Of a DNA stretch of 64,000 nucleotides, positions 1 through 64,000 are shown in pieces (the stretch's first letter is position 1; every line of letters starts with the position of its first letter). The stretch lies in NCBI GenBank assembly GCA_965197585.1, contig OZ240215.1:1632001-1696000 (forward strand). Reading direction: 5' to 3'. The notes under the pieces are model-generated. The model did not search any database. It was not told where the DNA came from and saw only the letters and a list, made by a program, of their open reading frames with translations. The DNA is from Dehalococcoidia bacterium. Its GTDB lineage: Bacteria > Chloroflexota > Dehalococcoidia > Plut-88900. The position numbers and the translations under genes were made by a program.

Positions 1-2
1 TC

Positions 3-314
3 GCCTTCGACTACGGGGGCCGCGCCGAGATCCTTGGCGCCATCCGCCAGATCGTCGAGGACGGCGTCGATCCTTCTACCATCGACGAAGACCTGATATC
101 TGACTATCTCTACACCAGGGACATCCCAGACCCCGACCTCATTATCCGCACCGCCGGCGAAATGCGCCTCAGCAACTTCCTCATCTGGCAGTCCGCCTAC
201 AGCGAGTACTATTTCACCCCCAAAGCGTGGCCCGAGTTCGACCGGGAGGAGATCCGCAAGTCTCTGCTGGCCTTTTCCCAAAGGCAAAGACGGTTCGGTG
301 GCGTCAACTCCTGA
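3..314 (+). CDS. uppS: undecaprenyl/isoprenyl diphosphate synthase, 3' part (runs off window start)
   Basis: Frame from nt 3 reads AFDYGGRAEI...PDPDLIIRTAGEMRLSNFLIWQSAYSEY...RRFGG, the UppS C-terminal signature; TGA at 312-314; canonical uppS-cdsA-dxr-rseP order. Confidence 0.95.
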   Translation, partial: AFDYGGRAEILGAIRQIVEDGVDPSTIDEDLISDYLYTRDIPDPDLIIRTAGEMRLSNFLIWQSAYSEYYFTPKAWPEFDREEIRKSLLAFSQRQRRFGGVNS

Positions 315-343
315 CCTTTCCTTCCCCTCTCCTTTCCCTCAAT

Positions 344-475
344 GAGACCTATGCATAACCCACGTTGGAGGGGCCGGGCCCGCTCGTGCTGAGGCCCTCG
401 AAGTATGAGCGGCGGAAGAGGTAGGAGCGATCTTGGTGGCACAACACCTATTATATGCAGTTACCCGGAATTCCC
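344..475. mobile_element. MITE copy 1 (degenerate right end) inside a family-C hairpin
   Basis: Left end GAGACCTATGCATAAC after TCAAT; internal hairpin A CCGCTCGTGCTGAGGCCCTCGAAGTATGAGCGG; degenerate right end AGTTACCCGGAATTCCC; aligns with 19482-19612. Confidence 0.7.
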
Positions 476-517
476 TCTTTAGGTGAAGGCCAGGACGAGG
501 GTAAGATAGGCCAAGCC

Positions 518-1330
518 ATGAGCACCACCCCTCCCCGCACCTCAAACCTCCTCACCCGCGTCATTACCACAGCCTTCGCCCTGCCCATAATCTTCGCCGT
601 CATCTGGTTCGGCGGCCCACTATTATCGATAGCTGTCGCCGCAATTGCCGTGGTCGGAGTCCTGGAGTTCTACACTCTCCTAGCCATGCGCTGGCGGTCG
701 CCCGCAACCCTCATAGGCGTCTCCCTGACTGCTCTATTCTTGGTAGGCGTTGCATTCTTCGCCCAGGTGGTCCTTCCAGTGCTTGCCGCCGCCACCGTAG
801 TCCTCTGCCTTGGCGTGCTCTACCTGAAGCAGCGCCAGCAGTTGAAGTTCGTCGGCCCCGTGATGTGGGGCGGTCTGGGCGCCTTCCTCATAGCGTGGCC
901 TCTCTGCCACTTCATCCTTCTCAGAGACCTCCCCGAGGGCCGATACTGGGTCTTCTATTCCCTCGCCACGGTATTCGCCGCCGACACCGGCGCATACTTC
1001 GTCGGTAAGGCTGTAGGCTGGCACAAGCTCGCCCCCCGGATCAGCCCCAACAAGACGATGGAGGGTGCAGGAGGCGGCATCGCCGCTGCGGTTGTCCTCG
1101 GCACACTGGCCCACGCCCTTATGGGCCTCCCCGGCGCCCTCGCCCCGATAATCGTCCTCTCCGCCATCGTTGCCTTGGTGTCCATGTTGGGAGACCTCGC
1201 CGAGTCCTACCTCAAGCGACGAGTCGGGGCCAAGGAGTCTAGCAAGCTGCTCCCAGGGCATGGCGGCGTGCTCGACAGGCTCGATAGCGTTGTCTTCACC
1301 GTGCCCCTTGTGTACTATTACGCCGCATGA
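518..1330 (+). CDS. cdsA: phosphatidate cytidylyltransferase
   Basis: Hydrophobic protein with DTGAYFVG, SPNKTMEG, GDLAESYLKR, PGHGGVLDRLDS motifs; start moved from 455 (inside MITE) to ATG 518. Confidence 0.93.
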   Translation: MSTTPPRTSNLLTRVITTAFALPIIFAVIWFGGPLLSIAVAAIAVVGVLEFYTLLAMRWRSPATLIGVSLTALFLVGVAFFAQVVLPVLAAATVVLCLGVLYLKQRQQLKFVGPVMWGGLGAFLIAWPLCHFILLRDLPEGRYWVFYSLATVFAADTGAYFVGKAVGWHKLAPRISPNKTMEGAGGGIAAAVVLGTLAHALMGLPGALAPIIVLSAIVALVSMLGDLAESYLKRRVGAKESSKLLPGHGGVLDRLDSVVFTVPLVYYYAA

Positions 1331-2454
1331 ATGACGGGCGTAAAGGTCTCGCAGTCGTGGGGTCCACCGGCTCCATTGGCACCCAAACCCTAGATGTGGT
1401 TCGAGCTTTCCCGGACCGCTTCAAGGTCGTCGGCCTCACCGCGGGCCGAAACACCGACCTGTTCAACCAGCAGGTCAAGGAGTTCTCCCCGCCCCTCGTC
1501 TGCTGCCAGGACCCCTCCCCCGAGACCCGCGCCCTCATGGGCCAAACCTCCCAATGGGCCTCCCCAGAGGAAATCTCCTCCCACCCCGATGTCGATATCG
1601 TTGTAATGGCCACCTTCGGCCGCGTGGGTTTGGAGCCGACCCTCGCAGCCCTTCGCGCTGGCAAACGCGTCGTCCTCTCCAACAAGGAGGTCATAGTCTC
1701 CTCAGGCGAGCTTGTGGTCAAGGAAGCCAAGGCCTCGGGCGCCGAGATAATCCCCGTCGACAGCGAACCCAGTGCCATTTGGCAATGTCTCCAGGGTGAG
1801 GGTGAGGTCTCTCGTCTCGTCCTCACGGCCTCCGGCGGTCCCTTCCGACAGCGTCCTATTGATGAACTCCAGGACGTAACCCCCGAGGAAGCCCTCCGAC
1901 ACCCCACCTGGCGCATGGGCAACAAGATCACCATCGACTCCTCAACCTTGATGAACAAGGGCTTCGAGGTCATCGAGTCCCACTGGCTCTTCGACATGCC
2001 CTACGAGAAAATCGAGGTCGTCGTACACCCACAGAGCACCGTCCACTCCTTCGTCGAATACGCAGACGGCTCGGTCAAGGCCCAAATCGGCCCCACCGAC
2101 ATGCGGCTCCCTATCCAGTACGCCCTCTCCCATCCCGAACGCTGGCACAACGCCCACACTCCCCGCATGGGGAACTTGGCCACCATGGAACTCACCTTCC
2201 AGGAGCTGGACACCGAGCGATACCCCTGCTTCACCCTGGCCGTCGAGGCTGGAAAGAAAGGCGGCACCTACCCCGCCGTCCTCAGCGCCGCTGATGAAGT
2301 TGCCGTCCAACTATTCTTAAACCGACGCATCGGTTTCAACGACATCTTTCATGTCGTCGAAAGAGTCCTTGAGCGTCACGAACCCGTGTTCGAACCCTCC
2401 TACGAAGATATCCTCACCGCCGACCGCTGGGCCCGTGACCTGGCCTCGGGTTAG
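1327..2454 (+). CDS. dxr: 1-deoxy-D-xylulose-5-phosphate reductoisomerase
   Basis: GSTGSIGTQTLDV, NKE, PVDSE, LTASGGPF, HPTWRMGNKITIDSSTLMNKGFEVIE motifs; ATGA overlap with cdsA. Confidence 0.97.
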   Translation: MNDGRKGLAVVGSTGSIGTQTLDVVRAFPDRFKVVGLTAGRNTDLFNQQVKEFSPPLVCCQDPSPETRALMGQTSQWASPEEISSHPDVDIVVMATFGRVGLEPTLAALRAGKRVVLSNKEVIVSSGELVVKEAKASGAEIIPVDSEPSAIWQCLQGEGEVSRLVLTASGGPFRQRPIDELQDVTPEEALRHPTWRMGNKITIDSSTLMNKGFEVIESHWLFDMPYEKIEVVVHPQSTVHSFVEYADGSVKAQIGPTDMRLPIQYALSHPERWHNAHTPRMGNLATMELTFQELDTERYPCFTLAVEAGKKGGTYPAVLSAADEVAVQLFLNRRIGFNDIFHVVERVLERHEPVFEPSYEDILTADRWARDLASG

Positions 2455-2466
2455 AGCCGTGGCCCT

Positions 2467-3582
2467 ATGACCACCGTCCTCCTCTTCTTCGTAGTCATTA
2501 GCGCCCTGATCGTCATCCACGAATTTGGCCACTTCATCGCTGCGCGGCTTTTCGGAGTCCGGGTTGAAGAGTTCGCCCTCGGCTTCCCACCCCGTATAGC
2601 CTCGATCGTCCGCGGCGAGACCCGATACAGTCTGAACGCCATCCCAATCGGCGGTTACGTCAAGCTCACCGGCGAGGAAAACCCCGAAGACCCAAGAAGC
2701 CTTGCAGGGCGCAGCATCCCCGTCCGAGCTACCATCCTCACCGCCGGCATCTTCATGAACCTCGCCCTCACTCTCGTCCTTTTTGCTGTCTTCTTCACCT
2801 TCCCGCCTGAGGTAGTCGGAACTCAAGTTATTGTCTCCCACGTCGAGTCCAACTCCCCTGCCCAGAGCGCCGGTATGCTTCCCGGAGACGTCTTCCTTCG
2901 AAAAGACATCTCTCTGGATAGCTCAACCCTCATCCTGGAACAACCTGCCGACTCAGACCTTTATGGAGGCCAACAAATCGACTCCCTCCGGGACGTCACC
3001 GAATACACCGAGGCCAACCTTGGTCGGGAGGTCACCTTCCTCCTAGCCCGAGGCAACACGCCCGTGATCGTCCGGCTCACTCCTCGCGCCATCCCACCTC
3101 CGGAACAGGGGCCCATGGGGATAGGCGTGGGAGTCTCAGGTGGAGAGGTTGTCACGCGTTTCAGTCCCAGCTTCAGCGTCATCCCAGAGTCATTCCGTCA
3201 GCTCTACCGTTTTGTCGTCACCCTCGGCTCGTCCATCGGCAACATCTTCACCTCCGCCGAGGGCCGGGAGGGGCTCGCCGGGCCCATAGGCATCGCTCAG
3301 GTCACCGGAGAAGTCGCAAAGACCGGCATCCTCCCCTTCGTCGGCTTCGTCGCCATCCTGAGCCTCAACCTCGCCATCTTCAACCTCCTCCCCATACCCG
3401 CCCTTGACGGCGGACGCTTGCTCTTCGTCATGATCGAATGGGTGCGCGGCGGACGCCGGGTCCCGCCCCAGAAGGAGGCACTGATTCACCTCATGGGCTT
3501 CATCGCCCTAATCAGCCTCATCGTCCTGATCAGCTTCAGCGACATCAACCGCCTAATCCGAGGCGAACAATTCCTCCCCTAA
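2467..3582 (+). CDS. rseP: RIP (M50) zinc metalloprotease with PDZ domain
   Basis: HEFGH, GFPP, PIGGYV, NLLPIPALDGG motifs. Confidence 0.95.
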   Translation: MTTVLLFFVVISALIVIHEFGHFIAARLFGVRVEEFALGFPPRIASIVRGETRYSLNAIPIGGYVKLTGEENPEDPRSLAGRSIPVRATILTAGIFMNLALTLVLFAVFFTFPPEVVGTQVIVSHVESNSPAQSAGMLPGDVFLRKDISLDSSTLILEQPADSDLYGGQQIDSLRDVTEYTEANLGREVTFLLARGNTPVIVRLTPRAIPPPEQGPMGIGVGVSGGEVVTRFSPSFSVIPESFRQLYRFVVTLGSSIGNIFTSAEGREGLAGPIGIAQVTGEVAKTGILPFVGFVAILSLNLAIFNLLPIPALDGGRLLFVMIEWVRGGRRVPPQKEALIHLMGFIALISLIVLISFSDINRLIRGEQFLP

Positions 3583-3600
3583 TCACACACCCTTTAACCT

Positions 3601-3626
3601 GTCAGTCCGAGGCTCCGCGAGGAATC
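3601..3626 (+). repeat. family-B palindromic repeat (GTCATTCC-GAGGCTCCGCGA-GGAATC)
   Basis: GTCAGTCCGAGGCTCCGCGAGGAATC; ~10 related copies in window. Confidence 0.85.
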
Positions 3627-3768
3627 CAAGGCGCAAATCCATCGCTCACGTCCTTCATAACCCCTCACTTCGAACTACAGACGCAGTCCCGCCTTCGGCC
3701 CATCCCCTCCCCCTTCCTGTTGTATAATCAGCCCGTCGGCGGCCCCATAAGCAAACGGAGGTACCCTC

Positions 3769-4998
3769 ATGGTGAGATTCGGTTCCCAGCGTGACTTGCT
3801 CGGCCAGGAAATCGTAGACTTCGACGAGAGAGTTAATATAACTCGCCTCAAGAGGGAGCGCCTCGCCCGGCTCCAGGGCCAAATGGCCAAGGCCGACCTC
3901 GGCGGCATCCTCATATTCGACCCCGTCAATATCCGTTATGCCACCGGCCATCGCCATCCGGGCGTCTTCGGCATGAGGACCTTCGGTCAGTACGCCATCG
4001 TCCCCCAGGAAGGGGAACCCTGGGTCTCCGAGTACGCCGAAGACGGCTCCTGGGCCCTCGAAAAAGGCACCCTATTCGACTTTTTCCCCGCCGGACAATA
4101 CGCGCAGGACGCCGCTCGGCTCTGGGGCGACCGAATAACCTCAAAACTCAAGGATATGGGTATCCTGGGACAGCGCCTCGGCTTCGACAGGCTCGACTTC
4201 AACAGCATGGAATCCCTCCGTAACCACGAAATACCCCTCGCCGACGCCCGCATCCCCTTCGAACTAGCTCGCTCCATCAAGACCGAGGACGAAGTCTCCC
4301 TCATCCGCCAGGCCTGCGCCGTCGCCGACATTGCCATATGCGCCGTCCGGGACGCCATCAAGCCCGGCGTTACGGAGCAGGAGCTCTTCGCCGTTATGAC
4401 CTACACCAACCTCAAGCACGGCGGCGAGCACATGGACGCACGGCTCCTCTCCGCCGGTGGCAACACCAACCCCTGGGGCCAGGGTTCCACCGACCGCATT
4501 GTCCGGCCCGGAGACCTCGTCGGCTACGACACCGACATGGCCGGGCCTATGGGCTATTTCGCCGACTTCTCTCGCACCTACCTCTGCGGCGATGGGCCTC
4601 CCAATGCCGAGCAGATGGAAGCCTACAAGCTCGGCTACAATTTTATCTACGAATCCCTGGAGCACTTCCAGGTCGGGGCCAACTTCCAGGAGATCGCCGA
4701 GAAGTGCCCCGAGTACCCCGAAGAGTACAGGTTCCAGCGCTACCCCATGATCGCCCACGGCGACGGCATGTCCGACGAGTGGCCCTGCATCTACTGGCCC
4801 GACCAGTCTTGGAGCGGTTTCGGCAACGACGACGAAGTCCTGCAGGAGAACATGGTCCTCTCCCTTGAAGGCCTTGCCAGCAAGCGCGGGGCCCGGGAGA
4901 GCGTCAAGCTCGAAGAGGAGATCCTCATAACCAAGAACGGCCCCGAGGTCCTCTCCCACGCTCCCTACGACTCCCGGTTCGTAAGCCATTCCCGCTAG
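3769..4998 (+). CDS. M24B metallopeptidase family protein (creatinase/DddP-like)
   Basis: N-domain FDPVNIRYATG; metal-ligand motifs DTD, FADFSRT, AHG, SLEG, VKLEE; GGAGG SD. Confidence 0.8.
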   Translation: MVRFGSQRDLLGQEIVDFDERVNITRLKRERLARLQGQMAKADLGGILIFDPVNIRYATGHRHPGVFGMRTFGQYAIVPQEGEPWVSEYAEDGSWALEKGTLFDFFPAGQYAQDAARLWGDRITSKLKDMGILGQRLGFDRLDFNSMESLRNHEIPLADARIPFELARSIKTEDEVSLIRQACAVADIAICAVRDAIKPGVTEQELFAVMTYTNLKHGGEHMDARLLSAGGNTNPWGQGSTDRIVRPGDLVGYDTDMAGPMGYFADFSRTYLCGDGPPNAEQMEAYKLGYNFIYESLEHFQVGANFQEIAEKCPEYPEEYRFQRYPMIAHGDGMSDEWPCIYWPDQSWSGFGNDDEVLQENMVLSLEGLASKRGARESVKLEEEILITKNGPEVLSHAPYDSRFVSHSR

Positions 4999-5064
4999 TA
5001 GATACTTCCGCACAACCCAACTCTCTCTTGGGGATGGGGGGGGTCTTATCCCCTCTCCCTTGAT

Positions 5065-5190
5065 GTGACCTCTGCATAACCAGTGTTGGAGGGCCCCAGG
5101 GCCGCTCGTGCTGAGGCTCTCGAAGTATGAGCGGGGGGCGGAGTTTAAGTGATCTGGATGGCACTAAGGACTCCCTGATTGCAAGACAAC
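5065..5190. mobile_element. MITE copy 2 (right end lost/degenerate) inside a family-C left arm
   Basis: CCCCTCTCCCTTGAT followed by GTGACCTCTGCATAAC and hairpin A; right boundary approximate. Confidence 0.65.
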
Positions 5191-5194
5191 GCAC

Positions 5195-5944
5195 ATGAGG
5201 CTTGAAGGAAAAGTAGCCCTCATATCCGGCGGAGCCCGAGGCATCGGCGGCGCCGTCGCCCGACGCTTCGTCTCCGAAGGGGCATCCGTAGTCATCGGGG
5301 ACGTCCTTCTTGAGGAGGGCCAACTCCTCGCCGACGAAATCCGACACTCCGGCGGCGAGATTACCTTCACCCCTCTAGACGTCACCTCCGAATCCTCTTG
5401 GGCCGACGCCGTCGTCCTCGCCATCGACCGCTACGGCAAGCTCGACATCCTCGTCAACAACGCCGGCATCACCAAACGGGACCGCATAGAGGACGAGACG
5501 CCCGATAATTGGGACCGTATCATGGAGATAAACTCCAAGGGCGTGTTCCTCGGCACCAAGGCCGTCCTTGACGAGATGAAGCGCCACGGCAACGGCTCAA
5601 TCGTCAATCTATCCTCGTCCTACGGCCTGGTCGCTAGCCCCAATTCCGCCATTTACGGTGCATCCAAAGCAGCCGTAAAACTCCTTACGAAGTTCACGGC
5701 CATACAGAACGCCACGCTGGGGATTCGGGCTAACTCCATCCACCCGGGCCCGATCAACGCCCCACTGATTCAGGAGTTTTTCGGCTTTCCCGAAAAATTG
5801 AAGATGCTGGCGTCACTCGTACCCATGGGTAGGATCGGTGAGGCCGAGGAGGTCGCCAACGCAATCCTCTTCCTCGCCTCCGACGAGTCTTCCTTCGTCA
5901 CCGGCTCCGAGCTTGTCATCGATGGCGGCATAACTGCTCAATAG
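5195..5944 (+). CDS. short-chain dehydrogenase/reductase (3alpha,20beta-HSD/cyclopentanol DH-like), paralogue 1
   Basis: [20 protein letters not shown] motifs. Confidence 0.92.
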   Translation: MRLEGKVALISGGARGIGGAVARRFVSEGASVVIGDVLLEEGQLLADEIRHSGGEITFTPLDVTSESSWADAVVLAIDRYGKLDILVNNAGITKRDRIEDETPDNWDRIMEINSKGVFLGTKAVLDEMKRHGNGSIVNLSSSYGLVASPNSAIYGASKAAVKLLTKFTAIQNATLGIRANSIHPGPINAPLIQEFFGFPEKLKMLASLVPMGRIGEAEEVANAILFLASDESSFVTGSELVIDGGITAQ

Positions 5945-6054
5945 CCCGACCTAAAAGAACGCGAAATGTCATACAAAAGCCCAACCAGCCTCGTTTCCGG
6001 AGATGGCGTCTAGATCGGCGTAGGCAGATAGTTCTCACCTGTGGGGTGACCAAC

Positions 6055-6804
6055 ATGAGACTTGAAGGAAAAGTAGCCCTTATATCCGGCGGAGCCCGAG
6101 GCATAGGCGCCGCCGTCGCTCGACGCTTCGCCTCCGAAGGAGCCTCCGTAGTCATCGGTGACGTCCTGCTTGAAGACGGTCAACTCCTCGCCGACGAAAT
6201 ACAGCAGTCCGGCGGCGAGATAGCCTTCACCCCTCTCGACGTCACTTCCGAGTCCGCGTGGAGCGAAGCTGTGGCCCTCGCCATCGCCCGCTACGGCAAG
6301 CTCGACATCCTCGTCAACAACGCCGGCATCATCAAGCGTGACCGCATAGAGGACGAGACTCCCGAGATTTGGGACCGCACCATGGAAGTCAACGCCAAGA
6401 GCGTGTTTCTCGGTACCAAAGCCGTCCTCAACGAGATGAAGCGCCACGGCAACGGTTCCATCGTCAACCTCTCCTCCACTGCCGGCCTGGTCGCAGGCCC
6501 CGCCACCGCGGCTTACGGTGCATCCAAAGCCGCCGTGAAGCTCTTTACCAAGTCCACAGCAATACAGAACGCAAAGCTGGGCGTCCGAGCTAACTCGGTT
6601 CATCCGGGCCCTATCAACGCCCCCATGATGCAGGAGATCATAGACATTCCGGATAAGCACGTGGAGAATAAGGCCCGGGTCCCCATGGGCCGGTTCGGAG
6701 AGCCCGAGGAGGTCGCCAACGCAATCCTCTTCCTGGCCTCCGACGAATCCTCCTTCGTCACCGGCTCAGAGCTGGTTGTCGACGGCGGCATTACCGCCCA
6801 GTAG
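6055..6804 (+). CDS. short-chain dehydrogenase/reductase, paralogue 2
   Basis: Same motifs; N-terminal ~140 aa nearly identical to paralogue 1; start set at ATG matching paralogue 1. Confidence 0.92.
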
Positions 6805-6815
6805 CCTCGACTGGT

Positions 6816-6821
6816 TATACT
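6816..6821 (+). promoter_or_regulatory. -10 box TATACT 6 nt upstream of ispG ATG (probable leaderless promoter)
   Basis: GGT-TATACT-ATCTAC-ATG, no SD. Confidence 0.55.
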
Positions 6822-6827
6822 ATCTAC

Positions 6828-8051
6828 ATGTCTAACCGACGCCCAACCAAGCTAGTATCCGTAGGTGGCGTTCCTATCGGTGGCGGCAACCCAATTGTCG
6901 TCCAGTCGATGACCGACACCGACACCGCTGACGTCGACGCTACCGTCTCTCAAGTCAAGCTCCTGTCGGACGCCGGCAGCGAGCTGGTTCGCGTCACCGT
7001 CAACAATGATGCTGCCGCCGCCGCCGTGCCCCGCATCCGCGAGCGGTTGGATGACATCGGCTGCCATGTCCCCATAATCGGAGACTTCCACTTCATCGGC
7101 CATCGCCTCCTCCGCAACCACCCCGACTGCGCCCGTACGCTGGCCAAATTCAGGATCAACCCCGGCAACGTGGGACGCGGCCCCCGCCACGACGGTAACT
7201 TCAGGACCTTCATCGAAATCGCCCGTGACCTCGATAAGCCCGTCCGGATCGGTGTCAACGCAGGAAGCCTGGACCCCGACCTCCTTGCCAAGAAAATGGA
7301 CGACAACTCCCGCAGGCCCGATCCCGTCTCGGGTGATGCAGTTGAGCGCGAGGCTCTGGTCGAAAGCGCCATATCCAGCGCCGAGGCCGCCGTCGATCTT
7401 GGCCTCCCAGAAGACCACATCATCATCTCCTGCAAAGTCTCCCGCCTCAACCAGATGGTCGAGGCCTACCGGGAAATTTCCCGTCTGTGCGACTTCCCTC
7501 TTCACCTCGGCCTCACCGAGGCTGGAATGGGCACCAAGGGCATGGTCGCCACCACATCCGCCCTCTCTATCCTCCTCTACGAAGGCATCGGGGATACCAT
7601 CCGTTCCAGCCTCACCCCCGAGCCCGGCGGCGACCGCGCCCGAGAAGTGCGCCTCTGCCAGGAGGTCCTCCAGGCCCTGAATCTCCGCTCCTTCCGGCCT
7701 GCCGTTACCGCTTGTCCCGGCTGTGGCCGCACCACCTCCACCCTCTTCAGAGAGCTGGCCCGCGACATTCAGCAGCACCTGGACAACAAGATGCCCGAGT
7801 GGAAGTCCCGCTACGACGGCGCCGAGACCCTCAAGGTCGCCGTCATGGGATGCGTGGTCAATGGCCCGGGAGAGTCCCGCGTCGCCGATATCGGCATATC
7901 ACTCCCCGGAACCGGCGAAACTCCCCGCGCCCCCGTCTTCGTCGACGGAAAACGCCGCAAGTTTCTCGAAGGCCCCACCATCGCCGACGACTTCGTCCAA
8001 ATGGTCGAAGACTACGTCGAAACCCGCTGGGGCGGCTCCCCTCTCAACTAG
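6828..8051 (+). CDS. ispG: HMB-PP synthase
   Basis: [51 protein letters not shown]. Confidence 0.97.
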
Positions 8052-8073
8052 CCCCCTCCCACACCCAGCCAAG

Positions 8074-8265
8074 ATGACTGACCGCAACACATATCAAGTC
8101 ATGTGGTCGCAGGAGGATGCTTCCCACATTGGGCTTTGCACCGAATTTCCCTCGCTAAGTTGGATAGCCCCCACGCCCGACCAGGCCTTCTCCGGAATTC
8201 GAAGTCTTGTCAATGACATCCTCGCGGACACGGAGAAACTCGGAGAATCCCCGCGCGCCCGTTAG
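8074..8265 (+). pseudogene. truncated/frameshifted HicB-family antitoxin
   Basis: MTDRNTYQVMWSQEDASHIGLCTEFPSLSWIAPTPDQAFSGIRSLV matches the HicB RNase-H-like N-domain; PLA/DRFYS continuation lies out of frame; no C-terminal RHH, no hicA. Confidence 0.7.
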
Positions 8266-8302
8266 CCAGATCGATTCTATAGCAGCGCGGGTTATATCAC
8301 TT

Positions 8303-8328
8303 GCCATTCCGAGGCTCCGCGAGGAATC
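8303..8328 (+). repeat. family-B palindromic repeat
   Basis: GCCATTCCGAGGCTCCGCGAGGAATC. Confidence 0.9.
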
Positions 8329-8356
8329 TAAAGCACTCCTCACCCCAATCAACCCT

Positions 8357-9055
8357 CTAATGCAGGCCTCGGCCTCTCTCGCTCTCCCCTCCCTCCTCCA
8401 AAATCCCCTTCACCACATCCGGAAAGTCCGACACGACCCCATCCACTCCCAACCCCGATAACGTACTTACTCCCTTCGAGTCCTCCACCCCCCACCCAAA
8501 CACCATCCTCCCTAACGCCTGTACTCTATCCACCAATCCTCGCGTTATGTGAAGCACACGCACCCCGATAACCTCACACCCAAGTGTTGCTAACATCACC
8601 TCAGGGTTCTCAGGCGGAGCATCCACTATCAACCCCAACCGGATTCCTGCCTTAACATCTCGCACCCTCATCAAAAGCTCCGGCTGAAAGGAGCATATCC
8701 CAACTTCTCCATCCATCGCCGAGCCTCTAATGCTCTCAAAGATTCTGCCTAGTGACCGAACCTCCTTGAACTCCAGCACGACCCCAACCCTCCCCCGACA
8801 CAAATCCAGCGCCTCTTCCAAAGTCGGCGCCCGACACCCGTCCCCCACATCCAGCCCCATTACTTCACCCAGTGCCATTTCCCGAATGACCCGACCCTCG
8901 ATAATCGGATCGTGAGCCAACACGAAGCCCCCGTCCCGGGTCTCCTGAACGTCCACCTCAACCGCATCCACCCCGAGATTTATCGCCGCCTCTATCGCCT
9001 CCAGCGTATTCCCCGGCCAATCTCTCGTATACCCACGATGCGCAATGTTCAACAT
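8357..9055 (-). CDS. glycerophosphodiester phosphodiesterase
   Basis: IAHRG, NTLEA, EVDV, HD, PTLEE, GVDGVVSDFP. Confidence 0.92.
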   Translation of the reverse strand: MLNIAHRGYTRDWPGNTLEAIEAAINLGVDAVEVDVQETRDGGFVLAHDPIIEGRVIREMALGEVMGLDVGDGCRAPTLEEALDLCRGRVGVVLEFKEVRSLGRIFESIRGSAMDGEVGICSFQPELLMRVRDVKAGIRLGLIVDAPPENPEVMLATLGCEVIGVRVLHITRGLVDRVQALGRMVFGWGVEDSKGVSTLSGLGVDGVVSDFPDVVKGILEEGGESERGRGLH

Positions 9056-9090
9056 CCCCGTTCAATCTCCCTAAACTCCGATGCCTCTAT

Positions 9091-9128
9091 CCTATCTCCC
9101 GCGCTGGGGAGGGCTAGGCTAAGGGTGA
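9091..9128 (+). repeat. family-C hairpin repeat (degenerate)
   Basis: CCTATCTCCCGCGCTGGGGAGGGCTAGGCTAAGGGTGA vs consensus CCCTCTCCCTTGANGGGAGAGGGCTAGGGTGAGGGTGAA. Confidence 0.65.
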
Positions 9129-9194
9129 TAACTCCATACCTCCCAATGCTACAATCTACACCTATCCCGCAATGCGGCAAATCAGGAGCCATTC

Positions 9195-10892
9195 ATGCGA
9201 CTCTCCCGAATGTTCGGTAAGACCCTTAGAAGCGAGCCCGCAGAGGCCGAGTCCATAAGTCACCGCCTCATGCTCAAGGCCGGCATGGTCCACCAGGTCT
9301 CCGCCGGCATCTACAGCTACATGCCCCTCGCATGGAGAGTCCTCCGCAACATCGAAAACATAATCCGTGAAGAGATGAACGCCGCTGGCGGGCAGGAAGT
9401 CAAAATGCCCGTTATCCAGCCCCTGGAACTGTGGGAAACCACGGGCCGAGCCTCCGCCTTCGGAGACGCCCTCTTCAAGCTCAAGGACCGCCGAGACCGA
9501 CCCCTCTGCCTGGCCCCCACCCACGAGGAGGTCATCACCCAGATGGCCATCCAGCACATCCACAGCTACAAAGACATGCCCCAGATGCCATACCAGATCC
9601 AGACCAAGCTGCGTGACGAGCCTCGACCCCGCGCCGGCCTCATGCGCGTCCGTGAGTTCGATATGAAGGACCTCTACAGCATGGACGTCGACCAGGACGC
9701 CCTCGACGTCAGCTACGAAAAGATGGTCCAAGCCTACAAGAACATCTACCGGCGCTGCGGCCTCCCCGCGTTGGCCGTGGAAGCCGACAGCGGTGCGATA
9801 GGTGGCAAGGACTCCCACGAGTTCATCCTCATCGCCGAAAGCGGCGAGGACCAAATTGTCCAATGCTCGGCTTGTGGTTTTGCCGCCAACCTTGAGCGGG
9901 CCTCGGGTGTCAAATCCCCCCAGTCCAAGACTGGCCCCATACCCCTTGAAGAGGTCTCGACACCCGGCATCAAGACCATTAAGGGTCTCGCAGATTTCAT
10001 TGGCGTCCCCGAGTCCAAGACCCTAAAAGCCGTCTTCTACTCCGCCGACGGCCAAATAGTCTTCGTAGTCATCCGCGGCGACCTCGAAGTCAACGACGTC
10101 AAGCTCAAAAACCTCCTTCATGCCGCCGACCTCCGTCTCGCCACCGACGAAGAAATTAAGGCCGCAGGCCTCGTCGCCGGCTCCGCCTCACCTGTCGGTA
10201 GGGGAGACCTGAAGTGTATCGCCGACGACTCCATTGAGCTCGGCGACAACTTCGTGGTCGGCGCCAACAAGCCCGACACCCACCTCCTGAACGCCAACTA
10301 CCCCCGCGACTTCGGCGCCGACGCCATCACTGACATCGCCGAAGTCCAGGCCGGCCAGGGTTGTCCCCAGTGCGGCGAGCCCCTGACCATCACCCGGGGC
10401 ATTGAGGTGGGCCACGTATTCAAGCTAGGCACCTTCTTCAGCGAAGCCCTAGGTGCGTATTATTCAGATCGCGAAGGGCACCAGAAGCCCATAGTCATGG
10501 GTTGCTACGGCATCGGTGTAGGTAGGCTCATGGCCGCCGCCATGGAGCAGAATCACGATGAGCATGGCATCGTCTGGCCCCTCCCCATCGCCCCCTACCA
10601 AGTCCACCTCTGTGCCCTTTCCCTGGACCGGCCCGGCGTCGCCGAGGCCGCAGACCAGCTCTACGAGTCCCTTGAAGCCGCCGGCCTGGAAGTCCTCTAC
10701 GACGACCGCGACGAGTCCCCCGGCGTAAAGTTCAACGACGCCGATCTCCTCGGCATCCCCGTCCGCCTCACCGTCAGCCCTCGCAACCTCAAACAGGAAG
10801 CCGTCGAAATCACTGACCGTACCACCCTCGAAAAACACATGGCCCCCATGTCCGACGCCGTGATCGAGGCTAAGGCCATGCTCGGTGTGTAG
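9195..10892 (+). CDS. proS: proline--tRNA ligase (bacterial type with INS editing domain)
   Basis: PTHEE, RDEPRPRAGLMRVREF, GIEVGHVFKLG, MGCYGIGVGR, DADLLGIP. Confidence 0.98.
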   Translation: MRLSRMFGKTLRSEPAEAESISHRLMLKAGMVHQVSAGIYSYMPLAWRVLRNIENIIREEMNAAGGQEVKMPVIQPLELWETTGRASAFGDALFKLKDRRDRPLCLAPTHEEVITQMAIQHIHSYKDMPQMPYQIQTKLRDEPRPRAGLMRVREFDMKDLYSMDVDQDALDVSYEKMVQAYKNIYRRCGLPALAVEADSGAIGGKDSHEFILIAESGEDQIVQCSACGFAANLERASGVKSPQSKTGPIPLEEVSTPGIKTIKGLADFIGVPESKTLKAVFYSADGQIVFVVIRGDLEVNDVKLKNLLHAADLRLATDEEIKAAGLVAGSASPVGRGDLKCIADDSIELGDNFVVGANKPDTHLLNANYPRDFGADAITDIAEVQAGQGCPQCGEPLTITRGIEVGHVFKLGTFFSEALGAYYSDREGHQKPIVMGCYGIGVGRLMAAAMEQNHDEHGIVWPLPIAPYQVHLCALSLDRPGVAEAADQLYESLEAAGLEVLYDDRDESPGVKFNDADLLGIPVRLTVSPRNLKQEAVEITDRTTLEKHMAPMSDAVIEAKAMLGV

Positions 10893-10976
10893 TGGCGGTA
10901 GTTTGATTGCCCGACAAGCGGATAGTATGATGGCCTCAATCGGCCCCACCCCACCCACACCGAAAGGAAGCGTCTC

Positions 10977-12134
10977 GTGACAAAAAATGGCTTCAAGGTC
11001 ATGGACAGCGATATGCACGTCAACGAGACTTGGGACGTGTGGCTCAACAACATCGATCCCGAGTACCGTGATCTCGCCCCCGTCGGGATAACCAAAGAGC
11101 AATTGGTCATGAACATGGCCATCCAGGGAAAGCCCATAGCTGGCTTTCTGGCTAACGCCGACATCCAAGTCCACGAGGAAGAATCAAACCGCCGCAAGGT
11201 AGAGGCCGAGCACGGGAACAAATACTTGAAGCTCGCCATAGAACGGGGCTTCGACCCCGTGTCCCAGCTCCACGCCATGGATACTGAGGGACTGGACTTG
11301 GCCATTATCTTCCCCACCCGCGGCATGTCAGTTGCCGGTGTCCCATATGAAGACGGCAAATACGCGGGCGCCGTGGCCCGCGCCTACAACGATTGGATCT
11401 CCGAGTTCTGCAGCCAGGACCCGGCCAAGATGCGCCCCGCCGCAATGATCCTGGCCGCCGACGTCGAGGAGGCAGTCATAGAGGTTCGCCGCACCCGCGA
11501 AGAGATGGGATTCCTATCCGCTTACCTGCACCCGAATCCCGTCCGAGGACGCAACTGGCACAACCCCGTCTACGACCCTCTATGGCAGCAGTGCCAGGAC
11601 CTCGATATGCCCATCACCTTCCACGAGACTTTCAAGTGCAGCCTCCCACAGGGCATCGCCGACCGCTTCTATAACGAGCCGGACAAGATCTGGACTATGG
11701 GCCACGTGGCCTGCCATCCCATCGAGCAGATGTACGCCTGCCTCTGCTTCTGCGCCGGCGGCATCCTGGATCGCTATTCTGACCTAAGAGTCGCCTTCCT
11801 GGAGTGCAACACCGGCTGGCTCCCATTCTGGCTCTGGCGCATGGACGAGCACTACGAGCACCGCATCGACCAGGCGTCTCGCTATCAGTCCATTCTCCCC
11901 AGCGAATGCTTCAAACGCCAGTGCTACCTCGCCATCGACCCCGACGAAGGCCCCGCCAAATATGCCGTCGACTGGATTGGCGACGATAATTTCGTATTCT
12001 CTACCGACTACCCCCACGCCGATGGCAAGTACCCTTTCGCCATCGACGAATTTCTGAAACTTCCCCTGACCGAAGAGTCCAAAAAAAAGGTCCTCTGGGA
12101 CAACTGCGCCAAACTGTACGGCATCGCCAACTAG
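10977..12134 (+). CDS. amidohydrolase_2 family protein, paralogue 1
   Basis: DSDMH, FHE, FSTDYPH motifs; upstream TTGATT-N17-TATGAT promoter. Confidence 0.88.
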   Translation: MTKNGFKVMDSDMHVNETWDVWLNNIDPEYRDLAPVGITKEQLVMNMAIQGKPIAGFLANADIQVHEEESNRRKVEAEHGNKYLKLAIERGFDPVSQLHAMDTEGLDLAIIFPTRGMSVAGVPYEDGKYAGAVARAYNDWISEFCSQDPAKMRPAAMILAADVEEAVIEVRRTREEMGFLSAYLHPNPVRGRNWHNPVYDPLWQQCQDLDMPITFHETFKCSLPQGIADRFYNEPDKIWTMGHVACHPIEQMYACLCFCAGGILDRYSDLRVAFLECNTGWLPFWLWRMDEHYEHRIDQASRYQSILPSECFKRQCYLAIDPDEGPAKYAVDWIGDDNFVFSTDYPHADGKYPFAIDEFLKLPLTEESKKKVLWDNCAKLYGIAN

Positions 12135-12173
12135 CAAGATGGAACATTCGCCGTAGGAGAAAGGAACCCCCCA

Positions 12174-13331
12174 ATGGCAAAAAACGGCTTTAAAATCATG
12201 GACAGTGACATGCACACCCACGAGCCTTGGGACCTCTGGCTCAACTATATCGACCCCGCCTTCAAGGACCGCGCCCCCATCGGCACCAGCAAAGACCCCG
12301 TCGACATGAACACCACCATCGAAGGGGACATACTCGGCGCTTTCCTCTCCAACCAGAAACACCTCGATCATGAGGAGGAGAAGGCCCGACTCAACATCTC
12401 CCACTCTCGCAGCAGCAAGCACATGCAGGAGGGCATAGACCGCGGCTTCGACCCCGTTTCCCAGGTCAACGCCATGGAGGTCGAGGGCCTTGACGTAGCC
12501 AACCTCTACCCCTCCCGAGGCATGGTTGTCGCGGGCGTGGACTACGAGGACGAGCCCTTCGCCGACGCCATCGCCAAGGGTTACAACAACTGGCTCGCCG
12601 ACTTCTGCTCCGAGAGCCCGGCCCGCCTTAAAGGTGTGGCAATGATCTTGTGTTCCAATATCGACAACGCCGTCGCCGAGGTCCGCCGCACCCGAGAAGA
12701 GCTCGATTTCGTCGGTATCTATCTTCACCCGAACCCCATCCGAGGCCGCAACTGGCATAGCAACGAATACGACCGCCTGTGGGCCGTCTGCCAGGAGCTC
12801 GACATGGCCGTCACCTTCCACGAGACTTTCAAGTGCAACCTCCCCCAGGCCATCGCCGACCGCTTCTATGACGAACCAGACAGGATATGGACAATGGGCC
12901 ATGTCGCATGCCATCCCATTGAGCAGATGTACGCCGCGCTCTGCATGTGCGCCGGCGGCATCCTGGAGAAGTTCCCCGGTATCAGGGTCGCCCACCTGGA
13001 GTGCAACTCCAGCTGGCTCCCCTTCTGGCTCTGGCGTATGGATGAGCACCACGAGCACCGGGAAGAGCAGGCCTCGAAGTATCTGAACATGCTCCCCAGC
13101 GAGTACTTCAAGCGCCAGTGCTTCGCCGTAATCGATCCCGACGAAGAGCCCTCCAAGTACGCCATCGACTGGGTCGGCGAAGACAATTTCGTATTCTCCA
13201 CCGACTACCCCCACCCCGACTCCATATACCCCTTCGCCACCGACAGTTTCCTTAAACTCCCCCTCAGCGAAGAAGCTAAGAAAAAAGTAATGTGGGACAA
13301 CTGCACCCGCCTCTACTCCCTCTCCGTATGA
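12174..13331 (+). CDS. amidohydrolase_2 family protein, paralogue 2
   Basis: Same length (385 aa) and motifs as paralogue 1. Confidence 0.88.
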   Translation: MAKNGFKIMDSDMHTHEPWDLWLNYIDPAFKDRAPIGTSKDPVDMNTTIEGDILGAFLSNQKHLDHEEEKARLNISHSRSSKHMQEGIDRGFDPVSQVNAMEVEGLDVANLYPSRGMVVAGVDYEDEPFADAIAKGYNNWLADFCSESPARLKGVAMILCSNIDNAVAEVRRTREELDFVGIYLHPNPIRGRNWHSNEYDRLWAVCQELDMAVTFHETFKCNLPQAIADRFYDEPDRIWTMGHVACHPIEQMYAALCMCAGGILEKFPGIRVAHLECNSSWLPFWLWRMDEHHEHREEQASKYLNMLPSEYFKRQCFAVIDPDEEPSKYAIDWVGEDNFVFSTDYPHPDSIYPFATDSFLKLPLSEEAKKKVMWDNCTRLYSLSV

Positions 13332-13384
13332 CTCGACTTCGTCAAACTTACAAACTTATCCTTCGAGGACACCCTCACGTAACC

Positions 13385-13466
13385 GTCATTCCGAGGCTCC
13401 GCGAGGAATCTGGGGCGGGGTCCCGTCCCCTCTCCCTTGACGGGAGAGGGCTAGGGTGAGGGTGAA
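13385..13466 (+). repeat. composite repeat: family B (13385-13410) + linker + family C (13427-13466)
   Basis: GTCATTCCGAGGCTCCGCGAGGAATC-TGGGGCGGGG...CCCCTCTCCCTTGACGGGAGAGGGCTAGGGTGAGGGTGAA. Confidence 0.9.
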
Positions 13467-13493
13467 TCTACTCAAACCAAAAAGGAGCCCAAA

Positions 13494-14666
13494 TTGGCAC
13501 ACAAAGCAGACGTAGTAGTCATCGGTGGCGGCATCGTAGGCACCGCCTGCGCCTACTTCCTTACCGAGGCCGGAGCCAAAGTCATCATCCTTGAGCGCGA
13601 CGCCCTGGGCAGTGGAGCCTCGGGCCACGGGGCCGGAGCCTTCGGCGTCCCCCTCCACTGGATCGAGCCCCCATTCCACGCCGACTTCATGCGCCGTGCC
13701 GTCCGCTTCCTTAAATACGTCGTACCCGACGTCGCCGAGCAAGCCGGTATCGACATTTTGATGAGAGAGATGCCCTGGATGGAAATTGCACGTAGCCAGC
13801 CCACCTGGGACTACATGCTCGAATGGGGCCCGACCTCCGGCCAAGTCATGCTCACTCCGGAGGATATCCGGCGCATAGAGCCCCGTCTCTCCGGTCCCAT
13901 CCTCGGCGGAATGATGGATGAAGCAGCCGGCCAGTTGGACGCCTACAGGACCACCCTCGCCTACGCCAAAGCCGCCGAGAACCGCGGCGCTGAAGTCGTG
14001 ATCGGCGAAGCTACTGGCCTTAGGCAAAGCGGGGGCAAAATCACCGGCGTCGAGTCATCCGTCGGTACCATAGAGTGCGACGGAGCAGTCCTGGCAATGG
14101 GTGCCTGGACTGGCGTGGCCAAAGAATGGACTGAGTTCCCCCTGGAGATCAGTGCAATGAAGGGTGAAATCCTCACCCTCCGCAAGCCTGATGAGGACTA
14201 CTGGCCCTACTGGGTCGCCAGCTACGAGACCTCCGACAACGGCGAAGAGCTGCCCATCTACCTCCATCGCCGAGCCAACGGCCTCATCTACGCAGGCACC
14301 ACCGCCGAGCCAGACATATTCGACAACATCCCTACCGCCGCCGCCCGTCAGGGCATCCTCGAACGCGCCTCCCGCATGATGCCCTTCATAGAAGACGCAG
14401 AGCTCGTCGAGCACCTCGCTGGCCCTAGGCCCAATCCCGCAGACGGCATCACCGTCCTCGGGGGAGTTCCCGGCTGGGAAGGCCTGTTCACCGCCGTTAC
14501 CTTGCCCGGCATCCTATGCAGTGCCTACCTGGGCAAGATCATTGCAGACCTCGTCTTCGACAGACCCCTCCCCACCGACATCGACAAGCTCAAGCCGGAT
14601 AGATTCACCAAACCCCTAACCACCCAATACGGCTACCACAAACTCGTCGCCGACAGAGGCATCTAA
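13494..14666 (+). CDS. FAD-dependent oxidoreductase (DAO/glycine oxidase family)
   Basis: VIGGGIVG FAD motif, GASGHGAG, LAMGAW, GPRP; AAGGAG SD before TTG. Confidence 0.88.
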   Translation: MAHKADVVVIGGGIVGTACAYFLTEAGAKVIILERDALGSGASGHGAGAFGVPLHWIEPPFHADFMRRAVRFLKYVVPDVAEQAGIDILMREMPWMEIARSQPTWDYMLEWGPTSGQVMLTPEDIRRIEPRLSGPILGGMMDEAAGQLDAYRTTLAYAKAAENRGAEVVIGEATGLRQSGGKITGVESSVGTIECDGAVLAMGAWTGVAKEWTEFPLEISAMKGEILTLRKPDEDYWPYWVASYETSDNGEELPIYLHRRANGLIYAGTTAEPDIFDNIPTAAARQGILERASRMMPFIEDAELVEHLAGPRPNPADGITVLGGVPGWEGLFTAVTLPGILCSAYLGKIIADLVFDRPLPTDIDKLKPDRFTKPLTTQYGYHKLVADRGI

Positions 14667-14686
14667 CCCCACATTCCCCCCTTTAT

Positions 14687-14838
14687 GTGACCTTTGCATA
14701 ACCCGTATCGGTGGGGCCGGGGCCGCTCGTGCTGTCGTAGATCCGCCGAGGCGGGAGATTCTCGAAGTATGAGCGAGGGCGGAGGTTAGGCTATCTGGAT
14801 GGAACGATAAATGCGAAGTGCAGTTACGCATGCGTCCC
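14687..14838. mobile_element. MITE copy 3 with a 21-nt insert in its internal hairpin
   Basis: GTGACCTTTGCATAAC...GTTACGCATGCGTCCC; 152 bp = 131 + 21; flanks TTTAT/TAAAT; family-C right arm follows. Confidence 0.75.
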
Positions 14839-14957
14839 TAAATGCACCGAAGCGTGAGAGGGCTAGAGCCTGCACTGGGTTACTGCGAGTCCGCCTCCGG
14901 CGGGCCTACGGGGTGAAGGTGTTTCCCCTCCTTGATTCCCCGTAGGGGCGATTCGCG

Positions 14958-16633
14958 GAGTCTGTTTCATAAGTTATAGGCATATGGAGTAGGCTATGGT
15001 GGACAAGGTAGACAGCGTCATAAGGAGGTGACTGGGGATGCCACATCGACCGATGAACCGGGAACAGGTATGGATGTTGCCGCCGAGTCTCGACGAGATG
15101 CTGGGGGCCGGTCATTCTGCTCGATTTGTTGCTGAGTTCGTCGATGCCTTGGATGGAGAGGGCTGGGCAGCGATTGGGATTGATAGAGACGGGGAGGCGA
15201 TGGGAGCGCCGGCCTACCATCCCCGTGCGCTGTTGGGTGTGTGGCTGTACGGCTTCATGACCGGTGTGCGATCGAGCCGCAAGCTGGAGGCGGCCTGCTG
15301 CGACCAGATACCGTACCTTTGGCTGACGGGCTGCCAGCGCCCGGACCACGTGAGGTTGTGGCGGTTTTACAGCTCGCATCGGGATGGTATGAGGAAGCTG
15401 CTCAAGCGGACGGTGCAGACGGCGGTTAATATGGACCTGGTGGAGATGGCGGTGCAGGCGGTGGACGGGACGAAGATTAGAGCGAATGCGGCAAAGGACC
15501 GGACCTACGACGCCGCTGGGTTGCGCCGTCTGTTGGGCCGTTTGGAAGGTGCGATAGACGAGTTGGAAGCGCAGAACGAGGCTGGGGAGGAGTCGGCTAT
15601 CGGCCATCTGCCGGAGAGGTTGCAAGACCGCAAGGCATTGCGTGAGCGGGTGCGTGAGACGGTGCACAGACTTGCCGATCGGGATGGGCAAAAGCAGATC
15701 AACCTGACCGATCAGGACGCCCGGATGATGAAGACGCGACAGGGTTATGCGGTGGCCTACAACGCCCAGGCGATGGTCTCTACGGTAGCAGCGGCTGAGG
15801 GTAAAGCGCCCGGCATGCTGATCACGGCAGTTGATGTGGTGAACGACATATCCGACAGACGGCAACTGGGTGCGATGATGGAGAAGGCTGAGGAGACGTT
15901 GGGACAAAGGACGGAGATGACGTTGGCGGATGCGGGCTATCACTCCGGGAACAATCTACAGGAGTGCGCCCTAAGAGGCCAACGGGTGGTGATGCCTGAG
16001 TCGCAGGACCGGGCGCTGCAGAGCCCGTATCACAAAGACCGTTTCACCTACGACGAGGCGAGCGACAGCTACCGTTGCCCCGAGGGCCGGTTGCTGCGCT
16101 TCACTCGCACCAAGCGCACTCGCAACACAGCAATGCGGCTCTACCGGGCATCAGGGGCCGTGTGCCGGGCCTGCCCGGCCTTCGGGGTCTGTACGAAAGA
16201 CAAGCGTCATGGGCGTGCCCTGGAGATCGGTTCCCACGACGCTGCGTTGCGTCGACACCGGGCCTGGATGTCCACCGAAGAAGCCAAGGGTGCGTATAAA
16301 CAGAGAATGCAACTGGTAGAACCGGTCTTCGGCATCATCAAGGAGCAACAGCAAGCCCACAGGTTCCTGTTGCGTGGCTTAACCAACGTCTCGGCTGAAT
16401 GGAGCCTGCTCGCCACAGCCTTCAACTTGCGCACCCTGTGGAGGATACGGCGAGCCGCAGCTGCCTGGACAAAGCATTGGGTAGCCGAGGGCGCATACTC
16501 GGCCTATCGGGCGCTTCAGACGGCAATCGTGGGCACACTCAGCCCCCTGCTTCGATTAATGCGGCTCCGCCATCAGCCAGCCCGACCAAGCCAACTCCCC
16601 ACGTCAAGCACAACCTACATCTGAAACAGACTC
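14958..16633 (+). mobile_element. IS1182-family insertion sequence (1676 bp)
   Basis: 12-bp perfect IRs GAGTCTGTTTCA/TGAAACAGACTC; CGCG duplicated at 14954-14957 and 16634-16637. Confidence 0.9.
15038..16624 (+). CDS. IS1182-family DDE transposase
   Basis: GAPAYHP, SSRKLE, VDGTKIRANA, TDQDARMM, YNAQ, ADAGY, YRCPEG, VEPVFGIIK. Confidence 0.93.
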   Translation: MPHRPMNREQVWMLPPSLDEMLGAGHSARFVAEFVDALDGEGWAAIGIDRDGEAMGAPAYHPRALLGVWLYGFMTGVRSSRKLEAACCDQIPYLWLTGCQRPDHVRLWRFYSSHRDGMRKLLKRTVQTAVNMDLVEMAVQAVDGTKIRANAAKDRTYDAAGLRRLLGRLEGAIDELEAQNEAGEESAIGHLPERLQDRKALRERVRETVHRLADRDGQKQINLTDQDARMMKTRQGYAVAYNAQAMVSTVAAAEGKAPGMLITAVDVVNDISDRRQLGAMMEKAEETLGQRTEMTLADAGYHSGNNLQECALRGQRVVMPESQDRALQSPYHKDRFTYDEASDSYRCPEGRLLRFTRTKRTRNTAMRLYRASGAVCRACPAFGVCTKDKRHGRALEIGSHDAALRRHRAWMSTEEAKGAYKQRMQLVEPVFGIIKEQQQAHRFLLRGLTNVSAEWSLLATAFNLRTLWRIRRAAAAWTKHWVAEGAYSAYRALQTAIVGTLSPLLRLMRLRHQPARPSQLPTSSTTYI

Positions 16634-16662
16634 CGCGAACCGCCCTCCCCGTCCTGAAGTCA

Positions 16663-16770
16663 CTAATTTGATCGCCAGTCCATGTAACCGGCAACCCACC
16701 GCGCCGTTTGCTTATCCAGCTTTCGCAGTTGGGGTCTCGCAGTCACGGTTAATTCATTCGTCTAGGCCAA
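16663..16770 (-). pseudogene. RelE/StbE toxin remnant
   Basis: TTG GCC TAG ACG...: MA*TNELTVTARPQLRKLDKQTARWV; codon 3 is TAG where RelE usually has Trp; truncated at 36 codons; overlaps antitoxin end. Confidence 0.75.
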
Positions 16771-16981
16771 GATCTTCCCTGACCTCGGCGGCGGAATACA
16801 CCCGTACCTGACCCTTGCGTACGCGCTCTAGTACGTCCGCTGCTAGATAGTAATCTTCGAGATCATCGAGCCCGCGCTCAATGATCTCCCGTAGATAGAA
16901 AGCCTTAGTGCGTCCCGTTTGGGAAACCAGAAAGGCTAAGCGCTCCTCTATTTCAGTAGACAATCGAATTGACGTAGCCAC
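16754..16981 (-). CDS. RelB/CopG-like ribbon-helix-helix antitoxin
   Basis: TSIRLSTEIEERLAFLVSQTGRTKAFYLREII...LEDYYLA typical of RelB/StbD-type antitoxins. Confidence 0.85.
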   Translation of the reverse strand: MATSIRLSTEIEERLAFLVSQTGRTKAFYLREIIERGLDDLEDYYLAADVLERVRKGQVRVYSAAEVREDLGLDE

Positions 16982-17042
16982 AAACCGTCTCCCAGGGCGC
17001 GATAGGTGTATTCATTGAATCACACCCAAATATGTGCACCCC

Positions 17043-18059
17043 CTACTCCCCACCCACAATAATCTTCGACAAACTATCACCCTCCACGTTGGCGACCCAC
17101 ACGTTCTTCCCGTCGAAGGCCAAAGAAACGGGCCCCTTGCCCACATCGAACCTCCCCAGGCGTAGCCCCGTCAGCGACAACCTCATCACGTTGTTGCTGC
17201 CTGCGTTGGCCACCCACACCGTCTCTCCATCGAACAGGATGTCCACGGGCCCGTTCCCGACCTTGAACTCTCCCAACCGTGTCCCGTCCAGGGCCAACCT
17301 CGTCACCGAATCTGCCATATCATCTTCCAGAGGGCCGCTGTTCGCGATCCACATGCTGCCCCCATCGAAGGCCAGGGCTATCGGCCGAATCCCAACCTCG
17401 TACTCTGCCACTACCCGACCATCCCCATCCAGCTTCTGGACCGTGTTTCCTTCCGAGGTCGGCGACCCCAAGATTGTCACCCAAACATGCTCCCCATCAA
17501 ACGCCAGCCCCGAGGGCCCGTCCCCCACCCCGAACGTCCCCAATATCGCCCCCTCTTTAGATATCTTTGTTGCCGAGTCTTCAGTCGGGTTGACGACCCA
17601 TAAGTTCTCCCCATCAAACGTCATCGCAAATGGGGAATTGCCTGCTTCATATACCCCCAGTTCGGCCCCTTCCCCCGACAGCCTCACCACCCTGCTTCCC
17701 GGTTCAGTCGGGATCCCCAGCTCGGCTACCCACACATCCTCGCCGTCGAAAAGGATTGTTCCGGGAGTCCTCCCAATATCAAAGCTGCCCATCTCCGTCC
17801 CATCTAGCCCAAACCGCAGCACCTCCGTGTTCAATGTATCCAGCCTCCCGACGCTCGACACCCAAATACTCTCACCATCCGACTCCAGATGCGTCGGCGC
17901 AATCAAGCCCAGGTCGAACTTCTCAACCCTCGGTGGTATGTCCCCGGATTCGACTATCGGTATTGGCGTCGGCGTTGCATATGCCCCACCGCAGCCCAAC
18001 CCCACCAAGATAGTTATTAAAGCCAACGTTGCGAATGCCAAATATCTTCTAACTTTCAT
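17043..18059 (-). CDS. beta-propeller repeat lipoprotein (YncE/YVTN-like)
   Basis: Signal peptide with LGC lipobox; ~7 repeats of G.GP..LAFDG..VWV.N. Confidence 0.8.
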   Translation of the reverse strand: MKVRRYLAFATLALITILVGLGCGGAYATPTPIPIVESGDIPPRVEKFDLGLIAPTHLESDGESIWVSSVGRLDTLNTEVLRFGLDGTEMGSFDIGRTPGTILFDGEDVWVAELGIPTEPGSRVVRLSGEGAELGVYEAGNSPFAMTFDGENLWVVNPTEDSATKISKEGAILGTFGVGDGPSGLAFDGEHVWVTILGSPTSEGNTVQKLDGDGRVVAEYEVGIRPIALAFDGGSMWIANSGPLEDDMADSVTRLALDGTRLGEFKVGNGPVDILFDGETVWVANAGSNNVMRLSLTGLRLGRFDVGKGPVSLAFDGKNVWVANVEGDSLSKIIVGGE

Positions 18060-18205
18060 ATATGTTGAAGAGCCCCTTATCGGTTTGTAATTTTAGCCCC
18101 CATACTCTATACGCTCGCGCCTCGGGTTGAACAGGTGACCGGGAAGCCCTGGACCCGTGCAATGCTATACTTTCTCTACGAAAATCCGAATGCAGGCAAG
18201 GCGAA

Positions 18206-19432
18206 ATGGCACAAAATGAGTCCTACGTAATTGTTGGAGCGGGTATAGCCGGGGGCACGGCCGCCGAGACCCTCCGAAAACAGGGTTTCGACGGTGAAGT
18301 CCACCTTGTGGGTGCTGAGCCCCACCGGCCCTATGACAGACCACCCCTCTCCAAAGAGTTCCTGAGCGGCGCCAAAGAGGAATCCAAGCTCTTTTTCAAG
18401 ACAGAGGATTTCTACGCTGAACAGTCCATAGAACTACACCTCGGCGCCGAGGCCGCCTCTCTCGATCCATCCTCTCACACCGTGACCCTATCCAACGGCG
18501 AGTCTCTCCACTACGACAAGCTTCTCCTTGCCACGGGGTCGCAGGTCAAAAGGCTGCCCATCTCCGGTTCAAACCTCGACGGCGTCCACTATCTACGCAA
18601 CATTGAGGACTCCAAGGCCATCGCCCAGTCCATGAAAGACGCTGGTAGAGTGGTGGTAGTCGGGGCCGGGTTCATAGGCTCCGAGGTTGCCGCAGTCTGC
18701 AAGACCGCCGGCCTCGAAGTCACCGTCCTTGAAATCCAGCCTCAGCCCATGGCCCACATCCTCGGAGCCGATATGGGCGCAATCTACGCCAACCTCCACA
18801 CGAGCCGGGGCATCGACCTCCGGCTCGGCGAAGGCATCTCCGAAATCCGAGGCCAGTCCCGCGCCCAGCAGGTCATTACAGACAAAGGCAACGCCATCGA
18901 CTGCGATCTCGTAGTCATAGGCGTAGGCATCGCCCCCGACACCTCCCTCGCTGTGACTGCCGGCCTTGATGTCGAAGCGGGCATTCTCATCGACGAGCAC
19001 TGCCGCACCTCCGACCCCAACATATTCGCAGCTGGGGACGTGGCTAACTGGTTCCACCCCGGCCTCGGCCATCGGATCCGTGTCGAGCATTGGGACAATG
19101 CCCTTAATCAGGGCGCTGCAGCGGCAAAGTCCATGCTCGGCAACCCCGAGGCCTACGCCCCAGTCCTCTACTTCTGGTCCGACCAGTACGACCTCAATAT
19201 TCAGTACTTGGGCCACGCCACCGAGTGGGACGACATCGCCGTCCGAGGCGACCCTGCGGAGGAGAAGTTCTCAGCCTTCTACCTGAAAGACGGCTCGGTC
19301 CACGGAGCCCTCATCGTCAACAACTTCCGCGACATCAGGCCCACCCGCACCCTCATCGGCCAGAAAACCCCCGTCGACGCCAACTCCCTCTCCGACACAT
19401 CCACCAACCTCAAACAGCTAGCCCGCGGCTAG
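18206..19432 (+). CDS. ferredoxin-NAD(P) reductase (putidaredoxin reductase-like)
   Basis: PYDRPPLSK, LLATG, GAGFIG, AAGD, RVEHW, FWSDQY. Confidence 0.92.
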   Translation: MAQNESYVIVGAGIAGGTAAETLRKQGFDGEVHLVGAEPHRPYDRPPLSKEFLSGAKEESKLFFKTEDFYAEQSIELHLGAEAASLDPSSHTVTLSNGESLHYDKLLLATGSQVKRLPISGSNLDGVHYLRNIEDSKAIAQSMKDAGRVVVVGAGFIGSEVAAVCKTAGLEVTVLEIQPQPMAHILGADMGAIYANLHTSRGIDLRLGEGISEIRGQSRAQQVITDKGNAIDCDLVVIGVGIAPDTSLAVTAGLDVEAGILIDEHCRTSDPNIFAAGDVANWFHPGLGHRIRVEHWDNALNQGAAAAKSMLGNPEAYAPVLYFWSDQYDLNIQYLGHATEWDDIAVRGDPAEEKFSAFYLKDGSVHGALIVNNFRDIRPTRTLIGQKTPVDANSLSDTSTNLKQLARG

Positions 19433-19481
19433 AGTCGCCAAAGTGGGATAAGCGACGGATTCCACTCCCCTATCCTTCGAT

Positions 19482-19612
19482 GAGACCTTTGCACAACCTC
19501 TCGCGGTGGGGCCGGGGCCGCTCGTGCTGAGGCTCTCGAAGTATGAGCGGGGGGAGAGGTCATGTGATCTGGACAGTACAGCAGAGGCAATCTGTAGTTG
19601 TGCAAGAGTCTC
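19482..19612. mobile_element. MITE copy 4 (best conserved, 131 bp)
   Basis: TIRs GAGACCTTTGCACAAC / GTTGTGCAAGAGTCTC (14/16); perfect TCGAT duplication at 19477-19481 and 19613-19617; lies in the loop of a family-C hairpin. Confidence 0.85.
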
Positions 19613-19740
19613 TCGATAGGTCGAGGATGCGCCGAGGCGTTAGAGGGCTAGGGCCGTAGGCTCGCTGAGGAGAGTGAGGGTGAACTCAGAGGTCTAATGG
19701 CCTGGCAATCAATCAGACAGTGCTCACCTGGCAGCCGACC

Positions 19741-20661
19741 TCACCCAAAAATAACCGCCCCACCCAACCCCGCTGCATACATCATCCCCGACTGACCATG
19801 CAGCTTGGCCGTCTTCACCAACCCCATGCTCATCTCCCGCCGGTCTTTCCCCGTCAGCACCCTTCTCGCCGCCAGGAACGCCCAAAGTAGCGACGCCAGC
19901 CCTACCAGCCCCCATATCGAGACCACCCCCGTCACCGCGATTATCACCAGACCGCCGTAGGAAGCCAGCAGAAACCCGACATATATAACCCTTCCCGCCC
20001 CCGGCCCCAGCATCGTCACGAACGTCCTCTTGCCATTCTCCCTGTCCTCGTTCACATCCCTCAGGTTATTGCAGTGCAGAATGGCCGTTACGAGGAAGGC
20101 CACCGGCATCGACCCCCAGAAGGGCGCCCAAGCCAACTCTTGAGTTTGCACGTAGTATGCCGCCACCACCATCAAAGGCCCCATGAAGAAGAAAACCGTC
20201 GCCTCCCCGACTCCCGTGTCCCCCAACGGCTTCGGGCCCGCGCTATATAGCACCGCCACCAAAACGCTCCCCAATCCCACCGCCAGTATCGGCCAGCCGA
20301 CCTCCGTCACTATGTACAACCCCATCCCTATCCCAACCGCAAACGTTGCTATACACCCGATAAGTACCTCCCGCTCCGTAAGCAGCCCCCGAGCCAGCAC
20401 TCTGTGCGGTGCTGGAAACTTCGCTTGCCCGCCCTCCCGACGATGGTCCGCGTACTCATCCGTCAAATTGGTGCCGATCTGTATCGCCAACGACCCGACC
20501 AGCGCAAAAGCAAACAGCAGCCAGTCGAGGCTCACCCGCTCCGCTGCAATCGCGCTTCCCACCAGCACCGGCACCACCGCCGCACTCAGCGAAAACGGCC
20601 TCGATGCCCAGAACCACGCCCGACCGTAGTTCACAGTTCGATTCATCATTACGTTCACCAA
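19741..20661 (-). CDS. menA: 1,4-dihydroxy-2-naphthoate prenyltransferase
   Basis: RPFSL, NLTDEYAD, LYSAGPKP, NNLRDVNEDRENGKRT. Confidence 0.93.
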   Translation of the reverse strand: MVNVMMNRTVNYGRAWFWASRPFSLSAAVVPVLVGSAIAAERVSLDWLLFAFALVGSLAIQIGTNLTDEYADHRREGGQAKFPAPHRVLARGLLTEREVLIGCIATFAVGIGMGLYIVTEVGWPILAVGLGSVLVAVLYSAGPKPLGDTGVGEATVFFFMGPLMVVAAYYVQTQELAWAPFWGSMPVAFLVTAILHCNNLRDVNEDRENGKRTFVTMLGPGAGRVIYVGFLLASYGGLVIIAVTGVVSIWGLVGLASLLWAFLAARRVLTGKDRREMSMGLVKTAKLHGQSGMMYAAGLGGAVIFG

Positions 20662-20665
20662 CCAG

Positions 20666-21469
20666 CTACCAAGGCATATGCCTGTACGGCGAAAAGTCCG
20701 GCTGCCGCTTCTCTAAGAAGGCGTTGCTACCCTCCAGCGCCTCCTCCGAGCCGTAGAACAGGCTGTTCGCACCATGCGCCACCGCTTGCAGGCCATAGAC
20801 CCAGTCCGTCGCCGCGTTGAAGGAGGCCTTGAGCATCCTGAGTGCCGTGGGGCTCTTCTTCAGCATCTCGTTGCACCAGCGCACTGTCTCGGCCTCCAAC
20901 TCCTCCCGTGGCACGACCTTGTTGACCAACCCCATCGCCTCCGCCTCCCTGGCCGTGTACTGCTGGCACATGAACCAGAATTCCCGGGCCTTCTTCTCTC
21001 CGATAATATTCGCCAAGTACACCGCCCCGAACCCTCCGTCAAAGCTCCCGACCTTCGGCCCCGTCTGCCCGAATATCGCCGTCTCGCTCGCTATCGTCAG
21101 GTCGCACAGCACGTGGAGCACGTGCCCTCCGCCTATAGCGTAGCCGTTCACCATGGCTATCACCGGCTTCGGTATCGAGCGCATCGTCCTGTGTAGCTCC
21201 AGTACCTGCATCCGAGTCGACCCCGAGTCGTCCCGATAACCGCCGGGCCCCTTCAACCGCTGGTCTCCCCCCGAGCAGAACGCCCGGTCCCCGACCCCCG
21301 TCAGAACTGCCACTCCCACCTTCTCATCGAACCACGCATCCTTGAACGCGTCCACCATCTCGTCTATGGTGCGGGGCCGGAAAGCGTTCAGCACCTCCGG
21401 ACGGTTAATGGTGATCTTGGCTATGCCGTCGCCTTTTTCGTATATGATGTCTGTATAGGTTGAAGTCAT
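20666..21469 (-). CDS. menB: 1,4-dihydroxy-2-naphthoyl-CoA synthase
   Basis: [39 protein letters not shown]. Confidence 0.97.
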
Positions 21470-21537
21470 GTTACCTCCCGGAAGTCAGTTAAATCGAGTG
21501 TGGTAGCTATTTTTGACTCCCCTGCTCACCTGATCTT

Positions 21538-22632
21538 ATGTTAATCACCGGTATCGAATGGCAGAGCGTAGCCGTCCCATTCAAGCGCCCTTTCCGCACG
21601 TCATCGTCCCTAATAGACGCCCGATATAGCTTGTTGGTCCAGATCGAGACCGACAACGGCATCATCGGCCTCGGCGAAGCCCCCGCCTCCCTCACCCGCA
21701 GTCCCGCATCCCTCCGATACCTCGCTACCGCCCTAGAGACCGTTGCCCCTGCCCTGCTCACGAGGCCCCTTGCCTCGACCCCATTTCCCGCCATTCCTCC
21801 ACCCTCTCTCGCCTTCGCCCTTGAGACCGCAGCACTGGACTGTCTTTCCAAATCCGAGGCCAAGCCCCTCGCTGTCTTCCTTGGCGGCTCACCCAGACCT
21901 GTTGAAGTCAACGCCATAATCGGCGAAGCAGCCCCCGCTGAGACGGAATTTCTGGCAACAAAAGCCGTCGAGGAGGGCTTTCGAACCCTCAAGCTCAAGG
22001 TCGGTGGCCGAGACCTCGACGTCGACGAGGACGCCCTAACCCGCACACGCAATGCCGTGGGTGCTGCCGTCAATCTCCGCCTGGATGCCAACCAAGCTTG
22101 GGCCGAGAACCAGGCCTCGCTTGCCCTCGACCGTCTTTCCAAATTCTCCCCCGAGTTCATTGAAGAACCCGTAACCCCACCCGACATCCCAACCCTCTCT
22201 CGACTCCACCTCAACTCCCCCATCCCCATCGCCGCCGACGAGTCCGTCGAGAATGCGCAGTCCGCCGCAACCCTCGCCGAGTCTGGTGCCGTAGACTTCC
22301 TTGTCATCAAGCTCGCAAGAGTCGGCGGTATCACCGCTGCCCGCTCTATTATCGAGCACGCCCAAGTCCGTGGCTTGGGGGCCGTGCTTACTTCCTCTCT
22401 GGAAACAGGCGTCGGTCTGGCCGCCGCGTTACATTTAGCAGCTGCACTAAACATCCCCCAAGCCTGCGGCCTGGCCACCGGGCCCCTACTCACCCACGAC
22501 CTCCTCCAAGCGCCCCTTTCCCCCGACAGCGGCTTCCTCATCACCCCCGACTCCCCCGGACTCGGCATCTCCCCCGACCTCGATGCTATCCAACACTTTG
22601 CCCTCGGGCCTCGCGGGCAAGTCCGGCTGTAG
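21538..22632 (+). CDS. menC: o-succinylbenzoate synthase (enolase superfamily)
   Basis: KLKVG, LRLDANQAW, EEP, AADES, VIK; position within men cluster. Confidence 0.88.
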   Translation: MLITGIEWQSVAVPFKRPFRTSSSLIDARYSLLVQIETDNGIIGLGEAPASLTRSPASLRYLATALETVAPALLTRPLASTPFPAIPPPSLAFALETAALDCLSKSEAKPLAVFLGGSPRPVEVNAIIGEAAPAETEFLATKAVEEGFRTLKLKVGGRDLDVDEDALTRTRNAVGAAVNLRLDANQAWAENQASLALDRLSKFSPEFIEEPVTPPDIPTLSRLHLNSPIPIAADESVENAQSAATLAESGAVDFLVIKLARVGGITAARSIIEHAQVRGLGAVLTSSLETGVGLAAALHLAAALNIPQACGLATGPLLTHDLLQAPLSPDSGFLITPDSPGLGISPDLDAIQHFALGPRGQVRL

Positions 22633-23464
22633 ACCCGTTATAGCGGTTCCCGTCTAAGGCGTTTAGGAACTCGCAAACCTTGGTCTCAAACTCTTTCGGA
22701 TTCTCCAGGTGAGCACAGTGACCCGCGTTCGGAATCGAAGCGTAGTCGCCGATGGGAGTCAGTTCACTCATGGTTCGGGCCAACGTCAGGAACTTCTGGT
22801 CATCCTCACCCGCAAGGAACAGTGTCGGCTTCCGAAATTCCGGAAGACGATGGTAAACGGTGGGCTGCGCCCCGGTCCCCATCCCCCTGAGACTGTTGGC
22901 CAGCCCCGTGGCCCGATTCCCCAGCCTCTGCCGCCTCAACTCCATTCGTACCCGCTCTTCCATCCGATCTTGGCTGGCAAAAAGGGCCTGAGACTCCCAG
23001 TGTTCGACAAAGGACGCTACGCCCCGGTCCTCTATCCGAATAGCAAGCGCCCTGTCCGCTGACACCCTCGTCGCCCTCTCCCGTTCACTACCTATTCCCC
23101 CTGAAGCCCCCTCCAGAATCAACGCCCGGCATCGCTCCGGTGCGGTCGTGCCCAGGCATAGTCCAACCCGCCCACCCATCGAATATCCCAGCCAGACCGC
23201 TTCATTTATTTTGAGATGATCGGCTAGGGCGAGCAGATCATCGACACACCGCTCCATCGAATATCTCGCTGGGTCTTCCGGCGCATCCGACTCCCCATGC
23301 CCTATCAGATCGACCAGTACCGTCGTGTACCGTCCCCCGAGTGTCCCAGCCAATGGGCGCCAGGTGCTCAAGTCGCCCGTGAAGCCGTGAAGCATGACCA
23401 AGGGTGGACCCTGTCCTTCAACCTCCACGTTCAACCGGATCCCGTTGACTGGCACAAGCGCCAC
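22586..23464 (-). CDS. menH: SHCHC synthase (alpha/beta hydrolase)
   Basis: LHGFTG, GYSMGGR, GLANSLRGMGTG, GHCAHLE; start set at GTG 2 nt after menD stop. Confidence 0.9.
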   Translation of the reverse strand: MALVPVNGIRLNVEVEGQGPPLVMLHGFTGDLSTWRPLAGTLGGRYTTVLVDLIGHGESDAPEDPARYSMERCVDDLLALADHLKINEAVWLGYSMGGRVGLCLGTTAPERCRALILEGASGGIGSERERATRVSADRALAIRIEDRGVASFVEHWESQALFASQDRMEERVRMELRRQRLGNRATGLANSLRGMGTGAQPTVYHRLPEFRKPTLFLAGEDDQKFLTLARTMSELTPIGDYASIPNAGHCAHLENPKEFETKVCEFLNALDGNRYNGSTAGLAREARGQSVG

Positions 23465-23466
23465 GG

Positions 23467-25218
23467 CTAACCCCTCTCCACGCTGCGGAGCGCATCCGAG
23501 GCCGCGGCCCACGCTTCTCGATGCAGAGCCACGTTCCGCTCCCGGGAACTCGGGACCTCAATGATCGACGTTCCTATGTCGGCAGTTCCCCGATCCACGG
23601 CTTCACCAAACTCCTCCCACGTCGAGACCCGCGTGTACTCCAATCCATACAACTCCGCCACTGACCCAAACGTCAGCCCGTGCGGCGTCCCGTAAACCTT
23701 TTCAAAATGTGCCGGGTGCTCAGCCTGGGGCAGGAATGAAAATATGCCCCCACCATCGTTGTTCACGACCACAATGGTCGCGTTTATCTCACTGTTCCTG
23801 GTCATAAGCAGTCCCGTCATGTCGTGGAAAAAGGATAGGTCGCCTACCACCGCCACCACCGGCCTCCTCGCCCCGCCCCCCGCCCCTAACGCCGTCGATA
23901 TCACCCCGTCGATGCCGCTCGCCCCCCGATTCCCCATTACCCTGATATTTCGATGCGAAGCAGGCATGAACGTGTCCATATCCCTCACCGGCATACTGTT
24001 CCCTGCAAACAGGATCGTAGATGCGGGGATGTGCTCTTGGATTTCGTGAAAGATCTTCCCCTCGAAAAGCTCGTCTAACCCTGCCATATGTCCCCCCGCC
24101 CCCTCCCCGACAGATCGGCCGAAACCGACCCACTCGTCGAGCCACGGGGACCCGCCGTCCCGCCCACCGCCACCCGCGGCCAGCCCACGGCAAAAGGTTA
24201 CCGGATCCACCTGCACTACGTCTGCGGCTAAATGATGCGGGTCCGGCCAGCCGGTCTCTGGCACCAGCACGTGCCGTGCGTCCCTGAATCGTGTAAGGAA
24301 CGTGCCCAACGACTTGGAAGTCGGCCAGGCCCCGAACCGCAGCACCACCTCCGGCTCGAGCCTCTCCCACAAACCCTGGTCGCGCAGTATCAAATCGTAG
24401 ACGCTAATAACCTGTGAAATATCATGCGTCCCGCACCTGACTTGCGATAGCGGATCGGCAAGAATCGGATACCCTAGGCTCCGCGCCGCCTCCGACACCG
24501 CTCCCGTCAGCTCCGGATTGCTCTGCGGCCCGCAAACGATCAACCCCCGCTCAACCCCCTCCAACCTCGCCCCGGCTTCCCTCCCCGCCTCCCATCCATC
24601 CGGTGCACCCGCGACCTCTACGTCATCCAAAATTCCCCCACCCCCGGATACCTCAATCTCCTCTCCTGTGATGGCAACTGGAGCCAACGGCTCACGAAAC
24701 GGCACGTTAAGGTGCACCGGCCCCGACGGATAGCCTGCAGCCGTGGCATAAGCCCTCCGCCCGATGGCCAAGGCGTAGTCTGTGAGCCGAACGTTCGCTT
24801 CCGGGACTGGCAGGTCGGCGGCCCACTTCACGTGCGCACCGTAGATTCTGCTTTGCTCGATGGTCTGGTTGGCCCCCCAGTCCACCAGCTCCGAAGGTCG
24901 GTCCGCCGTAATCACTATAAGAGGCGCCCCCGTCAGCCGAGCCTCGACTACCGCAGGCAGCAAATTTGCCGTCGCCGTCCCGGATGTGGTCATAACCGCA
25001 ACTGGCCTCTTAGACCCCTTGGCAATTCCCAGTGCAAAGAAACCCGCAGAGCGTTCGTCAAGGTGCACCCAGGTCTTAATGGCGGTGCTCCTGGCAAAAG
25101 TAATCGCAAGCGGCCCCGACCGAGACCCGGGGCACATGACCACATCTCGTAACCCGGCCGACGCCAACCCCTCCCCCAGACCCCCCGCCATTGCGTAATT
25201 CCGGTTCTCCGTCTTCAT
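23467..25218 (-). CDS. menD: SEPHCHC synthase (ThDP-dependent)
   Basis: CPGSRS, DERSAGF, TSGTA, NRGASGIDG, GDLSFFHD, NNDGGGIF; ancestral ATG at 25218 (duplicated by MITE), in-frame alternative GTG at 25248. Confidence 0.96.
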   Translation of the reverse strand: MKTENRNYAMAGGLGEGLASAGLRDVVMCPGSRSGPLAITFARSTAIKTWVHLDERSAGFFALGIAKGSKRPVAVMTTSGTATANLLPAVVEARLTGAPLIVITADRPSELVDWGANQTIEQSRIYGAHVKWAADLPVPEANVRLTDYALAIGRRAYATAAGYPSGPVHLNVPFREPLAPVAITGEEIEVSGGGGILDDVEVAGAPDGWEAGREAGARLEGVERGLIVCGPQSNPELTGAVSEAARSLGYPILADPLSQVRCGTHDISQVISVYDLILRDQGLWERLEPEVVLRFGAWPTSKSLGTFLTRFRDARHVLVPETGWPDPHHLAADVVQVDPVTFCRGLAAGGGGRDGGSPWLDEWVGFGRSVGEGAGGHMAGLDELFEGKIFHEIQEHIPASTILFAGNSMPVRDMDTFMPASHRNIRVMGNRGASGIDGVISTALGAGGGARRPVVAVVGDLSFFHDMTGLLMTRNSEINATIVVVNNDGGGIFSFLPQAEHPAHFEKVYGTPHGLTFGSVAELYGLEYTRVSTWEEFGEAVDRGTADIGTSIIEVPSSRERNVALHREAWAAASDALRSVERG

Positions 25219-25392
25219 GAGGCCTTTGCGTAACTCGGCACTTAACACTCAGAGGGACTATATGCCCTTGCTCGGGGGTGGGGCCGGAATCCGCTCACCC
25301 TGTCGAAGATCCGCCTAGGCGGGAGCAGGGTCGAAAGGTCAAGCGGATTCCGGGCGGGGTTCCCATTTGTTGACAAGTTGCGCACAGGTCTC
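25219..25392. mobile_element. MITE copy 5 (174 bp) inserted at the menD start codon
   Basis: TIRs GAGGCCTTTGCGTAAC / GTTGCGCACAGGTCTC; perfect TTCAT duplication at 25214-25218 and 25393-25397; internal hairpin A with 21-nt insert. Confidence 0.85.
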
Positions 25393-25399
25393 TTCATGC

Positions 25400-26728
25400 C
25401 TAACCCAAATTCAGAGCTTCCTTTAGACCGAGCATCTTCAGCTCCGTCTCCGCAAACTCCCTCTTCGCGTCAGATCCTTCCACGATTCCCGCCCCCGCGT
25501 ACAGATAAGCCCGGTCTTCCGTAATTAACCCGGACCTGATAGCTATGGCAAACTCCCCCCGACCCTTGTGGTCCATCCACCCCACAGGCCCCGAGTACCA
25601 TCCTCGGTCCATCTCCTCTAGCTCCTGGATCAAGGCCAAAGCCTTCCAGGTGGGAACACCGGCCACGGCGGGAGTCGGGTGCAACGCCTCAACAAATTCC
25701 AGGATGTCCCGACGCTGGTCATTGGCACCGTGGAACGCAGTAGACAGATGCTGCACATTCTTCAGTTTCGACAGTCGCGGTGTCGAGTCCCATGTAAGCT
25801 CATCACACAGCCCGCTCAAAGCCTGCTCGACCGAACTGGCCGCAAGATAGTGCTCCCGCTGCTCCTTCGGATCGTTTAATAGCGCCTCGCCCAGCTTCCT
25901 GTCTTGCTCCGCCGTCACACCCCGGGCCGCCGACCCCGCATGGCATATGCACTCTAGCTTTCCATCGGCGAGGGTCACCAGTGGTTCGGGACTGGCGCCC
26001 AGAAAAGTGTCCGGCCCAACCCCGAATGAGAATACCGAGCACCTTGCCTCGCCATCCATCAATCGTTCCAATGTCCCCGGCACGTCCATCTCTCCCGACC
26101 CATCCACCGCAGCCCTACGCGCGATCACTACCTTGTCCGCCTCCCCCGACCTCACCGACTCCAACGCCCCTTCCACCGAACGCGTCCATAGGTTTGCCAT
26201 GCCCGAATTAACTACAGGGTCAGCATCGTGCACGGACGTAAATAGGGTTTCCGCCCCGTTGGAAGATAGCAGTCGATTCTCGGTCACCCAGCACCCGTCG
26301 GGAGTCCACGCGTAGCACACCCGGGGCACGACCATCATCCCGTCGGCAAACCTCCTCCATTCAGGAGATTCCTGCGCCTCGGCATCAAACCGGAACCCCC
26401 CGAGGGCCATTGGCCCCGTCCCGGCAACATCCGGCCCCTGAACCACCGCTTCCTCAATCAGGTCGCGGTACCACTCCCTCACCCGCATAAACCTGTCCGC
26501 CCCCGACACCTTGACCCCGCACGCTACCCCCAACCCCACAATAACCAGGTCCCGGTCCCGCTGGGCCCAGAACACCCGAAACTCCTCGCCGGGCTCCGCG
26601 TTTCGGTAAACCTCCGTTGGGCTCGCTTCCTGCCGAAGCAAGCGCGACCGGCTAACGAGTCCGGGCCCGTACTCGGCTCGTGACAACGTGGACGGGCCAA
26701 GAGTGGATGTCCGGGAATTGGGACTCAT
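25400..26728 (-). CDS. menF: isochorismate synthase
   Basis: KVVIAR, FLGASPE, KEQREH, LHPTPAVAG, RGWYSGPVGW, AGAGIV. Confidence 0.93.
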   Translation of the reverse strand: MSPNSRTSTLGPSTLSRAEYGPGLVSRSRLLRQEASPTEVYRNAEPGEEFRVFWAQRDRDLVIVGLGVACGVKVSGADRFMRVREWYRDLIEEAVVQGPDVAGTGPMALGGFRFDAEAQESPEWRRFADGMMVVPRVCYAWTPDGCWVTENRLLSSNGAETLFTSVHDADPVVNSGMANLWTRSVEGALESVRSGEADKVVIARRAAVDGSGEMDVPGTLERLMDGEARCSVFSFGVGPDTFLGASPEPLVTLADGKLECICHAGSAARGVTAEQDRKLGEALLNDPKEQREHYLAASSVEQALSGLCDELTWDSTPRLSKLKNVQHLSTAFHGANDQRRDILEFVEALHPTPAVAGVPTWKALALIQELEEMDRGWYSGPVGWMDHKGRGEFAIAIRSGLITEDRAYLYAGAGIVEGSDAKREFAETELKMLGLKEALNLG

Positions 26729-27372
26729 ACCGCCGCCTCTTCCGTTTTTGTTACGCGCCCCCCGACCGCCTCTCCCTCCCCCGCCTGAACTCCTATGCCA
26801 TTCATAAGCAATTCACGAACGGCGGGCGCACTTTCCATCAGGGGCGACGGCTTGTCTCGCAGAAGCCACCTGAGGATTATCTCGTTTAGCGCCCCCAACC
26901 ACAGCTGCGAAACCAGGCTCGTATCTACCGGCCTGATCGCCCCTGCCTCCACCGCCGCATCCAGCTCCCGGCGAATCAGCCCCGCGAATTTGTCCCGTAT
27001 CGGCAGGAACTTGCGGTCCATCGCGCGCCCCTGCCCCACGATGTTTACCATCAGTATCTGGGCCAGCTTCCTCTGCTTGGAGAAGGTGGAAAGCAGCGCG
27101 TCTATCGCCAGCGGTATCCTCTTCAGTGGGTCGGTCTCCGACGCTATGGACCGCTCCAACTTCCTGACCAGTTTCTCGCTCAACTGGTCGACAAGGCCGA
27201 GCGCCATCTGCTCCTTGCTTGGAAAGTGGAAGTAAAAGCTGCCCTTGGATGTCCCCGACTGCTGGACTATCTCGTCCACGTTGGAGTTGTAGTAACCCCG
27301 CCGTGCAAAGAGACTCGCCGCTGCATTCAGGATGCGCTCGCGTGCGGTGCGGGTTTCGGTTCTAGCAGTCAT
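26725..27372 (-). CDS. TetR-family transcriptional regulator
   Basis: HTH ...SKGSFYFHFPSKE; ATGA overlap with menF. Confidence 0.93.
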   Translation of the reverse strand: MTARTETRTARERILNAAASLFARRGYYNSNVDEIVQQSGTSKGSFYFHFPSKEQMALGLVDQLSEKLVRKLERSIASETDPLKRIPLAIDALLSTFSKQRKLAQILMVNIVGQGRAMDRKFLPIRDKFAGLIRRELDAAVEAGAIRPVDTSLVSQLWLGALNEIILRWLLRDKPSPLMESAPAVRELLMNGIGVQAGEGEAVGGRVTKTEEAAV

Positions 27373-27392
27373 TGTAGACGACTCCCAACACT

Positions 27393-27447
27393 AGACCGAC
27401 CGGTCTGTTTACTCCGTCAGTCTATAGGGAGACAATCTAGTCGTCAA
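27393..27447 (-). promoter_or_regulatory. sigma70 promoter (TTGACG-N17-TAGACT) plus palindromic operator AGACCG-AC-CGGTCT
   Basis: -35 at 27442-27447, -10 at 27419-27424, perfect 6-2-6 inverted repeat at 27393-27406 just downstream of the predicted TSS. Confidence 0.7.
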
Positions 27448-27458
27448 CCGATATCGGA

Positions 27459-28130
27459 CTACTGCACCGTCCCAGCGACCAGATACTCGGCCAACGCCCG
27501 CTCTATGATCCGTTTCACGTTGTACGCCACGTAGCCCCTCTCCACCGACGCCTCGATTGCAGTCTGGGCCTCGGCGGACATATCAAGCATCGAGTAGGCA
27601 ATCGCCTGTCCCACATAAGCCTTCCCCAGATCCGCGTCCAGCCCGATGGCCTTGTCAAAGTCCTCCAATGCTAATCCCGGGAGCCCCATTTCGATGTACA
27701 TGCTGCCCCGGTTGGCGAATGCCTGCGCGTTCCCCGCGTCACGCTCCACAACTTCCGTGTAGTCCGACACCGCGTCCTGCGGTCTTCGAAGCTGGGAATA
27801 TGCAAACGCCCTGTTGTAATAGGCAGCGACCCTCTCAGGGTCTAGTGCTAATGCCTCGTCGTAATCGTCGATGGCGTCATTCCATCGCTTTGTTGCCAGC
27901 CAAGCGAGACCCCTGTCGAAATAGGCGTCTGAGAATTCTGGATCGGCGCGTATGGCTTTGGTGAACGCCGCAATGGAGGCCCCTAGTTGGCCCTTGCTGA
28001 AGAGCTCCTCGCCCTCCCGATAATGCGCCAGTGCAGCCTCAGACTCGGTATCCGGGCCTCGAGCGCCCTCCCCACCCCCACACGCGATTAACAGCAGGAG
28101 GCAGATCCCGGCCAGAACGAGTTTCAGCAT
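27459..28130 (-). CDS. TPR-repeat lipoprotein
   Basis: LIAC lipobox; repeats AY.NRG.A...A..DY..A..LDP. Confidence 0.85.
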   Translation of the reverse strand: MLKLVLAGICLLLLIACGGGEGARGPDTESEAALAHYREGEELFSKGQLGASIAAFTKAIRADPEFSDAYFDRGLAWLATKRWNDAIDDYDEALALDPERVAAYYNRAFAYSQLRRPQDAVSDYTEVVERDAGNAQAFANRGSMYIEMGLPGLALEDFDKAIGLDADLGKAYVGQAIAYSMLDMSAEAQTAIEASVERGYVAYNVKRIIERALAEYLVAGTVQ

Positions 28131-28147
28131 CCCACTGATCGGGACCG

Positions 28148-29353
28148 CTAAACTACGCTTTCTTGCCGCAGTTTCTCTATGCGCTCTTCGGAGTAGCCCA
28201 GCACGCCTGCCAGGACCTCATCTGTGTCCTGCCCCAATAGGGGTGCCGCTCTGTATTCAGTCGGGGAGTCCGACAGATTGATCGGGTTCCCGATCATCTT
28301 CCACTCCCCTCTCTGCGGGTGCTCCATGGTGGCTATCATCCCCCGCTCCTCGATGTGCGGGTCTTCGAACAGGTCCTTGGCGTTCAGAACCGCCCCAGCC
28401 ACGACCCCCTGGCTCGCGCACGTGTTCATAACCTCATACTTGGTGTGCTGTAGCGTCCAGTCCTCGACCATCTTGTCCACCTCTTCCTTCCGATTGAACC
28501 GGAGTTCCGAGGAGGTGTAGCGCTCGTCGCCGACGAGGTCTTCCCTGCCGATTATCCTGAGCAGGCTGTTCCACGAATCTGAGATGCTCTCGGTGGCGTA
28601 GACATAGCAGTAGTCATCGAGACCGCCGGGCTTGCACCGGTACATCCGGGAGGGCGCGGTGTTCCAACCGTCGTCTCCCTTTCTCATTATCATCTCGGGA
28701 TTGTGGTAGTACCACATCATCGCAACCCTGCCAAAGTTGAACACCGACTCCTGCATGGAAACCTCAACTACCTGCCCCTTCCCAGTCCGCTCCCTCTGAA
28801 GCAATGCCGCCACAACTCCCAGAGCCGCGTGGTAGCCCGTCCCAATATCCCCGATGGACGTTCCCATCGGTACAGGCGGCCCATCTTTGTATCCATTTGT
28901 GGCATACGACCCGCCCGTGCACTGCGCGATCATGTCGAAGCACTTGTAGCGACTGTAGGGCCCGTATGTCCCGAACCCCTTGACCCGCCCCAGCACTATC
29001 TTCGGATTCACCTCCGACAGCACATCGTATCCCAGTCCTAATCGCTCGAGGGTCCCGGGTCCCTGGTTCTCCGCCACTACGTCTGCATTTCTCACCAGTT
29101 CCAGGAACACAGCCTTCCCCTCCTCCGACTTCAAGTTCAGAGTGATGCTCCGCTTGTTGGAGTTCAGGATCAGAAAATAAGGACTGTCGATCCCGGCAAT
29201 GTCCTGCGGCGCTACCCGACCCGGATCCCCTCTCCCTGGGGCCTCCACCTTGATCACATCCGCCCCCAGCCAGGCCAGAGCCTGAGTAAAGGAAGTTCCG
29301 GCCTCCCACTGTGTCAAGTCGACCACCCTGTAGCCTTCCATTGCCTTTTCCAT
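28148..29353 (-). CDS. class III CoA-transferase (Frc/CaiB-BaiF)
   Basis: VVDLTQWEAG, LGADVIKVE, NSNKRSITLNLK, GDIGTG, APLLGQ; start moved to ATG 29353. Confidence 0.92.
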   Translation of the reverse strand: MEKAMEGYRVVDLTQWEAGTSFTQALAWLGADVIKVEAPGRGDPGRVAPQDIAGIDSPYFLILNSNKRSITLNLKSEEGKAVFLELVRNADVVAENQGPGTLERLGLGYDVLSEVNPKIVLGRVKGFGTYGPYSRYKCFDMIAQCTGGSYATNGYKDGPPVPMGTSIGDIGTGYHAALGVVAALLQRERTGKGQVVEVSMQESVFNFGRVAMMWYYHNPEMIMRKGDDGWNTAPSRMYRCKPGGLDDYCYVYATESISDSWNSLLRIIGREDLVGDERYTSSELRFNRKEEVDKMVEDWTLQHTKYEVMNTCASQGVVAGAVLNAKDLFEDPHIEERGMIATMEHPQRGEWKMIGNPINLSDSPTEYRAAPLLGQDTDEVLAGVLGYSEERIEKLRQESVV

Positions 29354-29529
29354 CTTTGTCCCCCTTTGCTTGGTTACCGGTGGTTGCAGAGCGTATATAA
29401 TCCCAACTGCGCCCCGGGTGAAACATCCGCCTGGCTGAAAGTCCGCCGTGGGCGGAGCGGGGCCGTTACATTCTACACCACCAAAAGACTGCGCCAAGGC
29501 CCTGCGCCCTGGCCCCTAGGGAGGAGAAC

Positions 29530-29964
29530 ATGGCAACAGACTTGAGCTTCGTTTGTATCGCCGTCCACGACCTTCAGGAAGCCTCCGACAGATTCTGCAA
29601 CCTCTTCGGCTTGGAGGTTATGCAGCTGCCCAACGACAACACTCAACTCGGCTACAGCAGCACCTACCTCGGCAACGGCTCCAAAGCCCTCATCGAGCTC
29701 ATCGAGCCCCTCGGCGAAGGCAGTGCCGTCGGCAAGTTCCTTGAAACCCGAGGCGAAGGTGTCTACCTAATCACCTTCGAGGTAGATGACATCCGCGACT
29801 CTGTAAAAAAGGTCCGCTCCCACGGCGGCCGTGTCACCGGCATCCCCGATGACGAAGAGCCCGGCCCCAACGCCGACTACCTATGGGTCCATCCCAAAGG
29901 CACCCACGGAGTCTTCGTGGAACTCCTGCAAAAAGGCTTCGGCCCCCTCCCCGGCGGAAGCTAA
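29530..29964 (+). CDS. VOC-family protein, methylmalonyl-CoA epimerase-like
   Basis: IELIEP, KFLETRGEG, HPKGTHGVFVEL; GGAGG SD; the usual first and third metal-binding His are not evident. Confidence 0.75.
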   Translation: MATDLSFVCIAVHDLQEASDRFCNLFGLEVMQLPNDNTQLGYSSTYLGNGSKALIELIEPLGEGSAVGKFLETRGEGVYLITFEVDDIRDSVKKVRSHGGRVTGIPDDEEPGPNADYLWVHPKGTHGVFVELLQKGFGPLPGGS

Positions 29965-30009
29965 CCCCACACTATCCCTATTGATCCTTTGCCCGCTCCC
30001 CCTCCCCCC

Positions 30010-30035
30010 GTAAGGGCGATTCGTGAATCGCCCTT
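30010..30035 (+). repeat. GTAG-type REP palindrome between convergent genes
   Basis: GTAAGGGCGATTCGTGAATCGCCCTT; same family as the IS1182 target. Confidence 0.75.
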
Positions 30036-30057
30036 CCCCTCGCCATCACACAGTTGT

Positions 30058-30879
30058 CTACCCAACACCCACCGTAGGCTGACAAACCGGACAAAAATAA
30101 GTCCCCCTCCCCCCGACCACCATCCTCTGTATCTCCCCGGAACACCCGGGACACGACGCCCCGCTCTTCCGAGGAACCAGGAATATCTTGTCTCCCAAAT
30201 CCTCCGTAGGGGGCGCATCTGCCGGGAGATTCTCCTGCAATATCTCAATGGCCCGCGTCAGTATCACTACTATCGAATCGTGAATCGCACCTATCGACTC
30301 CGCACCTAGCTTCTTCGCCGGTGTCTGAGGATGCACGCCTGACCTGAACAGAATGTCGTCCGCGTAGATGTTCCCAATCCCGGCAATCCGCTTCTGGTCC
30401 ATCAGCAGCGACTTTATCACCGTGCTCCGTCCCTCAACGATTCCCTCCAGCACTCCCGGAGTGAATGAGGGCTCCAGTGGCTCGGGCCCGAGCCCCCCGA
30501 CCACCGACTCCGCATCATCAACTAACCACACCGCCCCAAACTTGCGCGGGTCCACGAACCGTAGGTCGTACCCGTCTTCAAAGTGAAATACCGTCTGCGT
30601 ATACCGGTGCATCTCCTCCGAGGACTCTACAACCCGCAGCGAGCCCGTCATCCTCAAGTGCACTATCAGGGTGCGCGTATCCCTCAGTTGGAATAGAAAA
30701 TACTTCGCCCTCCGGCCCACGTCATCAATGGTCGCGCCTAGAATGTCCTCCCGGAACTCCCCAGCCGAAGGGGTCTTGACCGCCTTCGGCCAGTTCAGCG
30801 TCACCCCACCGACGGTACGGCCCCTTACTTCAGGCGCTATCACCCGACGCATCGCCTCAACGTCCGGTAATTCCGGCAT
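30058..30879 (-). CDS. mutM: formamidopyrimidine-DNA glycosylase
   Basis: MPELPDVE, RRAKY, HLRMTG, DPRKFG, GIGNIYAD, C-terminal Zn finger. Confidence 0.96.
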   Translation of the reverse strand: MPELPDVEAMRRVIAPEVRGRTVGGVTLNWPKAVKTPSAGEFREDILGATIDDVGRRAKYFLFQLRDTRTLIVHLRMTGSLRVVESSEEMHRYTQTVFHFEDGYDLRFVDPRKFGAVWLVDDAESVVGGLGPEPLEPSFTPGVLEGIVEGRSTVIKSLLMDQKRIAGIGNIYADDILFRSGVHPQTPAKKLGAESIGAIHDSIVVILTRAIEILQENLPADAPPTEDLGDKIFLVPRKSGASCPGCSGEIQRMVVGGRGTYFCPVCQPTVGVG

Positions 30880-30882
30880 CGG

Positions 30883-33621
30883 TTACGCCATGTCTCCCCA
30901 GTTGGGGCCCATCTTTACATCCACGTTCAGGGGTACGCTCAACTCCAGCGCCGAAGACATGACCTCTCTCGCCAGCCCAGCCATCTCCTCCACTTCATCC
31001 GACGGCGTCTCGAAGATTAGCTCGTCGTGGACCTGAAGAAGCATCCTGCTCCTCATATGGGCCTCGTCCATCCGGTTCTGCATCCCGATCATCGCCAGCT
31101 TCGTTATCTCCGCCGACGTGCCCTGGATGGGCATGTTGATAGCCATCCTCTCGGCAGCCATCCTAACGTTGTGGTTCCTCGAGTTTAACTCCGGGAAGTG
31201 CCGCCGCCGACCCAGCACCGTCTGCACGTACCCCTGCGCCCGAGCCTTGTGCTTCGTCACCTCCATGTACTCCTTGACTCCCGGGTACCGCTCAAAATAC
31301 TGGTTTATGAAGGTCTGGGCCTCTTCGTTGGAAAGCTCCGTCCAGGACGCCAGCCCGAACCCGCTGATCCCATAGATGATCCCGAAGTTTATCGTCTTAG
31401 CAATCCGGCGCATTTCCGATGTGACCTCGTCCATCGGGACACCATATACAAATGAAGCAGTTGCAGCGTGAATGTCCGCCCCGTCATGGAATGCCTTTAT
31501 CAGGCTCGGGTCCTCCGATATATGCGCCAGCACCCGTAGGTCTATCTGCGAATAGTCCGCCGCCAGCAATACCCAGTCCGGGTGGTCCTGCGCAATGAAC
31601 GCATGCCGCACCTGGCCGCCCAGTTCCGTGCGAATCGGTATGTTCTGCAGGTTCGGATCGTTGCTCGACACCCGACCCGTCACAGTCCCCGTCTGGTTGA
31701 ACGTCGTGTGCACCCGACCCGTGTTCGGGTTCACCAGCGACGGCAAAGCATCCAGATATGTCGATTTGAGCTTAGATATCTGCCGGAACTCGAGCATCTT
31801 TTCCACCATCGGATGCGCGCCCCTCAGTCCTTCCAACACCCGTGCATCCGTCGAGAACCCGCTCTTGGTCCGCTTGGCGCTCGGCAGCGACAGCTCTTTG
31901 AACAGTACGTCACCAAGCTGCTTCGGCGAATTAATGTTGAACCGGTGCCCGACGTCGTCATAGATCCCCCCCTCCAGCACCGCCATCCGCTCCCCCAACT
32001 CCAGGGACAACCCCTCCAGTAGTTTCCCGTCCAGTGCAATCCCCGCACGTTGCATCCGCACAATGATAGGAACGAGGGGCAGCTCCACGTCGTCCATGAT
32101 TTCCCATCGCCCCTCCTCCCGCAGCTCCCTCTCGATCATCATGGATAGGCGCAGGGTAATATCCGCGTCCGCCGCCGCGTACGGGCTCGCCGACTCCACG
32201 CTCACCTTGTCCATCGTGATCTGCTTTGATCCTGTGCCGATCAGCTCCGTGATCGGCATCATCTCAATCCCCAGCCTGTCGAAGGAAAGCCCCTTCAGTC
32301 CCAATGACTTCTCCCCGATCAGGAAGGCTGCAATCATGCTGTCGTTGGCCAGACCCCGCACCTCTATCCCGTAATTAGCCAGGATCATCATGTCGTAGTT
32401 GGCATTGTGGGCTGTCTTGGGCAGCGACTCGTCCTCGAACAGAGGCCGTAGCCTTTCTATTACCAGCTCTCTAGGCAATTGCAGCCCCGAGTTGTGCCCC
32501 ACCGGAATGTAGTACGACACTCCGGGCCTCGCCGATATCGAAATCCCCACCAAGCCCGCCATCATCGCGTTCAGGCTGGTCGTCTCAGTATCGAAAGCGA
32601 AGTATCCCGCCTCCCGAACCTCCGCAATCATCGCCTCAAGGGCGCCTTCGTCCCGTACCGTGTGGTACTCGACAGCCCCACCCCCCGAGACCTTCTCCTC
32701 GGCCTCTTCACCACTCTCCCTATCCCCACCCGGCAGCCGAGGCAGCAAACTGGAAAATTCCAGCTCCCTGAACAGTCCCACCACCGCCTCCCGGTTAAAC
32801 GCCGCCCTTGCACAAGCTGGAAGGTCAAGGTCCAAAGGCACCTGCACTATAATCCTGGCCAGGTCCACCGACAGCCTCGCCTGGGATTCGTGCTCTTTCA
32901 GTAAACCTTGAATCCGCGGCGGCTTCACCTCTTCTACATGCTTGTATATATCCTCTATCCCCCCGAACTGCTGCACCAGCTTCGCCGCCGTCTTCGCCCC
33001 GATCCCCGGCACCCCAGGTATGTTGTCCGACGTGTCCCCCATCAGCCCCTTTAGGTCTGGGATCAGGACAGGAGGCACACCGTACCTCTCCACAACCTTC
33101 TTCTCGTCGTAGAACACGGTCTCCTTGAACATCCCTCTGGGTATTAGAGCCTTCACGTACGGATTGATAAGCTGGACGATGTCCGTGTCCCCCGTGAGGA
33201 TTACCGTATCAATCCCCTGCTCCGACGCCTGCTTCGACAGAGTCCCGAGAATGTCGTCCCCCTCATAGCCATCCATCTCGTAGGCGGGAATCCCAAAGGC
33301 CGCAATGAGTTCCCGGGTTCGCCTGAACTGCGCTCTCAGTTCATCCGGCGTCGACGCCCGCTGCGCCTTGTATTCCTCATATTGCAGGTGTCTGAACGTG
33401 GGCGTCGGCCTGTCGAATACGATCGCGCAGTGAGTCGGGTCTATCTCGTCGAGAGCCTTCAGCAATGCGCTGGTGAACCCATACACCGCCCCGATAGGTT
33501 CCCCTGTCTTATTCACGGTGAGAGGCGGCAACGCATGAAACGCCCGATGAATCAGCGCATGCCCATCCATCAACAGAAAAAGCGGTTTCCGCTCCAGCAT
33601 AGAAGCCTGTTGGTTCGCCAT
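30883..33621 (-). CDS. polA: DNA polymerase I
   Basis: 5'-3' exonuclease (HRAFHA, GDTSDNIPGVPGIG), DTET 3'-5' exonuclease, NLQNIP, DYSQ, QVHDEL. Confidence 0.98.
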   Translation of the reverse strand: MANQQASMLERKPLFLLMDGHALIHRAFHALPPLTVNKTGEPIGAVYGFTSALLKALDEIDPTHCAIVFDRPTPTFRHLQYEEYKAQRASTPDELRAQFRRTRELIAAFGIPAYEMDGYEGDDILGTLSKQASEQGIDTVILTGDTDIVQLINPYVKALIPRGMFKETVFYDEKKVVERYGVPPVLIPDLKGLMGDTSDNIPGVPGIGAKTAAKLVQQFGGIEDIYKHVEEVKPPRIQGLLKEHESQARLSVDLARIIVQVPLDLDLPACARAAFNREAVVGLFRELEFSSLLPRLPGGDRESGEEAEEKVSGGGAVEYHTVRDEGALEAMIAEVREAGYFAFDTETTSLNAMMAGLVGISISARPGVSYYIPVGHNSGLQLPRELVIERLRPLFEDESLPKTAHNANYDMMILANYGIEVRGLANDSMIAAFLIGEKSLGLKGLSFDRLGIEMMPITELIGTGSKQITMDKVSVESASPYAAADADITLRLSMMIERELREEGRWEIMDDVELPLVPIIVRMQRAGIALDGKLLEGLSLELGERMAVLEGGIYDDVGHRFNINSPKQLGDVLFKELSLPSAKRTKSGFSTDARVLEGLRGAHPMVEKMLEFRQISKLKSTYLDALPSLVNPNTGRVHTTFNQTGTVTGRVSSNDPNLQNIPIRTELGGQVRHAFIAQDHPDWVLLAADYSQIDLRVLAHISEDPSLIKAFHDGADIHAATASFVYGVPMDEVTSEMRRIAKTINFGIIYGISGFGLASWTELSNEEAQTFINQYFERYPGVKEYMEVTKHKARAQGYVQTVLGRRRHFPELNSRNHNVRMAAERMAINMPIQGTSAEITKLAMIGMQNRMDEAHMRSRMLLQVHDELIFETPSDEVEEMAGLAREVMSSALELSVPLNVDVKMGPNWGDMA

Positions 33622-33633
33622 GGTCTTTTTCCT

Positions 33634-33679
33634 CCCCTCTCCCTTGAGGGGAGAGGGCTAGGGTGAGGGTGAGGGTGAA
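33634..33679 (+). repeat. family-C hairpin repeat
   Basis: CCCCTCTCCCTTGAGGGGAGAGGGCTAGGGTGAGGGTGAGGGTGAA (one extra GAGGGT unit). Confidence 0.88.
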
Positions 33680-33772
33680 TCCTGTCCCCCAAATCACCCC
33701 GATTATAGCACCCCACCCCCCACACCCTTCCTGCTAATATACGCCCATCATCCGCTTCAATGGGAGGCATTC

Positions 33773-34708
33773 ATGGCCCTGCGTATAGGCATGCACACCG
33801 GCGTCCAGGACGTTAGCTACCCCGACCTCCGCAAGCTCTGGCAAGTCGCCGACTCCAATGGTTTTTACTGGGTCTCCGTCTGGGATCACTTCTACGAAAA
33901 TCCCACCCAAGACGGCAAAAGCCCTTGCTTCGAGGCTACGACCACAATGGCTGCCATTGCAGCGGAAACCGAAAATGTACGCATCGGCTGCCTCGTCATG
34001 GCCATCGGCTACCGAAATCCTGCTCTCCTCGCCAAGGCAACCGTCACCATCGACCATATCAGCAACGGACGCGTTGAAATGGGGATCGGTGGCGGCTGGT
34101 ACGAGATGGAGTTCCTCGCCTACGGCTACCCGTACCCCCCAATAAAGACCCGACTCGACCAACTCGAAGAGGGTGCCCAGATCATTCGCTCCATGCTCCA
34201 CAACGAGTCCACGACCTTCCAAGGCGAGCACTACTCCGTCGATAACGCCTACCTCTTCCCCCGCCCCATCCAGGCCTCTCCCCGACTCTGGATCGGCGGC
34301 CTCGGTGAAAAGCGCACCTTGCGCATTACCGCTAAGTACGCCGATGGCTGGAACGCCGCCTACGTCCCCCCCGAGATGTTCGCCGCCAAGTCCCAGATCC
34401 TCGACGGCTGGTGCGATAAAGAAGGCCGGGACCCGGCCTCAATCACCCGCAGCGTCAACTTAGGCTTCTACATGGGAACCGACGAAGCTGACGCCCGAAA
34501 GAAACACGACGATATTGAAAGCGCCTGGGGTGGCGACCCCACCTACAAGCCTGGCGGCATGCTCTTCGGCACCTCGGCTCAGGTCATGGACCGCATCGGG
34601 GAGTACGTCGACATCGGCGTCACAGACCTCAACATCGCCTTCCGCGCCCCCTTCGACTTCGACGCTGTCCAGTCCTTCATCGAAGACGTAATGCCAGCCT
34701 TCAAATAG
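33773..34708 (+). CDS. LLM-class (probably F420-dependent) oxidoreductase
   Basis: WDHF, RNPALLAK, DHISNGR, GIGGGW, WIGG, ADGWN. Confidence 0.9.
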   Translation: MALRIGMHTGVQDVSYPDLRKLWQVADSNGFYWVSVWDHFYENPTQDGKSPCFEATTTMAAIAAETENVRIGCLVMAIGYRNPALLAKATVTIDHISNGRVEMGIGGGWYEMEFLAYGYPYPPIKTRLDQLEEGAQIIRSMLHNESTTFQGEHYSVDNAYLFPRPIQASPRLWIGGLGEKRTLRITAKYADGWNAAYVPPEMFAAKSQILDGWCDKEGRDPASITRSVNLGFYMGTDEADARKKHDDIESAWGGDPTYKPGGMLFGTSAQVMDRIGEYVDIGVTDLNIAFRAPFDFDAVQSFIEDVMPAFK

Positions 34709-34716
34709 AATCCACT

Positions 34717-34852
34717 GTCATTCCGAGGCCCCGCGAGGAATCTGGGGCGGGGTGGGACTCCGCTTAGTCCCTGGGTGGTGGGCAATCCTACCCTCTCTCC
34801 CTCGACGGGAGAGGGCTGGGGCCGTAGGCTCGCTGAGGAGAGTGAGGGTGAA
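34717..34852 (+). repeat. composite repeat: family B (34717-34742) + linker + family C with 21-nt insert (34791-34852)
   Basis: Same B-TGGGGCGGGG-C layout as 13385; insert CCGTAGGCTCGCTGAGGAGAG at 34822-34842. Confidence 0.88.
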
Positions 34853-34855
34853 TCC

Positions 34856-35335
34856 CTACCTCAGCCGCTTCATCAACGCCTTGCCCACGTGCGCCGGCAC
34901 AAAAGAGTCCGGGTCTCCACCAAGCTTCACTACCTCTTTCAACAGGGAAGAGCTTAGGAACTGGTGCTCCAGGCTGCTCATAAACGTCACCAGCTCAATG
35001 TCCGGGGCCAGCTTCTTGTTCATCAACGCCATCTCGAACTCACGCTCGAAGTCCGAGTTCATCCGAAGCCCTCGTATCATCACCTTGGCATTGATCTCCC
35101 GGGCGTAGTCCACGGTCAGCCCCGTATACTCAACCGCCCTGATGTTCGGGAAGCCTTCCAGCGAGTCATTGATCAGGGCTATACGTTCCTCGGTATTGAA
35201 TAGCAGCCTCTTGTTGTCTGGTGTGGAGTAAACCGCTATTACAACCTCGTCGAACACTAAGGAGGCCCTCTTTGCGATGTCCAGGTGACCGTTGGTTACG
35301 GGATCGAAGCTCCCGGGGTATAGGGCGGTGGTCAA
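34856..35335 (-). CDS. coaD: phosphopantetheine adenylyltransferase
   Basis: YPGSFDPVTNGHLDI, IRGLR, SSSLLKE. Confidence 0.97.
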   Translation of the reverse strand: MTTALYPGSFDPVTNGHLDIAKRASLVFDEVVIAVYSTPDNKRLLFNTEERIALINDSLEGFPNIRAVEYTGLTVDYAREINAKVMIRGLRMNSDFEREFEMALMNKKLAPDIELVTFMSSLEHQFLSSSLLKEVVKLGGDPDSFVPAHVGKALMKRLR

Positions 35336-35886
35336 AGACTTCCCTCCACTCGAAAGATGCTCAACATTGTATCACCGTACGTCTTCTCTTTTTCCAGCAC
35401 GAAATTCCCGTACCGTTCCTTGATAGGCCGACGCTTGGAGTGCTCAACAATTAGCAGTCCTTCCGGACTGCATAAGCCTTTCTCACCTATCAGCCCCAGG
35501 ACCCGATCAACCGGCTCATCAGCATACGGAGGGTCCATGAATATCAAGTCGTACTCCCCCGAGAGTGTTCCCACCGCTTTCTCCGCATCCAGCACATGCA
35601 CCCGACCCCGGTCACTTAACCCCGTGGCCTTAAGGTTATCTCCTATAGTTCGAGCCAACCCCCGGTCCCGCTCCACGAAGTCCACCCACCCCGCCCCCCG
35701 GCTCAACGCCTCGATCCCGATCGCCCCTGTGCCTGCATACAGGTCCAGCACCCGCCTCAACTCCACACCCGCCGCATCCAGCATAGAGAACAGCGCCCCT
35801 CGAACCCGTTCAGAGCTGGGCCGCAGCCCCGCATTCGCCGGAGCCTTCAACCTCCGCCCCTTTGCCTCACCAGCAATAACCCGCAT
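35332..35886 (-). CDS. rsmD: 16S rRNA m2G966 methyltransferase
   Basis: MRVIAGEAKGRRL, LDLYAGTG, DPPY, YGDT; TAGAAT 6 nt upstream of ATG. Confidence 0.95.
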   Translation of the reverse strand: MRVIAGEAKGRRLKAPANAGLRPSSERVRGALFSMLDAAGVELRRVLDLYAGTGAIGIEALSRGAGWVDFVERDRGLARTIGDNLKATGLSDRGRVHVLDAEKAVGTLSGEYDLIFMDPPYADEPVDRVLGLIGEKGLCSPEGLLIVEHSKRRPIKERYGNFVLEKEKTYGDTMLSIFRVEGSL

Positions 35887-35991
35887 TCCAGGATTCTAAG
35901 TCCCCCCCACCCAACCCGCAACGCTCTACCTCTTCCCCGTCACCACGAGCCTCCTCCCCAACCCCCTCACCCCGACGCTCCTCCGCCCATT

Positions 35992-36017
35992 GTCATCCCG
36001 AGGCTCCGCGAGGGATC
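35992..36017 (+). repeat. family-B repeat with compensatory stem change
   Basis: GTCATCCCGAGGCTCCGCGAGGGATC (ATCCC/GGGAT in place of ATTCC/GGAAT). Confidence 0.85.
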
Positions 36018-36090
36018 TAGGATTTTCCCACTCACCTCCCACTACATCCCAGCCCCTCCGTCCTCCTCCACCCAATCTCCATGTTTGATT

Positions 36091-36145
36091 CCGCTCATCC
36101 TGAGCGTGCTGAAAGTCCGCCATGGCGGATCGAAGGGTCGAGCGG
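36091..36145 (+). repeat. free hairpin-A repeat with ~21-nt insert
   Basis: CCGCTCATCCTGAGCGTG-[CTGAAAGTCCGCCATGGCGGA]-TCGAAGGGTCGAGCGG. Confidence 0.7.
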
Positions 36146-36445
36146 ATACACACACCCATCTTAATAACCATACCTCCCCATAGGGACCGCCATCGTTGTC
36201 ACACTGCCCCCCTATGACATCAACCCCTTGCCCCTCCCCACCCTCCCTATAATGTCCCATGACCAAGGCTCACCCTGCGAAAAGCCTTCATTACAACAAG
36301 CCGCAACCCCCTCACCACCCAAATCCTCCGACTCGACAAACAATCAATAATCATGCCTGCGCCCCGCAAACAATCATATGCAAAGCCGTTTCCCTTTGAT
36401 TGTAATATGTCAACTAACTCGCATTTCCCGAACGAAAACACCATC

Positions 36446-36474
36446 TTGTCTCTTCCAGGCCTCGATGATAAAAT
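36446..36474 (+). promoter_or_regulatory. sigma70 promoter of the sdh operon
   Basis: TTGTCT-N17-TAAAAT with extended TG. Confidence 0.55.
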
Positions 36475-36509
36475 CACCCCCGACCCGACCCCCCAATACA
36501 GGTCATCAC

Positions 36510-38207
36510 TTGCCACAACACGACGTACTAGTTATAGGCGCGGGACTCGCCGGTATGAGGGCAGCTCTTGAGGCCCACCGACACGGCGCTAACGTAGCCG
36601 TTGTTTCCAAAGTTCACCCCGTCCGTAGCCACTCCAATGCCGCCCAGGGCGGTATCAACGCGGCCATGCCCGAAGAGGGCCGAGAAGACGACTGGGAGTC
36701 CCACGCCTTCGACACCGTCAAAGGCTCCGACTACCTTGGTGACCAGGACGCCATCGAGATCATGGCCCGGGAAGCCCCGAGCGACATCATTGAGCTCGAG
36801 CATATGGGCGTGATCTTCAACCGCGACGAGCGAGGCAGACTTGGCGCCCGAAGCTTCGGCGGCGCATCCTTCGCCAGGACTTTCTTCGTTGCCGACATCA
36901 CCGGCCAGGCCATCCTTCACGTCATGTACGAACAGCTCATGAAGGCCGGCATCTTCGTCTACGAAGAGTGGTTCGTCACTTCCCTGATCATGCTCGACGG
37001 AGTCTGTAAGGGTGCGGTGGCCATGGACATGCTCTCGGGCAGGATCGAGCCCATCCAGGCAAAGGCCGTGATAATGGCCAGTGGCGGCCTGGGCCGGGTC
37101 TATGAGCCCTCCACCAACGCCATGATCTGCACCGGAGACGGCATTGCCCTTGCCTACAACGCCGGCGCTCCCCTCATGGACATGGAGATGGTCCAGTACC
37201 ACCCCACCACCCTCCCCTCCAACGGCGCCCTCCTCTCCGAGGCCGCCCGAGGTGAAGGCGCTTATCTCATCAACTCCGAGGGCGAGCGCTTCATGGGCAA
37301 CTCCCGCAACCCCTACTACGCCCCCAACAAGATGGAGCTTGCCTCCCGGGACGTCGTCTCCCGAGCAGAACGTGTGGAAATCGATGCAGGCCGTGGCGTC
37401 GATGGCGCAATCCTCCTCGATTGCCGACACCTCGGTAAGCAAAAAATCCTCGAACGTCTATCCCAGATCCGGGAGCTTGGCGTCCAGTTCTCAGGAGTCG
37501 ACATCGCTGAGGAGCCCATCCGCATCGTGCCCGGAATGCACTACCAGATGGGGGGCATCAAGACCGACCTCAACGGCGCAACATCCATCCCGGGTCTCTA
37601 CGCCGCGGGCGAATGCGCCTGCATCAGCCTCCACGGAGGCAACCGGCTCGGGGCCAACTCCCTGCTGGAAACCGTCGTCTTTGGCAGACGCTCCGGCCTC
37701 ACCTCCGCCGAATACGCCTCCTCCCTTAGCCAGCCCATCCTTTCCAACGCCATCAAGTCCGATGAAGAGGCCCGTATCGAGGCTTTACTCAAGCGGGATG
37801 CCAACAGCGACCCGCCCGCCGCGATTCGACTCGCAATGGGCCAGTCCATGCACACGAACGTAGCTGTCTTCCGCGACGCCGACGGCCTTAAAAAGTCCCA
37901 GGAGACCCTCGTCCAGCTCAAGGAGCGCTACGCCAAGGCCTCGATCAACGACAAAGGAAAAGTCTTCAACTACAACCTGCTATCCTACCTCGAGTTGGGG
38001 TTTATGCTCGATTGCGCCGAGACCATCGTCGCCGGCGCAATCGTTCGCAAGGAGAGCCGCGGTGCCCACACCCGCACCGACTACCCCGAGCGAGACGACA
38101 AAAACTGGCTCCAACATACCCTTGTCACCCTTCAGGGGGGCGAACCTCGTATCGACTATGCACCCGTTACTATTACTAGATGGCAGCCCCAGGCCCGAAC
38201 TTACTAG
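36510..38207 (+). CDS. sdhA: succinate dehydrogenase/fumarate reductase flavoprotein
   Basis: [46 protein letters not shown]; start moved to TTG 36510. Confidence 0.95.
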
Positions 38208-38228
38208 CCGGCTGGAACGCGAGGGAAG

Positions 38229-39176
38229 ATGGAAGTAGCCGTTAAAATCAAACGCTTCAACCGGGAGTCGGGCTCAGGGCCATATTACGAGGACTTCAAG
38301 GTCGAGTGCGATGAGCACGAGATGGTCCTCGACGCCCTGATAAAGATCCGCGAGTACCAGGACCAGTCCCTTGCCCTCCGCTGTTCCTGCCGCAGCGCCA
38401 TCTGCGGCTCCTGCACCATGCGGGTCAACGGTCATGCCGGACTCGCCTGTAACACCAAGATCACCGACGCCCTCTCCCGCTCCGACACCATCGTCGTCGA
38501 GCCTATGGGTAACACCTCGGTAATCAAGGACCTCGTCGTAGACGCTAAACCCTTCTGGGAGAGGATAAACAAGATTCAGCCTTGGCTCTCCCCCACCGGC
38601 CCCACCCCCGACCACGAATATATCGTTGACAACTCCGCCATGCTGGCCCTGAATCAGGTCATGGGCTGCATCATGTGCGGAGCCTGCGTCTCTGACTGCA
38701 CCGTCCTGGAAGTCGACAAGCGTTTCCTCGGGCCCGCTGCCCTTGCCAAGGCCCTCCGCTTCGCCGGAGACCCCAGGGACGGAATAGAAGAAGACAGGCT
38801 CAGGAAGCTCGGTCAGGCTGGCGGCATCTGGGACTGCACCCACTGCTTCGAATGCGTTCAGGTGTGCCCCAAGGGCGTCGCTCCCATGGACCAGATACTT
38901 GAGCTTCGCCGCAAGGCCGTCGAGCAGGGCTTCGTCAACAACAACGGCGCCCGCCACGCCGAGTCCATGTCCAATTCCATCAAGCGAAGTGGCTGGCTGG
39001 ATGAAAAGCGCCTCATCGTCGAGTCCTACGGCATTTTCAACATAGGTGCCCTCCTTGGACTCATCCCCACAGCCTTCCGTTCTCTCAAAGCTAGGAAGTT
39101 GCCGCCTCTTTTTCATCACAAGCGGCCCGGTGCGGACAAAGTAAAGCGCATTTTTGAAAAGCTGGAAAACAAGTAA
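38229..39176 (+). CDS. sdhB: succinate dehydrogenase iron-sulfur subunit (type E-like, extended C-terminus)
   Basis: SCRSAICGSC, CIMCGACVSDC, CTHCFECVQVCP. Confidence 0.94.
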   Translation: MEVAVKIKRFNRESGSGPYYEDFKVECDEHEMVLDALIKIREYQDQSLALRCSCRSAICGSCTMRVNGHAGLACNTKITDALSRSDTIVVEPMGNTSVIKDLVVDAKPFWERINKIQPWLSPTGPTPDHEYIVDNSAMLALNQVMGCIMCGACVSDCTVLEVDKRFLGPAALAKALRFAGDPRDGIEEDRLRKLGQAGGIWDCTHCFECVQVCPKGVAPMDQILELRRKAVEQGFVNNNGARHAESMSNSIKRSGWLDEKRLIVESYGIFNIGALLGLIPTAFRSLKARKLPPLFHHKRPGADKVKRIFEKLENK

Positions 39177-40054
39177 TGAAGTACGCCTGGTATCCCGGAT
39201 GCGTGTCCCAAGGAGCCTGCCCAGAGCTCTTCAAAGCCACCCTCGCCGTAGCCGATAAGCTCGGCATCGAGTTGGTCGAACTCAAGGAGGCTGCCTGCAC
39301 GGGCGCCGGAATCCTCAGCGAGCGCAACCCCGAGCTCTCCGACACCCTCAACGCCCGCACCTTCGCCATGGCCGAGCGTCTGGGCCTCCCCCTCATGACC
39401 ATCTGCAGCACCTGTCAGGGTGTCATGAGTCAGGCCAACTACAAGCTCCAGAACGACCCCGAGTACCTCGCCAAGATCAACGAGACCCTCGCCCTGGAAG
39501 GCCTTGAATACAAGGGCACAACCAAGGTCAGCCACTTGCTCTGGGTAATCGTCGAGGACGTCGGATTGGACAAGGTCGAGCCTCTGGTTGAGAGACCCCT
39601 CACCGGCGTCAAGATCGCCCCCTTCTACGGCTGCTACATCCTCCGCCCCACCATGTATCTCGGCTTCGAAGACCAACCCGAGCGTGACACCTACATCGAG
39701 AAGATCACGACCACCCTCGGTGGCATCGCCGTCGACTACTCAGGCAAGACCAAGTGCTGCGGCTTCCCCATCCTCACCATGAACGAAAAGGCCTCCTACG
39801 CCATGGCCGGAGATCACCTCATAGAAGCCAAACAAGAAGGCGCCGACGTTATGGTAACGCCCTGTCCTCTCTGCCACCTAAACCTGGACGGCGCCCAGCC
39901 CAAAGCCGCCCGTCAGAAGAAGATGCAAATTGGCCTCCCCGTCATCCACCTCCCCCAGATGATAGGCTTGGCCTTCGGCATCCTCCCCAAGAAGCTCGGC
40001 CTAAACCGACACATCGTCAACACCAAGAGCTTCGTCGCCAAAGTCCCCGCCTAA
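39176..40054 (+). CDS. CCG-domain HdrB/SdhE-like subunit of type E succinate dehydrogenase
   Basis: YPGC, ACTGAG, ICSTC, YGC, KCCG, TPCPLCH; TAATG coupling to sdhB. Confidence 0.9.
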   Translation: MKYAWYPGCVSQGACPELFKATLAVADKLGIELVELKEAACTGAGILSERNPELSDTLNARTFAMAERLGLPLMTICSTCQGVMSQANYKLQNDPEYLAKINETLALEGLEYKGTTKVSHLLWVIVEDVGLDKVEPLVERPLTGVKIAPFYGCYILRPTMYLGFEDQPERDTYIEKITTTLGGIAVDYSGKTKCCGFPILTMNEKASYAMAGDHLIEAKQEGADVMVTPCPLCHLNLDGAQPKAARQKKMQIGLPVIHLPQMIGLAFGILPKKLGLNRHIVNTKSFVAKVPA

Positions 40055-40100
40055 CCCCGCCCCATATCGTCCCCTCCCCCCACCCAACCCCCTTAACCTC

Positions 40101-40179
40101 GTCATTCCGGCCGCCGAGAGCCGGAATCCATCCCCAGGGCGGGGCCGCTCACCCTGAGCCCCGTCGAAGGGTCGAGCGG
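40101..40179 (+). repeat. family-B variant (40101-40128) plus free hairpin A (40145-40179)
   Basis: GTCATTCCGGCCGCCGAGAGCCGGAATC; CCGCTCACCCTGAGCCCCGTCGAAGGGTCGAGCGG. Confidence 0.8.
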
Positions 40180-40289
40180 GGGTGGCTCAAGTTCGCCAAT
40201 CCGCCGCATCCGCCCCACCCCAACATACCTCTGGCCTTACCTGGACCCCCGTTGCCGTGCAATTAGGAGGCCAGTTTCACTGTCATTCC

Positions 40290-41345
40290 TGTAAGTGTTA
40301 GGTAATTCGTTGACAGATTGGTATTCAATGGGTAAACCAATCTGGGGGCGAGAATGCGAGACAACAGCAAGGACCTCACCCTTGAACGTAACTACATTCA
40401 GAAGTGGCGGTTCCTCATCCATGAGTATCAACTGGTCAAGGCAGGGAAGCATCCCCGTTTCCGCTTCGCCCAGGACTTCTACTCCTTCCACGGCACTAGC
40501 CGTCAGACCTTCGCCAAGTACTACAACCGGTTCCTCCTTTCCCCCTCCGACAACGCCTTCCTCCCCCGTAAGCGGGGTCCCGGGTGGAAGTCCCGCCGCA
40601 CCCTGCCCTACATCGAGCAGAAGGTCATCAACGAGCGCCTTAACGGTACCAACCGTTACGAGGTCTATGCCATACTCAAACCCATCCTTAAACACAACAC
40701 CCCTAAGCCCTCCACCATCTACGCCATCACCAGACGCCACGGTTTCAATAGGCTCACAAAGCCGATGCAGCAATCGAAGCGCAAGATCATCAAGACCCGG
40801 GCAGGAGAGCTGGGCCACCTGGACAGCCACTACCTCAGCCGGGATACCATCGTGGGCACCAAGCACCGCTACTACCTGGTGGGCCTCATCGACGCCTACA
40901 CCCGTCTGGCCTGGGCCGAAGTGGTCGGAGACATCAAGAGTCTCTCCGTTATGTTTGCTACTCTGAAGTCCATCAACTTCCTCAATGTGGAGTACGGCAT
41001 CCAATTCGAGGCCATCCTCACCGACAACGGCCCCGAGATGGCCTCCCCAAGGAACACCGAGGGCTACCCCATGGAACGGATGCTCAATGAGCTGGGCATA
41101 AAGCACCGCTACACCCGCCCTTATAGGCCCCAGACCAACGGGAAGATAGAGCGGTTCTGGAGAACCTTGAACGAGGACCTGCTGGAGGGCACTACCTTCG
41201 AGTCAGTCTCGGAACTGAAGGACGAGCTTCAGCAGTACCTGATCTACTACAATACTCAACGACCCCACCAGGCAATGGATAGAAAGACCCCTTTGCAAAC
41301 CCTTAAATCTCTCTACTGCTGTCAACGAATTACCTGACTTCTACA
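40290..41345 (+). mobile_element. IS481-family element copy 1 (1056 bp) inserted in a family-B repeat
   Basis: TGT...ACA ends, 27-bp IRs with 23/27 matches (TGTAAGTGTTAGGTAATTCGTTGACAG); ATTCC duplicated at 40285-40289 and 41346-41350. Confidence 0.92.
40354..41337 (+). CDS. IS481-family transposase (rve integrase core)
   Basis: GELGHLD, IDAYTR, LTDNG, PQTNGKIERF, YNTQRPH. Confidence 0.93.
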   Translation: MRDNSKDLTLERNYIQKWRFLIHEYQLVKAGKHPRFRFAQDFYSFHGTSRQTFAKYYNRFLLSPSDNAFLPRKRGPGWKSRRTLPYIEQKVINERLNGTNRYEVYAILKPILKHNTPKPSTIYAITRRHGFNRLTKPMQQSKRKIIKTRAGELGHLDSHYLSRDTIVGTKHRYYLVGLIDAYTRLAWAEVVGDIKSLSVMFATLKSINFLNVEYGIQFEAILTDNGPEMASPRNTEGYPMERMLNELGIKHRYTRPYRPQTNGKIERFWRTLNEDLLEGTTFESVSELKDELQQYLIYYNTQRPHQAMDRKTPLQTLKSLYCCQRIT

Positions 41346-41408
41346 ATTCCGAGGCTCCGCGAGGATCTAGGATTTGCGCGATCACTTATCTGACCTGCCC
41401 CACATTCC

Positions 41409-41445
41409 CCCCTCTCCCTCTGATGGGAGAGGGTTGGGGAGGTGA
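41409..41445 (+). repeat. family-C hairpin repeat
   Basis: CCCCTCTCCCTCTGATGGGAGAGGGTTGGGGAGGTGA. Confidence 0.75.
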
Positions 41446-41475
41446 TTCCCTCCTGGTAGGTGCGCCGCCACCCCC

Positions 41476-41505
41476 TTGACCAAATCAAAACATCCGTGCT
41501 ATATT
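41476..41505 (+). promoter_or_regulatory. sigma70 promoter with overlapping LexA-box-like site
   Basis: TTGACC-AAATC-AAAACATCCGTGCT-ATATT; 2 mismatches to GAAC-N4-GTTC. Confidence 0.55.
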
Positions 41506-41564
41506 ACATCCCAGGTCTCGGCTACGTATGTCGAGCCTAATCAGGAAAGGGATCAAGGAGTCCC

Positions 41565-42239
41565 ATGAGTCGCAACAGCCTAACCAGCACACGTCGCACC
41601 CGAGCGGTATGGGACCGCACGGCCACCGACACGCGCCTCCTCCTGTCCTCTTTTCCCTACCCCGTGTCCCTTGTCAACACCATGAATCCACTGAGGATGA
41701 CCCTAATAGCCAGCGCTCCCTCTCGGCCACCTTCCCCGCAGCGACACCTCGCCGCGGATGCCCGCGTTCCCTCGCCGCGGATGATAACCCACGGCTCACA
41801 CCCCCAGCGAGCTCGCCCCACGACCGTGGATGCCCGCGTTTTATCGCGGATGATTTCCCGCTCCTCCCTCCTTGGCGTAGAAGCGGATGCCTGCGGCATT
41901 GCGCCGCGGATGATTTCCCGCACTGCAACCCTCGATGCAGAAGTGGATGCCTACGGCATTGCGCCGCGGATGATCTCCCACGTCCCGTCCCAGGCCGCAG
42001 AGGGAGCGCTGGCAAACCTCATCCTCACCCTTTCCCCGTCCCCCTTCCGCCTTTCCCCTCCCCTCCATAGGGGATCCTGTGCGCCAAAGCCGGATCATTC
42101 TGGCCTTCGAGCCGGAATCCATCCCTTCAACATTTCCCTTTCCTCCAGTAGGGTCGACCGGCCTGTCGCCCTGGGCGTGGGCACTCCAAATGGGGCGCCC
42201 ACGCCCCTCTCCCCATCCATGAAAGGACCTGCCTGCTAG
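41565..42239 (+). CDS. hypothetical repeat-containing ORF (reading frame uncertain; alternative 41528-42070)
   Basis: AAGGAG SD 4 nt before ATG and upstream promoter; four in-frame repeats; 3' part overlaps REP-like repeats and may be spurious. Confidence 0.35.
   Translation: MSRNSLTSTRRTRAVWDRTATDTRLLLSSFPYPVSLVNTMNPLRMTLIASAPSRPPSPQRHLAADARVPSPRMITHGSHPQRARPTTVDARVLSRMISRSSLLGVEADACGIAPRMISRTATLDAEVDAYGIAPRMISHVPSQAAEGALANLILTLSPSPFRLSPPLHRGSCAPKPDHSGLRAGIHPFNISLSSSRVDRPVALGVGTPNGAPTPLSPSMKGPAC
41751..42002 (+). repeat. imperfect tandem repeat, 4 units spaced 72/57/60 bp
   Basis: Core GYGGATGCCYRCG..(GC)CGCGGATGAT(T/C/A) with GGATG at 41756, 41828, 41885, 41945. Confidence 0.8.
42095..42172 (+). 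repeat. family-B variant (42095-42119) plus GTAG-type REP (42148-42172)
   Basis: TCATTCTGGCCTTCGAGCCGGAATC; GTAGGGTCGACCGGCCTGTCGCCCT. Confidence 0.6.
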
Positions 42240-42421
42240 TCCATACCCCTACACTCCACGCAACTCACAACCGAATATGGAACATCCGCCTTTGGCGGAA
42301 CCGCTTCAACAGGGCCAAAACTTCACAACCTGGATGCGGGGGCAGTCCCCCACCCCTCACATAAGAGAAAAGCGCCGATCCAATCGCCAGCGCTTTCCCT
42401 GCTCAAAGCGGAATATGCAGA

Positions 42422-43456
42422 TCAATTCCTGAAGTAAGGCATCACTTTCTCGGATATCTCCCTCATCATCCCCTTCTTGTCGATAATCGAGAACAGTACC
42501 GTGGACACATTGTCTATCCCCAACGGCTGTAGCTTCTCAATCTGCTCCCCGATATCGTCCGGAGTACCCGTCAACATAAACGTGTCGATCACCCTCTGCG
42601 ACACGACCAGGGAGTGCGGTGCATCCGTCAATTCGTGCTGGTACGGGTCAAAGGCGTCATATACGGCTTTGATCTCCTCCACTATGCCCGGCTGCACCTC
42701 TTCCATCCGGTTCCGCAGGTCCTCGACCTCCGAGGTCTGTCGTCTCAGAAGCGACCTGTACATCTCACACGCACAAGTTGCCGCATAAGACGCCACTTCC
42801 CTCCGAGCCGCCTCCTTGGAAGGCGCAACGTAAATCATCGTACGCGCCCACTTGTCTATGTCATCCAGCGATCTCCCCGCCTTCTCAGCCCCCTTCTCCA
42901 TTACCTCCAGGCTCCACTTCAAGATCGTCGGGTTCACCCCTATCAGGATCGCACCCTCCGCCAACTCCCCAGTCATCCGCAAGGACTTCGGCCCGACCGT
43001 CGCCATGTAAACGGGAATCTGCTTGCGGCTCCACTCGGAGTGCATCATCGCACCGTCGTATTCCACTTCCTTGCCCGCCGTGTATCCTTTGAAGAACTCG
43101 ATAACGTTCCGAAACTCGTCCATCGACCGCGCCTTCATCCCCATCGTCATCACCGAGCTGAACCCCGCGCCGATCCCGAGAAATGCCCTTCCACCCGACA
43201 GCTCATTCACTGTTGCCGTGCCGTTCGCCGTCACCGATGGATGCCGCGTGAACGGGTTCGTCACACCATGTCCGATGTGGATTCTGTGAGTATTCACCGC
43301 CGCCACAGTCATCATTGAATATACTTCCCGGCACAGGTTCTGCGAATCGATAAGGGTCATCTGCTTGAATCCGCAGTCCTCCGCAACCTGGGCGTGAGTA
43401 GCAACCTCATCAAGCCTCAGGTTCCGCCCCATCCCGACACTAAAGTCGAATTTCAT
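42422..43456 (-). CDS. LLM-class oxidoreductase (Mer-like, probably F420-dependent)
   Basis: DSQ, GVTNPFTRHPSVTA, SGGRAFLGIGAG, GPKSL. Confidence 0.9.
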   Translation of the reverse strand: MKFDFSVGMGRNLRLDEVATHAQVAEDCGFKQMTLIDSQNLCREVYSMMTVAAVNTHRIHIGHGVTNPFTRHPSVTANGTATVNELSGGRAFLGIGAGFSSVMTMGMKARSMDEFRNVIEFFKGYTAGKEVEYDGAMMHSEWSRKQIPVYMATVGPKSLRMTGELAEGAILIGVNPTILKWSLEVMEKGAEKAGRSLDDIDKWARTMIYVAPSKEAARREVASYAATCACEMYRSLLRRQTSEVEDLRNRMEEVQPGIVEEIKAVYDAFDPYQHELTDAPHSLVVSQRVIDTFMLTGTPDDIGEQIEKLQPLGIDNVSTVLFSIIDKKGMMREISEKVMPYFRN

Positions 43457-43584
43457 CTATTATTTCCTCTCTTTCGTGACCCCTTCCTAAGGGCCGCATA
43501 ACCCTATCAACCGCCCATTCCCATGTCAACGCCGCACATCTTTTTACTCTTATTTCACCCTTTCGTTGCTTGCCTACCTTTTCC

Positions 43585-43670
43585 CTGCCATCACACCCCT
43601 TTTACTGTCACGCCACATTTTTGCTGTCATTCCACCTTTTCACTGTCATTCCGAGGCCCCGCGAGGAATC
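43585..43670 (+). repeat. 19-20-bp tandem array of CTGTCATTCC-like half-sites ending in a full family-B repeat (43645-43670)
   Basis: CTGCCA 43585, CTGTCA 43605, 43624, 43643. Confidence 0.7.
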
Positions 43671-43780
43671 TAACGCGCATGCCTACAACCCAGCCCCATC
43701 ATCGACCCACCACCCTTGAACCAAAATCCTTGGGCAAGTACGATTGACTCCATATTCACTGACTGCTAGGAGAACCCGAA

Positions 43781-44704
43781 ATGGCTGTGCCACCCCAAAA
43801 CGAACTTCACAGACCGCTACTGGAAATAGCTTTAGGGGCTGGCGAGCCGTTGCATAAGACTCAGTACCTGGAAACTGTCGCTTATCGGCTGTCACTAACG
43901 GCGGAAGACTTGGCTGAAATGCTTCCATCAGGCCAGCAGTCCCGGATTTTGAACAGAGTGGATTGGGGGCTCTACTACTTACTAAAGGCTGGATTGCTCC
44001 AAAGACCCTCCAGAGGTAGCTATCAAATCACTACTTCCGGCCGAGACTACCTTAAGGATCATACAGGCCCTATCTCATTTTCCCAATTGAGAACATTAAC
44101 AGACCGGCGGGAGTCGGAAGACGAGAGATCACCAACGAGAATATCTCCCCAATCTCCCTTCCATTGCGGAAAGCCGAATGAAAGTGATTCCTCGCCTCAG
44201 GAGAGAATCGATAGCGGATACCGTGAACAACAGGATCAGCTAGCGGATGAGCTACTGAACAGTATCTCCCAGATTTCCCCCGAAGGCTTCGAACGCTTGG
44301 TAGTCGACTTGCTGGAGAACATGGGCTATGGCAGAGGTGAGGCTATAGGCAAAAGCGGAGACGCTGGTATTGACGGCATCATCAACCAGGATGCCTTGGG
44401 ATTGGAAAAGGTATATATGCAGGCCAAGCGATGGCAAAGCCAAGTCGGCGAACCAGAAATACGCAACTTCTCGGGTAGCCTGGATGCCAAAGGAGCGAGC
44501 AAGGGAGTCTTTGTCACCACTTCTAGCTTTAGCGCCAGTGCAACACAGACTGCCAAAACCATCTCCGCTGGCAGCAAATTTATCCGTCTCATTGACGGCC
44601 CGGAATTGGCTAGACTGATGCTCGAACACGATGTTGGTGTCATTACAAGATACACCTACAAAATACAGACCTTGGACGAAAACTATTTCTCCGAAGACCT
44701 ATAG
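43781..44704 (+). CDS. mrr: Mrr-family type IV restriction endonuclease
   Basis: Mrr_N (LPSGQQ..NRVDW..YLLKAGLL.RPSRG) and catalytic DAGIDG...QAKRW, KGVFVTTS, LIDG; lower GC than flanks. Confidence 0.92.
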   Translation: MAVPPQNELHRPLLEIALGAGEPLHKTQYLETVAYRLSLTAEDLAEMLPSGQQSRILNRVDWGLYYLLKAGLLQRPSRGSYQITTSGRDYLKDHTGPISFSQLRTLTDRRESEDERSPTRISPQSPFHCGKPNESDSSPQERIDSGYREQQDQLADELLNSISQISPEGFERLVVDLLENMGYGRGEAIGKSGDAGIDGIINQDALGLEKVYMQAKRWQSQVGEPEIRNFSGSLDAKGASKGVFVTTSSFSASATQTAKTISAGSKFIRLIDGPELARLMLEHDVGVITRYTYKIQTLDENYFSEDL

Positions 44705-44801
44705 CCCCGCAGTGTCTACCTCAAGCAGTTCCACTGACGTTCTTCTCCTCTGATATACTCCCCTCAAACCCCCAACACCCCACCACAACGGATATCACAC
44801 C

Positions 44802-45953
44802 ATGAAATTCGGATACTTCGACACCCGCGTTGACCCCGGCGGCGACCGACACTACCACCAGCTCCTAGACGACCTTCGAGAGGAAGTCGTCCTCTGCGAG
44901 CAGGCCGGTTTCCACTCCGCCTGGGTCGGCGAGCACCACATGGGCCCCGAGGGTATGGACCAGCTTCCCAACCCTGTCCTCATGTGCGCCGACCTCGCCT
45001 GCCGCACCAGCCGCATCCGTCTCGGCCAGGGCGCCAACCTCTTGCCCTACTGGCACCCCATCCGCCTCGCCGAGGACATCGCAATGTTGGACCAGATGAC
45101 CAAGGGCCGCATCGACGTGGCGATTGGCCGAGGTGTCCGTTCTCGGGAAGGCTCCGTCTTCCACCCCAAGTCCGACCCCGCCAACCCAGAGGCCAACCGC
45201 GAGCTTTTCGAAGAGTCTCTGGACGTCCTCATCAACTCTTGGACCAACGAGTTCTTCTCTCATAAGGGTCCCAACTACACCTTCCCTGCGCCGGGCATCC
45301 ATTGGAACCACCCCCTGAGCCCTCCCGACCCCCGGTGGTCCGAAGGCGATCTCGTCACCAAGCTGCAAATGCTTCCCAAGCCCTACCAGAAGCCCCACCC
45401 GCCCCTCTGGCAGGTCACCGACAGTGATCGCTCCATCGCCTTCGCCGCCGAGAGAGGCATGAAGGTCATCAACTGGCAGCCGACGCCCGCCCTGCTCAAG
45501 AAGAAATTCCAACTCTACGCCGACACCCGTTCCCGCGCCGAGGGTCGCACCTTCCCCTCAGGAGAAGGTATGGCCCTCATGCGAACAACTTACATAGCCC
45601 CCACAATGGAGGAGGCCCGCAGAGACGCCGAGGCCGGGATGCTGATGACCTTCCGCTGGACCCAGAACCGCCGGCCCCTCATCAACTTCATGAATCCCGG
45701 CGAAGAAGTCCGCCCCGACATGGCCTTGGACTGGGACCTGTTGTTTGGGAGAAACCTACTAATCGGCTCCCCGGAATACGTCGTCGAAAGGCTCGAGGAA
45801 CTTCAGGAAACCATCGGCCTGCAGGAGCTTATGACTTACATGGCCATGCCCTACATACCCCACTCCAAAGTCATGCGCAGCATCGAGCTTTTCGCCGAAA
45901 AGGTCATGCCCCACTTCCAAAAGGCGGCGCCTCAACCCATTCACGCCTCTTGA
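44802..45953 (+). CDS. LLM-class flavin-dependent monooxygenase (luciferase-like)
   Basis: WVGEHH, HPIRLAEDIAMLD, PKPYQKPHPPLW, IELFAEKVMP. Confidence 0.92.
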   Translation: MKFGYFDTRVDPGGDRHYHQLLDDLREEVVLCEQAGFHSAWVGEHHMGPEGMDQLPNPVLMCADLACRTSRIRLGQGANLLPYWHPIRLAEDIAMLDQMTKGRIDVAIGRGVRSREGSVFHPKSDPANPEANRELFEESLDVLINSWTNEFFSHKGPNYTFPAPGIHWNHPLSPPDPRWSEGDLVTKLQMLPKPYQKPHPPLWQVTDSDRSIAFAAERGMKVINWQPTPALLKKKFQLYADTRSRAEGRTFPSGEGMALMRTTYIAPTMEEARRDAEAGMLMTFRWTQNRRPLINFMNPGEEVRPDMALDWDLLFGRNLLIGSPEYVVERLEELQETIGLQELMTYMAMPYIPHSKVMRSIELFAEKVMPHFQKAAPQPIHAS

Positions 45954-46053
45954 CCCACGCTTTTATCCCAAATCCACCTTCCCACTACCCTAGTACATCG
46001 CGCCTTTCATCCACAGCACAGAGGCATATCCCCCCACCCCAAAGGAGACCCGA

Positions 46054-46986
46054 TTGAAAATCTTCGTTTCCGGCTCCCTCGCCTACGACCGCATCATGGA
46101 CTTCCCGGGCCGCTTCTCCGATCACATCATGCCCGATAAGCTCCACATGATTAACATCAGCTTCGCCGTCAACAGCCTCGTCGAAAGGCCCGGTGGCACC
46201 GCCGGAAACATCGCCTACGCTCTCCGACTCCTGGGCAAAGACCCGACAATCGTCGCTGCCATCGGGCACGACTGCCAAAGCTACTTCCGTTGGTTAGACG
46301 ACAAGGGCATCGACCGCAGTGCCGTCCACGTCGTCGAGGAAGAAGCCACCGCCTGCGCCCACATCATCACCGACATGGCCGACAACCAGATCACCGCCTT
46401 CAACCCCGGCGCCATGAAACACCCCTCCCCCTTCCCCTCCGAGGCCATCGATCCGTCCGATTCCATCGCCATCATCGGCCCCGGCAACCTGGACGACATG
46501 ATTGATCTTCCTCAACGGTTCCGCGACCAAGGCGTCCGGTTCATCTTCGACCCCGGCCAGTCCCTCCCCATTTGGGACCCTAAACCCTTAGCCCGATCCA
46601 TTGAAGGTTCCCATATCTTGATCTCTAATGATTATGAGCTGGCCCTAATCAAGGAGAAAACCGGATTAACAGACGATGCCTTGCTCCTCCTCACCGACAC
46701 CATAATCACCACCAAGGGTGAGCAGGGCTCTGTAATAGTGACCGATGAGGGCGAGACATTGGTCCCCGCCATCCCCCGCCCCGACACCCTCGTAGACCCC
46801 ACCGGTGCCGGTGATGCCTACCGAGGTGGACTCATCAAGGGTCTGGTAACCGGGCAATCCCTAGAACAATCCTGTCGGCTAGGTACCACCTGCGCCTCCT
46901 TCGCCATCGAGGTTCAGGGCACCCAAGAATACGCCTTCACCCCCGAACAGCTCCAAGAACGCCTCACCACCCACTTCCCCAATTAG
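46054..46986 (+). CDS. PfkB-family carbohydrate/nucleoside kinase (adenosine kinase-like)
   Basis: SGSLAYD, GGTAGNIAY, FDPGQ, NDYE, DPTGAGDAYRGG; AAGGAG SD before TTG. Confidence 0.92.
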   Translation: MKIFVSGSLAYDRIMDFPGRFSDHIMPDKLHMINISFAVNSLVERPGGTAGNIAYALRLLGKDPTIVAAIGHDCQSYFRWLDDKGIDRSAVHVVEEEATACAHIITDMADNQITAFNPGAMKHPSPFPSEAIDPSDSIAIIGPGNLDDMIDLPQRFRDQGVRFIFDPGQSLPIWDPKPLARSIEGSHILISNDYELALIKEKTGLTDDALLLLTDTIITTKGEQGSVIVTDEGETLVPAIPRPDTLVDPTGAGDAYRGGLIKGLVTGQSLEQSCRLGTTCASFAIEVQGTQEYAFTPEQLQERLTTHFPN

Positions 46987-47031
46987 GATTAGTGGTCTTC
47001 CTAGCCCACCAGCATTTGCCGTGTCATTCCC

Positions 47032-48087
47032 TGTAAGTGTTAGGTAATTCGTTGACAGATTGGTATAAGAGGCCAACACCAATCTGGAGGCGAGAATGCG
47101 AGACAATAGCAAGGACCTCACCCTTGAACGTAACTACATTCAGAAGTGGCGGTTCCTCATCCATGAGTATCAACTGGTCAAGGCAGGGAAGCATCCCCGT
47201 TTCCGCTTCGCCCAGGACTTCTACTCCTTCCACGGCACTAGCCGTCAGACCTTTGCCAAGTACTACAACCGGTTCCTCCTCTCCCCCTCCGACAACGCCT
47301 TCCTCCCCCGTAAGCGGGGTCCCGGGTGGAAGTCCCGCCGCACCCTGCCCTACATTGAGCAGAAGGTCATCAACGAGCGCCTTAACGGTACCAACCGTTA
47401 CGAGATCTATGCCATACTCAAACCCATCCTTAAACACAACACCCCTAAGCCCTCCACCATCTACGCCATCACCAGACGCCACGGTTTCAATAGGCTCACA
47501 AAGCCGATGCAGCAGTCGAAGCGCAAGATCATCAAGACCCGGGCAGGAGAGCTGGGCCACCTGGACAGCCACTACCTCAGCCGGGATACCATCGTGGGCA
47601 CCAAGCACCGCTACTACCTGGTGGGCCTCATCGACGCCTACACCCGTCTGGCCTGGGCCGAAGTGGTCGGAGACATCAAGAGTCTCTCCGTTATGTTTGC
47701 TACTCTGAAGTCCATCAATTTCCTTAACGTGGAGTACGGCATCCAATTCGAGGCCATCCTCACCGACAACGGCCCCGAGATGGCCTCCCCAAGGAACACC
47801 GAGGGCCACCCCATGGAACGGATGCTCAATGAGCTGGGCATAAAGCACCGCTACACCCGCCCTTATAGGCCCCAGACCAACGGGAAGATAGAGCGGTTCT
47901 GGAGAACCTTGAACGAGGACCTGCTGGAGGGGACAACCTTCGAATCGGTCTCGGAACTGAAGGACGAGCTTCAGCAATACCTGATCTACTACAATACTCA
48001 GAGACCCCACCAGGCAATGGACGGAAAGACCCCTTTGGAGACCCTTAAATCCATCTAATTCTGTCAACGAATTACCTGACATCCACA
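47032..48087 (+). mobile_element. IS481-family element copy 2 (1056 bp) inserted in a family-B repeat
   Basis: Same left IR as copy 1; right end ...CTGACATCCACA; flanks TGTCATTCCC and ATTCCGAGGCTCCGCGAGGAATC. Confidence 0.92.
47096..48058 (+). CDS. IS481-family transposase
   Basis: Near-identical to 40354-41337. Confidence 0.93.
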   Translation: MRDNSKDLTLERNYIQKWRFLIHEYQLVKAGKHPRFRFAQDFYSFHGTSRQTFAKYYNRFLLSPSDNAFLPRKRGPGWKSRRTLPYIEQKVINERLNGTNRYEIYAILKPILKHNTPKPSTIYAITRRHGFNRLTKPMQQSKRKIIKTRAGELGHLDSHYLSRDTIVGTKHRYYLVGLIDAYTRLAWAEVVGDIKSLSVMFATLKSINFLNVEYGIQFEAILTDNGPEMASPRNTEGHPMERMLNELGIKHRYTRPYRPQTNGKIERFWRTLNEDLLEGTTFESVSELKDELQQYLIYYNTQRPHQAMDGKTPLETLKSI

Positions 48088-48294
48088 ATTCCGAGGCTCC
48101 GCGAGGAATCTAGGACTTGCCCACTCACATAACTCTTTGCCTTATCCTTCCTAGGAATTAGATTAACGGGATACAGACTATCCGGTGGTGCTGTGGATTG
48201 CGCTTTCTTTAGGTCGAGTCGAATGGTCGAGTGGGGATCAAGCCTGAGTCCCCTACCCACAATACTTCATTCCTTCGAATAAGCCTCCCACTAC

Positions 48295-48324
48295 TTGACC
48301 AGCTTAGAATCTATGTACTATATT
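48295..48324 (+). promoter_or_regulatory. sigma70 promoter with overlapping LexA-box-like site
   Basis: TTGACC-AGCTT-AGAATCTATGTACT-ATATT; same geometry as 41476. Confidence 0.55.
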
Positions 48325-48460
48325 TGTTTGCAAGAGTTTACTAGCACACCAAGCCAAATCAAGATTTACAATGTCCACCAAATAGAGCGGCTGACAGGTA
48401 TTTGATAACGATTTTCTTCATCACCGCGAACAATCTACACCGAACTTCTGGTAGCAGGAA

Positions 48461-48910
48461 ATGGTTTACGAAGATAAGTTGACACGTGCGCTTAGGCTCA
48501 CAAAAGAACTCGGAGATGAAGCTCTATACCGGCGATCCAATAGAAAAGACATCGCCGATGAGGCTCAAGTGTCATTGTGGACTGTAGATGATGCCCGACG
48601 CATCATGAGTATCCCACAACTCGCTGATCTTGTCCTTGATGGAAAGGTAACTGCGGGCTGGGCGCTCGCGACAGCCCGCGATCCTCGTCGTAGGAGAAAA
48701 CACAACAAAAATCGTCTCATCCTGGAATTGTTAATTGAGAGACAAGGGGGACAATGCACATGGTGTAAGCGCACTTTGACTATGGAGGACGCGACACTTG
48801 ATCACATTCTTCCCATCGCTAGAGGAGGTAAGACTACCAGCAAAAACGTCCAAGTTTTACACAGCAATTGCAATATACAAAAAGGCGACAAGATGCCCAG
48901 ATACTCGTAG
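48461..48910 (+). CDS. HTH + HNH endonuclease
   Basis: CTWC...LDHILPIARGG...N...H.NCN..K HNH domain; N-terminal IADEAQVSLWTV helix-turn-helix-like segment; low GC. Confidence 0.85.
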   Translation: MVYEDKLTRALRLTKELGDEALYRRSNRKDIADEAQVSLWTVDDARRIMSIPQLADLVLDGKVTAGWALATARDPRRRRKHNKNRLILELLIERQGGQCTWCKRTLTMEDATLDHILPIARGGKTTSKNVQVLHSNCNIQKGDKMPRYS

Positions 48911-49071
48911 TTTCGAGAAAAGCTCCCTCAAATAGTGCAACTATTGGTCTTGTAGATTAACCATAGACCTATGGCTGGAGGCGAGCACCCGTTGCATGGC
49001 GCCTAGGTCTATTAGCACCTTGACTGAACTTTTGCAAATTCCGAACTAGCCAAGTTACCCCCACGAACCAC

Positions 49072-49109
49072 AAAGCCGCCCGAAAGGCCAAGCCCTTCGC
49101 GCGGCTCTT
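49072..49109 (-). terminator. possible terminator hairpin after mdh
   Basis: AGCCGC...GCGGCT stem followed by a short T-run on the minus strand. Confidence 0.3.
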
Positions 49110-49136
49110 GGTGATCGCTACGGAGAAGACAGCCGA

Positions 49137-50093
<957 letters not shown>

Positions 50094-50239
50094 TTATTTG
50101 CCTTCCAGGACTACGCTCGTCTTTAAGAGCGCGGCCCTGCTAAGTCCTTGTTAAACCCTTGCCCCGGTCCTCTGACCGACATTTATTCTGGCCTAACCGG
50201 GTGTCTTTTCACAGTTTCGTAAGAGAGATTGGCCTTCAC

Positions 50240-51442
50240 CTAGGCGTAGACTAACTTCTCCCACTTCGCTTCCAGGTCCGGGTCATTCACCGTCGAGACC
50301 AGGTACTCCCCGAACTCCTTGCCCGTGGCCCCCGTGTCCCGGCCGGTCATCACAAGCCTGCGTTCGTACTGGCCGCAAACGTCCAGCGCCTTGGTAAGTT
50401 TCTGACCGAGTTCCTGGTACCCGATGTGCTCCATCAGCATCGCCCCTGCCCGGATCATCGAGCTCGGGTCAGCGTACTTCGCCCGGCCTGTTTTCACCAT
50501 CCTCGGCGCGCTCCCGTGGATCGCCTCGAACATCGCGTACTCATCCCCAACGTTCGCACTCCCCGCCGTCCCGACTCCTCCCTGCATCTCCGCCGCCTCG
50601 TCCGTCAGGATGTCACCGTAAAGGTTCGGCAGCACGAGCACCTGGAAGTTCTGACGTCGTTTCGGGTCGATCAGCTTGGCCGTCATGATGTCGATGTACC
50701 AGCCTTCCCAATCGATGTCCGGATAGTCTGCTGCGACCTCTCGGGCCATGTCCAGGAATTTGCCGTCCGTCGTCTTCACGACGTTGGCCTTGGTTACGAC
50801 AGTAACGCTGTTCTTACCGTTATCCTTCGCGTACCTGAACGCCTTATCTATAATGCGCCGGGACCCGGGGCTGGTGATCACCTTGAAGTCGACCGCCAGG
50901 TCGTCGGTTACGTTCACCCCTTGCGTTCCCACCGCGTACATGTCCTCCGTGTTTTCCCGGAAGAAAGTCCAGTCGATGCCCTCCTTGGGAATGCGCACGG
51001 GCCGGATGTTGGCGTACAGGTCCAGCTCCTTCCTCATCCCCACGTTGCAGCTCTCGATGTTGGGCCACTCGTCGCCCTTTTCAGGGGTGGTGGTTGGGCC
51101 TTTAAGCGTGACGTGGCAATCTTTTATCGCCGCCAATACGTCATCGGGTATGGCCTTTAGGTGCGCCGCCCTATTCTCAATCGTCAGTCCATCAAGTACC
51201 CGGAACTCCACCTTGCCCGCAGCAACCGCATCGGCCAGCAGCGTTTCTAGGACACGCTCGGCTTCTTCAGCTATGAACGGCCCGATCCCGTCGCCTCCCA
51301 ATATCCCGATTACAACCTTGTCCAGCTTCGTATAGTCCGTCACAACGGACTGTTTCTTTATCCGCTCTATTCGAGCCAGTTGCTCCTCCAGCATCACCGC
51401 GAATTGCACCTGCGCCTTCGCTATGGCATCTGAGTTCGTCAA
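50240..51442 (-). CDS. icd: isocitrate/isopropylmalate dehydrogenase family, probably isocitrate dehydrogenase
   Basis: GDGIGP, LKGPTTTP, RENTED, KANVVK, PNLYGDILTD, FEAIHGSAP; adjacent to mdh. Confidence 0.75.
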   Translation of the reverse strand: MTNSDAIAKAQVQFAVMLEEQLARIERIKKQSVVTDYTKLDKVVIGILGGDGIGPFIAEEAERVLETLLADAVAAGKVEFRVLDGLTIENRAAHLKAIPDDVLAAIKDCHVTLKGPTTTPEKGDEWPNIESCNVGMRKELDLYANIRPVRIPKEGIDWTFFRENTEDMYAVGTQGVNVTDDLAVDFKVITSPGSRRIIDKAFRYAKDNGKNSVTVVTKANVVKTTDGKFLDMAREVAADYPDIDWEGWYIDIMTAKLIDPKRRQNFQVLVLPNLYGDILTDEAAEMQGGVGTAGSANVGDEYAMFEAIHGSAPRMVKTGRAKYADPSSMIRAGAMLMEHIGYQELGQKLTKALDVCGQYERRLVMTGRDTGATGKEFGEYLVSTVNDPDLEAKWEKLVYA

Positions 51443-51527
51443 AATCTTCTCCCCTTCTTCTATTGGGTGGCCCCTTCTGATTTCAGTTACCGAATTGGTA
51501 GTGTTTTCCCTGCTCTCCGTCCTGGAT

Positions 51528-53921
51528 TCAACCTATCAACGCCAGCACTTCACCCTTGCTGACCACCTGGCCCGGACTGCATGGGAGAGATAACGCCTTG
51601 CCGTCCATCGGAGCAGGAAGAGAGTTCTCCATCTTCATCGTCTCGATCAGAATAATTCCCTCCCCTGCCTTTACCTCCGCCCCCTCTTCTACCAGGTACC
51701 TGATTACAGTCCCTGGCATCGGCGCCACTATAGCCGTCCCCTCCCCCGAGTCCCCCGCCGCGGGTGCCTGGGTCGGGGGTGGAGTAGCAGCGGGTCTCGC
51801 TGGCGGCGGACTTGGCGCAGCGCTAGATCTGGAAGGCGGAGGGGGCAGTGGAGCACGCGTCGGAACTGGTGCTGGCGGAGGAGGCGCCGAGGCCGCTGGC
51901 GGCGGCGTTGCAGCCGCAGTCTGCCCGGACCCTTCAATTACCACCAATACCTCCCCCTTCCCCACGGCTTGCCCTGGCTGACAGGGAAGAGACATTATTT
52001 TGCCATTGACAGGCGACGGCAGCGAGTTCTCCATTTTCATGGTCTCTATCAAGACCACTGCCTCCCCTGTCTTTACCTCCGCTCCTTCGTCCACCAGGTA
52101 TCTGATCACGGTTCCTGGCATCGGCGACACTATGTTGGCCGACCCGTCCGCTGCTACCAAAACGCCTGCAGTAGGCGTGGGAGCGGGGGGCGGAGCCGCA
52201 ACGGGCCTTGGCAGTGGAGCGGAACGAGCCGGGCTTGAGGTTGGTGGGGGGGGAGCTTGGGGCCGCAATCTGCTCGGGGGAGCCGGCACGGCTGCTACGC
52301 CCACCGATCCCTCTGAATGCGGCTCAACGTCGACTCGGAATTCCTCGTCGTCCACCCATACGGTGAATGATCGCCGGCCCCTCGCCCGGGGTCCGGCTTC
52401 ACTGCCTTGCGATACCAACTTACCCTCCTTGGCTTCCCTTATTAGCCTATCTTCATCTTTTACTTCTTCCAGCGTCCTCGCCATAACCGATACAGGAATC
52501 TCGTCGATCCCGTACTTCCATTTCAGGAACTGTTTCCCCGTGGAAGGGAACAGTGCATAGGTTAGTACATCCTCTTGGCTCTTGGCTATCTCCCCCACGT
52601 CCTTTTTTGCCTTTTCCATCTCGCCGTCCAGGTCGTCCGCCGGACGGCCCGTCACGGGAGTCTGGCCCTTGGGATAGTCCTTAAGTATGAGGGCTGTCAG
52701 GTCGGGGTCTATCGGCGCAGGCGGCCTGCCGTAAAGACCATAAACGTAGTCCTTGACCTGGGTGGAGATCGACTTGTACCGACCCAGCAGCACGTTCTGC
52801 ACCGCCTGGCTCCCGATTATCTGGCTGGTCGGAGTTACCAAGGGCGGACAACCGAGGTCCGCCCTAGTCCTGGCCAACTCTTCCTGCACTTCTCCCAGCC
52901 TGTCCAGCGCGTTCAACTGCTTAAGCTGAGACTCCAGATTGCTGAGCATTCCTCCCGGCACCTGGTGGCGGATCACCGAAGAGTCCACTACTGACAACTT
53001 GTCGACACGCAAGTACTCCCGATACTTCGGAAACACAGACTCCAGGTGCGCACACACATCCTGCGCCTCCGTCATATCCAGTTCGGGAGATCGCTCGGTC
53101 CCGTGAAGCGCCGCCAGCATCGACTCCGTCGACGGGTGAGACGATCTCATCGCTAACGGCGAAAGTGAAGTGTCCAGCACGTCCACTCCCGCCTCAATCG
53201 CTTTAAGAGCAGCCATGGAGGCCATACCGCTCGTGTGATGGCTATGTAGTTGGATCGGCACGTCCAGATTGGCCTTGAGTGCCTTGACCAGATCGTATGC
53301 GTCATAGGGCCCGAGCAGACCGCTCATATCCTTGATGCAAACGCTGTCTGCACCCATCTCCTGCAGCTTCTTGCCCATCTCCACGTAGTAGTCCAGCGTA
53401 TACACCGGCCCCCCGAGCCGCGCCTCGGTAATTGTGTAGCTCATCGCCCCCTGCAAGTGCTTCCCCGCCTCCTTTATCGCTGCAAAGGAGGTTTCCATGT
53501 TTCGCTCGTCATTCAGGGCGTCGAACACGCGGAATATATCGATCCCCGCCTCCGCCGCAGCGAGAATAAACGCCCTTACCACGTCATCGGGATAGTTCCG
53601 ATACCCGACAAGATTCTGCCCCCGAAGAAGCATCTGCAGTGGCGTCTTCGGCGCTAGCCGCTTGAAAGTCTTAAGCCGTTCCCACGGGTCCTCGTTCAAA
53701 AACCGGTGTGCAACATCGAAAGTCGCCCCACCCCACACCTCCAGCGAGTGGAAGCCCATGTCGTCCAGCTTCCCAATGATCGGCGCCATGTCCTCCGTCC
53801 GCAGCCTTGTCGCAAGGATCGACTGGTGACCGTCGCGTAGGGTGACATCCGTTACGCGCAGGGGGACATTGCCATTTACTGTCGCTTCTTCAGACATTGA
53901 CTGGTCAGATGCAGAGGTCAC
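51528..53921 (-). CDS. pyruvate/oxaloacetate carboxyltransferase (OadA/PycB/5S-like) fused to two biotinyl domains
   Basis: TLRDGHQS, EVWGGATFD, LRGQN, IKDM, HSH, QVPGGM, PLVTPTSQ; two ETMKMEN domains separated by Pro/Ala linkers; start at GTG overlapping the upstream stop (or ATG 53897). Confidence 0.9.
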   Translation of the reverse strand: MTSASDQSMSEEATVNGNVPLRVTDVTLRDGHQSILATRLRTEDMAPIIGKLDDMGFHSLEVWGGATFDVAHRFLNEDPWERLKTFKRLAPKTPLQMLLRGQNLVGYRNYPDDVVRAFILAAAEAGIDIFRVFDALNDERNMETSFAAIKEAGKHLQGAMSYTITEARLGGPVYTLDYYVEMGKKLQEMGADSVCIKDMSGLLGPYDAYDLVKALKANLDVPIQLHSHHTSGMASMAALKAIEAGVDVLDTSLSPLAMRSSHPSTESMLAALHGTERSPELDMTEAQDVCAHLESVFPKYREYLRVDKLSVVDSSVIRHQVPGGMLSNLESQLKQLNALDRLGEVQEELARTRADLGCPPLVTPTSQIIGSQAVQNVLLGRYKSISTQVKDYVYGLYGRPPAPIDPDLTALILKDYPKGQTPVTGRPADDLDGEMEKAKKDVGEIAKSQEDVLTYALFPSTGKQFLKWKYGIDEIPVSVMARTLEEVKDEDRLIREAKEGKLVSQGSEAGPRARGRRSFTVWVDDEEFRVDVEPHSEGSVGVAAVPAPPSRLRPQAPPPPTSSPARSAPLPRPVAAPPPAPTPTAGVLVAADGSANIVSPMPGTVIRYLVDEGAEVKTGEAVVLIETMKMENSLPSPVNGKIMSLPCQPGQAVGKGEVLVVIEGSGQTAAATPPPAASAPPPPAPVPTRAPLPPPPSRSSAAPSPPPARPAATPPPTQAPAAGDSGEGTAIVAPMPGTVIRYLVEEGAEVKAGEGIILIETMKMENSLPAPMDGKALSLPCSPGQVVSKGEVLALIG

Positions 53922-55468
53922 AAGGGTATGTTCCCGTGTTTCCTGGCGGGTGGCTCCTCTTCCTTGTGTCTGAGCATTTCCAGGGCGGCTATCAGCTTGG
54001 GCCTGGTCTCGGCGGGGTCGATTATCTCGTCCACAAACCCCCGAGACGAAGCCTGGTACGGGTTGCTGAAGTTCTCCTCGTAGTCCCGTACAAGCCGCGC
54101 CCGAGTCTCCTCCGGCGTGTCCGATTCCCGGATCTCGTTTCGGGAGATGATGTTCACTGCCCCACTTGCACCCATCACCGCTATCTCCGCCGAGGGCCAA
54201 GCGTAGTTTATATCCCCGCCCACGTGCTTGCTGCTCATCACTATGTAGGCCCCGCCGTATGCCTTCCGGGTGATCACCGTCACCTTGGGCACCGTTGCCT
54301 CTGAATAGGCGAAGATCAGCTTTGCCCCGTGTTTTATTATCCCGCCGTACTCCTGCTCCGTCCCCGGCATGAATCCCGGCACGTCCACGAAGGTGACCAG
54401 CGGTATCGAAAATGCGTCGCAGAACCGCACGAACCGGGCCCCCTTCAACGATGCCGCTATATCTATCACCCCTGAGAGATGGGAAGGCTGCTGCGCCACA
54501 ATCCCAACCACCCGACCATTCATCCGCCCAAACCCGACCACCATGTTCGGAGCATACAGTGCTGCCACTTCCAGAAAGTCTCCGTGATCTACGACACGCT
54601 CAATGATCCCCTTAACGTCATATGGCTTTGCGGAGTCCTGCGGTGCGGCTTCTCTGAGCCACTCGTCGATCTGGCCCGGGTCCCCGAAGTATGTTGCCTC
54701 CGGAGGCTCATCCTCGAAACTGGATGGCAGAAAACCGAGGAGTCGTCTTACCCCGTCCAGGCACTCCTTTTCGGTTCCAAACATGAACTGTGCCACACCG
54801 CTCTTCGAGGCATTCGTATAGGCCCCTCCCAGCTCCTCATGCGTCACCACCTCTCCCGTCACCGCCTTCACGACGTCCGGGCCCGTGATATACATCTGCC
54901 CGACACCCTGCACCATAAAGGTGAAGTCCGTGATCGCCGGCGAATATACTGCACCTCCTGCAGCGGGTCCGACGATGACGGATATTTGAGGTATCACCCC
55001 CGAGGCCTGCGTATTCCTGTAAAGAATGTCCCCCACAGCCTTGAGGCTGATCACACCTTCCTGGATACGCGCTCCTCCCGAGTCGTTGATGGCTATGAGA
55101 GGCGCCCGAGTCTTGACTGCCAGGTCCATCGCCTTGCAGGTCTTCTCACCTACCGCCTCCGACACAGACCCTCCAAATACGGTGAAGTCCTGGGAGCATA
55201 CGAAGACGGTACGGCCGTCAACTTTGCCATAGCCTGTAACTATGGCGTCTCCCATGAAGACTCGGTTCTGCAGCCCAAAGTCCGTCGCCCGGTGCGTAAC
55301 AAAAGGGTCGAGTTCATTGAAGGTGCCGGGGTCAAGCAGGAGGTCTATCCGCTCGCGGGCCGTCAGCTTACCCTTGGTATGCTGGCGTTCAATAGACTTA
55401 GGCCCGCCGCCAAGCCTGCTCTGGTCTCTAAGCTTGACCAGTTTTTCCAGCTTGTCGTTGGATGTCAT
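53918..55468 (-). CDS. acyl-CoA carboxyltransferase beta subunit (PccB/MmdA/12S-like)
   Basis: GKLTARERI, QDFTVFGGS, DSGGARIQEG, DVPGF, RKAYGGAY, KHGNIPL; start moved to ATG 55468. Confidence 0.93.
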   Translation of the reverse strand: MTSNDKLEKLVKLRDQSRLGGGPKSIERQHTKGKLTARERIDLLLDPGTFNELDPFVTHRATDFGLQNRVFMGDAIVTGYGKVDGRTVFVCSQDFTVFGGSVSEAVGEKTCKAMDLAVKTRAPLIAINDSGGARIQEGVISLKAVGDILYRNTQASGVIPQISVIVGPAAGGAVYSPAITDFTFMVQGVGQMYITGPDVVKAVTGEVVTHEELGGAYTNASKSGVAQFMFGTEKECLDGVRRLLGFLPSSFEDEPPEATYFGDPGQIDEWLREAAPQDSAKPYDVKGIIERVVDHGDFLEVAALYAPNMVVGFGRMNGRVVGIVAQQPSHLSGVIDIAASLKGARFVRFCDAFSIPLVTFVDVPGFMPGTEQEYGGIIKHGAKLIFAYSEATVPKVTVITRKAYGGAYIVMSSKHVGGDINYAWPSAEIAVMGASGAVNIISRNEIRESDTPEETRARLVRDYEENFSNPYQASSRGFVDEIIDPAETRPKLIAALEMLRHKEEEPPARKHGNIPL

Positions 55469-55657
55469 TCCAGTAGGGGCAGTCACCGGGGAAGACTCAA
55501 AAGCGGCATCGCAATTGGGGTTTGCCGAACGCTCTCGGTCATCCATCCGGCTGCCGAATGCTACCAGAATATCCCTACCCACACAACCTGAATGCCTCCA
55601 TCTACATCAGGTGCTAAAATTAGATAAGGCCACGAACACTGCATTCAATTCCCGCAT

Positions 55658-56500
55658 ATGAAAACCGAGACACAACCCCACCCCACCCCCTTCCCCTGGG
55701 GTCAACGTACCTTCGTCATGGGGATAATTAACGTTACCCCTGACTCATTCTCGGGCGACGGGCTCGGCGCTAACGTCGACGCCGCCGTCGAACAGGGCCT
55801 CAGTTTCGAGGCCCTGTTCGCCGACATCCTGGACGTCGGTGGTCAATCTACCCGGCCCAACCACACCCCCGTCTCCGAGCAGGAAGAGCTCACCCGCGTC
55901 ATTCCCGTCGTCAAGTCTCTTGCCTCCCGCACAAGCCTTCCGATCAGCATCGACACCTATTATGCCCGTGTCGCCGCCGAGGCCCTCTCCGCCGGCGCAT
56001 CCATAATCAATGACCAATGGGCCCTCCACCGTGACCCCGAGATGGCTCCTCTTGCAGCCGAGGCCGGAGTCCTCGTGGTCCTTATGCACAACCAGGGCGG
56101 AACTGAGTACCAAGACCTAATCCCCGACATCAGGATCAGCCTTGCCGCTAGCGTCGACAACGCCTTGCAAGCCGGTGTACGCCCTGAGAACATCATAATC
56201 GACCCCGGTCTTGGGTTCGGCAAAACTCTCGAACATAATCTTGAGGTAGTGAGAAGGCTTTCGGAGTTAAAGGGCCTTGCTCCGGCCATCCTGGTCGGCC
56301 CTTCCCGGAAATCAATGATCGGGCGCACTTTGAACCTGCCCTTGGATCAGAGGGTCGAGGGCACGGCAGCTGTCGTGGCCCTCTGCATCGCAAACGGCGC
56401 AGACGTCGCAAGAGTACACGACGTCCGGGAGATGGTCAGAGTCTGCTGCATGGCCGACGCTATAGTCAGGGTGCCCGTAAACGGCCATGAGGCCAAATAG
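55658..56500 (+). CDS. folP: dihydropteroate synthase
   Basis: MGIINVTPDSFS, GGQSTRP, SIDT, DPGLGFGK, SRKS, RVHDV. Confidence 0.96.
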   Translation: MKTETQPHPTPFPWGQRTFVMGIINVTPDSFSGDGLGANVDAAVEQGLSFEALFADILDVGGQSTRPNHTPVSEQEELTRVIPVVKSLASRTSLPISIDTYYARVAAEALSAGASIINDQWALHRDPEMAPLAAEAGVLVVLMHNQGGTEYQDLIPDIRISLAASVDNALQAGVRPENIIIDPGLGFGKTLEHNLEVVRRLSELKGLAPAILVGPSRKSMIGRTLNLPLDQRVEGTAAVVALCIANGADVARVHDVREMVRVCCMADAIVRVPVNGHEAK

Positions 56501-56502
56501 AT

Positions 56503-57093
56503 ATGTCGATTACGAGCATCGGGCACAAGTGGAAAGTTTATCTGGGTCTCGGGTCCAACATCGGGAGCAAAGAGGCTAATGTCTCCCGGGCCCTCAAGCT
56601 CCTCCCCAACCAGGTCACGGTCACCGAGGTCTCATCTATCTACGAAAGCGAGCCCGTCGGATTCAAGGAGCAGTCTTGGTTCGTCAACGTCGTCTGCTCT
56701 GCCTATACCGACCTTTCCGCACCGCAGCTCCTCGACTACGTAAAGAATATCGAGGGCCAGATGGGCCGAATAATGAGCTTCAAGGATGGCCCTCGCGTTA
56801 TTGATATCGACATCCTCTTCTACGGGGACCAGGTCATCGACACCCCTGACCTCACCATTCCCCACCCCCGCATCGCCGAACGCGCCTTCGTTCTCCTCCC
56901 CCTCTCCGAGCTGAACCCGCTCCTCTTCCATCCCTCCAAATCCCGGACCGTCGCCCAACTCTTGTCCGCACTCACCAAGCCAGAGCGCGTAAAGAAGCGC
57001 AGGTGGAGCACTCTCTACGGCAAAGACCTGACCTCCACGCCCAAGGGAACGTTGATAGAAAACGAAGAGGGTAACCCCAAGACCCCCTCCTAG
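56503..57093 (+). CDS. folK: 2-amino-4-hydroxy-6-hydroxymethyldihydropteridine pyrophosphokinase
   Basis: LGLGSNIG, GPRVIDIDIL, IPHP, RAFVLLPL. Confidence 0.95.
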   Translation: MSITSIGHKWKVYLGLGSNIGSKEANVSRALKLLPNQVTVTEVSSIYESEPVGFKEQSWFVNVVCSAYTDLSAPQLLDYVKNIEGQMGRIMSFKDGPRVIDIDILFYGDQVIDTPDLTIPHPRIAERAFVLLPLSELNPLLFHPSKSRTVAQLLSALTKPERVKKRRWSTLYGKDLTSTPKGTLIENEEGNPKTPS

Positions 57094-57097
57094 CCGT

Positions 57098-57280
57098 CTA
57101 TTGCCGCATCTCCCGAGGCAGAAAATCCGGGATTGAGTCTATGATCGGGTACGTGTGCGGGCAACGCGGACACAGCAGAGACCCCGATACCACCTCGTCC
57201 CCTTCCTCCTGCTCCGCTGTCAGTTTCAATTCACCCTTACATTCTGGGCATGCAAGAATGTCCATTAAGTCCTTTTTCAT
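57098..57280 (-). CDS. Trm112-like zinc-ribbon protein
   Basis: LMDILACPECKGEL...LLCPRC..YPI.D.IP.FL. Confidence 0.85.
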   Translation of the reverse strand: MKKDLMDILACPECKGELKLTAEQEEGDEVVSGSLLCPRCPHTYPIIDSIPDFLPREMRQ

Positions 57281-57476
57281 ATTCGGAAACTCCAAGAGCC
57301 TTGGCGATGCGCAACGCCGGGGCCTTCGCCCCTTGGCTCCTGCCTAACCATTCACCCTCTGATGCGTTATATTATAACCGTGACTCTGAACACTTCTCAG
57401 ACCGTGTCTCAACCCTTTGAGCTATCCTTTCAAAGGAGATCGGCCCCGTAGCAGCCCAGTTTTTCGGAGAGGCCAC

Positions 57477-58421
57477 ATGAAGGCAACGCGCCTAACCAAA
57501 CAGCTCAACATACAGTCTCCAATCATCCAGGCCGGTATGCCTTGGGTTTCCAACGCCGAGCTTGCCGCCACCGTATGCAACTCTGGCGCCCTCGGCATGA
57601 TCACCCCCAACGCCGGCCTCCAGGAAGACGGCGACGAGATCGAAAACTATCAAACCCAGCTTCGCAAGATCAAGGCCCTGACCTCTCGCCCCTACGGCGT
57701 ATGCCTGTTCATGGACCATCCCATGCTGGACATCCTGGTCAGCATAACCACCGAGCAGGCTGTTCCCATAGTCGTAACCGCAGGAAACGGCGCCTCCGAC
57801 CACACTGGCCACCTGAAGGACGCAGGCATTACCGTCTTTCATGTAGTGGGGTCCGTTCACCAGGCCCGTAGCGCTGAAGCCCGTGGCGCCGATGGCGTCA
57901 TTGCCACCGGCCTTGAAGCCGCAGGGCCAGGTAGCACCGACCGACTATCCCTGTTTACTCTCGTACCCCAAGTGGTCGACGCAATTGAAATACCAGTCAT
58001 CGCCGCAGGCGGCATCTCAGACGGGCGTGGCCTTGCAGCTGCCATCGGCCTCGGTGCCAGCTCTGCTTACATCGGTACCCGATTCGTCGCCACCCACGAG
58101 TGTGTCGCTCACCCCAACTTCAAGGACGCGATCATCAACGCTGTCGACACCAGCACCGCCATCGCCGACGTCAACTCCTGCCCCACCCGGCTTCTCAGGA
58201 ATCGTGCCTTCGAACATCTCCGCAACTCAAGCAACGGCACAGACCCCGCCTCTTCGTTCTCAGATGCGCAGACCCGCGCCTCCCTCTTGGACGGAGCCAC
58301 CGACGAAGGCCTTGTTCACTGTGGCGCTGGCGCGGGCGTGGTCAACGAGGTTTTGAGCGCCGCCGAGGTAGTCAAAAACCTGGTCAGCGGTGCTGACACC
58401 GCTATGTCCCGCATACGCTAG
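57477..58421 (+). CDS. nitronate monooxygenase / FabK-like flavin oxidoreductase
   Basis: PIIQAGM, G.EAAG, IAAGGISDGRG, GTRF; GGAG SD before ATG 57477. Confidence 0.88.
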   Translation: MKATRLTKQLNIQSPIIQAGMPWVSNAELAATVCNSGALGMITPNAGLQEDGDEIENYQTQLRKIKALTSRPYGVCLFMDHPMLDILVSITTEQAVPIVVTAGNGASDHTGHLKDAGITVFHVVGSVHQARSAEARGADGVIATGLEAAGPGSTDRLSLFTLVPQVVDAIEIPVIAAGGISDGRGLAAAIGLGASSAYIGTRFVATHECVAHPNFKDAIINAVDTSTAIADVNSCPTRLLRNRAFEHLRNSSNGTDPASSFSDAQTRASLLDGATDEGLVHCGAGAGVVNEVLSAAEVVKNLVSGADTAMSRIR

Positions 58422-59332
58422 TCCGACGACTCCCGCCCTCCCTGGAATCTGAGTTCCACTCCTGCCCGCTCTTCGTGTAGCTTGATAACTGCACGGGAGT
58501 CGTCTTCACCCCACCCCCGACCCACGGCTTCCCGTATATCCTTCAATGCCAGCTCGATCGCAGGCATGGGAACGTCGTATTCCTCCCCCAGTTCAGCAGC
58601 GAGCGTCACGTCCTTCATCGCCAGCTTAAGGGCAAAATCAGGCGAGAAGTCACCCTTCAAAACCTTTCCGGGGATGCTGACATGTAATGCAACCCCCCGC
58701 CCCACCGCCCCGTCCCTTACTGCTTTCCAAACGACTTCAGGCTCCACACCCGCTTTGACCGCCACTGTAAAGCATTCGCCCACCGCCTCCATGAATGCGT
58801 AGTTTATGGCGTTATGGGCCAGCTTGCAGATCGTCCCGCACCCTATGCTGCCGCAATACTGTGCTTTGTCCCCTATGGCATCCAGCACAGGTTTGCACCG
58901 GTTGTACGTTTCCTCATCGCCGCTGACCATCACGGCCAACCTGCCGGCCACCGCGCCCGGTACCCCGCCGCTCACCGGCGCGTCCAGCATCACACACCCC
59001 TTCTCCCGAAACATCGGCTCGATCCTGCGCACCAGGGACGGTCTGTTGGTGGTCAGGTCCACGTACACCGAGCCCAGCCTCAACCCCTCCAACACCCCAC
59101 CCTCTCCAATGGCAACAGCCTCCATCTCCACCGGCCCGGGCAGGGATGTAAACACAATGTCGCTCACCGCCGCCACCTCCGCCGCAGAACCCGCCCCCGA
59201 GGCCCCATTCCCCATGAACGGCGCCATCAACTCTCGCCGAAGGTCCAAAACCGTCATCTCAAATCCGGCCTTCGCCACGTTCCGGGCCATTGGCCCACCC
59301 ATGTTGCCCAGCCCTATAAACCCAACTTTCAT
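58418..59332 (-). CDS. NAD(P)-dependent 3-hydroxyisobutyrate/tartronate semialdehyde reductase family protein
   Basis: GFIGLGNMG, DAPVSGG, KLAHN, F.LKLAMKD; start moved to ATG 59332. Confidence 0.9.
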   Translation of the reverse strand: MKVGFIGLGNMGGPMARNVAKAGFEMTVLDLRRELMAPFMGNGASGAGSAAEVAAVSDIVFTSLPGPVEMEAVAIGEGGVLEGLRLGSVYVDLTTNRPSLVRRIEPMFREKGCVMLDAPVSGGVPGAVAGRLAVMVSGDEETYNRCKPVLDAIGDKAQYCGSIGCGTICKLAHNAINYAFMEAVGECFTVAVKAGVEPEVVWKAVRDGAVGRGVALHVSIPGKVLKGDFSPDFALKLAMKDVTLAAELGEEYDVPMPAIELALKDIREAVGRGWGEDDSRAVIKLHEERAGVELRFQGGRESSD

Positions 59333-59356
59333 TCTGTTTATTCCCCTTTCATAGCT

Positions 59357-59389
59357 CCGCTCATCCTTCGACAAGCTCAAGATGAGCGG
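59357..59389 (-). repeat. free hairpin-A repeat (reverse orientation)
   Basis: CCGCTCATCCTTCGACAAGCTCAAGATGAGCGG. Confidence 0.7.
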
Positions 59390-59395
59390 GCCTCC

Positions 59396-61042
59396 TTACT
59401 CTATCGCTCCCCAAAGGTCATCCGCACTCAAGGGCGGCCCGGCATCCGAGACTCCCGCCCGTGCAGCCATCGGCTCCTGCATCGACTTGTAAAATTCCGG
59501 TGTCCCGTATTCCCGTGTCTGGATTACCACCGGCATCGGCACGGAGTGGCCGAAAATCAAAGCCTGTCGGTTCGAGTCCAGACCCGCCAGCACAGTCTTC
59601 AACTGACGTCCCCCGGACACCCCCGAAAGAACCCTGTCCACGTCCCTCTCGTTGTCCAGCAGGCAGCATATCTTAGTCCCGATCTGGCTCATCACTTCCT
59701 CGTCTATCCCGCTTGGCCGTTGGTCTATGACCAGGAGTGTCACATTGACCTTCCTCATCTCCCTGGCAATCACCCCGAAAGTCGTCTGCCCCGAAAGTCC
59801 CGGTCCTAGAAACTTGTGCGCCTCCTCAATTGTGATCATCAGCCGCTCTGGATCGGCGCCCCCGTCTCCTAGCGCCATTTCCGCCCTACGTACGTACTGG
59901 TCATGGATCCGACGAGTCAGAAGATTGGCTACGAGAATATACGCCGCCAAGTTAGTCTCATACCGCCCAAACTCCAGCACGACGCTCATGCCCCGCGCCA
60001 GATGGTCCAGGATCTGCTTCACCGCGTCCCCACTCCCCTGTGGCGTCAAAAAGTCCATCCTCCTGAGTATTTCGAGCCGTCTCAGAAGCGCCGCCAACGC
60101 CGCCGGATTAACGTTTATCTCATCCGCCAGCTCCGCCAATCCCTCACCCATGTTCAGGAACTTCTCCAGCCACTTCCCCTTCCCGTACTTCCGCTCCAAC
60201 ATGTACGCCGCTTCCGCAGCAACTTGGCTTAGATTCAGCGTCTCTCTCAGTAAGCTAATGTCCTCCGGCTCGATCTCTTCGTACCCGATCTTCACGTCGT
60301 AGTCGGTGCTCACTTTCCTTCGCCGGGAGCTGTCCGGGTCCAGGGTGAAGACCGCCACCTTGGACGGAAATAGCTGTTTAAGTCCCTTGACCTTGTACCG
60401 CTCCTCGCTCCGACCCTCCCACCCGTATTCGCTGTGCATGTCGAACACCAGGTTGACCGCTGTCCCCTTCTGGATCGACCCCGCCAAGAGCAGCCTCGTC
60501 AGGAAAGTCTTGCCCGTGCCGCTCTTCCCGAACACCCCGTTGCTCCGTTTCGCATATTCCCCAAGGTCCAGGCACACCTTGGTCTCCATGTCCAGTGGAT
60601 TGCCAACGTAGAAATGCCGCTCGTCCTCGCTCCCGAACACTCGAGCCATGTCCTCCTCCGAGGCCTCCGTGACCCGAGAAAAGTGGGGTGGTATCGTCCT
60701 TACCGGCTGCGGCCCCTCCACCCCCGACTTGTCCCCCACCCCGATCGTCAGCATCGGCGTCACTTTCAGTCCCCCGTACAACGCCGTCCCGGCAAGGACC
60801 TCCGCGACAAAGGGGTCTAGCGGATCCGGAGGGAACGCCGAGAGCCGGGCGTCCGAGCTTTCCAGGGAAACGTCGGTCACCATCCCAAAGAACCGCTTCG
60901 ACCCACCCTGTATAACCGTATATCTCCCGACCGCCATGTCCTCAATCGGGGCACTACCGTCCAGCTTGACCGTCAGGCCTTCGCTGAACGACCCACCCAC
61001 CACCCGCCCCAAGGGCGCCCCGACACCCGCCTCACCCGTCAA
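59396..61042 (-). CDS. herA: HerA/FtsK-family ATPase (HAS barrel + DUF87)
   Basis: Walker A GKSGTGKT, FDMHSEY, Walker B IEEAH, REMRK, DQRPS; start set at TTG overlapping the upstream stop. Confidence 0.9.
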   Translation of the reverse strand: MTGEAGVGAPLGRVVGGSFSEGLTVKLDGSAPIEDMAVGRYTVIQGGSKRFFGMVTDVSLESSDARLSAFPPDPLDPFVAEVLAGTALYGGLKVTPMLTIGVGDKSGVEGPQPVRTIPPHFSRVTEASEEDMARVFGSEDERHFYVGNPLDMETKVCLDLGEYAKRSNGVFGKSGTGKTFLTRLLLAGSIQKGTAVNLVFDMHSEYGWEGRSEERYKVKGLKQLFPSKVAVFTLDPDSSRRRKVSTDYDVKIGYEEIEPEDISLLRETLNLSQVAAEAAYMLERKYGKGKWLEKFLNMGEGLAELADEINVNPAALAALLRRLEILRRMDFLTPQGSGDAVKQILDHLARGMSVVLEFGRYETNLAAYILVANLLTRRIHDQYVRRAEMALGDGGADPERLMITIEEAHKFLGPGLSGQTTFGVIAREMRKVNVTLLVIDQRPSGIDEEVMSQIGTKICCLLDNERDVDRVLSGVSGGRQLKTVLAGLDSNRQALIFGHSVPMPVVIQTREYGTPEFYKSMQEPMAARAGVSDAGPPLSADDLWGAIE

Positions 61043-61668
61043 GGCCGTATCCCCGCCAACAGTGTGTAAAGTCTCTGCGGTTCCGCTGCCAGGAGCACGG
61101 CCAGTGCCTTTCCCGCCCTGATTAGAAACCCTCGCTTGTCCTCCGACGCCACACTCATCCGCCGAAGGCAAGCGCTGATCAGTTGGTCGCCTGCCGGTCC
61201 ACGCGCCCCGGCCAGAATGCTCAGGAATTCCATCGACTCCCCGAAAGCCGCTGCGTACTCCGTTGGACAGTCATAGACGAATGAATGCACCCGAGGTGGA
61301 CGGTAAGGCAGCCTCTGCATCATCGATTCACCCGCTTCTCCCCCATCCCGGTACCCGACAATCTGCGCCGTGAACAGCGTCATCAGCAGTTTCTCTATCT
61401 GTGGGTTGTTCGCGTACAGAGCCTCAACCGAAGGTTCATCTTCGCCCCGGGCCAAGGGCTTTCGTCCCGGCTGAATCGACGACGTCCCCGCCTCCGAAAC
61501 CACCCCCACCACCTCCACATCCCCATCGGGCACTAGCACCAGGCTGCCCAGTGCCGGGGGCTCATGCAGACGATAACACTGTGCCTGAAACGCCGTGGAG
61601 TCGCTTTCGATCACCTCTCCCACCCTGTCCGCCAACCGCTTCTCCTTGCTCTCCAAAGTCGAATTCAT
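61039..61668 (-). CDS. HAS-barrel domain protein
   Basis: GEVIES..TAFQAQC...PPALGSLV...LP..PPRVHSFV; lies between nurA and herA. Confidence 0.75.
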   Translation of the reverse strand: MNSTLESKEKRLADRVGEVIESDSTAFQAQCYRLHEPPALGSLVLVPDGDVEVVGVVSEAGTSSIQPGRKPLARGEDEPSVEALYANNPQIEKLLMTLFTAQIVGYRDGGEAGESMMQRLPYRPPRVHSFVYDCPTEYAAAFGESMEFLSILAGARGPAGDQLISACLRRMSVASEDKRGFLIRAGKALAVLLAAEPQRLYTLLAGIRP

Positions 61669-61675
61669 ACGCCGG

Positions 61676-61684
61676 ATTGTAGCA
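61676..61684 (-). promoter_or_regulatory. extended -10 (TGC-TACAAT) 7 nt upstream of ATG 61668 (probable leaderless promoter)
   Basis: Minus strand GTGCTACAATCCGGCGTATG. Confidence 0.5.
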
Positions 61685-61790
61685 CGTACCCAGAAGGTTT
61701 TCGGGGGCACAATGCTTCATCCCCATCCCGGAATCTGATAACCGGCGCAGCTCTCTCTATGGGCAGCATTTCTGTCCTCTCTCCCTCGAT

Positions 61791-61922
61791 GGGGGCCTCG
61801 TACAAACTGTGACGGAGGGGCCGGGGCCGCTCGTGCTGAGCCCCGTCGAAGTATGAGCGGGGGGAGGGGAAGAACGAGTCACCCATTAGAAGAGGCGTGA
61901 CCGGTAGTTGTACGAAAATCCC
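61791..61922. mobile_element. MITE copy 6 inside a family-C hairpin, between nurA and the HAS gene
   Basis: Ends GGGGGCCTCGTACAAA / GTTGTACGAAAATCCC; flanks TCGAT/ACGAT; hairpin A inside; 132 bp. Confidence 0.75.
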
Positions 61923-61950
61923 ACGATTGGAGAGGACTGGGATGCCCTGA

Positions 61951-63201
61951 TTACACCCACCGAGTCTGCTTGCTCGCCGCCTTAGCCGACTTCACCATAC
62001 TCACCCCGCCACCCCCCATCTCGATATCGACCATCCGCCAGAATTCCTCCCGGTCAGCCCCATTGACCACCGCCTGCTCGTGGGCCTCCGCCAAGGCCAG
62101 GGGATATCCTTGCCCCAACCGGCACTGCTCCAACACCACCGAATGCACCAGGTCCACTAGGTCCTCCCGACGGCTCGCCCACCGAGGCATCTCCACCCGA
62201 CCCACTTCCTCCCCCACATTCACGTAGAAAAACTCTACGTGGTGCTCCCGGTATCTGTCCCTCACTATGGACGACCGGCTTGCAAACAACCCCGACCTCT
62301 CCCCCACCCCGAGCAGCCTCTCAAACAGGTCCCGGTCCCGTATCATCGACACCACATCGCATTCCCTCACCCCCTCCGGAGCGGCCACGCATGCAGCACA
62401 CCCCGAATTTCCGCCCCTGTACCCGGAACAATGCCTGTCGCAGTCGGGAAAAGGAGTGTGAGGACAGAATAAGACTCTAAGACTGTTCACCACCTCAGCA
62501 CTGCCGGGATAGCTGATGTAGGAGGCCAGGGCAACGGGTGCCTTCTCGGAAAGCTCCCGAAACCCATCCATCGCCTCTAGCAACCCTTGATCTAGAAACC
62601 TCCGCCTTACAAAGTCCTTTACGCTGTCTCCTATCAACCCAATGGGCACCAATGTCCCGTCCATAAGACACACCGTCGGCACCCGAGGCGGCTCCTTTTC
62701 CATCTCCCTGAGCAGATACCGGAACTCCTCCACCATCCGTTTTATCCCGACCATTGCCGGGTTCATAAATTGCTCGCCCGCCGAGTCCGGGTCCCTCAAC
62801 ACCAGGTCCTCTTCCCCAGCATATAGCCTCGGCTCGCTCCGAAGCTCAGCCCCGTGCCCCGACCCATACCGCAGCGCCGCCAGCCCGATGTTTATCAGAT
62901 AGCACCGCGCCGGCCCGTGCCGGTCCGAGTCTATGCTCGACCCATCCACCGAGACCACTCCATAATCTCTGGGCACACTTGGGGCTGGATATTTTGCAGA
63001 AAGCGCCTCCAGCGGCTCCGACACCAGCCACGTTACCTTCGCCCTTTCAATCCGTGCCCTGAGCGCCTCCGCGTCCATACCCGGTTGTTCGACCAGACCA
63101 AGCGCCGATTCCAGGTGCTCCTGCCAGTCCTTCTCCCCCGACCGGATGTCCTCCGCCATCTGGGCTATCTGCCCGATCACCTTGTCTATTTCTAGACTCA
63201 C
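61951..63201 (-). CDS. nurA: NurA-family 5'-3' nuclease with Cys-rich insertion
   Basis: VDGS, MDGTL, GYPLALAEAHEQAVV; GTGA overlap with selB. Confidence 0.88.
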   Translation of the reverse strand: MSLEIDKVIGQIAQMAEDIRSGEKDWQEHLESALGLVEQPGMDAEALRARIERAKVTWLVSEPLEALSAKYPAPSVPRDYGVVSVDGSSIDSDRHGPARCYLINIGLAALRYGSGHGAELRSEPRLYAGEEDLVLRDPDSAGEQFMNPAMVGIKRMVEEFRYLLREMEKEPPRVPTVCLMDGTLVPIGLIGDSVKDFVRRRFLDQGLLEAMDGFRELSEKAPVALASYISYPGSAEVVNSLRVLFCPHTPFPDCDRHCSGYRGGNSGCAACVAAPEGVRECDVVSMIRDRDLFERLLGVGERSGLFASRSSIVRDRYREHHVEFFYVNVGEEVGRVEMPRWASRREDLVDLVHSVVLEQCRLGQGYPLALAEAHEQAVVNGADREEFWRMVDIEMGGGGVSMVKSAKAASKQTRWV

Positions 63202-64000
63202 CGCAACACCCTGTCATCCCCAACTCTGCGCGTAATCCTTTGCTGGTCCAGGTACTCCATCAACGCCAGGGCGTACTTCCTGCTCGTGTCGAACATATCC
63301 CGCACCTTGCCTACGTTGATCTTCCCCGCCGACCTCGTCTCCTCGACTATCCGGTCTCTCATCTCCTTGTACGCGCCCGCGCTGAATACCACGTCCTGGT
63401 TCACTCTCACTACCTTGCCTTCATCCACCAGGCCGGCAACAAGCTCCCCACTGATCCCGAGATCTGTCGGTGGAGAGAACGGCTGGGCGTCCAACGCCGC
63501 TAGATACCGGTCTACCTCCGCCTGCTGTTTCGCGCTCAGCACCCGAGAGTGCTCTGGCAGCCGTACAGCCGACCCCTCTTCCACCAACGTTCCATCTTCT
63601 ACCAGTTTCTCGATCACCTTCCCGAACACCTGCCCCCCAAGCCCGAGCCTGCTCCTCAACTCTTCTTTCGGCAGCCCCGTCCTGAGCGGGTGTTGCTTGT
63701 GATACGACTCCAGCGCAGCCCTCGACTTGGACATCACCCCACCCCACCCTCTCCCCGAGTACAGGATCGTACCGTCCGTCACTCGACCGTTCCCCAGAGC
63801 AGTCACTGCGTCGCGATCCAGCAGACTCTCTAGCGCCTGCGCAACATCCTCCGATGCGATACCGCTCTCCTCCACCACCCTCTTCAATGAGCTCGGCTCC
63901 ATCGATTCCAACGCCTTCAGCAACACCTCCTCAGGCCTACCTTCCGCCAGCACACTGAGCCGTTCCACTACCGGCTCGCTGAACCGCTTATGCCGTCGGG
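63198..64000 (-). CDS. selB: selenocysteine-specific elongation factor, C-terminal winged-helix domains (5' part off window)
   Basis: YHKQHPLRTGLPKEELRSR; FDTSRKYALALMEYLDQQRITRRVGDDRVLR SECIS-binding WH4 motif. Confidence 0.9.
   Translation of the reverse strand, partial: RRHKRFSEPVVERLSVLAEGRPEEVLLKALESMEPSSLKRVVEESGIASEDVAQALESLLDRDAVTALGNGRVTDGTILYSGRGWGGVMSKSRAALESYHKQHPLRTGLPKEELRSRLGLGGQVFGKVIEKLVEDGTLVEEGSAVRLPEHSRVLSAKQQAEVDRYLAALDAQPFSPPTDLGISGELVAGLVDEGKVVRVNQDVVFSAGAYKEMRDRIVEETRSAGKINVGKVRDMFDTSRKYALALMEYLDQQRITRRVGDDRVLR

Follow-up and report, generated by a model that had tools for sequence, protein, structure and literature searches.

The short inserts found within the repeats of this uncultured Dehalococcoidia are units that have been exactly gained or lost at pre-existing sites without target duplication, and we think it probable that they form a genus-wide family of very small, non-coding, strand-specific mobile DNA, kin in kind to the small dispersed repeats (SDR) of cyanobacteria. 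A first-pass annotation of the 64,000-nucleotide window (the whole stretch of DNA that was analysed) had quoted six such inserts and proposed an extremely small mobile unit. All six are present, with coordinates and letters as claimed, and the proposal is borne out by discrete units that show exact presence and absence in both directions at orthologous sites. A motif catalogue of the 3.43 Mb genome (G000) contains about 260 units of 21 or 22 nt each in four classes, although, being built from regular expressions, it may lump unrelated sequences in class IV. The units of the window and their host repeats, filled and empty, are as follows.

374..442, plus strand: empty hairpin A together with its flanks; others, likewise empty, at 5096-5164 and near 61843
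13426..13465, plus strand: empty module C, comparison copy; a second empty module C at 33633-33672
14723..14775, plus strand: filled host hairpin A (CCGCTCGTGCTG ... TCGAAGTATGAGCG)
14735..14755, plus strand: class I unit TCGTAGATCCGCCGAGGCGGG, an 8-nt tail and CCGCC/GGCGG mini-hairpin, inserted in the hairpin A loop at CTG^AG
14883..14911, strand unassigned: atypical unit-like hairpin, class II on the plus strand (14883-14904) and a class I variant on the minus strand (14890-14911)
19518..19549, plus strand: empty hairpin A, comparison copy
19610..19683, plus strand: host module C (CTCTCGATAGG^AGAGGGCTAGGG^TGAGGGTGA) with two units
19621..19641, plus strand: class I unit TCGAGGATGCGCCGAGGCGTT; the orthologous site is precisely empty in the sister species G005 and filled in G002
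19654..19674, plus strand: class IV unit CCGTAGGCTCGCTGAGGAGAG, at GGG^TGAGGGTGA; shared by G000, G002 and G005
25291..25346, plus strand: filled host hairpin A' (CCGCTCACCCTG ... TCGAAAGGTCAAGCGG), between two minus-strand genes and thus antisense to both
25303..25323, plus strand: class I unit TCGAAGATCCGCCTAGGCGGG, identical in G005
29435..29456, plus strand: class II unit CTGAAAGTCCGCCGTGGGCGGA, nested within a GAAACATCCGCC...GCGG hairpin, in its loop
34791..34851, plus strand: host module C with one unit
34822..34842, plus strand: class IV unit, identical to 19654-19674
36091..36145, plus strand: filled host hairpin A' (CCGCTCATCCTGAGCGTG ^ TCGAAGGGTCGAGCGG)
36109..36129, plus strand: class II unit CTGAAAGTCCGCCATGGCGGA, at G^TCGAAG
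42279..42299, plus strand: class III unit GGAACATCCGCCTTTGGCGGA, following a degenerate ...CAACCGAATAT tail

Genome-wide, a unit consists of a 7-8-nt tail (TCGNAGAT, CTGNAAGT, GGAACAT or CCGTAGGC) and then a G+C mini-hairpin of 5-6 bp with a loop of 2 or 3 nt, to a total of 21 or 22 nt. The annotation had given every insert as 21 nt, which is correct for the six quoted, but the 22-nt forms with their 3-nt loop are almost as frequent across the genome. The mini-hairpin it described likewise recurs genome-wide behind its tail, but the CCGTAGGCTCGCTGAGGAGAG class (class IV) has no convincing hairpin of its own when folded. Two related 22-mers that it mentioned both exist, that at 14883-14904 being indeed 22 nt long and the other, at 42279-42299, a 21-nt unit of the GGAACAT class. 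Folded in isolation, the mini-hairpins have weak energies of -1.9 to -4.6 kcal/mol, and most of them do not outdo shuffled sequences. Their stems hold 206 G.T against 8 A.C pairs across the catalogue, wobble counts that are biased by its regular expressions, and the G.T pairs lie on one strand only. The units are extragenic, present in many copies and imperfectly palindromic, within the REP size range of 21-65 bp. Chance is excluded, since a 20-letter degenerate pattern with 1 mismatch allowed has 3 matches in the window against 0.01 expected (100 shuffles), and the reversed control for the class I pattern, which itself has 51 matches genome-wide, gives 0. Units are also carried by a repeated element of ~700 nt with a promoter-like start, and indels of 7 nt and 15 nt in a free-standing element resemble slippage between adjacent hairpins.

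Aligning filled and empty repeats revealed a sharp indel peak at 21-22 nt throughout the genome, in keeping with the length constancy expected of such a unit. The loop segment of the 87 hairpin-A-type matches is 5-7 nt in 62 cases, 27-29 nt (an addition of 21, 22 or 23 nt) in 20 and other or double in 5. A motif-free scan for the same 11-mer flanks at different spacing yielded 36 rows with 21 nt and 26 with 22 nt but just one each with 20 nt and 23 nt, a few rows being one place in shifted register; all but two of the rows are recognisable units. At orthologous sites of G000 and G005, indels of 21-22 nt number 34 where G000 has the extra sequence and 25 where G005 has it, with corresponding values of 0 and 2 at 23 nt and 5 and 6 at 19 nt. 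Of 52 polymorphic units, 47 have a terminal direct repeat of 0-1 nt, and the maximum is 3 nt, which agrees with the reported lack of target duplication. Within the window, 14723-14775 stripped of its 21 nt has the same CTG^AG junction as the empty copy at 19518-19549.

The 260 units fall into 44 flank contexts, 20 recurrent and 24 singletons, some of which are inside other units. The base at -1 is usually G (class I, 99/109; class II, 54/60; class IV, 42/44), and the usual target is the loop or 3' arm of another hairpin repeat, or the tail/stem junction of another unit, so that nests reach up to three deep. Relative to the host hairpin the units always have one fixed orientation. Subfamily correlates with host: 26 of 33 units in hairpin A are of the CCGCC type, and the GCGCC type accounts for 24 of 25 in AATCC hairpins and 22 of 24 in module C. 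Filled copies of hairpin A are nevertheless no clade, requiring 18 state changes on the host tree against 16-19 in the first ten shuffles listed, with an identity of 0.546 among themselves and 0.545 to empty copies, and 6 having a filled nearest neighbour where 4.7 are expected. In-frame, 7-codon insertions into genes, which the annotation had suggested looking for, yielded no convincing case in the genome catalogue.

Presence and absence at orthologous sites provide the most direct view of these events. Of 130 units in G000 that could be aligned to G005, 95 are shared, 26 are precisely absent and 9 are partial; reciprocally, 94 of 127 units in G005 are shared with G000, 26 are absent and 7 are partial. 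Within the window, the unit at 25303..25323 is precisely missing from the G002-like and G003-like orthologues, both of which keep the host, and that at 36109..36129 is present in the G002-like orthologue and missing from the G003-like one, again with the host kept. Clean lineage-specific gains, in which the flanks are identical in empty relatives, occur in G000 at 1935741 and in G005 at sites corresponding to 2520114, 2341727 and 1917883 of G000, whilst one orthologous locus forms a nested series with 0, 2 and 3 units in different species. Gain and loss were polarised at 8 sites only, and the branching order of the four closest genomes is not settled. An identical copy elsewhere was found for 15/26 and 16/26 of the lineage-specific units, compared with 31/95 and 33/94 of the shared ones. 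For several gains the site is the same in paralogous hosts, the flanking homology is long and gene conversion would look alike; at G000 1932507/1932520 a diverged patch beside two missing units resembles a conversion tract. The filled and empty orthologues in both directions, together with the scattered filled copies of hairpin A, show that the inserts are not fixed subfamilies of their host repeats.

The class I pattern occurs in all nine genomes of the genus; outside it, 292 other Dehalococcoidia genomes searched gave two stray single matches, and viral contigs gave 7 single matches only, at chance level. Counts of class I and class II together range from 3 (G008) and 5 (G006) up to 140 (G001), a roughly 40-fold spread of unit load within a genus whose targets are constant. 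The host hairpin motif is present in 9/9 genomes at 21-89 copies, with 89 in G006 and 76 in G008, so unit load is independent of host abundance, these two genomes being rich in hosts and almost free of units. Nor does it track IS110 copy number.

Orientation is uniform across megabase blocks and agrees with local GC skew for 235 of the 260 units, and for 59 of 64 in a patchwork region. It has no link with the direction of flanking genes ('++' 33/15, '--' 32/17; Fisher p 0.83). Empty hosts follow GC skew likewise, so that the strand bias may belong to the hosts, or to survival, and not to the insertion of units. The better-folding strand is the C-rich one. The filled hairpin A at 14723..14775 folds better on the top strand (-13.8 against -9.4 kcal/mol for the bottom, as DNA). 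An excess of G over C generally marks the leading strand, and IS200/IS605 elements act on the lagging-strand template. If the skew rule applies here, where origin and terminus were placed from skew and dnaA alone, the better-folding strand is the lagging-strand sequence and not the lagging-strand template. Given that orientation, of hosts as well as units, tracks compositional asymmetry and not transcription, and that the G.T pairs are confined to one strand, we infer that the active form of the units would be one specific DNA strand while the chromosome is being replicated. On that basis we assume a strand-specific, single-strand cut-and-join reaction in the manner of the 'peel and paste' of IS200/IS605. 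Ectopic recombination among paralogous host copies would probably aid the spread or erasure of units once the first has been inserted.

The annotation had likened the inserts to the single-stranded substrates of IS200/RAYT-type HUH enzymes. A single-strand, replication-linked process does fit the unit orientation and the one-strand G.T pairs, but the enzyme class does not: the Pfam family Y1_Tnp (PF01797; TnpA of IS200/IS605, and RAYT) had no match at E<=0.01 in any of the nine genomes of the genus, in a search that was positive in 6/14 control genomes. Neither RVT_1 nor the TnpB zinc-ribbon family had a match in G000. The suggested RAYT or TnpA gene flanked by the motif was also sought between inverted units, but only 3 neighbouring pairs in opposite orientation lie within 3.5 kb and none of the ORFs between them is transposase-like, their translations reading by eye as a membrane protein, an SRP GTPase, a methyltransferase/restriction pair and a YbeY-like protein. 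The enzyme would accordingly fall outside what Pfam recognises as Y1 HUH transposases, reverse transcriptases or TnpB. We tentatively suggest, as a possibility we would not yet favour, a machinery not yet described, either a new single-strand transposase family, which could be unrelated in sequence to HUH Y1, reverse transcriptase and TnpB, or host replication and repair enzymes working on a 21-22-nt hairpin oligonucleotide at the fork.

The inserts might instead not transpose, but be modules of a BIME-like hairpin mosaic shuffled only by ectopic gene conversion, template switching and unequal recombination between paralogues. The host repeats are many and have perfect flanks of 10-20 nt around the site in common, many lineage-specific gains fall at the same site of paralogous hosts, a diverged patch adjoins two missing units at one locus, the indels of the free-standing element look like slippage, and no transposase was found (PF01797 in the nine genomes, RVT_1 and the TnpB zinc-ribbon in G000), all of which would suit such shuffling. 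We nevertheless consider it rather unlikely, because class I units occupy at least eight recurrent host contexts without homology beyond G^A, besides the 24 singleton contexts, and the same unit variant is found with host loop letters that differ right after the junction (1509537, 2466297, 2543411, 2787501, 3062144), so that a conversion tract would need to stop within 2-3 nt. In addition, the boundaries are constant to the base, G006 and G008 are as host-rich as the other genomes yet almost unit-free, and in G000 no filled hairpin-A paralogue of that kind exists for the class II unit at 1935741, which is specific to this genome. It is very improbable, too, that each class of host plus insert descends from one old indel copied thereafter only with its host, the units never having been mobile alone. 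Subfamily does correlate with host in hairpin A, the AATCC hairpins and module C, but the orthologous filled/empty pairs in both directions, the scatter and neighbour counts of filled hairpin-A copies and the nesting of units in one another run against it. A single ancestral indel per host class, which the annotation had named as grounds for rejecting its proposal, is contradicted by these orthologous gains and losses and scattered filled copies.

If the units do move, they could be plain REP sequences moved by a Y1 HUH transposase of the RAYT or IS200 type that is too divergent to be detected, was recently lost or is supplied by a plasmid or phage. Their size is inside the REP range of 21-65 bp, as given in PMC3184786, and they are hairpins rich in G+C that lie outside genes and have a conserved 5' tail (including GTAG in the TCGTAG variants), without target duplication and with a strand-linked orientation. 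We hold this to be improbable, however, in view of the PF01797 result and its positive controls, the three opposite-orientation pairs with intervening genes that are not transposase-like by eye, the viral matches at chance level, and the occurrence of units as singletons in uniform orientation and not as inverted doublets. An RNA route, in which a reverse transcriptase turns transcripts of the hairpins back into DNA, could draw on the G.T pairs, which would be G.U in RNA, and on the promoter-like start of the ~700-nt element. We consider it highly unlikely given that RVT_1 has no match in G000, that flanking gene direction is unrelated to unit orientation and that one unit of the window, at 25303, runs antisense to the genes on either side.

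Our preferred reading, a family of strand-specific mobile units, has its closest parallel in SDR4-6 of Nostocaceae, which are described as short stem-loops in high copy, dispersed, thought to be mobile, using short specific sites and having no known enzyme (PMC2884548, PMC5861425, PMC3116915). The same kind of size and copy number is seen here in 260 catalogued units, all of 21 or 22 nt, and the same signs of mobility in filled and empty sites and insertion into other repeats. SDR units are reportedly ~20-27 nt long and inserted into other repeats, in an account attributed to Elhai et al. 2008 (Genome Res 18:1484). The present units differ in belonging to the Chloroflexota class Dehalococcoidia and not to cyanobacteria, in their sequences and in their targets, which are hairpin loops or arms after G as against the HIP1 octamer reported for SDR5. 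Descent from SDR4/5/6 is unlikely, since the phylum is different, and the likeness is one of kind, drawn from descriptions rather than sequences; among the cyanobacteria covered in PMC5861425, SDR-like repeats were found in none outside Nostocaceae. With REP/BIME/REPIN-RAYT systems the units share short extragenic G+C-rich hairpins, a conserved 5' tail, hundreds of copies, mosaic clusters and a presumed single-strand DNA mechanism (PMC3184786, PMC3116915, bioRxiv 10.1101/279083). They differ in the lack of a RAYT gene (0/9 genomes), in being singletons in one orientation instead of inverted doublets, and in their precise insertion inside other repeats and one another. IS200/IS605 elements are alike in lacking a target duplication, in inserting in one orientation beside a short motif, in recognising a hairpin, in being lost seamlessly and in having their orientation linked to the replication strands, but have two subterminal hairpins where the units have one and hundreds of nucleotides in place of 21-22; moreover, TnpA (nine genomes) and TnpB (G000) were not found, and the folding strand here is the C-rich strand. 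Classical MITEs such as Nezha and Correia are also non-coding, multi-copy and seen to be mobile from filled and empty orthologous sites, according to PMC3184786, but they measure 100-400 bp and carry both terminal inverted repeats and target duplications; the units have none of these features.

In practice, units of this kind break short-read assemblies, and their 21/22-nt indels are mistakable for errors. To our knowledge, the one earlier report of bacterial mobile DNA of only ~21 nt concerns Nostocaceae, with the mechanism open since 2008; the units described here are apparently among the smallest mobile DNA known in bacteria and represent a second ~21-nt mobile system, in a phylum unrelated to Nostocaceae. 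Their orientation, tied to the replication strand in a genome without gene-strand bias, makes them a clean natural case for the behaviour of hairpin DNA at the fork. With nine genomes of one genus at hand, most of them closed, with dozens of gains and losses dated at orthologous sites and with a wide spread of load over constant targets, the search for the enzyme becomes a tractable comparative problem. If the machinery does prove to be an undescribed one, the units would rank with the smallest self-defined mobile DNA that bacteria have and would represent a second, independent origin of the cyanobacterial SDR phenomenon.

The six 21-nt inserts which the first-pass annotation had picked out of the window are all present there, with coordinates and letters as it gave them, and the filled copy of hairpin A at 14723-14775 exceeds the empty copy at 19518-19549 by exactly 21 nt, lying between CTG and AG. 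We refer to these inserts, which consist of a tail and a G+C-rich mini-hairpin and are 21 or 22 nt long, as units, and to the larger repeats that receive them (hairpins A and A', module C and others) as hosts. At least ten units can be counted in the window, and a 20-letter degenerate pattern matches it three times against 0.01 expected. Five of them are listed here with their state in related genomes, where this was read; G000 is the source genome, G005 its sister species, and G002 and G003 are further species of the same genus.

Units in the window
19621-19641: present in G000 and G002, exactly absent from G005
25303-25323: present in G000 and G005; the G002-like and G003-like orthologues retain the host but lack the unit
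29435-29456: unit not listed in the first-pass annotation
36109-36129: present in G000 and a G002-like genome, absent from a G003-like one
42279-42299: unit of the GGAACAT type, 21 nt

No Rfam family reached its gathering score in the window, and the unit at 25303 lies antisense to its two Pfam-supported neighbour genes. For a DNA polymerase I gene of the window, the nearest relatives are in metagenome-assembled genomes labelled Dehalococcoidia (phylum Chloroflexota). Four of the 23 public sequencing runs covering part of the stretch were compared over window positions 16700-36500; their contigs break at the repeats, and the filled or empty state is unreadable in them.

The window also holds duplicated sequence of a larger kind. 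An insertion sequence of 1.7 kb (14945-16646), which encodes a DDE_Tnp_1_6/DUF772 transposase (ORF 15038-16624), has a second, 100% identical copy at G000 2205627-2207327 and at least ten copies of 99% identity in G003, and its site is empty in G002 and G005, which points to recent activity or interspecies exchange. A transposase gene region of rve type (integrase core) is found twice, at 40288-40587 and 47030-47329, the copies being 96% identical, and rve_3/rve domains lie in the ORF at 40354-41337. Gene-sized segments duplicated in tandem at 5193-6806 and 11523-13283 (860-nt spacing with 86-89% identity; 1197-nt spacing with 79-83% identity) are probably paralogous gene pairs.

Across the genome of G000, a single contig of 3,429,519 bp with 59% G+C, the inner spacing of 87 hairpin-A-type matches is bimodal, at 5-7 nt in 62 and 27-29 nt in 20, the other five being of other length or double. 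A degenerate unit pattern has 183 matches in varied surroundings, from which we drew up four classes.

Unit classes (tail followed by hairpin)
Class I: TCGNAGAT, then [C/G]CGCC, a 2-3 nt loop and GGCG[G/T]G
Class II: CTGNAAGT, then a hairpin as in class I
Class III: GGAACAT, then CCGCC NNN GGAGGA
Class IV: CCGTAGGCTCGCTGAGGAGAG and variants

Cataloguing by these patterns gave 260 units (109 of class I, 60 of class II, 47 of class III and 44 of class IV), every one 21 or 22 nt long; being motif-defined, the catalogue is only approximate. No convincing hairpin of its own was found for class IV, which may be only loosely related to the others. Circularity was avoided with a second, motif-free scan, in which we sought pairs of 11-mers adjoining each other at no fewer than three places but lying 1-120 nt apart elsewhere. 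Once 1-nt indels (76 rows) and a single tandem array are set aside, the dispersed rows peak solely at 21 and 22 nt (36 and 26 rows), with just one row at each of the neighbouring lengths, 20 and 23 nt. All except two of the 21/22-nt rows are units, and the real rows at 42-44 nt are two units, one nested in the other. The constant insert length that had been read from six copies is thus borne out genome-wide, by the bimodal hairpin-A spacing and by the motif-free peak alike. The tandem array, an 18-nt C/A-rich repeat resembling ACCCCAACGCCCACGCCA near G000 131,100-131,190, accounts for all of the 18/36/54-nt peaks of the scan.

Sorted by flank, the 260 units occupy 20 recurrent contexts and 24 singletons; the contexts of class I include the following.

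Class I target contexts (^ marks the junction)
CTG^AG: hairpins A and A'
GGG^AGAGGG: module C
GG^AATCC: two related hairpins
GAG^ACC: another module
GATG^CGCC: inside other units
Free-standing copy: 3' end of a ~700-nt repeated element

The immediately preceding base is G in 99/109 units of class I, 54/60 of class II and 42/44 of class IV, and T in 35/47 of class III. Orientation relative to the host is constant for all units, and nesting reaches three deep, with classes I, II and III together at one locus. TCTCGA, in the hairpin-A loop, is a possible pairing partner of the tail TCG.AGA; inspection by eye showed no such complement in the other hosts, and guide-like target recognition is therefore not claimed. 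Ninety units fall within crude ORF calls, and the cases inspected sit in recognisable host hairpins close to ORF ends, so we take the calls there as spurious and do not regard these units as seven-codon insertions into genes. At module C, the site GGGCTAGG^GTGAGGGTGA (for example at G000 122650, 1869912 and 3170178) also holds unrelated inserts of 24-25 nt such as AGAGCCTGCCCCGAGTCCCCCCGAG; these share the junction with class IV, and more than one kind of short insert is therefore accepted there.

The ~700-nt element (G000 1917660-1918420, with further copies including 114300-115500 and 1286300-1287500) begins with a promoter-like TTGACT...TATATT, followed by AAGGAGG and a conserved 190-nt 5' module. 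There are about 55 copies of the 5' module in G000 and about 17 of the full element, which lies upstream of differing genes and bears the free-standing class I unit at its end. We found no convincing ORF in it, and searching three copies against Rfam at E<=0.1 returned nothing relevant; its RNA fold z-score is -2.55 and its strand bias is as in the units.

Comparison with the sister species bears directly on mobility. With 2.8 of the 3.15 Mb of G005 used, the 497 best segments against G000 gave 2.53 Mb of aligned sequence, and the spectrum of orthologous indels has a secondary peak at the same lengths as the within-genome scan: 16 extra in G000 and 14 in G005 at 21 nt, 18 and 11 at 22 nt, and 0 and 2 at 23 nt. 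The 21-22-nt indels are mostly clean units, of all four classes and in both directions. In aligned sequence lie 130 of the 260 units of G000, of which 95 are common to G005, 26 precisely absent from it and 9 partial; the corresponding figures for G005 are 127 of 226, with 94 common to G000, 26 absent and 7 partial. Of the 52 polymorphic units, 22 have no terminal direct repeat at all, 25 have one of 1 nt, four have one of 2 nt and one has one of 3 nt (0-1 nt in 47/52); there is therefore no target duplication, in agreement with the first-pass annotation. Its reading of the inserts as a mobile micro-element is likewise supported, by precise presence and absence at orthologous sites in both directions. 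No single tree can fit the three presence/absence patterns in the window without repeated gain, precise loss or recombination. Short segments of G002 and G003 served to polarise eight further sites. Four of these appear to be clean gains in a single lineage, one in G000 (1935741) and three in G005, the relatives without the unit having identical flanks; one further unit is common to G005 and G003 and missing from G000 and G002.

Ectopic conversion between paralogous hosts offers a rival account of the gains. Many of them lie at the same position of paralogous hosts within long perfect flanks, where conversion from a filled paralogue would give the same picture, and at one locus G000 lacks two adjoining units that G005 and G002 have in common, beside a short patch of divergence resembling a conversion tract. 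We therefore consider that host recombination does spread and erase units. Conversion cannot, however, be the whole story: the target contexts have nothing in common except G^A, unit boundaries are constant to the base, and a single unit variant turns up in five host copies with different loop letters directly after the junction. Lineage-specific units also have an identical copy elsewhere more often (15/26 and 16/26) than shared ones (31/95 and 33/94), an excess which recent copying from few sources predicts, although conversion gives it too.

The enzymatic part of the proposed RAYT/IS200 attribution is not supported, since Pfam Y1_Tnp matches neither G000 nor any of the other eight species in its genus. 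In G000, the profiles RVT_1 and TnpB zinc-ribbon are also without a match; the Y2_Tnp profile gave none, but its control was likewise silent, so that this result carries no information. The four serine recombinases are large (552-610 aa) and phage-type, and a small IS607-like one was not found. IS110 recombinases were discarded as mobilisers, with nine copies in G000 and none in G001, the genome with most units. Neighbouring units face each other in three places only, and the enclosed genes look ordinary, their translations being judged by eye. Our best guess is a single-strand, replication-linked mechanism.

Unit orientation agrees with the sign of local GC skew in 235/260 units (10-kb flanks, the repeat itself excluded) and in 59/64 where skew alternates patchwise, p-values for which overstate the case given that units are non-independent observations. 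Empty hosts are biased in the same way, one host hairpin for example being 63:2 in negative-skew and 1:21 in positive-skew regions. Gene strand is about 50/50 throughout G000 by crude gene calls, and no link of orientation to gene direction was found for units between tandem genes of at least 250 aa ('++' 33/15, '--' 32/17, p 0.83). Read on the strand as written, stems contain 206 G.T or T.G pairs against 8 A.C, and at the second stem position 89 units have C-G, 74 have G.T and 6 have another pair, counts that are biased by the search patterns; filled hairpin A folds at -13.8 kcal/mol as written against -9.4 kcal/mol for the opposite strand. Taken together, orientation, gene direction, stem pairs and folds point to a process that is DNA-strand-specific and replication-linked rather than one of RNA. 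Should an excess of G over C be the mark of the leading strand, the strand that folds would have the lagging-strand sequence. The bias could also reflect survival instead of insertion, if just one template tolerates hairpins. GC skew in G000 is very strong and in blocks: it is about -0.1 to -0.19 over 1.06-2.65 Mb, turns positive over 0.7-1.06 and 2.65-2.9 Mb, and alternates in fine patches in the rest of the genome. The cumulative curve is lowest near 2.65 Mb and highest near 1.06 Mb; dnaA, at 3.03 Mb, lies away from the minimum.

The closest known kind is the small dispersed repeats (SDRs) of Nostocaceae, for which citing papers give a length of about 20 bp and possible mobility (PMC2884548) and which they count among repeats of unknown origin (PMC3116915); SDR5 is reported to insert at HIP1, in an account that gives SDR-like repeats as absent from other cyanobacteria (PMC5861425). 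REP sequences, for which a size range of 21-65 bp is quoted (PMC3184786), differ in being tied to RAYT genes, which are lacking in the nine genomes of this genus. A shallow literature search, which is not proof of absence, turned up nothing comparable for Chloroflexota or other organisms apart from the SDR citations.

When 82 hairpin-A copies are placed on a tree after taking out the unit, 18 state changes are needed to account for the 20 filled ones, the first ten label shuffles giving 16-19, and identity is 0.546 between filled copies and 0.545 between filled and empty ones; heterogeneous flanks and a weak tree leave both tests limited power. Outside the genus, the class I pattern has two single matches among the other 292 Dehalococcoidia genomes, and its reversed control has none in any Dehalococcoidia genome searched; seven single exact matches to a 21-letter pattern in viral contigs were dismissed as being at the estimated chance level. 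Within the genus, per-genome counts range from 2 to 89 for class I and from 1 to 61 for class II, the low-load genomes being G006 (4 and 1) and G008 (2 and 1). The host hairpin motif occurs 21-89 times in each of the nine genomes, with 89 in G006 and 76 in G008. Unit load thus varies while hosts stay numerous; the units are therefore distinct from their hosts, and their expansion was confined to some lineages.
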